Positions 1-64,000 of a stretch of DNA of 64,000 nt are shown piece after piece. The notes beneath the pieces were generated by a model. That model did not search any database and was not told where the DNA came from. It was given only the letters and a program-made list of their open reading frames with translations. Source of the DNA: Mytilus trossulus. Lineage: Eukaryota. A program made the position numbers and the translations under genes. The stretch covers positions 52,762,001 through 52,826,000 of the forward strand of contig NC_086375.1 of assembly GCF_036588685.1 (NCBI RefSeq), in the 5' to 3' direction. How positions within the stretch are numbered: the stretch's first letter is position 1; each line of letters starts with the position of its first letter.

Positions 1-2129
1 ATCGAATTTCTATTTCTGCATATTATTGTATCGCTTATAACATTTTTACAGACTCTCAATCTCCCTTGCCAAAATAAATTATGAGAATGCTACCTCCACA
101 CTGGAGAAGCAAGGTCATTGGCTTACCGTACTTTCCCGAAGTATTCCGTACACAACCGATTGAGTTGTCCTCAGTTTACAAGATCTGATAGATCCTCGGA
201 TAGATCAAGTTAGACTAAATAGACATATAAAGTCTCTGGACTAAATAACTTACAAACTTCATTAGTTAATTCATATTTGATTAAAATATTTCCCTATACA
301 TGTATAACGGTTAACCAAGGATTTGTAGACTACAAATCCTAATTATACTCAAGAACGAGAGAAGTATAAGGAACAACATCAAAAGATCGATGTAGGATTA
401 AAAAAAAACTCAAATCAAATATATAGTTTGAGGGTGGGGGTTTCAACATTGCTGCAAGTTTTGATAATCCAAAATCGATTTTACATATATCCCTATTGGT
501 CAATCAATTCTTTCCAAATCAAGTTAAGAGGGGTGTCACGGTGGGGGTCAGTGAAAAAACTATGTGAATTAAGTTTTTTTTTTTATCCTACATTGAACTT
601 TTTATGTCGTCCCTAACTATGTCTCACGATCTTATTTTCATCATTGTTACTAGAGCTATGAGTGGCTTGTTGAATTCCATAAATTTCATAATTGAAGATA
701 AAACAATTTGCAAGTTTGACTGAAATTTTAAAATGATCTGAATGTTGTTAACGTTTTCCTATTCCCCATGGTTAAGTGCCCTTTTTTATATACTGATTTT
801 TATTGCATAAAACTGGAAACATTGTGGATACAAAGAACGCACGGGCGACTGACAGCCGGCCTAAATTTTGAGTACTCAGTTAATTTAAGTAGCGAGATAT
901 ATCAATGATACGCATACGAAATAGAGTCAGGAAATTAAGGTTCTCAAAAAGCATAATTTAATTGATCGAAAGGTTTACCAGGAACTTCAATGTACTCTGC
1001 TTTCTATACAGGTGGGTAATTTGATTTTAGTGTGTTTCTTTGTCTGGAAATTGGATTTTGAAATTATCATAGAGAATATTGATATCATATATATGTTTTC
1101 ATGCACAATTTTCTTTTACTTTTTATGTACCAACATAAAACATTAATGAAATGTATGCGACTGTCAGGAGTGAGAGGTTTAGCTTGATATAAAACCAGGT
1201 TTTAATTCATCATTTTCTACCCAAGGAAATGCCTGTACCAAGACAGGGATAGGACAGTTGTTTCCATGATTCGTTTGGTTTGTTTGCGCTTTAGACTTTC
1301 CCATTTGATCAAGGACTTGAGTTCAATATATATTCAAGTTTTGTTATATTTTATTTTGTTCATATATATATATAAATATGCCTAATCCGGCATTGTCCAA
1401 TATATTTTTAATGGTCTTTATCCATAAAATATCATCATTGTGTGATATATAATATATAATAAGAAAATGTTAACTACAATTAAATACATTAAATCACTCT
1501 TATACAATACAATATTAAGTATAACGCAGAGTCTGAAATTCATAAAATTGTTCATTTCCAATGAAGTTAATTTTAACGCGATATCATAGATCATACATTC
1601 TGGATCTCCAATGTCGTAATAAAGGTAAATTAAAAAAAAACACTTTTATAACGCACCTGTTTTATAAAGTGTAACTTTAAAATTATGATGCATGAATGTT
1701 AAAACGTAAAGCTCGTGTTGTCCCGTGTTGTATAAAGTAATTAAAAGCATCTGCAAGATAAATTGTTTTAATTAAATCAAGCAAACGAAACTAATGTTAT
1801 TCTAAACAAATTAGTTATAGATAATTTAATCACATCAAGGCATATTGGAAATGTTAAATCCCAAAAATCAGTAATTAATTATGAACATATACAAATCTAT
1901 GGAGCATAACGAGTTTAGATTTGTTTCTTTTTATAAAAACGTGTATTCAGTAAGAAATACTTATGTAAATATATCAAGGTATATAAAATACTAGTGAATC
2001 TTTTCATCTGATCCGTTTGGTGATCGTGTTTGAGCACGAATTTAACACCAGGTATCGATCCTTGTAGTTTATATACACATTGAATAGACACAGGAGATTA
2101 TGTGAAATTTATTTGATATATCATACGTA

Positions 2130-2312
2130 TACATTTTATTTTAGAGGAGTTTATGTTTTGGAAAGTTTAAGAGAACTGTATACATGACAACATTTTTATT
2201 TTAAAGGAATTTATGTTCGGAAAAGTAACTATGAAAGTACAATATACATGACATAATTTCATTTTAAAGGAATCTATGATTGGGAAAGTGTAAGAGAACT
2301 ACATACTTGATA
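2130..2312 (+). repeat. Three diverged tandem copies of a ~60-65 bp unit just upstream of the GPCR start codon
   Basis: Unit approximately catttt(a)ttttaRagga.t.tatg.t.ggaaagt...agaact..atacatgaca, seen near 2130, 2190 and 2255. Confidence 0.75.
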
Positions 2313-2316
2313 AAAT

Positions 2317-3420
2317 ATGGATACTTCCGTCAAACTTGGTGTCGGGATAAGTTTCACGCTGATTGCAGTTTTAGGATTGCTATTTAACATTTTATATGTT
2401 TTCGTTTTCATCAGAAGAAGACAACTTCGCCAACCAACTAAATACTTCTTATTCAGTTTAGCTTTAGTAGACATAATATCTATCACATTCTGGACACTGT
2501 TTAGTCTGATATCAGCTTTCCTGGGAGAATGGGGACTACCAACCGAGGTTTGCCAACTTCAAGAATTTACAATGTCTTTTTGTCTCCTGTTGAATATGCA
2601 TACATTCATGCTGCTGGCATTAGAGAGGGCACTTTTCATATTAAAGCCATCTCGACACAGTGAAATATGCATTAATACGGTAATTGTTATTATTCTAATT
2701 GCTATGTGGCTTTTTGATGCAGTTATTTCAATTTTTCCTTTTACCGGATGGGGAGAAATAACCTATTTTGAAAACCAATTTCAGTGTTCTATGGACTATG
2801 AAAAAAACACGCGACAAATGAGATTTGCAACAGCCGTCGCCGTAGGAATTCCGTTTTTAGTCATGGTTATAGCTTATGTTATCATATTCATTAAAATGAA
2901 AAAGTTACAAAAAGGAGTATCTGGAGGAGGCCAGATAATATTGGAACAAGCAGATTGTGCGAACGGAGACAGCTACTCGGCTAGGCTTAAACGACAACAG
3001 CTGAAATTCCAGAATGCTGGAATGAAACGAAAGAAACCGATATTAGGAAGAGAAATCGATAAAGATGGATTTGCTCGAGATGAAAGCTCAGATGAAGAAA
3101 ATAAGACGTCAAAGGACACAGAAGGAGTTAAAAACATTTTTTATTTGTATAAAAGTGATGTGACATGGATCAAAACCTATCTCATCATAACGGTAACATA
3201 TCTGTTGTTATGGATACCGTATATTATCATTACGTATGTTCAAACTTTCGACCGTTACCATGGGATTCCTGATGTTGTGTTTTATATTTTTGTTATTTTC
3301 ACACATTGCACGGCATTTGCAAAACCAGTGGCTTATGTTATTCATAATGAAAATTTCCGCAACCATTTTAAGAAAGCAGTTACCAAGAAGACCAAATACC
3401 GAAACTTTGAAAGAAATTGA
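2317..3420 (+). CDS. Single-exon orphan rhodopsin-class (class A) GPCR, 367 aa
   Basis: Seven hydrophobic segments. Class A motifs: TM1 GLLFN, TM2 SLALVD, TM3 C...LALERA (DRY variant), TM4 W, ECL2 Cys, TM6 LLWIPY, TM7 KPVAY (NPxxY variant), helix 8 NENFRNHF. Long charged ICL3. An in-frame TAA at 2311-2313 fixes the ATG unless splicing adds upstream coding sequence. Confidence 0.93.
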   Translation: MDTSVKLGVGISFTLIAVLGLLFNILYVFVFIRRRQLRQPTKYFLFSLALVDIISITFWTLFSLISAFLGEWGLPTEVCQLQEFTMSFCLLLNMHTFMLLALERALFILKPSRHSEICINTVIVIILIAMWLFDAVISIFPFTGWGEITYFENQFQCSMDYEKNTRQMRFATAVAVGIPFLVMVIAYVIIFIKMKKLQKGVSGGGQIILEQADCANGDSYSARLKRQQLKFQNAGMKRKKPILGREIDKDGFARDESSDEENKTSKDTEGVKNIFYLYKSDVTWIKTYLIITVTYLLLWIPYIIITYVQTFDRYHGIPDVVFYIFVIFTHCTAFAKPVAYVIHNENFRNHFKKAVTKKTKYRNFERN

Positions 3421-3904
3421 CCTTATCTATTGTTGATCTTGTTATGATGTTGACATTGCAGATAAATATTTACATGAAAGAGGATTTGAATTTTAGTATG
3501 TTCTTTGCGTGGGTTGGAATTTTGCCAAGTTAGTTTAAATTTGATATTAAATCGAAATGTCCTTTTAAGATACAACATAAAGAGAAATTTATTTAAATCC
3601 CGAATTTAACACAGTAATAAGAAAGTTAACAACCGCCACGTGTGGTGAAAAATAGTAATTACGTTTTTAAAAACGTCAAATAGAGGTTCTGTATAATTAA
3701 GATCGTTATTCTGGTAACTTTAACTTGTACATTAGAAAAATCCAATACACCCATACATGTTGAAATAATTGTTCTAAACATGCACACTTTAACAAACACA
3801 TCCCAATGATATATGAATGTAATGTTTATTTCTTTAATTTTTTTTATTCATTACTTTGTTTTGGTGAGTTCTTTGGCAGATGTAGACATGTTTGTTAATT
3901 GAAG

Positions 3905-4080
3905 TAATAAATGTGAAAATGGAAATGGGGAATATGTTAAAGAGACAACTACCCGATCAAAGAGCAGATAACAGCCAAATGACACCAACGGGTCTTCGAC
4001 CCAGCGAGAAAATCCCACACCTTGAGGTGGACCTAAGCTGGTCCCTAAATAAAAATTTATACTAGTTCTGTGAAAACGGA
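3905..4080 (-). mobile_element. Isolated 3' end of the Naiad-type Penelope-like element
   Basis: The reverse complement matches the terminal ~170 bp of the elements ending near 27400 and 55488 (...ttccccatttcc tail and the preceding hairpin). Confidence 0.75.
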
Positions 4081-4084
4081 ATAA

Positions 4085-4430
4085 CCGCGTTTCACATATG
4101 CTATCGGATATGTTCTTTGCGTAGGAACTACAATACCCTTCCCTTTCATGCATGTGACCTACCGAATAAGACTATTTACCGGGTTTGTAATAACATGAGC
4201 AACACGATGTGTGCCACATGTGGAGCAGGATCTGCTGATCCTTACGGAGCACTTGAGATCACCCCAAGTTTTTGGTGGGATTTGAGTTGCTTATTCTTTA
4301 GTTTTCTATGTTTTGTCATGTGTACTATTATTTGTCTGTATGTCTTTTTTTCATTTTTAGCCATGGCGTTGTCAGTTTATTTTTGATTTTTGAGTTTGTC
4401 TGCCCCTCTAGTATCTTTTGCCCCTCTTTT
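4085..4430 (+). repeat. Dispersed repeat; second, shorter copy at ~11775-12003
   Basis: Shared gtgccacatgtggagca...atggcgttgtcagtttat...gagtttg.ctg.ccctct between the two loci. Confidence 0.7.
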
Positions 4431-6281
4431 CCAAACGCGAACAGTTAATCAACAGATAATATTTTTTAAAGGTACGTTCCTCTTTTCTTTTCGTCAATTC
4501 CAGTGGGAACCTGTACGACTTAAAGATTCTCAAAACTACTTTATATGAGTGATATTGATTTTGTCTAAATAACCGATCATTATATCTCGCATTATATATG
4601 CACAAAAGACCAATACCTGTGAATTGTAATGCTCAAACAAAGCACATACATCTGATATTTTACATATTTCATTATTTATGTGACAGAACATTGATGAACT
4701 ATACGAAATACACACACCACTAACTGCTGTTTTCTTTATCAAATATTAAATATACACATGCAGACACAGACAACCTATTTATTGATCTTCTTTTTGAGAT
4801 GTTGTCTTTTAAAATGGCTGAATTCTCCGTTCAAGCAATAGTGTTATATTTTTTAAAGAGAGTTGGAGGCAACTTCAGCTCAGTAGTTGGTTCTTCGGTA
4901 TTGAGAGGATTTGTAACTTTTTAAAAATTTCCCGTTGACAAATTTAGAATTCATTTAGAAACTGAGGTTACAACTTACTCAGGCAAAGTTTGCCTTAGAT
5001 GGATACGATTTTATTTTAGGTCCATTTGGTGATGAAGTTCAAGGCGTATGTATTATCCTCTGGTTTCAAAGGTTAAAATTTCAGAGTTCCGGTTAAATGT
5101 GGACCCATAAAGAGCGCTTCGGACGCACGACAGTTTAAAGAGTTTGATTTTACTTGTAATGAGACGATGCCACTGCTGGTTAACAAACTGTTGGCCCCAA
5201 AGGGTTACGTGAGCTCAATAGTCAGAGTTTTGGTGCGGAAATGATTTTTCACTCATTTTAACATTTTAATCCTGTGGCTATTTATAGCTTGCTGTTCCGT
5301 GTTGTAGGCCATACTAGTGACTTATAATGGTAAACTTTTTTACAAGTTGTGACTTGGACATCTCTGGCTTTCTAATGCACTGGTTCCTGACGAGGGTGAA
5401 CCCATTTTTTCATGAAGGTAAGTTAGGTAACACAGTAAAGCGCATCGGACGCTCGAAATTTATAAAGTGTGTCTCAGTTACTGGCACTGAGTTGATACCA
5501 CTGCTTGTGAATTGTTATTTCTTTATACACCTCTGGCTTTCAATGTATAGATTTTAGCGTTCATAATGAAGGTTTTAACAAAGTTTTGCTAGCTATAAAG
5601 AAAAGTCAAATGATAAGTAATTTTCGCTCCGTTGATTGGTCTTTTGCGATAAAAGATTGCAAAGTTTAAATCCCTGTCAATAATGTGCTATTAAGAGATT
5701 TCATTTGTAATGTTGAAGGTCTTGTTGGTTGGCAGGCAAGCGAATCATGTGAAAGAGTTACAAAGAAAATAGAGGACTGTGATCACATTCTAAAAGTCCG
5801 CCATCACAGACTTATTCTCCAATTAACTTCCTGATCTGGGACATACACATATACGTGATGTGACGTTTATAATTTTCAATTTATTTAAAAAAAAACACAA
5901 CCCTGAAAACAAGTGTTCTTTCAGTATCACAGTTACTGAAATTGAAATACGGGTCAAGTGACCTCAATCTCAATCTAATGGCACATCAACCTATTCAAAT
6001 GCCGGTATGTTTATCAAATAAATGTCAGATGACCACGAACATGTTGATGTGGAGGCATGGTTATTTCAACAGTATCATTATGACTTTGTTTAGGTAGCTT
6101 CATATGGACGTATATATATGCAAGCAAGATGACAAGGCATTTTTTCTAATTTTGTCCTTGCAAACAGAGCATTTTCTGATAAAAACCAGGAAAACGCCTA
6201 CTATATATAAATGATTCTCGTAGAAGATTTATATATTTGAGGATTGTAACTTAGTTGTTTTGCAAATCAATTTCCTAGAAA

Positions 6282-9200
6282 CTATACAGGTTGGTTCCTA
6301 CGATCAGCCTGTTCATCATCCTGTTGAATGTTACGTACTATAGGTGTGTTCAGTGGTTCTGTATCTTCAGCCCCTTGTTGTATTTGTCCCGGTTTTGTTG
6401 AACAACACCAAACATTATTCTCGGTCTTTCTAGGCATCCGAAGTTTAAGTTTACAGAAGAAATTTTCCTGTCGATATGTACTACAATTGTGTTTGGGTGG
6501 GTATTTGATTCTTACAAATGTTCTGTCAGTTTCTATAAATTCAAGTGGGCCTCCTCTTTTCGAAGCTTTTTCTACAACTGTAACAAGATTTGGACTGAAG
6601 TACTGTCTACATGCCACCAAACTTTCGAAAGTATTATTCGGATTAATTATTGAATATTCCGAAGGATAAATAATTACCAAACTCTTACTATCTTGTGCAA
6701 ATTCTTGTACCTTCTGCCATATAACTGTAAATAAAGCAAACTAGTTTATTCATTGATTGAATTTTAATATATTGTTTGAAGTGCAAAAAAACTTTAAATT
6801 TTCATACATAAAGGCAACAGTAGTATACCGCTGTTCGAAATTCATCAATCGGTTGAGAAAAAAAAATCCGGTTACAAACTAAAACTGAGGAAAACGCATC
6901 AAATATAGGGGGAGAACTACGACACAACAGAAACATAACATTTGAAATGTAACACACAGGAACTAACTATAACATAACAATAGTAATTTTTCTGACTTGT
7001 AACAGGACATTTAAAAAAAAATGTAAGTTGAACCTGATTTTGTAGCATACCAAACCACCCCTTTTTATGGCAATGTTAAATATAACGTTTAAATTACAAC
7101 ATTACATAACAGGACTACAATACAAATACATTGGATAGTCTATGGGCGTTAGTTATTGTGAAAGAACACAATTTATTTAAGAAAACAAATCTAAAAGCGA
7201 CATTCTAGCACTACAAATGTTCAAAAGTCTGAAAAGACCAACCGTTGTCTTGATTTGCGTGACAAATAACCTCGACATTCTCAAAAAGTATGACTTTTGT
7301 TCTAATTTATTTTTAACATGCATACACATTTTTTTTAAAGGTTTTCAGGTGAATAACAAGAAAAAGTAATCAGAAAAATTTATAAAACCAACTTATGGAT
7401 ACAACAATAGATATAACAATGTTTGTATCGACATGTTATTAAAAGCTGGAGAAACGGGATGTCACCAAGAAATCTCCAGAACTTTCAGGGATTTACTAAA
7501 TCACGTATTTTTCAATTCACTATACATTGATTGCTATTTTACGATTTTTTCCGTTGATCTTATGACATGATAATTCATTTCTCGGGAGCCCTGTAAAGTG
7601 ATATGAACAATTATTGCAAAAAACACACCCCAATTATGGGCGTTCGTGCGTTGTCAATAAAACTAACAACGTAGCGACCACCGATAATCTATAAGTAACA
7701 CATCAACAATTTTTCAACAATATAATCCGAAAAGGTTATAGTATGGGAACGAACCCTAAATGTGCATAAATACATTTGATCTTACCAGTTCCACCAGTGA
7801 TGCTTCCAGATATTTTGACATTATAACCGTCTGATTGTAACTTTTTTTGAATTCCTTCAGCAAGTTGTAAATCCTCGTCTTCATGAAGTATAAAGACATG
7901 GTAACTATTTGCACCTAATTTAGAAAAAAAGTATAAATAAAGGACTGCAGCATAATCATTATGACAGTTATACAACTCACAATTATTCTATACTAAACTG
8001 AAGCAAATTTAATAGATAAAACTATAACAACACCATACACCAAACAAATTAGGAGCATCCACAAAATAAATTGGAGGATAATATACAGATTGTAAGGAAC
8101 AGTTTGACTGCCATAACAAAAATGTAATTTCAACCGTTTGAAGGATCTGAATTAGATTGAAATTTATTTCTTCTAGTTGTCTGCCCATAGACTGTTATTT
8201 GTATTCCCGCGCTTCATGGGAAATAAACATTCGAAAAAGACGTGTTTCCCAGTTAAATATTTTTATCTTGCTTTGTCGACATGATATTATGTATCATAAT
8301 GTGCAATTTAAATCAGCACATGGCACTGTCGTGTGGGTATTGAATTTGAACTTTAGTTTGGTTTATTAGTCTTATGTGTACAGGGTTGGGTAGTCTATGG
8401 GCGTTAGTAACTATAGAGGAACAAAATCTTATTTATGAAAACAATTTTAAAAGCGACACTCTATCATTTCAAATGTCCAAAACTCTGAAAAGACCACTCG
8501 TTGTCTCGATTTGCATGACCAATAACTCGACATTCTCAAAAAGTATGACTTTTGTCCTAATTTTTCTCGAAATTTTTTCACTCATATCAAATTTGTATGA
8601 AACTCGGCATGCTCTCGACATTTTGAATACTGTTAAATCTCGACGTTAAAATTTGTCTGGGAATTTCCCGACCGGTTTTTGACATTCTTTTTTTGTTGCT
8701 CAGTATGTGTTGACCATGTTGACATATTCTGAGCATTTTGAATTGTGTCTTGATCTTACTTTTGGTCTCTTTTGTAGAGTTGTCTCATTTGCAATCATAC
8801 CACATCTTCTTTTTCTTTATCTTTGAAATAAAGCTTTAGTATGAAATAAATCTATAAGACATTGACTCTACATATTTGGTTCTTTTACCATCAAAATCTG
8901 TTAAAATTACTGGTCAATAAAACCTTTATTGGCTCATGCAGCAGCAAGGTTAATCAAATATTACAAATTATATAAAACATAGTTTTTGATAAAATAAGAA
9001 TTACCTTGGTCCATTAAATGCCAGTAAGGTATCCGTGAAAGGATAAACAGCTTTATTCTGAAGTAAAACACCGCAGTGAAAACAAATACCAGTGTCAATA
9101 TAACAACACATGGCGCAACTATTCCCTTTATTTCTTCCGCTGTTATCAAAGTCATTTTCGTTATTTCCACACCTAAAAATTACAAATACGAATTTTGTTT

Positions 9201-12200
9201 TTAACATTCAGAATTTTCTTAAATGAAATAATATTTATAGATTTTATATTTGAATATAATATCAATTAAATGTGGTATTTGTGAACAACGTGATATAGTA
9301 AGACAAGTACTTCTTTGCAACTCTAACATATGCATACCTTTTGTAAAACAAACCAATAACTTCTTTATGTTGTGTTTCATAAGATTTTGGTATGCATGAT
9401 ATTTTGAATTGAAATTAAAAAAAACCCGGACAAAACAACTTCAACAAAAAGAAAAAGGCTAAAAAATGAAGAAAAAAACAATCAATAACCATCGCACAAG
9501 AAACCAATAACTGAGCAACTTTTCCAACTATGTGAATACATAACGGACTTCCGGAAATCAAAAAGATCCAGTGTAGCATGGATAAAAGGCCTTTCTTTTC
9601 ATTACAATTTTCTACATAAGGAAATAAATGCCAGTACCAAAACAGGAATATGACAGATGTTTTCAATTGTTTCATGTTTGCTGAAGAATTTTTCATATTC
9701 AATTTTCCTTTGACTTCGGTATTTTTGCTATTTCACTTTTTAGCCCTTGTTGTTGTTTATGGCTATGCCATATATGTTCTATAACGGTTAATTTGATTAG
9801 GAAGAACATAATTCATCTTTTTACCACTTCAAACTCTTTGTGCAATAACTTCCTTGAAAGCAACAATCATCCATCAAGGATTTCCTGATAGGAAACATCA
9901 GGGATGAAATATTATGTGAAAGCAAGAAATATATATATACATTGTATATATAAAAAAAAACATATAAAAACATATATTTCTATATATTCAAAACATTTTT
10001 AAATGGTACGAGGCATGATTAACCTGTAAAAAAGGACAAGGTCCGCATTATTTTCGAGATTCTTTTTGTTTATCAGATATATACAAATTTGTGGGAAATC
10101 TAATTATAGTATCCACCGACAGCGTGAACGCGCAAGTGCAACTATTTGAAAAAAATATACAATTTTGGTTTTACTGTTTCAAAATTGATTTTGATTATGA
10201 TTTTTCCCCTTTAAATGATGTTTTACCCTAACATTTTTTTGCTTAATAAAATTATGATTATGGAAAAGATGTATACTACTGTTGCCTTTATTTACGGTTA
10301 GGATGGATTTCGTCCTCTTTAAATGTATCCAAAAACCTTGGTGACAAAGAACCCTATAACACTTATATTAAATCCTTTATGAACTGATTCTAACACAACA
10401 TAGAGACAAAAATACGTGCTTTACTTACTTGCTTCTTTGAGTTGGACAGTAAACGTTTTATCTCCATACGCCGAAGATACATAACAGGTAAAATTCTGTT
10501 TGAAATCTGTCTGTTCAATAGTTTTTATCACAAAAGTAGATACTTCAATGGTATGCTTTGACCTTACAAATACATTCAGATCAAGTAGACTCAAATTAAA
10601 ATACAATATGACTAAAATGTTATACAGAAGATTTACATATGCTAGTAGTTTTGTAAAATTTGCTACTATTCTTTTTTTTTTTTTTTTTTTTTTTTATCTT
10701 AAACATATCATGTGTTGTGGAAGTTTGTTTCCAACTGCAATGTTTTGATAACAAGTGCATTTTTTACACTATATTTTTTACGGTTAGACTGTTATTTGTT
10801 ATTTTTAAGAAAAAAAAATTGAAATGTGTCCTTTAACTTTGTAAACACTCTTAATTAAGGTTCTAATTTTATTTGCAAATCTCCTTTATATCTTTATTTA
10901 GTTTTCAGTAGAAATTGAAAAGGAAGGGGGAAGAATTGAAGCCTAATTATATTTATATGATTACATTACTATTACATTCCAATTACAGTACAATTACATT
11001 ACAATTTAATTACATTACATATGGGTTTTTTTATATCCACTGTACTATGAACGCATTTCTTAATAACACAAACGATGCAAACTACGCAATGTTTCTAACA
11101 TACGTTTGCAAAGTTTGCAAAGGCATCTACAGTTTGTTGTTCATCGTTTGTTGGTACAAACGCTACATTTGTTTCTAACTTCAACCTTGAATTTGAGTTA
11201 AAAAAAAAGCAGAGAACATTGGAACAATCTGCAAAAAGACAAACAATGCAGTGAAACCTTCGCCCTAGTTCCTATGGTATCATATAAACGTATCGAAATA
11301 TAAAGGAATAACTTGCTAAATCAAGCCAACAGTTTGGAGACTTATGAAAATATGGAAAAAAAATGGTGTAAAGTCTAGAATCCTTACTTTGTTGGCTGAA
11401 GGAACTTTATTTAATTATAACCGAGGAATAAGTCAGCTTACCAACAACATGTGCATGCATTATTTAAAGTTCAAACAGGGTCAGTAAACACTGATTAAAC
11501 GATGAATTTGTTTCTAGTTTTGTAGCGTTTAGCAAACGATAACAAACACCACACAGTTTTACAAAATTTAGGTTAGAAAGAAATGCATATATATATTTCA
11601 TTTTAATATTTAATCAATTATAGACGTACGTTTCAAAGGCATCTGTAGTTTGAGTTTACCAAACACAAGATGTGCTGTATGCGTCTTTATGAAAACCTAG
11701 TGCGTACTTTTTTCCTCGTTAATACATATTTTGTTAAGAAATTTAGGCATTATTTGTGAACAGAAAAGCAGTAATACACGAGGGGTGCCACATGTGGAGC
11801 AATATCTTCTTACCCTTTCGCAGCACCTGGTATCACCTTAGTTTGTGGTAGATTTCGTGCTGCTTTTCGTAGCCTTTAGTTTGCTATGTTGTGTATTGTG
11901 TGCTATCATTTGTCTGTTTGTCTTTTTCTGTTTTAGCTATGGCGTTGTCAGTTTATATCCGATATTTGAGTTTGACTGTCCCTCTGGAACTTTCCCCCCT
12001 CTTGCAAATATCAAAGTTTAAATAAATAAGATATAATAATACCTGTCTACATTTGTTACATTATATCTAGGAAATAATGTATCATCATCTAACGTGTCAT
12101 AATTTTCATCATACCAAGATACATCTTTCGCAGCATCAGAAGTGCACCCAAAATCACCGGTACAAGTAAAACTAACTGTTCCGCCGAGACGTCCATACTG

Positions 12201-15200
12201 AGTCTTAGGTCCATACGCTTCTGGTTTTACTCTGTCTACACAAGCTATGTAAAAAACATGATATTTCTTACTTAAATGTCAAATAAATTGACCGATTTTT
12301 TTTAATATAAGGTCATATAATATGCACAGAAGACTAAGTTTAGCATGCATGGGTTTAACAATTTCTGATAACATTATGATAACAAGCAACTTAATTATTC
12401 ACAAGTCTTAAATAAAAGGCGCTTTTACATTTTTATTAATAACTTTAAATCGGATTTTGTTAATGTTTTAAGGATCGTTTGTTATTTGGAGCTGAATAGT
12501 TCTGGAACATTAAGGACTCATTTTTTTCTTCTATATTTTCGTCTGTATTCCGTTTGATTTTCTTGTACTTGTTCGTTTGTCTAAAGGATTGTCTAATACT
12601 ATTTCGTAATGCTTTTTATTTCTTTGAAATACCGCTTAAGTTTGGTAGAAACAGGATCGCTATTTCCCAGCACAATAATCTAGGGGGACGACCATATAAA
12701 AAATCCCCTTGGGTTAGCAGGATTGATAATGTGAATGTTGCATTTGTGATAAAATAATCCCTATTAGGACAAATTAGGGATGAATATGAGCATAAGACAA
12801 AAAATTATTTTTAATAAATTATATATTTGGGGAATATGGAATGTCACTTATGCGATGAATTTATTTTGTTAAACTTTATCTGTGATAAAGTATTCATGAC
12901 AAAACAAGTCAGAACTTCCTGAGAGTGAAGGCAAAGCATGTACTTTTTATCCTTATTTTATGTGTCTTTTAAATAAATAGAACAAAGTAAGGGTTCAACT
13001 GACCTTTATTATAGTATTTGTATTATTGATCAGCATGCACACTTCATTATTAGGGCTAGTATCTCATTACTATGATTACTGCATGTAATGGTTCAACAAT
13101 ATTTTTACATACCTGCAGAATCATCGTAGGGTTTCACGACATGATAAATCTTACATTTATAATATTTCATAGTGTGATTTCAACGTTAAATTACAATCAG
13201 GTAAATTTCTTAGCTTATTTAAATTTCTAATATGCGAACTACTTTTTTTTTTTTTATCTTAAGACCTATTGTTAGGTTGACATATTCATCTTGCCAAAAT
13301 CTCTTGAGATTGATCTCATTTTCACTGTTAATTTTAGTTTTTATGATACAGTAGTAGAACCACCGTTTCTCTATCCAATACAAAAGTTAGCTAGAAAACA
13401 AGGTTTAATCTACCATTTGTTTATGTGTCTGAATATGCTGAATATGCCTTTACAAAGACAGGAATATAACAGTTGTTTTCCAGCCGTTCCGTTGGTGAGA
13501 GTAGATTCTTAGATTTTATTTGGTTTATAAATTACTTTTTTTTTAATTTACCTTGGAGTTCGATATTTGTTTTCTGACATGTCGTTTTAAGTTTTACACT
13601 GACTTGTGAATTTTGAATGTCCCTTATTTGTATATTTTGTCTGACACTTTAGTATCATTTGCTTAAATATTGTTTTATTTACATTAATTCTACGTAAGAA
13701 AATGACAATACCAAGTCAAGATTATAAAAGTTGTTTTGCTTTCGTTAAATGTATTTGAGCTTTTGATATACCATTTCATAAAAGACTTCTGAATGTGAAG
13801 TTTTCATGCAGTCCGTTTGTTTTGTTTTTTTACTTATTCATGTAATAACTATTATTTAATACTACTTACAGTATACTTCTATTTTGGTAGTGTGATTTGC
13901 AATAACTTTATTCTCACTGGAAAGTGCTATACACCTGTAAATCCCTTCGTTACTCCAACCAATGTCTGTTATCCGAAGGGTCTGGTTTTTATCTCGAAGT
14001 GAAGGCTGATTATCCGACATTCTGTTGACATGAAACCAAGGGAATAGTTGCCACTGCAATCCATCCTTTTTCTTGAATTCCCAAATTATTCTATCATAAT
14101 TTTGAGCGCAGCAATAGACCTTTTTATATTTTCCAACTCTTGCATAATCAAAATCAGCAATTCGGTCTTTTATGAAAATCTCAGACGCTGTAATAAAATT
14201 AACGGTACCAATTTTCTTGCACCAGATGCGCATTTCGACAATACATGTCTCTTCAGTGATGCTCGAGGCCAAAAATATTTGAAATCCAAAGCTTATATAA
14301 AAGATGAAGAGCTATAACAATTGCATTATTTTTATCAGAAATGGAACATATTCTTTCAAAGTTTTCAAAAACTTTGCATGTGCAAAATAATTTCCTAGGA
14401 AATAAGGATACATAGAAGTGTAGCTAACAATATCTAGAATTTACAATTAATCTACATTTTTCTTTTATCGATCTTTTCTGAAACAAATGGTCTTATTATG
14501 TTTGTGTTTGTGTGTGTGTAATACGGCTTTCTAATCGAATTTCCATTCATTTAATATTAAACATACCTGCAAATGGTGATCACAACTATGCCAATCACTA
14601 ATACAAACCCTTAGTTGATACCGTTTTGTGTGATTGTTGATAATTATAGTGTGCAACTATATGAAATAAGAAGGTACCACACAGTAAATCATAAATAGTA
14701 AATGGTGCCAGGATGATGAAATGTTCAAGCAACGGTGTGCTTTATATAACACTTATGTACGAAAACCAACATTTGAGACAGCAACCAAAGGCAACCACTA
14801 TAATACACATAACTTGTTTAAAAATGAGGTAAATTCAAATATTATAAAGTTTTGTAAACCTATAAACCTATGAAAACCTTGAATTTTCAGATGTTATCAA
14901 GGCAGAAGTCCGTCAAACATATAAATACTTATCTACTCATGGCTTCCAAACGTTAGAAGAATTTATACAAAGTTGTCCTATTCAGATCTATCTCCATTGA
15001 TATACTCCTTACCTTTTACCCAAAATTTCAGAAATGATGATATTTGTGAAATGTATTCAGCATAGTGCGTTGATCATAATTAGATTTTACGGAGCCAATG
15101 GAAAATAACTCACATTCTTGAATATGCGTACAGACTTTTCCCGAAGAAAATGGTGGGTACCAACTGGTTGAATAACTGTCTATAAGCATTCCACTATTAT

Positions 15201-15968
15201 GATAGTTGTTTATGGTTCTGTAATACTGCCACAATTTGGTGAGTAATCTTAACAGATATTATTTGTTAATTTGACAATAATTGTTATACAGCAGCAAAAA
15301 TCGTGAAAACAAACATTATACAACAGACAATAAAATTTGAACAGATAAAACAAAAAATCTGTCAAAGACACATAAAAACAGCTGTTGTAGTTGACAGTAA
15401 ATCCAATCAAGACAGACACAAAAATGTAACAATGAAAAACATTACAGGATCAAAAATTAAGACCTTTGTAAAAAAAAGCTTGGTACTTCGGTTAGCAGAT
15501 TTGATCATTAAAAAAATAAATAATGTGTTATGATTGTCAATGAGACAACTCTGCACAAAAGGCCAAATGCAATATAAATAAACATTCATAATACAGGCCA
15601 CCGTATGGCCTTAAAAAAACGAAAACTCATACCGCATTGTAAGTCCCCAAAATGACAAATGAACAATAATTCAAGGATAACATTCTGATTTATGTACAAA
15701 GTAATGACCTAAAACAAATATGACATACATCAACAAAGTCAAAGCTATTTATATGTATCTACAAAATAAAGATGGTGTCGCCAAATTTTATTATTTTTGC
15801 ATTTGCATGTGTCAAATAATTGTTATGTTTCAAATAGAAAACAAATTTCATTACATAATCATAAGCATGTGATGTAAGCTACTCACTTTTAAGTGTTGTA
15901 TTTCCCATCAAAACACAGGACGAAAACACGTTGTCAATTAAAACAAACAGCAATGTAGTGTAAATCAT
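6282..15968 (-). CDS. IL-1 receptor-like protein, paralogue A (signal peptide-Ig-Ig-TM-TIR), 7 coding exons, 491 aa
   Basis: Exons: 15968-15887 (MIYTTLLFVLIDNVFSSC...), 14187-13870 (Ig1: YCC, IIW, EGIYRC), 12244-12043 and 10562-10429 (Ig2: FTCTGDFGC, VSWY, TDFKQNFTC), 9172-9005 (TM), 7914-7786 (TIR box1-like YHVFILH) and 6724-6282 (SKSLVIIY...FFCKLKLRMP, stop TAG). All junctions are GT-AG. Total 1476 nt, open frame. Confidence 0.9.
6808..7125. repeat. High-copy SINE-like dispersed repeat (aaaggcaacagtagtataccgctgttc...)
   Basis: The same family recurs at ~27400-27730, 28030-28250, 42640-42780 and 63455-63625, and reversed at ~21590-21860. Confidence 0.7.
7131..8563. repeat. Pair of ~175 bp diverged direct repeats (7131-7308 and 8387-8563) flanking the first TIR exon of paralogue A
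   Basis: Both run from tagtctatgggcgttagt to ctcgacattctcaaaaagtatgacttttgt.ctaattt. Confidence 0.85.
14219..14262 (-). ncRNA. Minimal type I hammerhead ribozyme motif, intact core
   Basis: Minus strand reads GCAUCA-CUGAAGA-GACA UGUAU UGUC-GAAA-U GCGC A-UC-UGGUGC. Helix I is 6 bp, helix II is 4 bp, loop III is palindromic, and the cleavage triplet is AUC. Confidence 0.85.
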
Positions 15969-16364
15969 TTTAGCCACAGTATTCTTTCTTTTAGTGCATT
16001 TAGTATGTATTATCTATATAAGTGTGTCAATAACTATATTTTACATGTATCCGTGGATAAATTCTAAATATAGTACAGTGGTTTTAAAAATTCCTCCGTT
16101 TTACATCAACGACTACCTGTGACTGTGCATTCATACAAACTGTCAATGTGAAATGCATCGATAACTATATTTATCTTTCGGAAACACTCCTACAACGTTC
16201 TTTTATCAAAGGGGAATACCATTACAAATACCGTTCGAGAAGTTTTTCATTCACAAATACATATACATAAACATAATTTCCATCATTATACAAATTATTT
16301 AATGAAAATTACAAATAAATATATACAAAACAAAAGATGTATGGTTAAGATTTGTTTCAATATG

Positions 16365-16901
16365 ATGAGTCTTTTGTAGACGAAACGCCCTTCTGGCGCA
16401 ACTACAATTTTCAATCCTGATATCTATGATGATATCACCATTCCTGTATGATAATTTTTCTATAGCAGCCATGGACTTAAGAGTGACACAGAGAAGCATA
16501 CATTTATAAAGTTGAAGTTCTAAGTGATATCTCAGTTTCTTTAGAGCATATCCAACAGTTTATTTCTGACGGTGATAATTTTACTCTTTAAGATAAGTAG
16601 GCCATTTGTTACCTGCTTAAATCAAATAAGTAATGAGTCTTTTGTAGACGAAACGCCCTTCTGGCGCAACTACAATTTTCAATCCTGATATCTAAGATGA
16701 TATCACCATTCCTGTTTGATAATTTTTCTATAGCAGCCATGGACTTAAGAGTGACACAGAGAAGCATACATTTATAAAGTTGAAGTTCTAAGTGATATCT
16801 CAGTTTCTTTAAGGGCATATCCAACAGTTTATTTCTGACGGTAATAACTTTTCTCTTTAAGATAAGTAGGCCATTTGTTACCTGCTTAAATCAAATAAGT
16901 A
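16365..16901. repeat. Recent tandem duplication, 2 x ~268 bp
   Basis: 16365-16632 and 16633-16901 are near-identical (a few substitutions, one 1-nt indel). This explains the twin spurious ORFs 16299-16499 and 16609-16824. Confidence 0.95.
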
Positions 16902-19900
16902 AAAATGAGGTTGAAATTTCAGATATTTGTTAAAAATTCTGATTTTTGGACGTATTTTTCCTCCCGACAGAAAAACATAACTGTTTTGTTTTAAAAGATA
17001 AACACAAGCTGTTTTTGTTAAATTATTTATAAGTTTTCTGCTATATAAGTATCCTATAAATTTATGAAATATTTTGTTTAGAAATAAATAAATTTATCGA
17101 GTGTTCATGAATGTAGAAAAAACATATATTTTGGCTGTATATCTATCAAATTTAAAAATAAAATGCATCTTTGACTTTTTCATGAAATTTGGTACAAATA
17201 ATCTTCATACGTAATGAAACCAAATGAAATTTTAAAAAAGAGGAGTCGATGAACTCGTTTTCAATTAGTTTGAGTGATAAAAATCAGTACAACAAAAAAA
17301 CTGTTTTTACGCATTTAACGTTAGCGACGTCGTTATATCCCCTGTAACTGTATAGTATGACCTTAATTTCATATTTCTGAATGACGATATTAATTCTTAT
17401 AATAAGACCTTGCATAATATGTGACGAAGTTAGACTGATTATGGTTCCAGTTTTTTGCTTTTGAACAGTTTGTTTGTAGAAAATTGAAATCGCTAATATC
17501 ACAAAGTGCACATTACCAATATGACTATGCTTTTTTCAACTGTGGTTTTAAGATTGTTTAGATTTTTCCGGTTTAAGAACATTGGTCGTACGGTGACCTA
17601 TAGATGTTAATTTTGTTTCATTTTGGTCTGTTGCGGACAGTTGTCTCATTGGCAATCATACCACATCTTCCTTTTTTAATATTGGTACTTGACATAATGA
17701 TTTTTAGCAATTGGAATGAGTGAAAATAGTCAAATGGCGTTATATATTTTTAAAAATTTTAAAGTTACAGAAATAAGACTTTTTGTTATAGGAAAAAAGT
17801 GATTGTAAAAAATCAACTTCTGAAAATAAAAAAAATAAAAAATGCTTGGAATTATATCACATACATGTACAATGTTTTTGATTCTATGAGATTTTCCTGT
17901 CGTCTTCAATGAATATATAAATAAAGCCAACAGTAGTCTACCGGTGTTCAAAATGTATAAATTGATTGAGAAAAAACAAATTCGGGTATATAACAAAAGT
18001 ATATCTTTATTTAAATGGTCCTTAATTTTAAGTCGAGTAAAAATATATATACATATACACATGTACAACTTAAAATAATCTTTCTAAACACTTTACTTAT
18101 ATTTACATCTGGTGATTGAATAAAAATGAACTTTCAATCTTTAGAAATCGTACAACACAAAACTTGTTGGCCTTTCAGTTGACTTTTTTCCATTATGGTG
18201 TTGGCAGTTCCTTCTCGACTTACGGAATTTTAATGACGCTATTGTATCTACCGCCTCTTTTGATAAACTTTAAGGTTTAAAGTAGGATAAGTTATATACA
18301 TGTATTGTAAAAATAAAAACATACATATTATTGAAAATTATCTGTTTTAAATCGTTCTTTTGAATTTGGTGTAACCTTCAGTGATAGATATTTAAAAGTT
18401 GATGAAATACAATGGGTTGGAAATTTTTAAACATTTAAAATCTTTGTGGTTATTATGTTACCTTAAGCTAAGTATTAAGTTTCTATTTTAAGTATCAAAT
18501 TAGTGGGGTTCCGAATTTAAAATGCATTTTTAATCAAATCTGCAACTAATACAAATAGTTATAAAAAAGGATCGACAGACATTGTATCAAATAACATGGT
18601 TAATTTAAAAAGTAACAAAGATAAAATATATGCTAAACACAATCATAGTATATAATTATACATTTACTTAACATGTCAAAATAAATTCGAGTAATATTTG
18701 AAAATTTACCAATGCAGAAAATTTCAATCCGCGCTACAAGTTTATACATTGGTTCCGTATTTTAAAGATTGATTTGAAGAATGTTTAATTGTGGAAATCC
18801 CTTCAAATCCTCTCTCAGAACAATAGATTTAAACTTGAGTACTTTTTTTTTAATAAAACACGTTGTCTACTCCTTTGTAAATATGGCAATTCATATTGAC
18901 AATGCTCCAAATCCTATCAAACTTTACAATACTGTGAATCAACTTATTTCGTTTTTACCAAAGTCTGCGTATGTTCCTTTGGAAAGTGTGTATTTCGTTA
19001 AATATTCAAATCTATGGTTCTCCTGAACCCCGGAAATCAATGATCAATGATAAATCCACAGTTCCTACGGTGGAGATAATTGAAGCGAAATGAAAGATTT
19101 TTCAAAGCAAATTACAACAAAAAGATCAATCGTGTTCTCTGAGGGTAGGAAATCAAACAAAACATATTCAACAAATTAAGTATGGAGCAAAAATTCAAAA
19201 CCATTCTTTTTTGTTGAATTATTTTTGAAAAGTTTTAAGAAATAATGGTGCGTTTTGGAAATATTTAATCTACCGCTAAAATGACATAATTACATGACGG
19301 GAATACAGTACAATAAACTCATCATAGATACCAGGAAATAATTTTGTATATACGCCAGCCGCTCATTTCGTCTACAAAAGACTTACCAATGACGCTCGTA
19401 TTAAAAAAAGTTTTAAAAAAAGCCAAATAAAGTACGAAGTTGAAGAGCATTGAGGACCAAAATTCCTAAAAGTTTTGCCAGATCCAGCTAAGGTACAAAC
19501 AAATGCCAGAACACCAAACACAAATATTTTATGTTGTAAATTTGACTTCCACTCAATATGAATACACTTGTATTTCTTAAGTATTTAACGATTGCAAGTA
19601 ATAGCTTACTAACATGTGTTTCTTAGAAAGTATGTGTATGGAATGATTCTTTAGTCTTAAGTGCACAATATCTTCAAAAGTTTGTATTTTATTTAAACTA
19701 GCTGTCAAAAACTGCAAGTACTGGTATATCTGTGCTTAGTGTTTAAGTTGTTGTTGTGGGGATGTATAAATTTCCTGCCACGACCGGTCTGTATTTTGCG
19801 AGATATCGTTCTGCTTTGTATCGATATGATGGGTTAATATAACAATAGGAAGATGTTATATTATTGCCAATGAAACATCTCTCCGCAATACAGTAAACAA

Positions 19901-22900
19901 CAGATATTAAGGTGATATGGGTGTCTAAATTGCAAATGATAGAATTTGTTCATACTTTGCCAAAATGAAGTTTATTGATTTATGTTCAAAAATATAATAA
20001 AAATGATAGGTCAGCGAGCATTTTCTCAAACTAAAGGTTGTGACAAAATGTGTCATTTTGTATAGATTATACCGGAAAATTCTCATAATGTAATTATGAG
20101 CTAAACTAAATGATAGAATTGTAAATTGAAAGACGGGAAGATAGCTTTTAGAAAATGCTTTGAGAATATCAAAGGAAAAGATAGGATCACCGTACGTTTT
20201 ATTCTAGCTAGCATATAAAATAGCCTAATTCCATGTAGATTCCATAAAAAAATGCCCTATTTCAGAGTTACTCCCCCTTAGCATGTCAATTTAAAAAAAA
20301 AAGTATTAAAAATATCCATACACTTTTATCAATATTAATATTTTAAAGTTATAATCATATACATTTGTTCTTTTAAATGAAAATTCACATTAGTTATCTG
20401 CATTCCTGCATCAAATTTTGCTAACTTGATTGAAAATCAGGACCTTAGGTTCTTAGCTTTTTATAGCTTGTTCTGTTTTATCACTGTCCCTTGTCAAGTG
20501 TGGTATCTTCAACTAGTTTAACTCCACCCTGCCTCATCCTGTACGTGCCTGTCTCAATTCAGGAGCCTGTGATTCATTGACTGTCGTTGTCATTTGTTAT
20601 TTTGTTAAATAAATCAGGCCGATAGTTTTCTCGTTTGAATTGTTTTACATTTGTCATTTAATATGTCTATGCGGCACGGTGACATCAAGTTTTTAACTTC
20701 TATATCATTTTGTCTCCTGGGTAAAATTGTTTCCTTGATAATCATACCACAATTTTTATACTAACATAACAATGTTGACTGGTCGTCGTAGTCTTTCATT
20801 GTCTATGTTATTAAAGTTCATTATAAGCTTTATAGTCCAAATTAACAAATCCCTTATTGTATGAATTTCGCGTCTGGAAGATATTCGTTGTTAATTTACC
20901 ACATTTGCATTCAACTATAGACGGAATGAATATCTGTCCGGTAGAGCTTGTTCATCTTTATTTGTTATATCAAATGATTTAAACTTTATCTCTGGTAGGC
21001 ACGATTTTTATTGTCTAAACAGCATTTTTTATTTTGAATTTCTTTATTTCAATCTTCATCATATAACTACAGATAATCTGCCAATTACATTTTTTCTCAA
21101 AAACGATCGATTGGTGAAGAAGCTCATATGACAGGATTCTTCGAACTATGTTCGGAATTCATGATTAAATGATTAATGTTGAAAAAAATCATCAAATATA
21201 GCAGGCTTATAGATCTGTACTACAGACACCGTTTTTTCTCTCCAAAAGACTCATCAGTGAAGAACGAATCGTAAAAGGTAAAATAACAAATAAAGAACGT
21301 AACTTAAGAGCATTGAGGATCAAACATTCCGAACGACTTTTTCACAAATATACGTTAAGGATCACTCAAACCAATCATTTATTATGCATATCTTAAATCA
21401 TTAACGACACACACAAAATTGCAAACAAGTGTTATATGATCTAAATATTGACGACCTCAAGTCTAAACTCCCAGAAGCGTTTTTTTTTTTTTTTTTTTTT
21501 TTTTTATCTCAGACCCTGAACTATTTTTTAGAAAATCAAAATTTCATTTCCGGAACCTCCCACTCTTGAAAAATTAATAAAATGCTTGCAATATCAGCAG
21601 GAGGTTTTCCTAGCCACAAAAGCAGGTTAAATCCAACATTTTGGTCTTGGAATGTCCTGTACCAAGTCATGAAATGGACATTGTTATTTTATAGTTCGTT
21701 TCTGTGTATGTTGCATTTTAGTGTTGTGTTTCTTTTGTGTCGTTGTTCTGCTCTCATTTTTGATGTGTTTTTCTCAGATATAGTTTGTAACCCGGATTTG
21801 TCTTTTTTCTAATCGATTTATGAATTTGGAACAGCGATATACAACTGTTGCCTTTATCTATGTAAGATGGCATTTGTTTTTGAGAAGCTCATTGGTTCCG
21901 TTGTTTCCCCTTATAGTTGATGCGTATCACTCGGTTTTGGTTTGTGACCCTCAATTGCTTTTTGCTTAAATGATTTATAACTATTAAAAGAGGGTATACT
22001 ACTGTTGCGTTTATTACAGTGTTTTTCTGACTATATGATACTAAATTACAGATAGTCAGTTTTTAACTGCATGACATGTTCCCTTTACAAAAATTTTCTC
22101 CGCCCATATAAAACTATTCAGAAAATGTTTATATATTCGGTACGACATAAGCTTATTAATTAGATATGCCAACAGCATCAGATACCTGATCATTCCTAAA
22201 CTTGTTGTTGCTATTCTCAATACTTAATTTAAAGACTCTTTGATGTTATCTTGTACTGTAGATATTCGTTAACATAGAATTTAATATAGCAGACATTGTG
22301 CCAAAAAAAAAGTGAAAGACCAAACGAGTAAAAAATATAAAATTAATACACCTATTCGAAACGGCTATACCATTGATAAATCGATTATATGTGCACTACT
22401 TGGTACCTTTTCAAATACTACTTCTGATGGTCTATGTTTGCAATACAAGAGATTTGTTCGTATTTTGAATGAAATGAAAACATTAGATTTTTAAAAGTAT
22501 CAGTTCACACAAAAGGGGAAGGGGAAATTCAAAGATGTTTTACAAAACGTGTGATGTTAAGAAAACAGCTAAATGTTTGGGCGGTACAGTATCTCTATTA
22601 TAGTTGTTTTTCAAAACAAGAGCAAAGAAACCTAAATTTGGTCAAAACTGTTATGTACGGACAATACTATATAATACCATCCTTGCTTCATCATTTTTCC
22701 TATATTTAAAACGGCTTTGTTTTGTATTTTAACCCTCATGCTGTATTGATATCAAGGGCGGCATTATAAGTTTTGATAACGGACTTTTTGACCACATTTT
22801 TTTACACGATGCCAACAGAATGATTGTGGGGAGGTGTGGTGTCAGGGGATACAATTTCTTGATAAAAAAAACCCACAGAACGACCAGTAGCATAGATAGA

Positions 22901-23552
22901 TGACAAACCTTAGGAGATGACAATAGATCCAAATTTACACTTCGGACAAGGCGTTTCATATGAAATCAACTTCGTTCACCGCTTTGACAACCAATAAATT
23001 TACAAAATTACAAAAAAGAAGCATTCAACGTTCAATTTTCTTAACAATTTGCTATAAAGCGTGCTTTGAAACGCACCGATTTCACAATTTTAAATATATT
23101 AATAAGACGATACAAATGTCTGCAATCAACATCAAGTTTTCTTCACACAAAAAAGCGCCCACTAAATTCGACCAGTCGAGCTTTATGATTTACATAAGCC
23201 TCATATGAACAGTTTTTATTTACTATCTTATGACAATCTACTGTTTTTAAGATTATTTTGATTAATTTGCTTCATACAAGTGCTTTCACAGTGTATTCGT
23301 CACCTAGGGAAATGTTGACTCTTTGGCTACATGTTTATTAGTTTAAAAAACTTATTGAAGACTCACATGCTGACATTGGGTACTTCAATAGTTCCTTATC
23401 ATTTTTAAGGTGAACTATTAACAAATATACTAACACAAATAAGGAAACGCTTTATATGCTGAAGAGATACCGTTTTCATTTGACGGATGTTCCTAATGTC
23501 TTTGCAAACTCTTTAAAAACTATACAATTTGGTTACTATAATCTGACCATAC

Positions 23553-26500
23553 TTATGCAGATGATTCTTCTTCGCTATTTGATAAATTATGTTGTCCATT
23601 AAGTAATTCTGTATCTTCAGCACCTTGTTGTGTTTGGTCGTTATTTTTTGTACAACACACATTATTTCCTGTCCTTCTAGCCATCCGTAGTTTAAGTTTA
23701 CAGTAGAAATTTTCCTGCCGATATGTACTACAGTTTTGATTAGGTGGATATTTGATTCTAACTAACGTTTTGTCAGAGTCTATAACCTCTACTTTGTCGC
23801 CGGTTCTTTCAGCTTCGTCAACAACTGTAACGAGATTCGGACTGTAGTACTGTCTGACCCCCATGAAACTTTGGAAGTTGTTATTCGGACTATCTTCTGA
23901 ATATTCCGAAGGGTAAATGATAACCAAACTCTTACTTTCTTGTGCAAATTCTTGTGCTTTCTGCATCAGATCTGTTATAAAAAGCAAAAACTAGATAAGC
24001 AATACAGGTTGCATTTCTGTAAATATTGAAAATGCATTTTCCAATAAGAACTCCCTTTACAGGTAAAACTGTACTTCTTTTACTCTGAAGTTTTGAAAAA
24101 ATCGTATCCTTGAATGGAAAGTTCATATCCACCACTATTATTTTCAAAGGTCAAAATATAGGGCTGTGCGGCATATTTTCAACGTTTACATGCAAAGAAA
24201 TATTCACTACATTTCTTAACTACCCCATCCTCGACTGTAGGGTTACCACATATTTCAATATGAAGAATATGTTTATTTACTGGTAACATTCCCAAGTTAT
24301 GTCTCTATAAGATGCAACCTACAGATTAGAACTGGGAACCAGTTTGTAAACCAAATTAATTATCTATGAATATTCTATTTGAAAAACAGCTGTATATACA
24401 AAGTGCAACCTACAGATTTATTTAAACAAAGTTTTAAATTGTCTTAGCCGTATTTAGCACACATTTTCTATATTTTCGGTTTTCAATGCTTTTCACATTT
24501 GTTTTATTATACTTTGACTGATAAGTCTTGTGAAGTCGAAACATACGTTTGGCATACCGAATGGTAATCTGGGTGTCTTTGATTTTAGATCTAATCGATA
24601 CCAATGCTCGTGAGATTTTCATTCATGAGGTTTTCTACATAAGGAAATACTTGTACAAAGTCAGGAATATGACAGTTGTTATCCATTTGTTTTGAGTGTT
24701 TGATGTGTTTATGCTTTTGAGTAGGAACATTCCATCTTGTATTTTCCTTGGAGTTTATTTTTTTTTTACAAAATATATACGAATCAAAGATAACGAATCT
24801 AACCAGTTCCGCCTGTAATACTTCCAGATATTTTGACCGTATAAGAGTCTGATTGAAGTCTTTGTTGAATTCTTCTTGCTAGCTTTGTATCCTCATCTTC
24901 GTGGAGAATGAACACATGGTATTGTCGATCACCTAATTCCAATGATATAGAATAATGACTTTACCATATGATTATTACACGAATTTTTTTTTATGTTTTC
25001 TTATTTTCAACTAAAACAATTATTATAGAATTAAATAAAGACAACATTAATTATACATTGAGGTTCTGAAAAAAGAAATCACCAATTCACCAACATTCCA
25101 ACTGACTCCATTTTCAGAAAACGACATCTGTAACAAACATAAACTTTTAGCTACCGCTTTACAAGCAGAGCCAAATACAATGAAGTTCAAACTATGTATT
25201 GGCTCCCGATTCTACACAAAACACCTCACAAAAAAGATTTATTTCGTCTTCAAGCCATTGCTCCACTACTAAACTGTCTATTCTTCTTACCAGCACACTT
25301 GGTACAATTAAAAACCTTATAATAAATTGTTCAAATAAGGCCTTCGAAAATAGTGGAATTAATTATTTTTGAAGTGTCAAGAACTCGTTGGAAGTACTTG
25401 ATAAATTGCATGCTTATATTGGTGATTTTGAATCTGTTCAAAGTTTTGGTTTTTCTACCCTGTATACCACATTGCCTCACATTCTCATAAAGAAAAAAAT
25501 AACACATCTAATTAAATGGGCATTTAAAAAGTCAGAATGTGAATATATATGTTCAAACTCTTTTAGTTCATTTTTTAGTAGCAATAAACAAAAAAACTAT
25601 GTTAATTGGACTTGATTTGATACTATATATGCCCTTGAATTTTTACTCGATAACATTTTTGTTCGCTTTGGGGATTCCGTATATCGTCAGATTATCGGAA
25701 TTCCAATGGTGACTAACTGTGCACCACTTATTACGGACCTGTTTTGGTATTGCTACTAGTTACAATTTATGACAAAAATAAGCAAAGACCCATCGGAACA
25801 ACATCTGATAAACAAATTTAATAATACTTTTAGATATTTGGATGATATTTTGGCTCTCAATAATGACGACTTCAGTATGTATATTAAAGAAATTTATCAC
25901 GTTGAACTTACTTTAAATAAAGCTGATACTAACAATGACCACTGCCCTTTCCTCGATCTCGATATCTATATCACTAACGGAAAGCTGAATACTAAAATTT
26001 ATGATAAAAGAGATGATTTTTCATTTCCTATCGTTAATTATCCATTTTTAGATGGTGACGTTCCCTTGTCACCATCTTATGGTGTTTATATATCTCAACT
26101 TGTACGATTCGCTCGTGTATGTAACAATGTTTTAGATTTTAATGAGAGAAATTTAAGTATTACTGAAAAATTATTACACCAGGGTTTTCAATATCACAAA
26201 CTAGTCAAAACATATACTAAATTTTATCATCGGTATAAGGACAGCATTCGTAAACATAGCTCAACATGCAGACTTCATATACGTTCAGGTATTTCACATC
26301 CAATTTTTTATGGAAATATTCTTTCTAAAGCACAAAGGTGTCAGTTTTCACCTCAGAAACTAACAAAACCTTTGAATAGACTTATTAAGAAGAGATATAG
26401 TTGCGATACTGTTGTCAGGTCATTAAAGATTGCATATTTTGGCGTTAATATTGATTCACTTACAGGGTCTTTGCATCGGATCTAAACACATTTATTAAAA

Positions 26501-29500
26501 AAACAGTTGTTGGCATGACACGGGTTATGTTCTTCTCATATATGTTATGATGGTATGATACTAAACCCCTAAAGGGAAGGATTGTGCCTGATGTATTACC
26601 AATGTTATTTCAACTGATCGGGCGGAGCTAGGAATTAATTTGCATAAGGACAGTCTATTTGAAGATGTGTGTGATAAGGATGATTGTCGTTATAATTATT
26701 ACTGATTTCTAATCACATATCAGTGTCATCAAAGGAATTTACAAAAGAATTACTAGACACTTCATTGATGAGTTTATCCTAATACACCTATCTATAGATG
26801 GACTGGTTTATTATGAGCGAACCGGTTATACTCCGCCCAGTCAAGCGAAATAAATCGAGTAATACATATGATGAAATCATAATCTTTCAGCCAGTTTAAT
26901 TTAAGACTGGAGCTGGCATGTCAGTTAACTGCTAGTAGTCTGGTTTTTTTTTTTTTTATGTATTATTGTCATTTTGTTTATTTTCTTTGGTTACATCTTC
27001 TGACATCAGACTCGGACTTCTCTTGAACTGAATTTTAATGTGCGTATTGTTATGCGTTTACTTTTCTACATTGGCTAGAGGTATAGGGGGAGGGTTGAGA
27101 TCTCACAAACATGTTTAACCCCGCCGCATTTTTGCGCCTGTCCCCAGTCAGGAGCCTCTGGCCTTTGTTAGTCTTGTATAATTATAATTTTAGTTTCTTG
27201 TGTACAATTTGGAAATTAGTATGGCGTTCATTATCACTGAACTAGTATATATTTGTTTAGGAGCCAGCCGAAGGACGCCTCCGGGTGCGGGAATTTCTCG
27301 CTACATTGAAGACCTGTTGGTGACCTTCTGCTGTTGTTTGTTTCTATGGTCGGGTTGTTGTCTCATTGACACATTCCCCATTTCCATTCTCAATTTTATT
27401 TCAACAGTAGTATACCACTGCGTTTGAAAATCATATATCGATAAAGAAAAGAAATTCGGTTTAAAAACTCAAACCGAGGGAAACACGTTAACTATAAGAG
27501 AAAAACAACGAAACAACAGCAACACCGAAGTGCAACAAAAAAATAAATAAAAAAAAATGCAAAATACATAATTTTTTTATAAGAAAACAACTGTCACATT
27601 CCTGACTTGGTACAGGACATTTTAATGGGGAAAAAGTGGGTTGAATCTGGTTTGTGGCATTCCAACACTTGCTTATTATGACAATGTTAAATATACCGCT
27701 AGAATTACTTAACAGGAATACAGAACAAATAAATTCAAGAACTCTCAAGATTTAAAAAATACATAAATAAATAATGTGATAGTACAAATTCACATATTAA
27801 CTACATAATAACAAAGAATACCTTTAATTAATTAAAGGGCAGTACACAAAAACATCATAATAGAATTATGAATTATGCGTTATACGAATGTATGAACGCC
27901 ACACAATAGTTTGTTGTGTAACTAACTGCACTATCTAACTATGTCGGCCTTTTCCCAAATCAAACTGTGTAAAACAAATAAATCCTGTGCACAAAGTTGC
28001 TTTAAACTAAAATTAAATAGTCTTTATAATTATAGGCAACAGTAGTATACCGCTGTTCAAAACTAATAAATCGATCGATAGAAAAAAACAAATCCGGGTT
28101 ACAAACTTAGACTGAGGAAAACGCATTAAATATACGAGGTGACACAACATGAAAATGAAACACACACAGAAACGAACGAAGCATTAGACAAAATCCGATG
28201 AGTATAACAAATTTAATAAATATAACAAATATAACACCAAAACTAAATACATTATAATATGAAAAAGTATCCAGAGTAACAACAATAAAAAAAAAAGAAA
28301 TTGAAAGAACTAATAAAAAATTCCTTGGAGAATAGAGTAGCTGTCATAAACATTTCAACTTGTGTTTTTTAGGTTGTTATTGTCTATAAATATGATCATA
28401 ACAAGTATTAAAATGTCAAAATGAATGATGTCACTACATTTTGTTTTTACTGTCATACTTCAGCATTTCGTATAAAAAGATGTAAACTTACCTTTGTCTA
28501 TCAAATGCCAATAAGGTATACGGGAAAGAATAAACAGCTTTATTCTCAAATAAAACACAGAAAGGAAAATAATTGCGACTGTTAAAATAATAACCGATGG
28601 TATCACTATTGCCGTTACTTCTTCTGCTGTCATCCAAGTTATGTTGGTTATTTGGATCCCTAAAATATAAAGTAAATTGATTTTTTTCTTAAAATTTGGT
28701 CCAATAAACTTGAGTATAAGTAAAGCATGTAGAATTGTCTTCCTATATGTAATTTGCTATATTATGTACATAAATGTTAAAAAGCACACATGGATATGGA
28801 ATGTGCTTAGTCTTGTTGATCTTAACACTACTCAACAGTGGTAAATTACTCATTGCATAGTTATTGTCGAATGGGAAGTTGGAATTGTACTACAATATAT
28901 ATATATATATATTAGGACCACCTATTTTACAACTTGGACATCTTTTACAGCAAAAAATCAAATTACTGTATTGTGAAGTTAGAAAATGTGCAATATTAAG
29001 TATTAAAGATTAATGAAAGTACCATTTTGCTATGTGTTATAAGAAATTTGAATTACTACGTGAGGGAAACACATCAACTATTAAAGGAAATCAAAGGGAC
29101 AACAGGAACATCAAACTGCAACAAAAACAAACGCCAACACACATAGAAACGAATTAATTGATAGCAATATAAATTCTCTACACCTGATAATTGTCCGGAA
29201 GAGAACGTTTGAAATGAAAATATTTTGTTCGTGTTTGAATTGAATGACAATATATAACAAAACCATGTCATAAATTAACAGTTTCACATTGAGAACTAAG
29301 ATATCAATATCACGTAATGCACCAAAGATGACGGGAAACTTAAAAGCTTTCAGATGAACGTCAGAAGTGTAAGCCACTCCTGAGTTTTAAAGGGGCACTT
29401 ATTGTGTTATTCTAGACAACAAACCATCTGCTTAAAAGATTATTCAGGGGATGCTATACACGCGAAAGGATGTTGGAATTTAAGCTACGATTTGATATTA

Positions 29501-32500
29501 AAATTGATATTTATATAACTTACTTGCTTCCTTTAGTTTGACAATAAACTTGCGATTTCCTTCCTGATAAGTCGATGTTACGAAACAGGTAAAATTCTTT
29601 TGGAAATCTCTCCGTTCAATTCTTTTAATTTCAAACTTGGATTCTATAATGGTGTGATTCGATCTTTGAAAAATATACAAATTAAGTGAAATAAGTTCCA
29701 TTTCATGTTCTCCGGAATATTTTTTGTATTAAATTGTTAATAATAGCTTTATTCCAAATGTTACATTTTTCTCAGATGGTTCGATAAATTTGCATGCTTA
29801 CACAGACGTAACAGATATCAAGTGAAATTAATAATTTTATAACTAAACCGTTAAAACGTAATATCTTTTACTCAATGATAACACTTAATATACTCAATAT
29901 TAACACAAATTAAGTTGGTTTTTTTTTTTGCAGTATGTTTCACATTAAGGATGCTCGCTTGTCATGTTCAAAACAAATTGTCAGATTTTCGGAATTCTAT
30001 GGTTTTATCAATTTGAATGCCTTTATAATTTTGGTCCATTGATCCCCATTTCTTCTTTTAAAATTCTGTTATATGTATAATTATAATCCATCTGTAAAAG
30101 TTTTATAACAATCTTTGTTATTTTTTAATATTTTTGAAATTTAAACTTGACAATAATAAACTATGAACAATCAAGAGAGAACATTTTCCCGCCAAAATTT
30201 CATTGGTGTATATCTCGTAAACAAGCACATTGGCCTATATATATATATATTTGCTATTTTGGTTCCTTTATTCATCCTCTATCAATTTATACTAGTGCTA
30301 TGAAAAGCTTCTTATTTTGAAACTGAGTAGCGAACTTCCTTAAGTTATCTTATATCAACTTTCTAAATTTTTAAGGATATGCTATTTATACAGCTCACAA
30401 TTCAAAAATCTATCGCATTGTCTTCTGAATGAAGTAGGTTAAAATTGTTCTACTGTGCCCATTTCGTGTTGTCTATATATTTTTTTTATTTTGAAACAAC
30501 AAATCTAGAATTTTATAGGATCTACTATTTATATGAGCATTTAACAAGAATAAATATATGATTTATGCATATAACAATGTTTACTATAGTAACAATTTTT
30601 TTAAATGTTAAAATAAAATGACAGTTTTCTGCTCAATAACAAAGTGTTTTATTTAAAAAAACACCATTTGCATAAGTTTTCAATGTATCCATTACATAGT
30701 TAAACAGAACAATTAGTTTCAAGTCGACGATATGGGTATCTATCAAGTTGGACGTGGAATACATAGTTTACAAAGGTACCAGGATTATAATTTAGTACGC
30801 CAGACGCGCGTTTCGTCAAAATAAGACTAATCAGTGACGCTCATATCAAAATACTTATAAAGCCGAATAAGTACAAAGTTGAAGAGCATTGAGGATCCAA
30901 AATTCCAAAACAATTTACCTTATACGTCTAAGGAAATCTCTGCCTGGGATAAGGAAATCATTAGTTTTTCGAAAAATTTAAAGTTTTGTAAACAGGAAAT
31001 TTATAAAAATGACAACATTATTGATATTCATGTCAACATCGAAGTGTTTACCACTGGGCTGCTGATACCCTCGTGAACGAAAATGCATAACCTCCGATTT
31101 TTTTAGAATTTTATTTTACAACGGACGGAGAACATATCAATTTATAAGTTCAGTAAATTTAGTGTCTGCCCTTCCATTATTTGACTCAAGAAAAAAAATC
31201 CCCAAAACGAGTAACAATTGTATCGAGGAGAGAAAATCGAGTGCACCATTTTATGTTAGGGCGTGTATGAGTTGAATATGTTGTCTTGAAAACGTACAAA
31301 GCAAAAGTATTTGATACATCATCTCCCTTCAGATTCATTGCTCTTTTTTTATATCAAGACTACAGGTTGTCTTTATAACAATGCACAGTACTAAAAGATA
31401 AAATATATTGGTCAAGTGAAATACCTTTCTAATGAATCACAAAAACAGAGTATGTGTGTTCGAATAGCTAATTATTACTAAAAGTACTTGATGACAGTCT
31501 TTTAAGTTGGATCTTTGAAAAGAATATTTTTTTTGTGTGTGACAATTAGGGTTTACGTCTTTAACCACTGAAAATTTTAAGTCTGCCTTTCCACGAAATA
31601 TTTACTAAAAACATTTCTAAATGTTTATGAATTTTCGAAAATTCCACCTGCCAACCGATTAGACAATGGTTTTAAGTTAACTCAATGCAGGCAAATACAT
31701 TTGTATTTTAAAATACAACTGGTATGTAAGGATCGTAATGTTGCTATATGGATAAATTTATCGGCTTGCAAGAGCTAAATCATCAGCGCGTCATCCAAAT
31801 GGCGTAATGGGGAGATAATTTTGACGAAGTAGAATCCTGACTGATAAGATTACATTGGTGGCGGACAAAATAAAATGCTTAAATTCCCATACCACTTTTC
31901 TTATTACATTTATCAATTTTAAATGCCACACATCAAATGTTTTAAAAAATAGCACAAAGCGATGAAAATATTATAACTGCAACTAAAATAAAGACAGATC
32001 GCACCATGTCAAAACTAAAAAAAAGCCAAATCATATTTCATTCCTAAAACAATCAAGATCAAACAAAACAAGCTCCAAACATTTCACAAGACAATGAAGT
32101 AAAAAAAAAATAATGCTTAAATCATAACGTTTTCAAGATTGATCACCAGGAAAAACTATTTATTTTGGGAGGTTTTGAGTATAGGATATGACTTTTATCC
32201 TCGTTGCAAGATAAAACGATAAAAGATTGTAAATAACTGATAATTTCGTTACCATATATCTATGGAGGTTTCCTAAAGAGTGTTCATCGGTTTTGTAGAA
32301 ATTGGGTAATTGTGATATAGGTTTCGCATGTACAGATTAAAGAGTAAAGGCCAAATAAAATATTGAAGAATGAATGATAAAGTGATACCTTTCTATTGTT
32401 GTTACATTATATCTAGGAAATATTGTGTTGTTATCCAACGGTTTCAACTCCATTTCACTTTCATCATACCACGATACATCTCTGGCAGCATCTGGAGTAC

Positions 32501-35500
32501 ATCCAAAATCACCGGTGCAAATAAAACTAACTGTTCCGCCAACACGTCCGTACTGAGTCTTAGGCCCATACGCTTCTGGTTTCACTCTGTCTACACAAGC
32601 TATGTAAAAACATTTTATTGTTTACACATATTATGAAAGGTGAGGTTATCTAGAACGTTTTCGCAATAAGCAAAATGTTTTAAGAATTTGGTTTGTTTTT
32701 AGCCCACACTATTTTGTGAATAAAACGGAACAATAAACAACTTTTTTACAGGAAGGAGGTTTTGCTAGCTATATGTAGGGAAATTTCTGAAGTTTTCATT
32801 TCGTATTGTTTGTTGTACTTCTGTTTATTTCCTTCTGCATTCTCAAATGGCGTTTGAACTGATTAAACAAAATAATTTCAATCCTGAGATAGCCTGTGTA
32901 ATTTTCCAAATCAAAAGTATTTAGAGTATAACATTTTACGTAGTACATATAAATGCTGAGCATGCAATTATAAGGCCAGTTGTCTATTATTGTAGGTAAC
33001 AGATGAACTAAAAGTTATAAATAAATCTGCAGGATGATTTGTTATGAAAATAATGCATACGACTTTCATATCACATGGAATGCTTTACACAAGATATAAT
33101 TGAGCGTTCACATAATTCAAAATATTACTTGACCGCAACCTCATTCCATCTTTTCACTTGTTTTACTAAATAAAGATATCATAATTTTGAGCATAAACGG
33201 ATTACACAGTATATGCCATTGTTTTCATTATTAAATTATCAATGTCAAATCTTGGCGATAAGGTAAATTATTCATTTAGTAGTTTAAAATATTATAATTG
33301 TATAAGGCTGTCAATGACATATCCATGTGGAAAGAATTTTTTGACTTTTACTTCCATTTCAAAGTTCAATAGATAGTTGTATGATATCCGATGTAAATCC
33401 TTTTAACATATATACCATCATTCATTCATTATCAAAATCGGAGATGAGTTTTTTTTCACTGTAATTTAACTCTTGCTTATTTTTCTTACTTTATGATAGT
33501 ATCATTTCCCAAAGCATTCCCAATCCATTCTTCTAATACAATAACTTAAAAAAAAGCTTACAGTATACATCTATTTTGGTACTATGATTTGAAATAACAT
33601 TATTTTCACTTGAGAAAGCAGTACATCTATAAATTCCCTCATTATTCCAACCAATTTCTAGTATCTGAAGAGTCTGGTTGTTATCTTGAAGTGAAGAAAT
33701 CCAAGGTAACGGCTGCCATGTTAATCCATCTTGTTTCTTGAACTCCCAAGTTATTCTAGCATAGTTTCGAGCACAGCAATATATCTTTTTATATTTGCCA
33801 ACTCTTGCATAATCAAAGTCTGCATTCCTGTCTCTTATAAAAAACTCAGACGCTGTAAATAAAATAACAAATGTTTCTATTAGAAACGATTGCATTAATG
33901 GAAAAACGATTTGAATGACCACAGAAGATATCCGAATTGTTGTTATTTTGCATAATTGTTAAGAATTGTATGCTTGTAGTTTGAAAATCCCTCTACATTA
34001 AATTTGTTTAGGTATGACATAATTTACGATTTTATTATAGTTATAATTCATTATTTTTATCCTAATGCCAATTTATTATTCTCGTTTAATATTCTACTAT
34101 AATGTAATGATAATAAGAAGCACCTACCCTCCAAACCGAACGAACTCCGTTAGCTTTAAAATATTCAATCATATCATTACACCCTATAACTAGTATATAC
34201 ATTGGACGATACAAAATTTATCATACCGTCTCATTTTATGAAGTTGTCCAACTTTTTTAAAATGAGATTGTCGTTTAAAACTTATTATTCATCGATAGCT
34301 GTAATGATTTCCGGTAAATATTTAGAACAAATACCACTCTATTCATCCTGAACAAAATGAAAATTAGGAAATCCATTGATGCAGCCAAAAATCCAACAAA
34401 AGAAATACAATTACAATCCGCTTATGACATCTATAAATAAATACAAGGAAGTGTGACATGATTTCCAATGAGACAATCATTCATGAGAAATAAAATGTTA
34501 AACATCACAGGTATTCGTAACACAATCTTCAACATGACAGCTATTAAATTACTCCAGATGTTCACTTGCATTAGTCAGTAGAAATACATGTATTCTAATC
34601 TGTCTAATTGATCTGATGTATCCCTAAAACCTATTTGCATTCATAAAAAAGTATTGTTTCATTTTTAAATCTTCCTACTAATATCTAAATAATTATAAAC
34701 ATGTTTACCAATGGTAGATTTTGCATGCATAACATAGCATGTGTCGAAGCACACTGTTTTACTCCTTTCTTAGTTCTCTAGGTTCACTCAGTTTTTGTTT
34801 GTTAGCTTGATTTTTCGATTAACTACTGTTGTCTAAATTTGTCCCCAAAAATTACTTTCCAAACAATGTTTTATTATTGATTCCGATATGACTGATTTAT
34901 TTCTGTGGATAGGACTATTGCGTATTGTTAGCCTTCAGTTGATTTATAAAGTTAATTAAATTATTGAAACGGTTCTAATGCATATTTGAAAAATACCTAC
35001 ATGGTCCAAATACTCATATAATCCGCCCCGTTAATAACCAAACGAGTATACACGTATATGGTCCGACCATACGCGTACCGTCGGACCATATATGTACGGT
35101 CGGACCAAATGAGTATCCGCATATGGTCTATATACTCATATAGTACGGAACATACACAGGTTAATGAAAATATTTTTATTGTAAACTCTATTTTTGCTGA
35201 AGTTGTGACGCAAGTCATATTGTAAGGAAAAGGACGTGTGTGCGTATTAAAAACCATATCATACCTTCTTTTATCAACACATTTTCATTATTGTAAAGAA
35301 GGTAAGACATAACAGTTTACAGTTTCAGAGGTCTGATAATTGCTCGAACCAAACGATACCCTTCAAAACTTAACAAAAATGGTAATACATAACTGATAAA
35401 TGTAAAATTATGATTAAATATACTTACCATTATATGTAGTATTTTGTGTCAAAACACAGGACGACAAAACGTGTTCAATTAAACCAAACACCACTGCTGT

Positions 35501-35512
35501 GTAAATCATCAT
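23553..35512 (-). CDS. IL-1 receptor-like protein, paralogue B (signal peptide-Ig-Ig-TM-TIR), 7 coding exons, 479-480 aa
   Basis: Exons: 35512(or 35509)-35428 (MMIYTAVVFGLIEHVLSSC...), 33852-33562 (Ig1), 32599-32389 and 29663-29524 (Ig2), 28659-28492 (TM, ...LRIKLFILSRIPYWH), 24932-24804 (YHVFILHEDED...SITGGT) and 23971-23553 (...FYCKLKLRMA). GT-AG throughout, same phases as A, 1443 nt open. Confidence 0.9.
26547..26592 (+). promoter_or_regulatory. SECIS-like element core (form 2) in the 3' UTR of the Penelope-like element
   Basis: AUGAU-GGUAUGAUACU-AAA-CCCC UAAA GGG-A-AGGAUUGUGCC-UGAU. It has the UGAN/NGAN quartet, an 11-bp upper helix, unpaired AAA and an apical mini-helix, 62 nt after the stop codon. 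Confidence 0.75.
26593..26865. mobile_element. ~273 bp MITE with imperfect ~35 bp terminal inverted repeats, inserted in the retroelement 3' UTR
   Basis: Left end gtattac...gggcggag, right end ctccgccc...gtaatac. The segment is absent at the equivalent position (~56021) of the second copy. Confidence 0.8.
29949..30339. mobile_element. Non-autonomous DNA transposon with TTAA target duplication (Kolobok-like)
   Basis: ttaa|ggatgctcgct ... agcgaacttcc|ttaa: imperfect 11-bp inverted termini flanked by TTAA. Confidence 0.6.
30765..31082 (-). mobile_element. Hammerhead-bearing dispersed repeat (Penelope pseudo-LTR or retrozyme-like); ribozyme core mutated
   Basis: Collinear with 52078-52407. The motif at 30797-30840 reads CUGAUUA instead of CUGAUGA. 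More decayed copies lie near 16363, 16633, 19320-19495, 21220-21330, 24450-24560, 36025-36300 and 53935-54045. Confidence 0.8.
35000..35152. repeat. Short self-complementary repeat family (ggtccgaccatacgcg / tactcata)
   Basis: Related copies at ~43580-43662 and ~47633-47715. Confidence 0.65.
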
Positions 35513-38300
35513 TCACTCAACTTCATAAATAATATCAAGGTTTTTCCAAAAATCTACTTTTTAAAGTCCAATTTACCTGTATGCATGAAAAAAATGCCTT
35601 TAAAAAGATATTGAATATCAAGTTCATTCATTAAAACCTGCATTTAACAAAGTGGACTCCCATTTATTCAAATTCCTAGACTAGAATAGTTTCATTAAAA
35701 AAATACATGTTCACAGAAAAACAACGTAAACTATTTAAGAATTTATTCATATTATGGATTATTTAGAATACCCATATATTGGTATATCTTCCTTACCTAT
35801 ATAAGGAAGCTGTTACATGATTGCTATAGGACAACTAAATGTCGTAGCCGTATAGCAACCACGTGTCACCGTGCGGTCTTTAGCTATCAGCAAAAAACAT
35901 ACTAGAACTACATAGAAGATGTTCATCTTATATTTTGTAATTATTGTAAGTGATTAAGTAAACTTTTTATGTGTTATAAAACTGAAAAGCATTCTAACAT
36001 CTTAATAATTATCCAGATGAATAGAAGAACGCATGTCTCGTCTACAAAACTCATTAGTGAGGCTCGTATCACAAAGGTACAGAAAAAAGTTCAAATCAAA
36101 GCATTTAGGAATTTAAATTCCGAAAGCTTCTACCATATATAGCCAATGTAATCTCTTCCAGGTGTATAGAAATTCCTTAGCATAACAAACTATTAAAATT
36201 TCTGTTATCGGTGAATTCATCATATGTCTACAATCAATGTTGAGAAAAAGAAAACATAAGTGCTGACTACTGGTCTGGTTATACGTTTGGAGAGGAAACG
36301 TTTAAGACAAGGCGATTGTTGAAAATTTACAGCATTTGTTGTTTTTATCTACCTTATACATCATATTTCATAATAACCTCTCTATTTGAATTCCCTATTA
36401 CGGCAACGCCTAAATTAAAAAAAAAGTTCCATTCTTCTAATTTAAGGAACAATAGACGACATATCAATTCAAATGCCTCATAAAAAGAAACAAAGACAAT
36501 ATACATACTTAACACCTTTCTACTTATCTTGTATGATTCTGAAATATTTTTAAAAATTTCAGGAAAAGACTAAACTTTATTATCCTCAGACACACAGAGA
36601 AAAGGGAAGATATTTAAATACTGATAATATAGATATGTGTCAAATACATAAAGATAAACATAGCATTCTAAATTTGATCAATATTTGTAAAGGCATGACA
36701 AAAATGCATTCCAGACTAACAAATTCATTCGTATAACTTATTCCAATCACCTATCTGTAGATATCTATCATCCATCTATTGTCCAGTTAATCAATACAAT
36801 GCACTTCATGTATTTCCCTCTAGGAATTGCTAAAAAGAAATCCTGACTCAGTTTATAATATTGTATCTTCTAGATATGTGGGAACGAGGAAGAAGAATCT
36901 CAAAATCCAGAAAAGTTTGTAATTTTTTAAACATAAAATGCATTTGAAATTGAGTCATCTAGCTCATTCCATGCTTTATAACTATATCTAGATTCACAGG
37001 TTTGTCTGTACTTAGATTATTTCTGTCGTGTAAATACGGCGTTGTAAAACAATCGGCTATGATGAACTTTAAGGGACTAAAAAGTAAAATAACAAAAATA
37101 CCGAGCTCCAAAAGGAAATTCAATATGGAATATCTTTATTAATTGTCAAAATCTAAAGCACAAATACATCAAACGCATGGAAACTAACTTCAGGCATTTC
37201 CTAATGTAGAAAAGTATAGATTAACCTGGATTGATAATAAGCTAAACCTGTCAATTGTATAACCAGTGTCAGATTTATATGAGGTATAACATATGCAATG
37301 GACGAAAGGAATAAAACAATGAACCTACTTTTTGACAGATCTAACGATTGCTTGAAATATCTTGCTCTGAACTTAAGACTAGAAAAGCAGTTCATAAAAT
37401 TAAATGCTGACAAGGCTAAGCAGTTTTGGATCCTCAAGTGGAATTAGAAATTTAGTTCAAGGTATCAAAATCCAATGATACTGGGTATAAGATTATTACA
37501 TAAACGGGAGAAAGAGGATGGCATTTTGGTTTCAACAAGTGGCCAACGGAATATATCCTTGATCATCTGTGAATAAGAACACGTGGGTAAATAGAACTTA
37601 ATTAAGCAATCCGTTATCAAACTCTAGTTTTCGAATATCATGGCAAATAAACTCATCATAGATACCAGGACTAAATAAACTGAGGGATATATTCGGACAT
37701 CAATATAAGTGAACTCCTACAATATAATGTGTCCTCCTAGACAATACAACAAATCTGTGTAACAAACTGCTGCTGATAAATGTCTTCTTTTAAGTTTCAT
37801 TTTTTTTCTCAACCTTAATTTTTCATTTCGGGATATTTTTTGGGAGTATAATTTAAACAGCTGCAGAATATAGATTTTTAATACATACACGCAGTATTGA
37901 TAAAACTGTTGGTATTAATGAGAACCGTCTTTCAATTTTAGTTGATATGTTCACCTCGGCTTAGTTTGTAGCACGAATTTGTTTTCTCTCAGTCGATTTA
38001 TAACACCAACATATTACTACTTTTGTCTTTATTTATGTTAACTTCTGGTAATGTTGCTGAACTGGAAGAATGTGAATATGTATGCGATCCTTAAAAGTCT
38101 GTTTTCCTTGTTAAAGGTGCGAGGCTTTGAAGAAAATGTGTTTTATTTTTTACAAATGTAAAAAACATATGTGATATATATGAACTGGTATTTTCCTCAT
38201 TATATGTACTAGCTTTTGAGAATATCAACCATTATAAAAATGTTTATATTTATTCATTTCGAAATTAACAATGCAAATACTGTCCGTGTCAATTGTGATA

Positions 38301-38712
38301 AACAAGTGAAACTGTGTGCTACTGCTCACTAATCATACCCCGCCGCAAGTGGATAATTTTAAAAGTGTAAAATATGCAAGTGTTCGGCCAACAGGAAATT
38401 GTTGAGAGATGATTCTGAAAACATATCACACGGTAAAGCTGACTTGTATAAACCCTGAAATCAAATTTCAGAAACCCTTGTATTGTAGTTCCTGAGAAAA
38501 ATGTGACGACAAACTTCACCTTGGCTATCATGTGTATAATGATACAAGTGTTCGGTAAACAGGAATTTGTCGGGTGCTGTATCTGAAAACGCATCGCACA
38601 GTATAGCTGACATATATAAACCTTGAAACCCAATTTCAGAAATCCTTGTTTTGTAGTTCCGGAGAAAAATATTCGAAAATATTCATTGGACTGACGGTGG
38701 GGGTATAAAAAA
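38301..38712 (-). mobile_element. Non-autonomous Helentron/Helitron-like element with two internal repeat units
   Basis: Subterminal inverted motif ataccccgcc ... ggtgggggtataaaaa. Internal duplicated unit caagtgttcgg...aatttcagaaa.ccttg...gtagttcc.gagaaaaat. Confidence 0.6.
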
Positions 38713-38928
38713 CGAACCTTCTCAATGAAATTACATATTAATTGTGTCAGTGTTGACAATATTTTTTCGACATATTTTGAACTTCGGTCATACTTGAAAA
38801 AAAGTTACAACAATATTAACATTCCTTCGGTTGTAAGAATGGATTGTATCCCTTTAGTTGTAGAAATACTAGGGTAACCACCTTGTGCTGCAAGAAAGTA
38901 AGTCGTGATATAAATTATCTTTTTTAAG

Positions 38929-41900
38929 TTAGAATTTAGTCGAATAACTTTGTTCTGAAATGTGTTCATTATAAGTTGACTTGTTTGATCTACAACATGT
39001 GCAACATTTTATGTTTTGTGAACTCCTTCTCGGCATTCTAAGTTTAAGTTTACTATAGAAATTTGTCTCTTCGAAAAGCGAAAAATCCCCTCCATCCGGC
39101 CAAGTTATCTTCCTTAGGCCTACGTCTTCCAGAGCTTTTACACGTTTTTCAATTTCTCTCTGTTTTATGACTGTAATTAGACTTGGTTCGAAATAGTTTT
39201 GTGCACCAATTTCTCTTTGAAAAGTTGTACTACAAGCTTTTGTTGGATAAATAATTATTAAGCTACCACTATTCTGACAGAATTCGCCAAGTGTTCGTAT
39301 TATATCTGCAAATAAATATATATTTATATATAGACCATTTATATAATTTCAGTAAACTATCATCCTTTGTGAACATATATTTGAGCTTGGTCATTATTTA
39401 CAAACTACATACTACATACAGGACACAATCGTTAGAATATGCTTCAAATTAACACTTCGCGAGAGGATATAAAATCTACTTTGACGTAGTATTTTCTGGC
39501 ACTTCAAACATTATGTGACAGAAAAAAGAAAAGAAGAAAAGCAGTAAATATCAATTTAAAAAAACTTTTGTCTAATCAATCTGAATTGTTATTGCCATTT
39601 TGTTTTATCATTATTCTTACCTTGACCTCCTAGAACTTCAGAAGACATTATAACAGAATAAGCATCTTCTTCAAGTCTAGTCTTCAATACTTCTGCTATT
39701 TTTCTATCTTCAAATTCGTCATCGTGTAATATCAAGGCATGATAATCTTTGCTTCCTGAATATAAAAATTAGAAATGGCGGTAAGATTGGCAGTAAGACA
39801 ACTTTATCCATAAAAAACACAGGACAGAGATCTGACTTATACATATTATTCTAATTTCTAAGTGGTAATGTGCATCACATAAATACCTAACTAATATTAA
39901 ACAACGCCCGTTTTCGTTTATTTTATGTCGATTTCAACTATCTAAGTACTTTAAACCAGTTGCTGAACAAGCTGAAGCCCCACAAATCCATTGGTTGCTT
40001 GAGCATTTATACTAACAAAGCAAGCAAGCCAACCAAACCTTTCGACTTCAAGCATTAATAGAAAAGATCTAATATGTAGCATTACTGATTACGTTACAAA
40101 TAAGACAGGTTTTAATTGTATCGATGTTAAAACTGTCGTTAAAAATAAGATAACAGGAATCAACAACAAAAAACAGGAAAGTACAACATACCACATCAAC
40201 CACCAACGCTGACTCCTCTGAAAATAAGTAGACAGATAAACAAAGATAGACAACATCGAACACAATAAGCTAGCTATATATGTTGGTTGAATACTGCACC
40301 TGAGGAAAAAATCCTAAACAACATTCCACGTTTCTTGTAGTCTCATCATAAATAATTAAGGGTCATATGTGGGACAGCTGTTGAAGGCTGTTCATTGATC
40401 AAATGATGTTTGATTATTTGTGTCGTCGAGTTGCTGTCTCGTTGACTTATATCCCGCCTTTCATAAATTCATTTAGAAAAAAAAACAATCACAAAAAAAT
40501 GATAAACATCATACATGTGGTCTTTGATGTAACCTGCTTTATCAGCAGAGTGTGCATATACAATGCGAGTATTTTTTCAAATAATCTCTATCAACAACAT
40601 CGGTGATCACATGGTATGTAATATTTTCAGCGAAGCACACATGGTATGTGGTTAAAATTTGTGTGTGTGACATAACGATATGTTATAGAATCATTTTCAT
40701 AACAGCGTAAACAATTGCATTACCTATGTTGGTAATACCTTATTTTGATACTGAATTTACCTTTAACTTGTTTGTCATTGGCTATCGATAACGGTGATTT
40801 CACACTCAGTCTGTCTGAGATATTCCAATGTGGATTTATTAGAATGAAAGAGTATAGTACATGCAGTTGCATGTGATAAAAAGGGTAAATTTAATATTAA
40901 ACATTTAAATCAACACTCAATGTTTAGTCCTCTAACTGTTATTTATTCGTATTATTTGATTTAGGCGTTTAGTGACAAGTGAGCGTTGCATACCTTGGCA
41001 TATGTGAATTAAACAAAGGAAGCAGACAGTTCATGACAAAATTGTGTTTAGGTGATTGTGATGTGTTTGTACATCTTCCTTTACTGAACATTCTTGCTGC
41101 TCACAATTATCTCTATCTATAATGAACCTGTCCGTGTAGTTTCAGTGGAAAATGTAAGTAAAAATTTACAAATTTTATGAAAATTGTAAAAAATTGATTA
41201 TAAAGGACAATAACTTCTTAGGGGGTTAATTGACCATTTTGGTCATTTTGACTTTTTTTTAGTCTTAAATTGCTGTACATTATTGCTGTTTACAGTTTAT
41301 CTCTATCTATAATAATATTCAAGATAATAACCCAAAACAGCAAAAGTTCCTTAAAATTACCAATTTAGGGGCAGCAACCTAACAACGAGTTGTCCGATTT
41401 ATCTAAAAATGTCAGGGCAGATAGATCTTGACCAGATGAAAATTTTATCCCTGTCATATTTGCTCTAAATGCTTTGGTTTTTGAGTTATAAGCCAAAAAC
41501 TGCATTTTACCCCATGTTTTATCTTCTATTTTTAGCTGTAGTGGCCATCTTGGTTGGTTTGTCAGGTCACAAAACACAATTTTAAAACTAGATAGCCTAA
41601 TTATGATACTGGCTATGTTTGGTAAAATTTGGCCCAGTTGACTTATTTGTAAATCTTACTTTGCTGAACATTATTGCTGTTTACAGTTTATCTCCATCTA
41701 TAATGATATACAAGATAATAACCAAAAACAGTAAAATTTCCTTAAAATTACCAATTTAGGGGCAGCAACCCAACAATGGGTTGTCTGATTCATCTGAAAA
41801 TTTCAGGGCAGATAGATCTTCACCTGCTAAACAATTTAACCCCTGTCAGATTTGCTCTAAATGCATTGGTTTTTGAGTTATAAGCCAAAAACTGCATTTT

Positions 41901-44900
41901 ACCCTATGTTCTATTTTTAGCTGTAGCGGCCATCTTGGTTGATTTGCCCGGTCACAAAACCCAATTTTTAAACTAGATAGGCTTATAATGATTCTGGCTA
42001 TATTTGGTAAAATTTGGCCCAGTAGTTTCAGAGGAGAAGATTTTTGTAAAAGTTAACTAAAATTTACGAAAAATGGTAAAAAAATGACTATAAAGGGCAA
42101 TAACTCCTAAAGGGGTCAACTGACCATTTTGTTCATGTTGACTTATTTGTAAATCTTACTTTGCTGAACATTATTGCTGTTTACAGTTTATCTCCATCTA
42201 TAATAATATACAAGATAATAACCAAAAACAGTAAAATTTCCTTAAAATTACCAATTTAGGGGTAGCAACCCAACAATGGGTTTTCTGATTCATCTGAAAA
42301 TTTCAGGGCAGATAGATGTTGACCTGATGAACAATTTTACCCCATGTCAGATTTGCTCTAAATGCTTTGGTTTTTGAGTTATAAGCCAAAAACTGCATTT
42401 TACCCCTATGTTCTATTTTTAGCCATGGCGGCCATCTTGGTTGGTTGGCCGGGTAAAAAAACACAAATTTTAAACTAGATAAATCAATGATGATTGTGGC
42501 CAAGTTTGGTTTAATTTGGCCCAGTAGTTTCAGAGGAGAAGATTTTTGTAAAAGTTAACGCCGGACAACGGACGACGACGGACGACGGACGCCAAGTGAT
42601 GAGAAAAGCTCACTTGGTCCTTCGGGCCGGTGAGCTAAAAAAACAAATGCGGATTACACACTAAAACAGAGGGAAACGCATTAAATATCAGAGGAGAACA
42701 ACGACACAACATCAAAATGTAGCACACACAGAAAGGAACTTAGCATTAGACAAAATACGATGAGAATAACAAATATAACATTGTATGTAACATTTTTTTT
42801 TATTTACCAACATTTATCAGTGAGATGACCACATGGTATATACAACGTTTTCTACTTCATTAACTTTGCAAATTGGGAATTGTATGACTTTTGTAAATAG
42901 CATTTTCTGAATAAACCATGTTATATTTTCTACCTAACTAACCTTTATCAGATAGGTGACCACAAGGTATACGAGAAAGTATAAACAACTTTACTCTCGG
43001 CCGGAACAATAGAAGAAGAAGACCAATCACCATGAGGATTCCCGAGGCAATAATGGCAACTATAACACCAGCTGGTAGATGCATCTTTTTTGTAGTAGTA
43101 GTATTTGTGATTGAAACAGTTGTTCCTGTATGAAATTAAGACATTTCTAAATTATAAACAAAATACATACTAAACTAAGTATTTGTTTAGTTAAGGTCTT
43201 CTTTTTTTCCAAAAGGAAAGACCTTTCTTCATTTTTTATTTCTTTTTTCGCCGAACTTTAACAACGTTAGCTGTCTTTACCTTAAGACATGTTGCTTTCA
43301 GGTTCACACTTTGTAACAGAGTCACAAATACCTATCCGGTACTCACCCTATTAGTCAATGTTAGTCTGCACAATTCCAAAAAACCTTGTTATGAGGTGAA
43401 CACCGTAACAGTAAGAGGTAGAAAAAAAACGAAGGGTGGTTTATGTCAAGGAACAGAACCTGTTTTGTTAGATACATTTGGATAGAAAAGATTCAACGAC
43501 TTCTTGGTTGTATTGCGCCTATTTCGAAATCAATCGATGTCTGTTGGCCACTACAACTCAGAAACCGTGAGATGTAGCTGTTCCAGACCGTATGAATATT
43601 TGGAACGTATGCGTACTTTCTCAAAATACTCATACGGTCGAACGATACGAGTACGGTCTGACTAATATTAAAAAAGAATGTCATGTTTATAAGATACAAA
43701 TGCATTTATATAGCAGATCAACATAACTTAACTACCAAATTAATATAAAAAAGTTCAATTGTAATTGAAACAAATCTTTTTATATTTCAACTTTTTTAAA
43801 ATTCACGCTAATTAAATATGTTAATCTCTTGCATCTAGCATGTCGATCAGCAATACATTTATTGAATTATGATCAGTGAAATTGAAGACGTCGGAAGTAA
43901 ATATCATGTGGGAGGTCAATTGTTTTGGAATATTTAGCAACTATACCACAAAATGCAAATGCAAAGAAACATGCATGAACTGCATACATGAAAATGTAAA
44001 AAATATTACGTTACTTGAATTGTGTCACCTTGGGCGATATTACCATAGATTTACTATTAAACAAAATTTAATACTCAATTTCAAATGTTCGTTTGTTCAT
44101 TTTATCTTATTGTAATAGTTTAAACATATTTATTTATAGTGGATTGGGAAACAAGTTTTGTAACTTATATTAATCCCTTTCCACTTTGCGGGTGCGAGTG
44201 CTGCCTTGTACCGCCATTAGCCTACTCTTTTTCGAAATCTACAAGGGTGTCTTTAACGTGCAAGAGATATGGCTCTCTCTTAACACGGTGTAATATATAT
44301 AGGGGGTTGAATCCGCGTTTCCGGAAATACTGTGCAGTCCGTATATGATTTTGTTATATACATGTATGTAATTGTAATCACATGTACTGTCTCTTTTTCA
44401 TTTTGCAAGTGCCATTAAAGGACGTAATTTTATTAGCTGTTAATGTTTTGCCTCTCGCACCCCCATACAGGATCATTACATGGCGGAGGACCCGAAATAT
44501 TACTTCATTCAAAGGACTTTATTTGTGTAAACCTGAACTGAAATGATCTGAAATGAATTGAAAATTGTTTTCCCCATAATTTTCACTGAAGTGGGAAAAC
44601 CACGTGGGTGGTCAAATTTTTGTATGTGTGTCCATGCAGATTAAAATTTTCTTCAAGTTGCCGTATGAATCCCAGTTTTCTGTACGTGAGATTCATCTCA
44701 TTACAGGCGTAATATTTAACATGCACATTTATTTTTTTTTATCTGTACGTGAGATTTATCTCATTACAGTGTTGGTTTTTTTTCTGCGTTGATGTCGGCG
44801 CCGAAATATAGCAATTTAAATGATATGAGCGATGGTGAGTCTACTTTAAGTTTACACTCATTAGTTGAAACGGTCGACGAATTTACCGACGATTCACTTT

Positions 44901-47900
44901 TAAGTTCATATTTATTGGCACCGACTAGGCCTTCTCAAAACCATGAATTAGATCAAAGTTTACATTTATTAGCCCCGACTAGGCCCTCTCAAACCAACAA
45001 ATTAGATCGTTCTATGCCAATTTTAACACCACAAATAAGTTTGGTTAACAGATTGCATCAAAATAATTTGACTTATAACACAAGTGCATGTTACACTACA
45101 AGTACGCCTAGATTAGAACATACAAGTATACCTAGAATAGTACATACAGCTGTCATGGAAAAACTAGCTCCGTGTAGGAAATTCAGGGGATATTCCCATG
45201 AAAATGGACTTGTTTTCTTGCGCGAATTTGACTCTTTCGCTACACTACATAAAATGCCTTATGAATACCAAAGGCGAATAGCAGCTTTTCATCTCCAGTT
45301 AACGGGCCCGGCCCTCACGTGGTTTAACTCGTTAACATTCAATGACAAAAGCTCCTGGGAAAAACTTATTGAACTGTTTAAGAGAAAATATGTAAATCTC
45401 GATTGGCAAAGTCCAACAATCATGCTAGAAAATGAGGTTTTTGAACACATAAAGTTGTCACCGGGTCAAGCACTCGAAGATTTTTACTGCCAGCTTGTAG
45501 AAAAAGCTCAATTATTACACAAAGCTGATCATGAAATTCTCACCAAATTCATCCAGGGTCTTGCCGAAAAGTTAGCTTTCTTTGTAAGGACAGGTAACCA
45601 CAAAGACAGTAATGGTGCACTATCATCTGCCAAAATGGGCGAAGCATACGGGTACAGGTTACATGATGAGATATCTGTTTCTGCCATCAAACAACAAATT
45701 ACACCTAAAGCTGTTGCCGAACAAAACCCGTCAGTCGTACATGAACTGAAATCTCAAATTCAAGACAATTGCCAATGCTTGACGAGGATGTTTATTTTGA
45801 ACCTTTTTGTCCGTGAGATTTATCTCATGACAATTTATTAATCTGTATACAGCGATGTTTTTCTTGAACTTATTGTCCGTGAGATTTATCTCATGACAAT
45901 GCCCTTTATTGATGGTACAACGACTTTTTCTGGCGAACTTTTCATGTTTTTTTCCGTGGGATTTATCTCATGACAATCCGTTACTATGATGTCAGATGAA
46001 ATTCAGTACAGAGCGGAGCCCTATTTCAATGTTATTCAATAAGAACTTTTAAATATACGGACATTAGTTTGTTTGCATATATAATATACATGTACATGGA
46101 AACTGATTATAAACTGCTTAAGATTTTTTTTGCATATGTTGATATTACTTATCATTTTGAAATACTTGAACAATTCGTATTTTGTATGTTTAATTTGCTT
46201 GATTTTTTCTGAGGAAAATAATGAACGATTGTTGATATTGCGTATACATGACATTATGCTAAACACATTTTTATACATGTAGATTTTTATTTCAATTTCA
46301 TTCACATGAGTATCAAGTTTGAATTATCTAGTCTTTAATATTTGATTTATTTAATTTTGTAACATAATAGCAGAAAGTTGGTACTGCTGCGTTTTCAGAT
46401 TTGTAATTCAATAATTATTTTCTATGAGAAATGCCGATTTTTGTATGTTTATATTGAACATCGATCTTTACTATTTTTGAAATATGTTGATGAGATCGTA
46501 TGAATATGGTTCATTTTGTATTTAGTGGATTTTTAAGGAAACACGATAGTGATATACAGTTTCAGTAGCAAACAATTTAAGGAAAATGTAGAGAGAATAT
46601 TTTTTTTTGTTGTGTTTTTTTTTTGCATGGTATAAAGACGGAAATCTGTAGTTTGCGTCCAGTTTTGGAACTTTTATGAGGAGTATATTATCTAGGATCT
46701 ATGTTAGTGATATCGAGATAATTTCATAAATAAACCCCGTGAATTGTATCTTTCTGATATGTTTTATCTGTTAGCAATTTTATATTTTTTATGAGAGTGT
46801 GTGTGTGTAAATGGGTTTGGTGCACCATGATTCTGTGAGAGATTGTTGATATATTTTTTTGAAACTTGCAACTTATGAAATGGGATCATTATAGGACATT
46901 TTCACAATATTGTAAGAGTTAGGGGCTCTGTTGAATTTATTACTCAATGATACATGTATCACGAAACAATTTCAGATCTGTAAAAATATATTTAACTACT
47001 AACTTTCAAAAGTTGAGATTTCGCAACGTCAGATAATTGTAATTTTTCATGCTGTGTTTTGAGATGGTATATGAGTTGGTGCATATATATTGTAAAGCGA
47101 ATTCAACCCTGAGCAAAATTTACATTTTTCTTTTGTCGGGGGGATGTAATATATATAGGGGGTTGAATCCGCGTTTCCGGAAATACTGTACAGTCCGTAT
47201 ATGATTTTGTTATATACATGTATGTAATTGTAATCACATGTACTGTCTCTTTTTCATTTTGCAAGTGCCATTAAAGGACGTAATTTTATTAGCTGTTAAT
47301 GTTTTGCCTCTCGCACCCCCATACAGGATCATTACAACGGGTCAGCCATTTATCGTCCCCTTCCGACGGACTATCATCGTTTCCTCAAGACTATACTCGC
47401 AAATGGTGTCAAGGAAGAGCCGAAAATTGAGTTCCTGAAATTTTCATCCCAGACAGGAATCGAACCAGGAACCTTTGTGCTAGTAGTCCGATGCACTAAC
47501 CACTACACCACGGCTCTCTTATTGTAATAAATTATCAATAACAATTTGTAAAACTAAAAATCACTTGTAAAATAGAGATTGTGATAATTGCTTGTTTTAA
47601 TTTAAATAATTACCCATATGATAAAATAACATGTATGGTCAGCTCGTACCGGACCGTACTCGTATACTCATACGGTCCGACCATACGCGGCTGGTCGGAC
47701 CGTACGAGTATACGTATACGGCCCGGACTGGAACATAGCCACCTATGATTTTCACAAATGATCATTATGTGAACTTGAAAATGTCTCAATATCAAATGTG
47801 TACGTTGACCTTGACATTTGGCTCACAACTTATGGAATAATCTCAAAAACAATTATATTTACGTCTTAGTCTTGAATAGTGGAAATTGGTCATTTAGGTA

Positions 47901-50900
47901 CAACCATATTAAAATTTACCGAATAGATTTGACCTTGGCGTAAGTTGCAAATCATCCGTTATCGGTTTCTAAAAAGACCAAATTATCTTTAACTAATAAA
48001 CTTAAGATTCTAGACCAAAAGAGTTTTTTGCAATGACACTGGGACAATTGCCCTGACAAAGGTCACAAGGTTAGCGTCATGTCCAAGATAGCGAACTATG
48101 TTTTAAGCTGTTTAGTTTTGATCTCTCTTTAAGGATCATAACCCATGTTTACAGATTCTTAAAAGTAGCGAATGAAGTGTTTTACCATACTTTAAAGGTT
48201 GTGTTTTGACGCTTTTCAGAGCATTCTACGTCCAAGTCAACATATTTTTTACATTATTATAAAGGGAAAAACTCTCAATTATTCACGAACAATTGGCATT
48301 TAAATGTATTAATTGTTTTTTTGGTACAATTGGGGCGAACAAGAGAGCGATATAGTGTGTAGATAATTGCATTTTGATGAAAGCTGTAGATGTCTGTAGG
48401 TTTTTTTTTCAGCAATCATAAATGATACTTTTGTTCAAAATGAATATCCCCAAACCCTCGTATCTAAATTGTAAAAGAAAATCGTTGGGTTCGAATTTCT
48501 GTAAAACTATGGATTCATCTGAATGTTTGAAAAGAAAACTATGCTGACTGCTAGAAAAATGGTGAAATGACTTTTGTTTATTTCGGGTGTCTTTCAGTTC
48601 TTTTTTATACGCCCGTCAAAATTTTGACAGGACGTATTATGGTATACAAATGTCCGATGTCCGTCTGTCTGTCCGTCCGTCTGTCTGTCCGGCGTAAACA
48701 TGTCGCACCGTAACTTGAGAACGACTTATCCATTTTTTTTAGTTATATTAATCTTAATATCTGTATACTTTTTGGTGATGATTCAAAATTTTATTTTTGA
48801 GTTATTGAGTATTTTGTAAAAAAAAAAGGGGGGGGAGGTTTTTTTTACATGTCGCACCATATCTCAAAAACGATTAATGATTATTGCTTAAAACTTTACA
48901 AATGTCTTTGTTATATTAATCTAAAGATCTGTATACTTTTTGTTGATGATTCAAAATTTTTGAGTTATTGAGTATTTTGTTAAAAAATGGGAGGGTTTTT
49001 TTACATGTTGTGCCGTATCTCAAAAACAATTTATGATTATTGCTTAAATTTTACACACTTCTTTGTTGTATTAATCTAAAGATCTGTCTACTTTTTGGTG
49101 ATGATTCAAAATTCCATTTTTGAGTTATTAAGTATTTAGTTAAACAGAGGAGGGTTTTTTTACATGTCGCGCCGTATCTCAAAAATAATTTATGATTATT
49201 GCTTAAAACTTTACAAACTTCTTTGTTGTATTAATCTAAAGATCTGTATACTTTTTGGTTTTGATTCAAAATTTTATTTATAGTGATATTTAGTTTTTTG
49301 TAAAAAAAAACAGGGTTGGGGTTTCACATGTCCCGCCGTGTCTCAAAAACAATATATGGTTATTGCTTAATACTTTCTCAGAAACTATTTATGATTATTG
49401 CATAAAAATTCCACACATGACGTCGGGCGTATCATGCGCTCATGGCGCAGCTGTTTATTTAATTATATTACTATTTACTTGTTTTCTATATTATTTAACA
49501 GTACTATACTTTTTGCATCGGATATTTATATAACAAATTGTAAATATAAAGATATATACTACCACCTTGTAATTGTTACGAGAAAACAAATGTACACAAA
49601 CACAAGTATTAAGAATCAAGTTTTATACTTACGTTTCTTTAAAATATGAACTTCAAAATACTGATAATCAGAAGTGGATGATACAATACAGATGAAAGTT
49701 TGGTTAAAATCACTCTCATTGGTGTCTGTGATAGTTAGATTGACTTCAACGTATGTTTCACCGTATCTGATAAATAAAAAAATAAGAATGTGTCCCCAGC
49801 ACACTGGTGCCCCATCAGCACTATCATTTTCTATGTTCAGTAGGCAGTGAAAATGGGGGAAATCTCTAAATTGGCAATAAAAATTAGAAAGATCATATCA
49901 TGGGAAACATGTGTACTAAGTTTCAAGTTGAATGGACTTCAAATTCCTCAAATACTACCTCGACCAAAAACTTAAACCAAAACTATAACCTGAAGTGGGA
50001 CAGACGGACGAACGAACGGACGAACGAACAGACGAACGAATAGACAAACCAACAACCATTTTTTTCTTCGAGATAAAGAACATAATATTGACTTGCAGAC
50101 AATATGAATATTTGTAATTTTGAGGATAAAATAAATCAGAATATAACTATCAAGGTTTCCTTTACAATCTGAAGAGTTAAAAAGCGCATATAACACAATT
50201 CATAAAAAAACCGGAGAAGATAGATTGAAATATATAGTCAGAAAGTTACTCATTCTGGTGTGTTTAATTTTATTTATCACAAAACAAATCATATTTATAA
50301 CTTTCAAACCATAAAAATGAGTAGAATCAAAATAACTTACTTTTCTGCGTTACTGGTGGAGTATCTAGAGTTATTTATAAAATCATAGTTCTCATCATAC
50401 CACCCCACTTGTCTGAATTTGTCAATTGTACAACCAAAATCTCCAGCACAAGAAAATGTAACAGTGTCACCAATACTAGCATACTTGTCTTGTGGGGCTA
50501 TATATAGTGGTGTTTCTCTTTCTGTACAAGCTGGAGTTAAAATAGACAATTAAGATTATTTGATTGTTACATGTAATGCAAAGAGGTCAGGCCAAATCTT
50601 TATGAATTTGTTTTATTTACCATCTGACTACTTGGCTCCTTAGGATATGCACTCTCTCTATTGGTTTGATTTCAACATTTAGCAGTGACGTCCGATTATT
50701 ATTAGTGTGATTTTCATTACTGAAAGCTTTTGCAAGTTCAAACCTAAATAGTTAGGTGAAGAATGCTATCAACTGATTTTTATAGTTCGTTCTTATGTTG
50801 TACTGTTATGCCATTGTCCCAGGTTAGGTGAGGGTTAGTATCACGCTAACATGTTTAACCCCGCCACATTAATTATTTATGTGCCTGTCCCAAGTCAGGA

Positions 50901-53900
50901 GCCTGTAATTCAGTGGTTGTCTTTTGTTTTTGTGTTGCATACTTGTTTTTCGTTCATTTTTCTATTTGAATAAGGGCGTTTGTTTTCTCGTTTGAATTTA
51001 TTAAACATTGTCATATCGGGGTCTTTATGGCTGACTATGCGGTATGGGCTTTGCTCATTGTTGAAGGCCGTACGGTGACCTATAGTTGTTAAATTCTGTG
51101 CTATTTTGGTTTCTTGTGGACAGTTGTCTCGTTGGCGATCATGCCACATCTTCGTTTTATATCACCTGTATTGCTCCTGATCTGGAATCGTGTCCTTTGT
51201 CGACAATACTAAGCCCTTATAAAGGTCTTCAATTTCCTTTTATTTTGAAGCAATAAGTCAGCTTTATACTAAAAAAAAATTAAATTGAAGGATTATAGAT
51301 TTATTTCGGTTTGTGGTAAAGTAGGGTCTTCAATTTCATGACAACGTCGAGTCATATATGTGCGTCTTAAATGTACGAGCATGCCTGCTGTGTGTGACAA
51401 CTAATTATTTAAACACATTAAATATATACTGAAACCGAAGATCAAACGTGGATTGCATATTAGAAATTGTACCATAACTACAATTTAATGAATCAATACC
51501 AAGTTGTGGTCCAAGCTAAAACTAAAAAACAGAAATCAAATATTACAGACAGCAGCCAACGATAACCACTGAATTACAGACTCTTGGCTTAATACATACC
51601 CGGTTTAGATTTAATAAGGAATTGTGTTCTCTTTTTATGTTTTTTATAGGATTTTCCATACTGGGGACCACCCTTTTCTTAACTATATTTGATATAAAAT
51701 TCACAGACACAAAACTTACAAAATACTTCTAAAGTAGTGTTGTGCTCCGCTATGATACTGTTTTCAGACATTGCTATGCATCTGTAAATTCCAGCATCTC
51801 CGTTTCCTGTCTCCATTAGCACTAATGTCTGATTATTATCTTCTAATTTTGGTCGGTTATCACAAATACTGCAGTATGGTTCCCATGGAAATAGCCGCCA
51901 TTCTGGATATTGTTTGTTCCAAAAATACCACAGTATCCTGCTGATGTTATGTGCACAGCAATCAATTGTCTTTGATTTACCAAATTGGGCATAATCAAAA
52001 TCTGCTATTTGATTTTCGTCAAATATTTTAAAGTCTACAAGATGAAAATAAATCGGTAGTGCTTGAAGTATGTAGAAATAGTTATCAAAAGTACCAGGAT
52101 TATAATTTTATACGCCAGACGCGCGTTTCGTCTACATAAGACTCATCAGTGACGCTCATATCAAAATAGTTAAAAAGCCAAATAAATACAAAGTTGAAGA
52201 GCATTGAGGATCCAAAATTCCAAAAAGTTGTGCCAAATACGGCTAAGGTAATCTTCTCCTGGAGTAAGAAAATCCTTAGTTTTTCGAAAAATTCAAAGGT
52301 TTGTAAACAGAAAATTTATAAAAATGACCATATGATTGATATTCATGTCAACACCGAAGTGCTGACTACTGGGCTGGTGATACCCTCGGGGATGAAACGT
52401 CCACCAGAAAAACTTAAACAAAATGATAAACCAAATATTTCTTGTCTATAATGCAATGCATTATTTAACATTAAAAGTTAAAGAACCACAGGCTCTCAGT
52501 GTTTCGTACACTTTGTCAACTATTGTTCATGTGGAAGTTTCTAAGTTATGGCTGTTAATTGATAGTCCAGTCAATCTAGCATAAATTTGACCCTAACTTG
52601 AAATTAATTGCAACAGAAGATTTTTAAGTTTTAATCTTTAGCATTATACCCCAAATATACACAGAAAAAGTCCCATAAAATCTTATTTGAGGAAGACTAA
52701 AAAAATCAACATTTAAAAAAAATCATATTGAGATTTGCATTGAAAAGGGAGATAACTCTTAAGAAAAAGGCAGAAATATCAATAAAAGTTGATACAAAAA
52801 TAACTGTACCGTTTCTATTCATCAGAATTTATTGATTCTTGATTTTTTAGTGGTGTTCAGGGTATAAAAAACAGCTCTAAAGGTGTTTTCATATCATTTA
52901 TCAAGCTACATTTGTATAATCTAGATTTCGTAATTCATTAGTTGACCACTTATTGAATTTTTCAACATGTCAAGTTAAATGATCTCAAATTTAATAAAAA
53001 AAAAAAAAAAAAAAGCATGATTTATTCTTTTTGTGGTTTAAAGTTTCTTTAGACAAAGTTAGATGCTGAAAAATAGGATATACAGATAGAAACAATACAA
53101 ATTTTTTACGCTATTTTTTCAAAATGGTCACAAAGCTTCAAATTTGCAATTTCTTTAATAAAAAATGCACAATAAAAATAAAACTACATTTTATGAGCAG
53201 CAGATTATTCAATTTAGTCAAATATCAACTAATAACCCCATCAAAGTATCATACTTTACATAAATATCAAGAAAATCAACCAGAAACTGACCAAAAAAGA
53301 CTAATTTTTTCGGATTTATCTCCCCTTCCAATGTTAATTTCCATAGGAAATTGAAAATGCTGATTTTGAATTCTCCTCACGTTAGATTTTATGGGACTTT
53401 TTTTTCTGTGTATAATAAAAACACAAAGCTATAGATTAGAACTCAAACATTTTCTGTTGCAATTAGTTTGAGGTTAAATCTTAGTTTGACTTGACTATGA
53501 GCTATATTTGGAATGAAGTCATAATCATAGAATAAATATTATTTTATTTTGTACTTTACATGTATGAGTTTAACATGTGGTAAACTGGATTGTGTCAGAC
53601 GATTTATACAATTTACACAGCCTAACGGGCGCCACTTAAGAATTGATCTTGTTACCTAACAACAAAAAACACACACAAAAAACACAGTTTTGTAAGAAAA
53701 TTGATATCACATCATGAATATGCAATATCTCAGCATAATACGAACCATGTATTATATTTTAAGTAAAAAGTCAAGATTTTGTATTGTCACAGTTGATTTC
53801 AGATATCACAACAAAAAATGCTGATCAAATAATATAGTCTAAAGAAGCAATACACAAAAATAATAAGAAAGGTCAATCTCAACTAGGAATTGGCTTTTCA

Positions 53901-54247
53901 CAGCACAGACCAGATGCTGGATGTATAGGACCGAAAATAAACTCATCTTAGATACAAGGCTTCAAATTTTGCGTTTCGTTTACAAAAGACTCATAGATCG
54001 AATCTGAAAGTTAAAAAGGCCAAATAAAATACGAATTTGAAGAGCAGTAAGTGTAATAATAGGTGTAAATATTTGTGTTTTCTATCGGTTTGAATTAAAA
54101 TGGTCATTAAAAACATGTTACCCTTTTATAGTGCAGTGATTCCATACCTTCCTGGACTGAGTAATGTTTGTTGATACAGGTACCACCAATAAAGACCGGT
54201 AAAATAAGTAAAACACCAACCACTACTTTACCAGCAGAAAGTTCCAT
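38929..54247 (-). CDS. IL-1 receptor-like protein, paralogue C (most divergent; signal peptide-Ig-Ig-TM-TIR), 7 coding exons, 477 aa
   Basis: Exons: 54247-54148 (MELSAGKVVVGVLLILPVFIGGTC...), 52034-51720 (ADFDYAQFGK..IDCC..ILW..DAGIYRC), 50530-50341 and 49766-49633 (FSCAGDFGC..VGWY..SDFNQTFIC), 43125-42943 (TM, ...RVKLFILSRIPCGH), 39755-39621 (YHALILHDDE...EVLGGQ) and 39305-38929 (SGSLIIIYP...ITWP...FYSKLKLRMP...STKF*). GT-AG, 1434 nt open. Most of these exons are missing from the ORF track. Confidence 0.88.
41010..42640 (-). mobile_element. Non-autonomous Helentron-like element with ~3 internal copies of a ~450-500 bp unit
   Basis: Minus-strand start tttttagctcacc...gtgagctttt followed by a (cgtc/cgt)n microsatellite. 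Internal units recur near 41200, 41640 and 42090. The left boundary is approximate. Confidence 0.7.
44289..47336 (+). mobile_element. Young non-autonomous LTR retrotransposon (gag only, Ty3/Gypsy-like), 3048 bp
   Basis: LTRs 44289-44480 and 47145-47336 (192 bp, TGT...ACA, one mismatch seen). 4-bp TSD ACGG. PBS-like TGGCGGAGGA at 44481 and purine tract at 47138-47144. No pol remnant recognised. Confidence 0.95.
44789..45841 (+). CDS. Retrotransposon Gag-like protein, probably C-terminally truncated
   Basis: Capsid-like motifs KFRG...FLREF, LTGPALTWFNSL...SWEKLIELFKRKY, LEDFY..L and KFIQGL. Lies between the LTRs. The last ~25 codons run into repeat sequence. Confidence 0.85.
   Translation: MMSAPKYSNLNDMSDGESTLSLHSLVETVDEFTDDSLLSSYLLAPTRPSQNHELDQSLHLLAPTRPSQTNKLDRSMPILTPQISLVNRLHQNNLTYNTSACYTTSTPRLEHTSIPRIVHTAVMEKLAPCRKFRGYSHENGLVFLREFDSFATLHKMPYEYQRRIAAFHLQLTGPALTWFNSLTFNDKSSWEKLIELFKRKYVNLDWQSPTIMLENEVFEHIKLSPGQALEDFYCQLVEKAQLLHKADHEILTKFIQGLAEKLAFFVRTGNHKDSNGALSSAKMGEAYGYRLHDEISVSAIKQQITPKAVAEQNPSVVHELKSQIQDNCQCLTRMFILNLFVREIYLMTIY
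48603..49456 (+). mobile_element. Non-autonomous Helentron-like element (HINE) with a ~155-165 bp internal tandem array
   Basis: 5' ttttatacgcccgtc and (tgtc/cgtc)n microsatellite. Units start near 48699, 48847, 49003, 49162 and 49327. 3' inverted cgggcgtat followed by hairpin tgcgc-tcatg-gcgca and a T-rich flank. Confidence 0.8.
49780..50055 (-). mobile_element. Truncated HINE-like repeat with (gaac/gac)n microsatellite next to the exon 4 acceptor of paralogue C
   Basis: ggacagacggacgaacgaacggacgaacgaacagacg tract plus a body typical of these elements. Confidence 0.5.
52112..52155 (-). ncRNA. Minimal type I hammerhead ribozyme motif, intact core, within a ~330 bp repeat (52078-52407)
   Basis: Minus strand reads GCGUCA-CUGAUGA-GUCU UAUGU AGAC-GAAA-C GCGC G-UC-UGGCGU. 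Canonical core, GUC cleavage triplet, palindromic loop III. Confidence 0.88.
52563..53497. mobile_element. ~935 bp non-autonomous DNA transposon with long imperfect TIRs
   Basis: Left tagtccagtcaa...aattgcaacagaa...gaaaaagtcccataaaatct is mirrored by right agattttatgggactttt...ttctgttgcaatt...ttgacttgacta. Confidence 0.75.
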
Positions 54248-55487
54248 AAATAAATTGTTTACAGGTATTCTGTTCAAAAGAAGGAGACATACGTAAAATT
54301 GTCATAAGTAGTAAACACGCTACACAATTTGGATATCGATAAATCGAAAACTCAAGTTAATCAATTGTATTTTGAAATTTGTTTATAAATTAAAAATTGA
54401 AAGGTTATCCAATAATCAGTTAGCATTGTATTATTTTTTTTTTAAAAGTGTCCCTCGTCACTAGAAAATTCGAAAAAAAAATCATGCAAATAAACACTAT
54501 GAATTCATTACATTTGACTGAGTATAATATTTACTTACGTTAATAAAGGCACCGATGAACAATTAAATAAACATCACATAATTACAAGGAAGTTTGGTAT
54601 ATGTATTACACAACTTTAAACGAATAATGGATATCCTAGTCATTATGGAAATCAACTATCTTCCATTGTTACTCATGTTATATCCTTTTAAACATGTGTT
54701 TTCCTAACAAAATAACTTCCTTGATCATATCTGTATACATTAATTACAGGTATAAATATACAAAGATATGGAATACTCCAATAAACGATTCAATCGGATT
54801 GTTTTATTTTACTAAGGCTATATACAGTTTTGTGATTATTTCTAAAGATACAGTATATGGTATAAATTGCTTTTCTGAATAGTGTGTCAGCTAAAATAAA
54901 ATTTAAACCTTGTGTGAACTCAACCATATACTATAATAAACTTATTATAAAATACAGTGGGTGCGATGTAGGAATAAGAAAAGTTGGGATGTGAGATTTA
55001 GGGATGAAAAAAAGTGTGGTCGTGTGGGTAAAGGGGGGAAATGTAATAATTTGAAGAATTATAGTTTGTAACTACTTGTCGGTTGAAATTAAATGTGTTG
55101 AATGATGTTTATGTAAACATAAGTTATCCTGTAGAGGTCCGCACTCTTTTACACCTTTTATTTCCCTATTGGCTATGGGAATATTGAAATAAGAAGGCTT
55201 TAATAGGAATAATCTGTTTAATTAATATAACTGTTGATGCAATATCTATACCTTTTGTGATACAGACTGAAATTATCTTTATAACATTGGATCTTCAAAA
55301 CGTAATGGTCGTGTAACTTTTCTATTCCGTTTTATCATCTATTTCTATTTACATGTACATTCCTTTGATGTATATTTCTAGACTTAGTTATCACTGTGGT
55401 CACTACATATGTTTCATTCTTAATTCAGAGGGTGCATGATTCATTCATGAATTATCATCAGGCTGACCACATAAATTATAACGTCTT

Positions 55488-58140
55488 TAATAAAATTGAG
55501 AAAGGAAATGGGGAATGTGTCAAAGCAACAACAACCCGACCATTGAGCAGACAACAGCCGAAGGCCACCAATGGGTCTTCAATGTACATAGCGAGAATTC
55601 CCGCACCCGTAGATGTCCTTCAGCTGGCCAGCTAAAAATATGTTTACAGTCTAGTACAGTGATAATGGAAGTCAAACTAAACTCCAAATAATACGCAAGA
55701 AACTAAGATTAAAAATCATACAAGACTAACAAAGGCCAGAGGCTCCTGACTTGGGACAGGCGAAACATTGCGGCGGGGTTAAACATGTTTGTGAGATATA
55801 AACCCTCCCCTATACCGCTAGTCGATGTAGAAAAGTAAACGCATAACAATACGCACATTAAAATTCAGTTCAAGAGAATTCCGAGTCAGATGTCAAAAGA
55901 TGTAATAAAAGAAAATAAAATAAAATGACAATAATACATAAATAGACTACTAGCAGTTAACTGACATGCCAGTTCCAGACCTCAATTAAACTGATTGAAA
56001 GATTATGTCTTCATCATATGAATATCAGGCACAATCCCTCCCTCCCGTTAGGGGTTTGGGATCATACTGTCATAAAATATATGAGAAGAACATAACCCGA
56101 GTCATGCCAACAACTTTTTTATTTTTTAAAACAAATGTGTTTAGTTCCGATGCAAACTCCCTATAAGTGAATCAATATTAAAGCCAAAATATGCAATCTT
56201 TAATGACCTGACAACAGTATCGTAACTATATCCCTTCTTAATTAGTCTGTTTAAAGGTTTTGTACGCTTTTGAGGTGAATACTGCCATGTTTGTGCTTTG
56301 TAAAGAATATTACCATAAAAGATTGGAAATGAATGTATAAGAAGTCTGCATGTTGAGTTATGTTTACGAGTTATTTCCTTATACCGATGATAAAATTAAG
56401 TAAATGTTTTGACTAGTTTGTGATATCGAAAACCCTGGTGTAATAATTTTTTAGTAATACATAAATTTCTCTCGCTAAAATCTAAGACGTTGTTACATAC
56501 ACGAGCGAATCGTACAAGTTGAGATATATAAACACCATCAGATGGTGACAAGGGAACGTCACCATCTAAAAATGGATAAAATAACTTAAGAAATGAAAAA
56601 TCATCTCTTTATTCATAAATTTTTGTTTAAGCTTCCCGTTAATGATAAAGATATCAAAATCGAGGAAAGGGCAGTGTTCATTGTTAGTATAAGCTTTATT
56701 TAAACTAAAGTTGAACAGGATAAATTATTGAGAGCCAATATATCATCCAAATATCTAAAAGTATTGTTAAATTTTTGTATCAAATGTTGTTTCGATGTGT
56801 CTTTGCTAATTTTAGTCATAAATTGTGACTCATAACAATACAAAAACAGATCCGCAATAAGTGGTGCACAGTTAGTCCCCATTGGAATTCCAATAACTTG
56901 ACGATAAACGGAATCTCCAAAGCGAACAAAAAATATTATCAAGTTAAAATTTAAGGGCATAAATTATATAGTATCAAAGCATGTCCAATTGACATGGTTC
57001 TTTTGTTTATTGCTACTGAAAAATGACCTAAAAGAGTTTGTACACATGTACTCGCATTCTGACTTTTGAAATGCCTAGTTAATTAGGGATGTGAATTTTT
57101 CTTAATTAGAATATGAGGCAAAGTGGTGTATAGGATAGAAAAATCAAAACTTTGAACAGATTCAAAATCACCAATATATGCATGCAATTTATCAATTACT
57201 TCCAACGAGTTTTTGACACTCCAAAAGTAATTAATTCCACTATTTTCAAAGGCCTTATATGAACAATTCATTATCAGATTTTTTATTGTACCAAGTGTAC
57301 TAGTAAGTAAAACAGACAATTTAGTAGTGGAACAATGGCTTGAAGATGAAATAAATCTATATGTGTAAGGTTTTTTATGTAGCTTCGGAAGCCAGTACAT
57401 AGTTGGGACTTTTATTGTATTTGGTTCTGCTTGTAAAGAAGTAGCTAAAATGTTTTATTTGTTACAGATGTCGTTTTCTGAAAATAAAGTCAGTTGGAAT
57501 GTTGGTGAATTCGTGATTTTCTTTTTCAGAACCTCTATATAAAATTTACGTCAAACAATAATCATGATATTATTAGCAGCTTTATCAGCCGGGACGAAAA
57601 CAAATTTCTTGGCTAGTTCTTTAAGTTTATGTTTAATACGCGAAATAGGGTTTTTATGGTTGTTGTTAAGAGTAAAATGTTCTTTAAAATGTTGCATTCG
57701 AATATCAACTATCTTCATTACTGAACTTAAAAAAGGGTCAGAAGATTTTTTGTCAGCTTTTTCCCATTTTACCCATTTCAAACAGTAGGTTTTTTCCCAT
57801 TTTACCCATTTCAAACAGTAGGTACGGAGTGAATCATGGATGATATTACGACACTCATTTCAATTAATAATTGACGGGGAACGATAGTTAGGTCCTTTAC
57901 TGAGGAATGATTTTAACTCTCGGTCGCGAACGTGTTAAGGTCTCCTTAGCTGTTATGACATGTGAAATGGGGCCATAAGGGTATTCAGAATTTCTGCAAT
58001 TACATGAAATAGTTGTATTTTTAATGATATTTACATCTTTACACAATTGGTTTTAATTAAACACATATTTCCGGGTAGATTTCTTGTAAGTATAACAAAT
58101 AAGAGGGAGTTTACTACGGTATTATCAAAATATCGGCCAG
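55488..58140 (-). mobile_element. Decayed Naiad-type Penelope-like retroelement (CxC linker, RT, 3' UTR), upstream of paralogue C
   Basis: Minus-strand translation gives SCNCRNS...HVITGDL-like (CxC at 57996-58004), KGPNYR, VPADKAANN, MYWLPKLHK, GIPMGTNCAP and FRYLDD, with stop TAA at 56141. Contains frameshifts, stops and a 33-bp tandem duplication (57758-57823). The 3' UTR is collinear with 26486-27401. Confidence 0.9.
56014..56084 (-). promoter_or_regulatory. Complete SECIS-like element in the 3' UTR of the second Penelope-like copy
   Basis: UCAUAU-auuuu-AUGAC-AGUAUGAUCCC-AAA-CCCC UAAC GGG-AGGGA-GGGAUUGUGCC-UGAU-auuc-AUAUGA. Lower helix, quartet, upper helix, AAA and apical mini-helix are all present. 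Confidence 0.78.
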
Positions 58141-60121
58141 AAATCTAAAATCTGTAAAGTTTATAATTGCTATTTTTGTCTTTATAAGGGGTCATATTTT
58201 ATTGCATAGTTCGGAAATATGACTGTGAGCAGGCTTTCGAAAACTGATTCTATTGTTATATCACCACATTTAATTTTTTTTTGCTAATCAGTATTGTTCT
58301 TATGGTAGATCTGGTGAGTCAATCCCGCTTTCCAAACTCTTTTATATCTTAATTATATTGCGGTGTAACGGCTTTGTCTTTATTTGATAGTGCATGGGTG
58401 TAGCAGACATGTTTTCTCTATGCGCTTGTCACGTAACAAGCCAGTCTGTTATCGTTGGTTGTTGTCTGACACTGTTATGTCTTCGGTTTCTTTTTGAACT
58501 GTTACATTTATTGTGCATGCAATAACTGTTCAGAGTTCTATTGTCATGTATTTCATTTTATTATTTCATTGTTATAACAAATCATTGTAATCATTGTATG
58601 AAATTTAAAACCCCGCAAGGGTCCATAATTGGATTAATAAAGTATTCTTATTGTCATCCTGTGGATTTATTTTGGCCGAACGGTGACCAGCTGTGACCTG
58701 TCGACAACGTTGTCCTCTTGTCTTTGTCTTTATCAATAGTTTCCCCATTGACAATTATTTCACAATTCAATTTTGATAGAGTAACTATATTTTTTTTATA
58801 ACTCTTGTCGAATGTCTATTATAATAATAAAATATGCAGAAATTTAGACGGAAGTAACATTTGAAGTGTACATTTCCATCTATATCCGTGTTGTTAAAGC
58901 CTTTTGACATTTTACGTTTATATAAATCTGCACCGTCATCGCAAACACGCAATTTCAAAGCTAATTTAGAATTATACACTCTATAAAAGGGAACTTCAAC
59001 GGAGAATCCTCATAAAAAAAGAAAGGTTATGAATAGAAAAAAAGAAGTCCTATTTATCATAGATTTGATGTATATATATTATAAGTTACAAGGTGTGTTA
59101 GTGACCTTATCCGATATTATGCATATGAGATCAGTAAATTCCATATGGAGTGAGAGCGAAGCTCGAATTGCAACTTTGAATGATGCTACCAAAATGTTGG
59201 TTTTTATCAACATTTGTTAAAATTATGGTTAAAGATCTCCTTCAACAAAAATTTCATAAATGCATCTTAAAAATAAAAGAACAAATCAGCAAGCAGAAGG
59301 GGCATAGTTGTTTCTGATGCGAATTTAGATTGTTTGTTGAAAAAAACTTCTTCCAAAAGTAACAAATAAGCAATTTGATGATAGTTAAGTTGTTTTGCTC
59401 GAGTCAGTTTGATAGGGACTACGTGGGATATCATGCATGATATTTTCTAAAATTTTGCATTACTATTAGTTCGGCAGATCATTGTGACGGATTTTATTAA
59501 GCCATTTTCTCGTAGGTTAACTTACTAGTATTTATAGTTCGTTCTTCTGTTGTATTGTTACACCACTGTGCCATTCATACCACATCTTCTTTTTTTATAT
59601 TTATTGACGTTTTTGTTTCTGTCGGAAAATAGTTTTCTTCAACAAACTAAAGATTCTCCTTTTTATGTTTTTGACAAGTTCCGTTTGCAGGAAAAGACAT
59701 CAAATCAAATAATCGTTGTTGTAAAACCATGGAAACAACTACTAGTATAGACAGTGAACTTTAAATTTAAACTTCAAACTTTAAAAACTGATTAAAACAG
59801 TAGGAGCCTCCAAGGTTCTAGATGTTTGACGCTAGGGCCTTGAATGCACCTAGTGTCTCTGTCTGTGGGATGTCTGGTGGTAAGACGTAAGCTTGGCTCT
59901 TTACTTTTGTTTTGGTGAAAAAAATAATTTGTTTTGGACCCTGAGAAAAAAAAAGGGTGTTTCACCCTCAGCTGCCACTATATGTAATGCTAAATTTGAA
60001 AGGAAAAAATAGTTTTCGGATTGTCGCTAAAAAAATAGATTGTTCTTCGCCAAAGGCGAAAAAAAAAATTGCACAGAAAAAAAACCATAGCCCCCTCCAG
60101 AAAATCAAATGGTTGCTGCCT

Positions 60122-60510
60122 AATGTTTCTCCTAAACATTCCGAGTGTTGTATTTGCTTTGTCAGTTATCTGTTGTATATGTTGATCCCATTTGAGGTTT
60201 TTCTGGATGGTAAGACCTAAATATTCGGCTGCCTGCAATTCTTCGAAATTGTGACCATGGAGATGATATGATGTTTGGATTGGTATTTTCTTGTTTTTAA
60301 CCCTCAATATTTTGCATTTGTCGGGATGGAATTTCATGCACCATGATTGTTCCCATTTAGCTAGTTTATTAAGATCTTCTTGTAATAATTTTCCATAGTT
60401 TTTTATGTTATTATGAGACAGGCGATGGTATCATCTGCAAATAGGCGAACCGTAGCATTTAAATCTTCTTGCAAGTCGTTAATTTAGTATAGAAAGAGGC
60501 TTTGCCAACA
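60122..60510 (-). mobile_element. LINE reverse-transcriptase fragment (CR1/L2 group)
   Basis: Minus-strand INDL...VRLFADDT...LQEDLNKLAKWEQSWCMKFHPDKCK...YLGLTIQKNLKWDQHI...ANTTLGMFRRN, with frame disruptions. Confidence 0.88.
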
Positions 60511-61585
60511 GGACGGATTCCCACTCAGCCAGTTATTTGTCCACCTACTTGTGTTGCCTTTTGTTCCATAAGTAAATTGTTTGTTTACTAGTAAGCTGTG
60601 GTTGACCTTAGCAAAAGTCAATTATCAGCACATCAGTGTGATCCAGAGCGGACCAAGAAGATGGGGTCCGGGGATTGGAACCCCCTTTATTTGGCCCATC
60701 AATGCATTTGAATGGGGACATGTAGTTTGACCCCCCCCCCCCTTTTTTTAAATGGCTGGATGGTCCAATAATCATATTATTAACTATGACGTTTTTGGTA
60801 GTCTTCATAGACGATTTGGTCAAAGGACACAGTTAAAATGATCGTCCCTAGTGTCGAAAGAGTATAATTGCATTTTATTTTATTTTCATTCACTTTCCAT
60901 ATCAATAAATATACTTTATGCATGACATTATATTTAAGGGGGATAGGCTGTCAAATTCAGGATCACCGATTTGACTCATTTTCTGATTTATAACATACTA
61001 AAACGTACATCTTTAGTATTTTAGTCTAGACGCCTTCCAATAAACCATCGAGGTGACCTCAGAAGACTGTCAACATGCAGTCATATAACCCGATGATAAA
61101 CTTACACGAATAATTAAGTCGTTGTATCCCGCTGATCTACGATAACTGCCTCTCGTGGGAGAAAATCGGACACGGAGAAGGATTTAACTCGAGTAAGATA
61201 TAAACATAAATATAAATAGATAGTGAACTCGTGCAATTGGAATTTTCTAGGTTCGTTTGATTGTTTGCTATAGGTTAAGATATATATCAAGCATAATTTT
61301 TAGCTGTTAAATGTGGACTTTTTTTCTTTTTGATGAAGTAAAACGCGGCTTATTAATACGTAACCCAACCGTCAGTATAGAAAGTATATTTTACTAGTAT
61401 AGAAAGTCCCTGCCCAACTCTAGCTAAGGTGTTATATTGAAGGTCACATGAATACGGATTCAATGAGGTCGAATTATTCACTCGCAAGAAAATGATTCTT
61501 ACAAATTTATGTGGTTTTTTTTCAAAAATTAAAACAAACTTGCTGCGCTAAAGGCGAAATATTATTTCATTATTTCATATTCATT

Positions 61586-61744
61586 TAATGAATGGCTATT
61601 ATTTATTTTGATTTTATTGAACCATAAAACTAATTTTTGACTCTTCACATTGAATAATCCGCGAAGCGGATTATGTAAAATGTGAAGAGTCAAAAATTAG
61701 TTTTATGGTTCAATAAAATCAAAATAAATTATTGCCATTCATTA
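61586..61744. repeat. Long near-perfect palindrome (foldback element) centred on GCGAAGC
   Basis: 61601-61651 is the exact reverse complement of 61679-61729 (51 bp). Inner ataatccgc-gaa-gcggattat. Outer taatgaatggc / gccattcatta. Confidence 0.92.
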
Positions 61745-64000
61745 TAAATAAATTTCTATCAAAAATAAGGCTCAAAGAACTTTTTATATTATTTATATTA
61801 ACAATAACAACCGTACACACATGTTGGCGTATGAATACACAACGTCAGAGTGGGCGTGTCGCCATCAAAATTGACAACATTGAAAATAAAACTAATAATT
61901 TTAGCCAATCAGAAGACAGTAAAAACACATCATTTATTTATTAAAGATTGAACAAATCTGGCAATCATATTGTTATCTAATGTCCCTTTAAGTGGTGGAA
62001 TACAATTTCATGTTTAAAAATGTTATTTGTCCGGTTAAAAAAAGCAAGGATTTGTATAGTGAGATACAAATCCTTGAAAAAAGGTAGGAAAATTATTATG
62101 TCTGAAGCTGTGAAACTGAAATATAAACTGGACCCCTTTTGTATTCATGGTGTTCGAGTGCGAAGCTGAAAATGGTCATAGATGGAATGGCGGACCAGTT
62201 TAACTGAAATATAGACCATTTGTTCTCAAAGAGTATCAATGCAGTGTACACACTTTTTTTAAAGAGTAGGTGCGGGTTTTTTTTCAATTTGAATTTGTTG
62301 TATAAAAGAAATCCCATACGAAAGATCTGTGTTGGGGCCATTTATTTTCGGGTCGAGTTGTCTTGAACAAAGGGCACCTGTTCTTTAAAGCTTCTTTCTG
62401 ATGGAGATCATGCGTAACATAGATTCAGACTTTTCATAGAAACACCAAACAATATTAGGTAAAAAAATGTTTTTGATTTCTTATTATATATTTGTACATA
62501 TTTAAGATTAACAACGATTGCATTTTGTTTATGGTTCCATTATTCAAGTCTTTTATAAGATCTAGATTGCACCTATGTAAAAAAAATTGTACACAACGCT
62601 TAACGGTTTGTTTATTTTTTGCCTGATCCTGATCCTAAGGTCAATATTTAGTTTGACACAACTAGTTGGCTGTTAAATCAGAGTTTTCTTCTATCAGTCC
62701 TATTACAATTTCTTTGTTTTGGGCAGTTTCTTCTGCAGTTCTGTGTTTGGAGCTTCCCAATCGGCTCTGGTAACTTGACCCTCCCTTTACTTTAGCATAA
62801 AATCTGCTCCTGCCTTGTACATGTATGTGGACTCTGACTCTGCAAGATCAATATCTTCTTTTGTTGTTTTTGTCATATGTATCATTGTTGGTAATATACT
62901 CCTCCATCTGTTGTTTGATTGCTTTGGCTATTTTTTTAAAAACTGGAATCCGCTTGTATTCGCTTCACTCAAACAACTGCCCCGGTATGACACAATTTTT
63001 TAGGGCAAAATTTTGCCCTGGAGATTTTAACGAGATTGGACAATACTTTTTTACTTAGCAACGTAGTCGGTACAACATCAGAACATGTAAACAAACAGAA
63101 CAATTTGGTTTCTTTTGCATAGAACATACCTGTCAACTGACCCGTATTCTGCGGGTGTGACCCGAGATTTTCACAATTCTGAGGGATCACCCGGGACACC
63201 CGCCGGGTCATTCAAATCACCCGGGAATTCCGAAAATGACCCTCGAGTTTGATTTCATAAGTAATATTCCTTTGAAATACCAGCAATTTCGTAATTATTC
63301 CATGAACAGGAAGTTCATCTAGCTACGTAAACTGTCAAATTAAGTGACCCATTAAGTGCATGGCTTCACTTGACAGCTTTGGTGTCAAACACACTGTTAA
63401 TTAACACCAATTTACCTTAGCTTTAGGTCGTAAATAAATTGCACTTGGTTTACAAATAAAGGCAACAGTACGTAGTATACCGCTGTTCAAAACTCATAAA
63501 TCCATGGACAAAAAACAAAATCGGGGCAACAAACCAAAACCGAGGGAAACGCATTAAATATAAGAGGAGAACAACGACACAACACCGAAACGCAACAGCA
63601 CACAGAAACGGAATACAAACATATTTCAAATAGAGTTAGAGTTACAATGTACTTCCCCTTATTTGTCACCATTCAAAATTTTTCCTTATATTTATGTTTT
63701 ATGGGTGAAAAAGGTTAAATCATAATAAATATAAAATTCAAATACATACATGTATTGAAAAATAACTTTCCATTATTTTAATACCTTAATACAATTTTGA
63801 AAAAAAAAGTTGAAAATTATTTTTTACATTTACACTGCTTTTAACTGTACTAATTACTACATTTTATGATACTCTAATTTCCTATTCTAATCATCATACA
63901 TCATCACCAGTCACTTCTCAGTCATTACAGCTGAACGGACGTGCTGGGCCAGCTCTCCTTTACCCGCTATCTTCGATGAGGGTTTACTGTTAGATGTTCA

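Follow-up and report, generated by a model that had tools for sequence, protein, structure and literature searches.

Ig-TIR receptor genes of the mussel Mytilus trossulus and their probable homology with vertebrate IL-1 receptors

Receptors with an Ig ectodomain and an intracellular TIR domain are an already known protein type. The IL-1anc preprint (bioRxiv 2025.07.17.662885) ascribes 'two or three' Ig domains to the IL-1 receptor family, reports IL-1anc genes in bivalves and their linkage to IL-1R-like genes in other phyla, and treats the true IL-1R homology of invertebrate Ig-TIR receptors as an open question. Putative invertebrate IL-1Rs were reported by Fontenla-Iglesias et al. 2025, and two-Ig relatives carry database names such as 'SIGIRR-like' and 'IL1RAPL1-like' (Schistocerca, Anabrus, Ptychodera, Branchiostoma). 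Independent origins have been argued from earlier TIR trees (PMC2858798; PMC5094078). In the literature passages available to us, with the IL-1anc paper in its preprint form, we found no argument from receptor introns and no treatment of the introns of invertebrate IL-1R-like genes. Intron position and similarity specific to IL-1R domain D3 are evidence independent of saturated TIR trees.

The Ig-TIR receptors of Mytilus trossulus are, with a probability that we put at roughly 0.8, homologous with vertebrate IL-1 receptors and not look-alikes. A true IL-1 receptor relationship is likely because the inner Ig domain best matches vertebrate IL-1Rs and a TIR intron lies on the same codon and in the same phase as in IL1RAPL1.

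Three tandem genes in the mussel window

The window, the whole 64-kb stretch of DNA that was analysed, contains three intact tandem genes, each encoding in order a signal peptide, a first Ig (Ig-a), a membrane-proximal Ig (Ig-b), a transmembrane segment (TM) and a TIR domain (Table 1). From the signal-peptide exon onward the intron phases are 1,1,2,1,1,1 in all three: phase 1 at the end of the signal-peptide exon and after Ig-a, phase 2 in mid Ig-b, and phase 1 at the end of Ig-b, after TM and after the N-terminal TIR exon. The initial annotation had placed its feature at 6282..12244, an interval that lies within g1 and covers only part of it; its description of a membrane-proximal Ig split by a phase-2 intron, and of phase-1 introns before box 1 and after the BB loop, is borne out by 3/3 models and by the spliced g1 contigs. 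These contigs, presumed on a guess to derive from RNA, come from four runs in three studies of related mussels, and in 4/4 runs they skip exactly the five predicted downstream g1 introns (1061, 1090, 1256, 1480 and 1625 nt). Splicing was seen directly for g1 only, and in one X1 contig carrying g2-type letters the TIR exons are joined at that position too.

Table 1. Positions of the mussel genes and exons in the window
Feature	Position	Strand	Remarks
g1	15968-6282	-	GT-AG introns, no internal stops
g1 exon 1	15887..15968	-	signal peptide and conserved N-terminal Cys; phase-1 end; contig spans exons 1-2
g1 first Ig, aligns to IL-1R D2	13870..14187	-	single exon; phase-1 end in S134
g1 membrane-proximal Ig, half 1 (C.GDFG, WY)	12043..12244	-	phase-2 end in R201, end of strand D
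g1 membrane-proximal Ig, half 2	10429..10562	-	phase-1 end in S246
g1 transmembrane exon	9005..9172	-	phase-1 end in G302, box-1 Tyr four codons on
g1 TIR first exon, box 1 to BB loop	7786..7914	-	phase-1 end in V345, column of IL1RAPL1 T458
g1 TIR last exon, alphaB to box 3, and tail	6282..6724	-	
g2	35512-23553	-	GT-AG introns, no internal stops
g2 exons	35512-35428, 33852-33562, 32599-32389, 29663-29524, 28659-28492, 24932-24804, 23971-23553	-	phases as g1
g3	54247-38929	-	GT-AG introns, no internal stops
g3 exons	54247-54148, 52034-51720, 50530-50341, 49766-49633, 43125-42943, 39755-39621, 39305-38929	-	phases as g1

The last TIR exon of g1 matches M. trossulus LOC134711810 (P0001) at 100% identity, and that protein contains the g1 model from Ig-a onward. 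The g3 model in turn encloses LOC134711812 X3 (P0011), and the M. edulis counterpart of g2 is P0005. The DNA identity of g1 and g2 exons is 72-82%. All three are paralogues of recent origin, so that their agreement amounts to a single observation. Ig was the only Pfam family found in the ectodomains of mytilid-group proteins (9/9), the LRR ectodomain of Toll-like receptors being absent. No PDZ or IL-1 domain was found by Pfam in the window ORFs, the sole match being gag, in a scan of 82 of the 116 composition-filtered ORFs (from 329 ORFs of >=50 aa) that short exons would escape, and no PDZ/IL-1anc gene was detected in the 64-kb window.

Ig domains and relatives across phyla

A profile of the inner Ig was built from 11 sequences, nine of them from the close group of the named and window molluscs and the others from further relatives, with deuterostomes excluded. 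The top 6 of its 1242 PDB rows are IL-1R-family chains (IL18RAP, IL1RAPL1, ST2), D3 being the scoring stretch in the five alignments shown, and a search with P0001 alone ranked IL-1R ectodomains within the first 8 of its 34 rows. The D3 of the mullet (Mugil) receptor scored 38 bits against <=17.6 for unrelated Igs. IL1R2 and IL1RAcP reached only 31 bits, amid antibody light chains, and IL1R1 was absent from the best 60 of the 1242 rows. The motif C.GDFG....V.WY proposed for the mussel inner Ig is present, with eight residues and not four between FG and V.WY; its claimed vertebrate equivalent, C.A.FG, occurs in IL18RAP, IL1RAPL1 and ST2, is a variant in mullet IL-1R, and could not be matched to IL1R1 among those best 60 rows.

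By the summed score of whole-protein profiles Robo, DSCAM and titin stand above IL-1Rs, and the top Foldseek rank is RAGE. In an alignment-based structure model (pLDDT 76.9; a single-sequence fold reached only 38.7 and was set aside), the Ig pair superposes on IL1RAPL1 D2-D3 with an rmsd of 3.7 A across 189 residues (Z 13.5). Every other two-domain row has a higher rmsd, and the VIA Z values tie with FGFR2 and DIPs. Mussel Ig-a and Ig-b correspond to vertebrate D2-D3.

Collinear relatives among 95 matches include insects, an annelid, a brachiopod, a nemertean, Ptychodera (E 5.6e-14, query 5-408), amphioxus and Mugil IL-1R1, and 313 columns of the mussel profile, running from D2 through box 3, align with the Mugil receptor (probability 95.8). 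Insects appear to keep such receptors despite the finding of no insect IL-1 in the IL-1anc preprint (bioRxiv 2025.07.17.662885). The first Igs of molluscs, the annelid, insects and Ptychodera group in a starred clade (99/93); those of amphioxus and fish fall outside it. Invertebrate Ig-b and fish D3 form no supported clade in the Ig trees, the fish D3 rows being long and unplaced. The AU test does not reject a tree in which Ig-b and D3 form a single clade (p-AU 0.586), and the tree constrained in this way is 2.9 lnL higher. The inner Ig of P0089, also an Ig-TM-TIR protein, scores only 14.9 bits and is placed among outgroup Igs. A mullet TIR scan found no relatives in metagenome contigs among 227 pattern matches, viral contigs gave none, and the Atlas feature search returned only generic TIR clusters, all <0.9.

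TIR domain and intron positions

By sequence and fold together, the mussel TIR ties between IL-1Rs and TLRs. Its profile scored TLR6 at 97.8 bits versus 96.7 for IL1RAPL1, and a second search gave TLR15 86.3, SIGIRR 84.1 and TLR1 83.5; in fold comparison oyster TIR-STING reached Z 14.8, MyD88 14.5 and IL-1RAcPb 14.2. The TIR tree contained one vertebrate and no TLR or MyD88 rows, because the amphioxus TIR search returned four amphioxus proteins only. The box-3 motif (W/Y)P...F(F/Y).KLKLRMP is present, except that g2 ends in RMA, not RMP. The vertebrate version attributed to the family is found in IL1RAPL1/2 and is not diagnostic, because it presumably occurs in Drosophila Toll as well.

The IL1RAPL1 variant c.1372+1G>T places a phase-1 intron in codon 458 (PMC6249203), with the TIR domain starting at 403 and Y459 following (PMC3221541). 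Codon 458 is position 56 of chain 1t3g, and a gap-free alignment puts it in the profile column that holds the split mussel codon, so that the intron between BB loop and alphaB lies in the identical codon, in phase 1, in mussel and human IL1RAPL1. The naive chance of such a coincidence is 1/(141x3), or ~0.002 by simple arithmetic. The claim that vertebrate genes share the BB-loop intron thus holds in codon and phase for IL1RAPL1, the one vertebrate gene (n=1) compared exactly. An alternative last exon of IL1RAP spans alphaB to alphaE (PMC9213720). This exon starts at about alphaB, near the start of mussel alphaB at residue 346. Vertebrate IL-1Rs would have a phase-1 intron before box 1 at the column of mussel G302, a position to which amphioxus and locust gene models point indirectly. 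The D3 intron of IL1RAPL1, which we assume to lie at codon 304 in phase 2, would fall about six columns upstream of mussel R201, agreeing in phase but not strictly in column.

Differences between isoforms and between gene models of relatives indirectly imply junctions at mussel columns, most of them in phase 0 or 1: in mullet where D3 ends; in amphioxus where Ig-a ends and again four codons ahead of the box-1 Tyr; and in locust on either side of the TM exon. Twelve loci were found with an arthropod alignment. Ten hold the first exon only and two, probably transcripts, are uninterrupted; none reaches the TIR introns. Introns move in this family: in 10/12 of these loci the first Ig is interrupted by a phase-2 intron that is absent from mussel.

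Origin, proposed function and comparison with known receptors

The inner-Ig-TM-TIR module would have been inherited joined from a gene that predated the protostome-deuterostome split and was shared with vertebrate IL-1 receptors, with D1 either added in vertebrates or lost in two-Ig lineages. The great age of the module, proposed in the initial annotation, is supported by the BB-loop intron match and the D3-like inner Ig. An alternative that we consider unlikely is that a TIR exon pair with old introns, common to several TIR families, was joined to Igs independently in invertebrates and vertebrates. The TIR tie with TLR, MyD88 and TIR-STING and the published TIR trees would fit, phase-1 boundaries favor such shuffling, the pre-box-1 junction of amphioxus has received an additional domain, and some Ig-TIRs may indeed be independent because the inner Ig of P0089 scores low and falls with outgroup Igs. 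Convergence nevertheless leaves unexplained the D3-specific inner Ig, the collinearity from D2 to box 3 and the matching junctions at the end of D3, and a joint Ig-b and D3 clade is not rejected. It is very improbable that the invertebrate two-Ig family is old and vertebrate IL-1Rs share only part of it (D3-TM, or TIR) after domain exchange. The amphioxus and fish first Igs outside the starred clade, the apparently displaced mid-D3 intron (from the assumed vertebrate position) and the unplaced fish D3 rows could be read in that way, but the D3 signal and the TIR intron match both indicate one vertebrate family.

Common descent of the module could extend further. We see an even chance that vertebrate IL-1Rs belong to one family with the two-Ig TIR receptors of molluscs, annelids, brachiopods, nemerteans, insects, hemichordates and amphioxus, a family descended from one urbilaterian D2-D3-TM-TIR gene and marked by TIR intron positions unique among TIR families, and that the mussel paralogues are receptor and co-receptor for bivalve IL-1anc. 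If so, the parallel evolution drawn from TIR-only trees would be wrong for bilaterians.

The putative mussel receptors would likely bind the IL-1-like cytokines recently reported in bivalves and act as cytokine receptors, and g1, g2 and g3 are concrete candidate receptors for mussel IL-1anc. In the working mode that we consider the most likely, and that could as easily be right as wrong, the beta-trefoil IL-1anc would pair two receptor chains, which may be different paralogues from the cluster, and the paired TIRs would recruit MyD88 towards NF-kB. SIGIRR is an inhibitory receptor, and some mussel paralogues may be weak or inhibitory partners because their BB loop has lost RD..PG. At somewhat less than even odds, the proteins are homologous to IL-1Rs yet serve as SIGIRR-like decoys or inhibitors, or as IL1RAPL-like adhesion molecules, instead of signalling for cytokines. 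The BB loop without the RD..PG consensus, a TIR_2 score of 21.7 bits, below the Pfam cut-off of 28, and the place of IL1RAPL1 among the best ectodomain matches are consistent with this; the complete TIR fold, with box 1 and box 3, speaks against it, and tandem duplication and fast divergence would suit immune receptors.

The mussel receptors share with the vertebrate IL-1R family (IL1RAPL1/2, IL18RAP, ST2/IL1RL1, IL1RAP, SIGIRR) the Ig-TM-TIR order, an Ig pair that aligns to D2-D3, an inner Ig with C...FG that best matches D3, the phase-1 intron on the IL1RAPL1 T458 codon and a box 3 ending in MP/LP. They differ in having two Igs where vertebrates have three, a first Ig in one exon, a mid-D3 intron apparently ~six columns later (against the assumed vertebrate position), a degenerate BB loop and an identity of about 22-24%. 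Because 3/3 mussel genes lack the three-Ig ectodomain of canonical IL1R1-type receptors, they are not filed as IL1R1 orthologues. Toll-like receptors match the TIR equally well, whereas the mussel ectodomain is Ig without LRRs. The invertebrate two-Ig 'IL-1R-like' proteins agree in architecture, N-terminal Cys, the CC motif of Ig-a, collinear alignment and apparently shared junctions, although the mussel TIRs are more diverged and the arthropod-alignment loci have the extra Ig-a intron.

Structure and splicing of the tandem receptor genes

The three tandem minus-strand genes g1, g2 and g3 are real and intact, and they are further members of an already known invertebrate IL-1R-like kind. Each has seven coding exons, encoding in order the signal peptide, the first Ig (Ig-a), the two halves of the inner, membrane-proximal Ig (Ig-b), the TM segment, TIR-N and TIR-C; all splice sites are GT-AG and the frames are open. 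The initial annotation had described an intron pattern shared by the three genes, and this is borne out by phases of 1,1,2,1,1,1 in 3/3, which count as one observation because the paralogues are recent. The g1 split codons are S134 (end of Ig-a), R201 (phase 2, mid Ig-b), S246 (end of Ig-b), G302 (before box 1) and V345 (after the BB loop). Mytilus trossulus LOC134711810 matches the g1 TIR-C exon at 100% identity, and its protein contains the g1 model from Ig-a onward; the g3 model in turn contains LOC134711812 X3. For g1, contigs presumed to be RNA (at least 88% likeness) exactly skip the five downstream introns in all four runs aligned, taken from three studies and from 23 runs listed.

Features of the window
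Feature	Position	Strand	Remarks
g1	15968-6282	-	IL-1R-like gene
g2	35512-23553	-	IL-1R-like gene
g3	54247-38929	-	IL-1R-like gene
Single-exon rhodopsin-family GPCR, 368 aa	2314-3420	+	7tm_1, E 3.2e-37; tail to tail with g1
Retrotransposon gag ORF	44753-45841	+	PF03732; within 6.5 kb g3 intron
Broken reverse-transcriptase-like ORF	25373-26485	+	No Pfam match at E 0.001 among those scanned
Broken reverse-transcriptase-like ORF	56141-57859	-	Like the preceding; same Pfam result
Tandem repeat	41136-42559		Unit ~500 nt; self-BLAST
Tandem repeat	48736-49376		Unit ~160-320 nt; self-BLAST
Tandem repeat	16365-16902		Unit ~270 nt; self-BLAST

Relatives and domain evidence

Pfam detected Ig domains in 9/9 mytilid-group proteins and a weak TIR_2 in 8/9. 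In an alignment-based structure model (pLDDT 76.9, pTM 0.37) the two Igs are followed by a TM helix and a complete TIR, whose alphaB occupies 346-355; the mussel BB loop is degenerate. A phmmer search of 1.84 billion representatives gave 95 matches, of which 30 were looked up and 24 carried names. Named family members come from bivalves, gastropods, Owenia, Lingula, Lineus, Schistocerca, Anabrus, Neocloeon, Ptychodera and Branchiostoma, together with a Mugil 'interleukin-1 receptor type 1' and a cichlid ectodomain; cnidarians and sponges were absent from the 24 named matches. Two further named matches, a PSG-like and a PTK7-like protein, are Ig proteins outside the family.

Several relatives depart from the basic architecture. 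Four Branchiostoma proteins (P0090, P0138, P0154 and P0155) carry an additional domain, PF12248, which separates TM from TIR at the junction preceding box 1. The inner Ig or the whole ectodomain is tandemly duplicated in M. galloprovincialis (P0009), cichlids (P0098, P0133) and mullet (P0100), and a subgroup (P0017, P0019, P0020, P0023-P0025, P0029) has a long acidic insert ahead of the last TIR strand.

With the LOC134711810 protein (P0001) as query, the top 8 of 34 PDB rows were IL-1R-family ectodomains. An inner-Ig profile of 11 sequences, none from deuterostomes, placed IL18RAP (53.8 bits), IL1RAPL1 and ST2 (40.5) among the six best of 1242 PDB rows, and in the five alignments shown the scoring domain was D3. 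With the same profile IL1R2 and IL1RAcP scored 31, the same as antibody chains; IL1R1 was absent from the best 60 of the 1242 rows, mullet D3 scored 38 and unrelated Igs at most 17.6. Summed scores of whole-protein profiles favour many-Ig proteins. Model residues 37-245 superpose on IL1RAPL1 148-352 (D2-D3) at 3.7 A over 189 residues with Z 13.5, level with FGFR2 and DIPs, and the top Foldseek rank was RAGE.

In a tree built on unevenly cut domains, the mollusc, annelid, insect and Ptychodera Ig-a rows form a starred clade (10/12 Ig-a rows), and a 90/87 branch has on one side 27 Ig-b/D3 rows along with a single outgroup Ig and a single row of great length. The Ig-b/D3 group was not recovered in a smaller, evenly cut set, where constraining it was not rejected (p-AU 0.586). 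The trees are compatible with an Ig-b/D3 grouping but do not go further than that.

The TIR itself favours neither side. TLR and IL-1R chains tie in profile score, and the fold ties with TIR-STING and MyD88. Listed IL-1R-family chains extend as far as the final position of the profile (box 3) and TLR chains end 1-19 positions short; Drosophila Toll has the same box-3 ending. The TIR tree covered 25 rows, with one vertebrate and no TLR.

Intron positions

The initial annotation held that the intron after the BB loop matches vertebrate genes, and in the sole exact vertebrate test, human IL1RAPL1, it does. A table in PMC6249203 lists c.1372+1G>T; 1372 is 457x3+1, so the intron splits codon 458 in phase 1. 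PMC3221541 places the TIR at 403-562 and describes a Y459X mutation; the Tyr found at position 57 of chain 1t3g anchors the numbering. Residue 56 of that chain aligns, ungapped from the box-2 Arg through betaC, with the column in which the mussel codon is split. The alternative last exon of IL1RAP, described in PMC9213720 as spanning alphaB to alphaE, agrees with this match. TIR-C homology also starts at the V345 column in three gene-called fragments, probably molluscan. MyD88 TIR introns probably sit elsewhere.

The claim of a similarly split third Ig would stand in phase and strand but not in column, since the IL1RAPL1 D3 intron, which we take to lie in codon 304, aligns some six columns upstream of R201. 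In vertebrate IL-1R genes the intron ahead of box 1 probably falls in the codon equivalent to mussel G302. Other junctions, like those of the fragments, come indirectly from gene models: mullet isoforms diverge at the S246 column, a locust isoform that lacks the TM exon connects the S246 and G302 columns, and two amphioxus models point to a junction of phase 1 near S134 and to a junction four codons ahead of the box-1 Tyr. Of 12 loci found with an arthropod alignment, 10 (L003-L012, genomic) have the Trp codon of the first Ig interrupted by a phase-2 intron, which mussel lacks.

Probable common descent and possible function

Separate origins of Ig-TIR receptors were left open in the relevant passages of Miller 2007 (PMC1896004), and independent origins were argued from TIR trees and low similarity in those of Zhang 2010 (PMC2858798) and an actiniarian study (PMC5094078). 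P0089 is a candidate for an independent Ig-TIR fusion: in this Ig-TM-TIR protein the TIR is TLR-like and the inner Ig does not belong to the D3-like group. An ancestral IL-1/IL-1R locus was inferred from synteny in a preprint (10.1101/2025.07.17.662885), where the introns analysed, in the portions available, are those of the ligand. Receptor intron positions were not found in the accessible portions of PMC7144542, PMC5861070, PMC9334734, PMC4090809, PMC9643328, PMC4598789, PMC4773179 and PMC11629504, and may already be treated in the 2026 journal version (PMC13736523) or its supplements. We put common descent of the mussel receptors with vertebrate IL-1 receptors at roughly 80%. Bivalve TIR proteins were reportedly surveyed in 2017.

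By analogy, paired receptor chains would receive a cytokine and recruit MyD88, a proposal to which we give about even odds. It draws on the known biology of the family and on two reports of preprint 10.1101/2025.07.17.662885, that bivalves have IL-1anc and that IL-1 and IL-1R are linked in cnidarians and ambulacrarians; no PDZ/IL-1anc gene was detected within the window. The interest of these genes rests on the homology evidence, namely one exact human intron match, a D3-specific Ig and collinear bilaterian relatives. Compared with vertebrate IL-1 receptors, the mussel Ig pair corresponds to D2-D3, and the resemblance of the inner Ig is specific to D3.

What the first reader, a model, noticed from the sequence alone, without database searches (positions are those of the whole stretch)
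6282..54247. Tandem cluster of three intact two-Ig IL-1-receptor-like genes in an invertebrate
Seen: three same-strand paralogues, each with 7 coding exons, identical phases and open frames, encoding signal-Ig-Ig-TM-TIR. A and B are close, and their differences in exon 3 are largely synonymous. C is more distant. Established: vertebrate IL-1R family members are mostly three-Ig receptors, several in a tandem cluster, acting as receptor plus accessory-chain pairs. Ig-TIR proteins are known from some invertebrates, but no IL-1 cytokine is established there. Inference: this may be an uncharacterised receptor/co-receptor/decoy set for an unknown molluscan ligand.
Basis: partly seen in the sequence, partly recalled or inferred. 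Interest (0 to 1): 0.85.

Follow-up and report, generated by a model that had tools for sequence, protein, structure and literature searches.

The report
Mussel two-Ig, TIR-tailed receptor gene trio
Three neighbouring, intact mussel (Mytilus trossulus) genes encode membrane receptors with two antibody-like outer domains and a very divergent TIR signalling domain; they are real and under selection, but they belong to an already recognised class of invertebrate "IL-1-receptor-like" genes and their ligand and function are unknown.

Summary
On the minus strand lie three 7-exon genes: A 15968-6282, B 35512-23553 and C 54247-38929. All splice sites are GT-AG, intron phases are identical (1,1,2,1,1,1), and the frames are open for 491, 480 and 477 aa.

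- **Public models.** Models A and B are letter-for-letter the RefSeq proteins of Mytilus trossulus LOC134711810 and LOC134711811. C matches two isoforms of LOC134711812. All are named "uncharacterized".
- **Domains.** Full-length A passes Pfam Ig thresholds. The cytoplasmic part stays below every TIR threshold, but it aligns end to end with mussel TLR TIR domains (hhalign E 0.002). Predicted models match only TIR structures there (Z 11.5-13.8).
- **Evolution.** A/B dN/dS is 0.31. Clades A, B and C are each conserved in five Mytilus species. Database searches found this family only in Mytilus and unnamed transcript assemblies. The genome holds only these three copies.

My verdict is a mytilid-restricted Ig-Ig-TM-TIR receptor family, a new member of the known invertebrate "IL-1R-like" architecture. 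Orthology to vertebrate IL-1R and the receptor/co-receptor/decoy idea remain untested, and the canonical BB-loop motif is absent. A 2025 preprint reports IL-1-like cytokines in bivalves, so a ligand candidate now exists. RNA-read checks could not be run. The scan had noted a different Mytilus-only receptor cluster elsewhere in this genome.

The parts
15887..15968 (-). Gene A exon 1: ATG and hydrophobic N-terminus (inferred signal peptide)
   Evidence: joined model = P0021
13870..14187 (-). Gene A exon 2: Ig-like domain 1
   Evidence: Pfam V-set/Ig_3/I-set on the exon alone, sub-threshold; above threshold on full-length P0021
12043..12244 (-). Gene A exon 3: first half of Ig-like domain 2
10429..10562 (-). 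Gene A exon 4: second half of Ig-like domain 2
   Evidence: I-set C-terminal half E 0.08
9005..9172 (-). Gene A exon 5: transmembrane helix and conserved juxtamembrane motif
   Evidence: Kyte-Doolittle peak 2.81; helix 257-292 in the model
7786..7914 (-). Gene A exon 6: start of the TIR fold (strand A, helix A, strand B, BB-loop)
   Evidence: TIR_2 positions 1-29, E 0.015
6282..6724 (-). Gene A exon 7: rest of the TIR fold, C-terminal tail and stop
   Evidence: no Pfam hit alone; TIR fold in models; hhalign
35428..35512 (-). Gene B exon 1: ATG and N-terminal hydrophobic stretch
   Evidence: joined model = P0025
33562..33852 (-). Gene B exon 2: Ig-like domain 1
32389..32599 (-). Gene B exon 3: Ig-like domain 2, first half
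29524..29663 (-). Gene B exon 4: Ig-like domain 2, second half
28492..28659 (-). Gene B exon 5: transmembrane helix and juxtamembrane motif
24804..24932 (-). Gene B exon 6: start of the TIR fold
23553..23971 (-). Gene B exon 7: rest of the TIR fold, tail and stop
   Evidence: model of the 84%-identical orthologue P0011 hits TIR structures at Z 12.4-13.8
54148..54247 (-). Gene C exon 1: ATG and hydrophobic signal-like N-terminus
   Evidence: Kyte-Doolittle 2.33; present in P0042
51720..52034 (-). Gene C exon 2: Ig-like domain 1
50341..50530 (-). Gene C exon 3: Ig-like domain 2, first half
49633..49766 (-). Gene C exon 4: Ig-like domain 2, second half
42943..43125 (-). Gene C exon 5: transmembrane helix; skipped in RefSeq isoform X2
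39621..39755 (-). Gene C exon 6: start of the TIR fold
38929..39305 (-). Gene C exon 7: rest of the TIR fold, tail and stop

Best explanation
These are three functional paralogues, LOC134711810, -11 and -12 of Mytilus trossulus. They belong to a small family found so far only in Mytilus-type mussels.

Each encodes a type I membrane protein with these parts:
- a signal-like N-terminus;
- two Ig-like domains, the first in one exon and the second split over two;
- one transmembrane helix followed by a strongly conserved juxtamembrane motif;
- a highly divergent TIR-fold domain split over two exons;
- a 40-60-residue tail.

Shown here: the gene structures, the intact frames, the Ig domains, the TIR fold (on predicted models), purifying selection, and conservation of all three clades across the genus.

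Inferred: they act as cell-surface receptors. A ligand bound by the two Ig domains would bring the cytoplasmic TIR domains of two chains together. The paired TIRs would then scaffold TIR-containing adaptors, with MyD88-type adaptors the obvious candidates. Such receptors would be expected to signal towards NF-kB-type responses. Whether the output is activating or damping cannot be told from sequence, because the BB-loop motif that canonical signalling TIRs use is replaced.

The architecture is that of the known invertebrate 'IL-1R-like' (Ig-TIR) class. Common descent with vertebrate IL-1R genes is possible but not demonstrated.
For: - **Gene models.**. A and B are identical to RefSeq proteins, and C to two RefSeq isoforms.
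- **Transcription in other species.** Orthologues and relatives occur as full-length proteins on 1.6-2.1 kb Logan contigs. These are too short to hold the introns, so they are spliced transcripts in related mussels.
- **Ig domains.** On full-length A, Ig_3 scores 33.3 bits (cut-off 30), I-set 27.9 (23.7) and V-set 26.2 (26). Two-Ig structural matches reach Z 12-15.
- **TM.** One hydrophobic 19-mer peak of 2.8-3.05 per protein, and a long helix in both models.
- **TIR.** TIR_2 is hit in every member tested, E 7e-6 to 0.15, always starting at model position 1 or 2 (8 in P0008). hhalign of the family profile against eight TLR TIR domains of the same genome aligns 135 columns end to end, E 0.0023, with boxes 1 and 3 in register. 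The model of the B orthologue (TIR region pLDDT 70-87) matches only TIR structures over residues 288-432: TIR-1, TIR-STING, IL-1RAcPb, MyD88, SARM1, IL-18Rbeta, Hydra TRR-2 and TIRAP, Z 11.3-13.8, rmsd about 3 A. The model of A itself matches zebrafish SIGIRR TIR at Z 11.5. ESM Atlas neighbours are TIR clusters, 0.87-0.89.
- **Selection.** A-B dN/dS is 0.31 with dS 0.62; ectodomain 0.25, cytoplasmic part 0.30.
- **Age.** Clades A, B and C each have 99-100% support, with members from five Mytilus species.
- **Copy number.** A six-frame search of the 1.3 Gb genome found matches only inside this window.
Against: - Transcription of these very genes therefore rests on RefSeq models and on transcripts of relatives.
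- The TIR call is below the curated threshold of both Pfam TIR models in every member.
- A profile of the exon-7 part finds no TIR chain in the PDB by sequence.
- The structural evidence comes from predicted models of middling confidence: mean pLDDT 64 and 61, with the TIR region of A only 55-78.
- The BB-loop 'RD..PG' motif is absent.
- No ligand, partner or expression data exist.
- The signal peptide was judged by eye, not by a predictor.
Confidence: 0.6

Rival explanations
1. They are true homologues of the vertebrate IL-1 receptor family and form the mussel IL-1 receptor system. One clade binds an IL-1-like beta-trefoil cytokine (IL-1anc) and another serves as accessory chain. Splice forms act as soluble or signalling-dead decoys.
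For: - The family profile gives single collinear stretches over both Ig domains to D2-D3 of IL-18RAcP (E 2e-7 to 2e-6), IL1RAPL1 (0.002-0.004), ST2 and IL-1RAcP.
- The best Foldseek hit is the IL1RAPL1 ectodomain.
- The best VIA hit in both models is the IL-1R-like poxvirus interferon decoy receptor, Z 14.8-15.1.
- IL-1RAcPb, IL-18Rbeta and SIGIRR TIRs are among the tied TIR matches.
- The box 3 region ends in a '...MP' pattern that I recall from IL-1R-family TIRs. This is memory, not tested.
- RefSeq lists a TM-less isoform of C, and M. californianus a TIR-truncated one.
- Multiple IL-1anc genes are reported in bivalves, and two-Ig receptors are described as the invertebrate norm (bioRxiv 10.1101/2025.07.17.662885).
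Against: - Generic IgSF proteins (CEA, Robo, contactin, titin, RAGE, Dscam) score as well or better.
- TIR matches to the IL-1R family tie with SARM1, TIR-STING and MyD88, all within 1 Z unit.
- Pfam prefers TIR_2 over the TIR model that covers IL-1R.
- The family was found only in Mytilus-type mussels, which fits lineage-specific invention as well as fast divergence.
- No PDZ or trefoil-type gene was seen among open frames of 70 aa or more within 60 kb either side.
- The only Pfam IL1 match in the genome is weak, holds two stops and lies on another chromosome.
- No pairing test was run.
Confidence: 0.15
2. They are damping receptors of the SIGIRR/DIGIRR kind. They have few Ig domains, an atypical TIR that cannot signal by itself, and a C-terminal extension. 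They would work by sequestering TIR adaptors or TLRs.
For: - Two Ig domains, as in fish DIGIRR (PMC9020223).
- The BB-loop motif is replaced in all members.
- A 40-60-residue tail follows the TIR.
- The only TIR structure in the top 50 for the model of A is zebrafish SIGIRR, Z 11.5.
- This genome has at least 150 canonical TIR loci, mostly TLR-sized open frames, which could need regulators.
Against: - The SIGIRR match ties with other TIRs in the better model.
- The tails are not conserved between clades.
- No functional data exist.
- Loss of the motif does not by itself prove loss of signalling.
Confidence: 0.12
3. They are IgSF adhesion or synapse-organising receptors with a non-immune role, in the manner of IL1RAPL1. 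The TIR would serve as a protein-docking module.
For: - The IL1RAPL1 ectodomain is the top Foldseek hit.
- Many neural IgSF proteins (Robo, contactin, NCAM, DIP, Dscam) are strong matches.
- The immediate neighbours are not immune genes: a GPCR, Timeless, CAP-Gly and astacin/MAM.
Against: Matches to neural IgSF proteins are what any tandem I-set pair gives. There are no expression data either way.
Confidence: 0.1
4. The TIR domains are NAD-cleaving enzymes of the SARM1/TIR-STING type rather than scaffolds.
For: C. elegans TIR-1, oyster TIR-STING and SARM1 are among the best structural matches, Z 13.0-13.8. The Pfam model that matches is TIR_2.
Against: The column that aligns with the conserved glutamate of the helix-C motif (hhalign) is Glu in clade A but Gln in clades B and C. 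The Z values tie with non-enzymatic TIRs.
Confidence: 0.03
5. The models are chance open frames or decaying pseudogenes.
For: None found.
Against: - 21 exons carry canonical splice sites, conserved phases and no stops.
- dN/dS is 0.31.
- There are orthologues in five species.
- The models are identical to RefSeq proteins.
Confidence: 0.01

Closest known systems
Invertebrate 'IL-1R-like' / Ig-TIR receptors, defined by architecture: sea urchin (Hibino 2006 as cited), cnidarian ILR-like, sponge IgTIR, and the putative IL-1Rs of Fontenla-Iglesias et al. 2025
   Same: Type I membrane protein with extracellular Ig folds, one TM helix and a cytoplasmic TIR fold. The preprint gives two Ig domains as the usual invertebrate number.
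   Different: This family was found only in Mytilus-type mussels. Its TIR is so divergent that both Pfam models miss their thresholds, and the BB-loop motif is replaced. No link to an IL-1anc gene was seen within 60 kb.
Vertebrate IL-1 receptor family (IL-1R1, IL-1RAcP, IL-18Ralpha/beta, ST2, IL1RAPL1)
   Same: The domain order is the same. The ectodomain aligns collinearly with D2-D3. The genes are tandemly clustered. TIR fold matches to IL-1RAcPb and IL-18Rbeta reach Z 12.6-13.1.
   Different: There are two rather than three Ig domains. There is no 'RD..PG' BB-loop. The Pfam TIR model (PF01582) gives no hit or 13 bits against a cut-off of 21.3. Orthology has not been tested, and ligand and adaptors are unknown.
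SIGIRR (IL-1R8) and teleost DIGIRR
   Same: A reduced number of Ig domains (DIGIRR has two), an atypical TIR, and a C-terminal extension. Zebrafish SIGIRR TIR is the TIR hit for the model of A.
   Different: No evidence of an inhibitory role. The sequence relationship is not detectable. The tail is not conserved between clades.
Poxvirus soluble interferon alpha/beta receptor (OPG204/B18R class; ectromelia C12R, PDB 3oq3)
   Same: It is the best structural match of the two-Ig unit in both models, Z 14.8-15.1 to its domains 2-3. UniRef names several M. galloprovincialis family members after it automatically.
   Different: The viral protein is secreted, has three Ig domains and has no TM or TIR. 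The name on the mussel proteins is an automatic transfer, not a function.
Mussel Toll-like receptors of the same genome
   Same: They share the TIR fold. The profile-profile alignment covers the whole domain.
   Different: TLRs have LRR ectodomains, mostly single long open frames, and canonical TIRs scoring 54-80 bits on PF01582. The three genes here have Ig ectodomains, split TIRs and no PF01582 hit.

Membership tests
Invertebrate Ig-TIR ('IL-1R-like') receptors, defined by architecture | Extracellular Ig fold(s) | tested here: met
   On full-length A (P0021), Ig_3 scores 33.3 bits (cut-off 30), I-set 27.9 (23.7) and V-set 26.2 (26). Two Ig sandwiches appear in both models, with Z 12-15 to tandem Ig structures.
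Invertebrate Ig-TIR ('IL-1R-like') receptors, defined by architecture | Single transmembrane helix between the Ig part and the TIR, with a signal peptide at the N-terminus | tested here: met
   There is one hydrophobic peak of 2.8-3.05 at residues about 260-285, and a helix in the models. The N-terminal hydrophobic stretch is clear in C and weaker in A and B. No signal-peptide predictor was on hand, so cleavage is inferred.
Invertebrate Ig-TIR ('IL-1R-like') receptors, defined by architecture | Cytoplasmic TIR fold | tested here: met
   Predicted models only. The B orthologue gives Z 11.3-13.8, rmsd about 3 A, over 121-140 residues, to TIR structures exclusively. A gives Z 11.5 to the SIGIRR TIR. 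hhalign against mussel TLR TIRs gives E 0.0023 over 135 columns.
Pfam TIR (PF01582) / TIR_2 (PF13676) | Score at or above the curated gathering threshold | tested here: not met
   TIR_2 scores 13-27 bits against a cut-off of 28 in all eleven members tested. PF01582 is absent or scores 12.9-13.5 against 21.3. The database's precomputed Pfam marks list PF13676 for two members.
Vertebrate IL-1 receptor family | Three Ig-like domains (one in SIGIRR, two in DIGIRR) | tested here: not met
   There are two Ig domains in all members. They align with D2-D3 of IL-18RAcP, IL1RAPL1, ST2 and IL-1RAcP.
Vertebrate IL-1 receptor family | TIR box 2 / BB-loop motif (RD..PG with the conserved proline) | tested here: not met
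   In the family alignment, and in the hhalign register with TLR TIRs, the motif is replaced by a Ser/Gly-rich loop ending in Gly-Gly. Neither Arg-Asp nor Pro is present.
Vertebrate IL-1 receptor family | TIR boxes 1 and 3 | tested here: inconclusive
   Box 1 is recognisable: an aromatic residue, then His in place of Asp, then a hydrophobic strand. Box 3 keeps Phe plus an aromatic residue in register with the TLR 'FW'. The resemblance of the following residues to IL-1R-type box 3 rests on memory only.
Vertebrate IL-1 receptor family | Phylogenetic grouping of the TIR and ectodomain with IL-1R members rather than other TIR proteins | not tested
   No vertebrate IL-1R, MyD88 or SARM sequences could be obtained by reference. 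Structural Z values tie across TIR subfamilies.
Vertebrate IL-1 receptor family | Binds a beta-trefoil IL-1-family cytokine and signals through MyD88/IRAK | not testable with these tools
   This needs binding and signalling assays. Candidate ligands (IL-1anc) are reported in bivalves.
SEFIR domain receptors (IL-17R type) | SEFIR domain instead of TIR | tested here: not met
   No SEFIR model is listed for any member at the E-value limits used, E 1 and E 0.1. No IL-17R or Act1 SEFIR structure is among the top 50 matches.
NAD-cleaving TIR enzymes (SARM1, TIR-STING, plant and bacterial TIRs) | Conserved catalytic glutamate in the helix-C motif | tested here: not met
   The aligned column is Glu in clade A and in the two unnamed lineages, but Gln in clades B and C. 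That this column is the catalytic one is from established knowledge of SARM1 and plant TIRs, not tested here.

The most novel reading that the evidence does not exclude
The trio is the receptor side of a molluscan IL-1 axis. The older clade C and the younger A/B clades would act as binding chain and accessory chain for the PDZ-trefoil 'IL-1anc' cytokines recently reported in bivalves. The annotated TM-less isoform of C would act as a secreted decoy. This would be the first assignable cytokine-receptor pair of the IL-1 type in a protostome.
Probability: 0.12. Interest if true: 0.75.

Novelty: new member of a known kind. Interest (0 to 1): 0.42.

Why it matters
Mussels carry one of the largest TIR repertoires known; this genome has at least 150 canonical TIR loci. 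Almost none of these genes has an assigned function.

This trio stands out in several ways. It has an Ig rather than LRR ectodomain and a TIR at the edge of recognisability. It has held a fixed three-gene arrangement since before the Mytilus species split, and it is under purifying selection.

A 2025 preprint proposes ancestral IL-1 cytokines in bivalves. These genes are therefore concrete, clonable candidates for testing whether an IL-1-like ligand-receptor axis exists in molluscs. If it does not, the family is still a clean example of how far a TIR domain can drift while keeping its fold.

Tried and rejected
**Steps that gave nothing**
- Exon-by-exon Pfam gave only sub-threshold Ig and TIR_2 hits, and nothing for exon 7.
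- Sequence profiles against PDB chains found no TIR. The full-length profiles were dominated by Ig hits, apart from designed alpha/beta proteins matching the first beta-alpha-beta. The exon-7 profile found only one chance hit.
- The exhaustive phmmer with exon 7 of A found 9 clusters among 1.84 billion representatives. Two word-indexed searches found 7 and 12 clusters. All were Mytilus or unnamed, so no bridge to other Ig-TIR families came up.
- Rfam at gathering thresholds found nothing in the window.
- Search for a linked ligand gene: open frames of 70 aa or more within 60 kb each side showed Timeless, an SR-rich frame, CAP-Gly, astacin/MAM and transposon genes, but no PDZ or trefoil candidate. 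Small exons would have been missed.
- Pfam IL1 against the whole genome gave one weak hit with two stops on another chromosome. I treat it as probably chance.
- Literature searches for a description of this family in mussels found none.

**Steps not run**
- Complex prediction: I do not claim that A, B and C bind each other. IL-1R-type chains pair through the ligand, and the tool's stated false-pass rate for neighbours is about as high as my prior.
- A TIR tree with vertebrate IL-1R, TLR, MyD88 and SARM: those sequences could not be brought in by reference.

**Handling of the joined models**
No joined spliced model was handed to any search or fold tool. Exons were searched by reference. Full-length work used the public proteins P0021, P0025, P0042 and P0043, which equal the models.

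**Readings rejected**
Pseudogenes or chance frames, a SEFIR domain, and NADase (for B and C).

Full report
**What is there**

The window is AT-rich eukaryotic DNA, 29-37% G+C. A six-frame comparison of three sub-regions showed seven collinear blocks of protein similarity on the minus strand between 5.5-22 kb and 22-39.5 kb. The Ig, TM and TIR blocks recurred at 38.9-54.3 kb.

I read the minus strand around each block and placed splice sites. I then checked them numerically.
- Gene A runs 15968-6282, gene B 35512-23553 and gene C 54247-38929.
- Each has 7 coding exons, and every intron is GT...AG.
- Intron phases are 1,1,2,1,1,1 in all three, and there are no internal stops.
- The products are 491, 480 and 477 aa.

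**Independent confirmation of the models**

Exons were searched by reference. An exhaustive phmmer with exon 7 of A and two word-indexed searches returned public proteins. Scripts then compared these with the models.
- A equals P0021, XP_063428777.1, LOC134711810 of Mytilus trossulus.
- B equals P0025, XP_063428778.1, LOC134711811.
- C without exon 5 equals isoform X2 of LOC134711812 (P0042), and C from residue 107 equals isoform X3 (P0043). Between them these cover every exon and junction of my model.

So the window is M. trossulus, chromosome-scale contig C3, 52.76-52.83 Mb. The three genes are already annotated, as "uncharacterized protein".

There is indirect evidence of transcription. Relatives occur as full-length proteins on Logan contigs of 1.6-2.1 kb. 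The genomic genes span 10-15 kb, so those contigs can only be spliced transcripts. RefSeq also lists three isoforms for C.

**Domains**

Exon by exon, Pfam gave only sub-threshold Ig hits, TIR_2 at E 0.015 for exon 6, and nothing for exon 7.

On full-length A, Ig_3, I-set and V-set all pass their curated cut-offs. TIR_2 reaches 21.7 bits against a cut-off of 28. Across eleven family members TIR_2 is always present (E 7e-6 to 0.15), always starts at model position 1 or 2 (8 in P0008), and never passes the threshold. PF01582, the model that covers IL-1R, TLR and MyD88, is absent or about 13 bits.

Each protein has one strong hydrophobic segment.

I used three further tests for the TIR.
1. **Profile against profile.** I built a profile of eight canonical TLR TIR domains from this same genome. 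hhalign against the family profile gave one alignment of 135 columns covering the whole domain, E 0.0023, probability 12.7%. Box 1, the strand-C region and box 3 were in register.
2. **Model of the B orthologue.** This is an AlphaFold2 model of the M. coruscus orthologue of B, 84% identical, with mean pLDDT 64 and a TIR region of 70-87. It has a five-strand, five-helix alternating fold at 288-432. In an all-against-48,161-chain structural search that part matched TIR structures only: C. elegans TIR-1 13.8, oyster TIR-STING 13.3, IL-1RAcPb 13.1, MyD88 13.0, SARM1 13.0, IL-18Rbeta 12.6 and Hydra TRR-2 12.6, at rmsd about 3 A over 124-136 residues.
3. **Model of A itself.** It is weaker, with mean pLDDT 61 and a TIR region of 55-78. 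It still matched the zebrafish SIGIRR TIR at Z 11.5, rmsd 3.0 A, over 128 of 146 residues.

ESM Atlas neighbours of residues 300-450 are TIR clusters at 0.87-0.89, which is a lead only.

No SEFIR model or SEFIR structure appeared.

Against the TIR call, sequence profiles find no TIR chain in the PDB. My conclusion is that the fold is TIR on predicted structure and profile-profile alignment, but the sequence lies outside the curated family boundaries.

**Motifs**

The family alignment and the hhalign register show the following.
- Box 1 is recognisable.
- The BB-loop 'RD..PG' is replaced by a Ser/Gly-rich loop without Pro.
- Box 3 keeps Phe plus an aromatic residue.
- The stretch just after the TM helix is almost invariant across all clades.
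- The helix-C glutamate column is Glu in A but Gln in B and C. This argues against a conserved NADase function.

**Ectodomain**

Two Ig sandwiches appear in both models. The best structural match in both is domains 2-3 of the ectromelia interferon decoy receptor, an IL-1R-like fold, at Z 14.8 and 15.1. IL1RAPL1, IL-18Rbeta, IL-1RAcP, IL-18Ralpha and ST2 are also listed, alongside DIP, Dscam, contactin, NCAM and titin.

Foldseek ranks IL1RAPL1 first, then RAGE.

By sequence profile, the IL-1R-family ectodomains are the hits that align as one stretch across both domains up to the membrane. They are IL-18RAcP at E 2e-7 to 2e-6, IL1RAPL1, ST2 and IL-1RAcP. Generic IgSF proteins have equal or better total scores.

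This is suggestive of kinship with D2-D3 of IL-1R-type receptors. It is not proof.

**Evolution**

- Nei-Gojobori estimates for A against B give dS 0.62, dN 0.19 and dN/dS 0.31. The ectodomain is 0.25, the cytoplasmic part 0.30 and the signal exon about 1. A/B against C is saturated at synonymous sites.
- In exon 3, the first 46 codons differ at 8 synonymous and 4 non-synonymous codons. The flanking introns are unalignable.
- A maximum-likelihood tree of 19 family proteins recovers clades A, B and C at 99-100% support. Each has members from M. trossulus, M. edulis, M. galloprovincialis and M. californianus; clades A and B also hold a named M. coruscus protein, and clade C an unnamed Logan protein (P0041). 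Two unnamed transcript lineages branch on the A+B side of the tree, outside the A+B clade, with their order unresolved. The trio therefore predates the radiation of the genus, and C split off first.
- A six-frame search of the 1.3 Gb genome with A found 16 matches, all inside this window.
- Searches of 1.84 billion representatives and of 5.8 billion clusters found only Mytilus proteins and unnamed Logan/ENA fragments. The latter search is limited to relatives sharing 5-residue words and to 0.55-1.75 times the query length.

**Context**

- Downstream of A lies a single-exon rhodopsin-type GPCR.
- Within 60 kb on either side are Timeless, an SR-rich frame, a CAP-Gly exon, an astacin/MAM protease and transposon genes.
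- Nothing resembling a PDZ-trefoil gene was seen among frames of 70 aa or more.
- The one Pfam IL1 match in the genome is weak, interrupted by two stops and on another chromosome.

**Comparison with what is known**

Reviews state that IL-1R-like genes (Ig, TM, TIR) exist in Cnidaria, Protostomia and Deuterostomia (PMC9020223).

A 2025 preprint (10.1101/2025.07.17.662885) makes three relevant statements:
- it reports 'IL-1anc' PDZ-trefoil proteins across Eumetazoa, with several genes in each bivalve examined;
- it notes that invertebrate putative IL-1Rs have two rather than three Ig domains;
- it finds IL-1/IL-1R linkage in some deuterostomes.

I found no paper describing this mussel family. 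UniRef labels some M. galloprovincialis members automatically as 'Soluble interferon alpha/beta receptor OPG204'.

**Verdict**

These are genuine, selected, two-Ig TIR-fold receptors of IL-1R-like architecture. Membership in the IL-1R family proper fails two tested features, the BB-loop motif and the Pfam TIR threshold, and its phylogeny is untested. The receptor/co-receptor/decoy scheme is conjecture. The only hints towards it are an annotated TM-less isoform of C and a TIR-truncated isoform in M. californianus.

I did not run complex prediction. I make no binding claim, and the expected information was low.

I rate this as a new member of a known kind, of moderate interest. Its main value is that it provides concrete candidates for testing a molluscan IL-1-type axis.

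Noticed in passing
window 14219-14262 (-), 52112-52155 (-), 30797-30840 (-); repeat unit 52063-52397: There are near-threshold full-length matches to the type I hammerhead ribozyme model RF00163: 31.2, 33.0 and 24.5 bits against a gathering score of 34. They lie on the sense strand in intron 1 of A, intron 1 of C and intron 3 of B. The C and B copies sit in a roughly 335-bp repeat. That repeat gave 1989 first-look candidates genome-wide, and it forms tandem arrays with a 355-bp period at 96-98% identity, for example on C12 at 58.71-58.72 Mb. The motif therefore belongs to a dispersed or satellite repeat, not to these genes' splice sites.
   Followed up: partly
window 42943-43125 (gene C exon 5): RefSeq isoform X2 of LOC134711812 skips the TM exon in frame. 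It would give a signal-Ig-Ig-TIR protein with no membrane anchor. Exons 2, 5 and 6 are phase 1-1 in all three genes, so skipping any of them keeps the frame. M. californianus LOC127737722 isoform X2 ends after exon 6, leaving a truncated TIR. Whether these are functional forms or splicing noise is unknown.
   Followed up: partly
window 2317-3420 (+): A single-exon open frame of 367 aa is a rhodopsin-family GPCR (7tm_1, 128.9 bits). It lies 2.9 kb downstream of gene A on the other strand.
   Followed up: partly
window 44789-45841 (+), inside intron 4 of gene C: A 350-aa open frame carries a retrotransposon gag domain (30.7 bits) on the opposite strand, in the 6.5-kb intron between the Ig2 and TM exons.
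   Followed up: partly
window 26915-27200 and 55697-55981; 25769-26485 (+), 56700-57400 (-): Reverse-transcriptase-like open frames and an inverted pair of about 80% similar stretches link intron 5 of gene B with the region upstream of gene C. They look like copies of one retroelement family. Another note of the scan treats the 55.5-58.1 kb element.
   Followed up: no
G000:C1:60767352-60767489 (L011:1501-1638): This is the only match of the Pfam IL1 model in the genome: 24 bits, or 25.6 with neighbours, against a cut-off of 25, E 0.02. It contains one TGA and one TAA and lies on a different chromosome from the cluster. It is probably chance or a relic.
   Followed up: partly
G000, whole genome: At least 150 loci match the canonical TIR model PF01582 at 54-80 bits. 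Most lie in long single open frames of 700-900 aa, as expected of Toll-like receptors, and many are in tandem groups, for example on C9 at 65.1-65.3 Mb.
   Followed up: no
L013:2772-3107, L014:970-4176, L015:1897-2157, L016:207-3287: The neighbours within 60 kb are a Timeless PAB-domain exon, a 1069-aa Ser/Arg-rich open frame with no Pfam match, a CAP-Gly exon, and an astacin protease with a MAM domain.
   Followed up: partly
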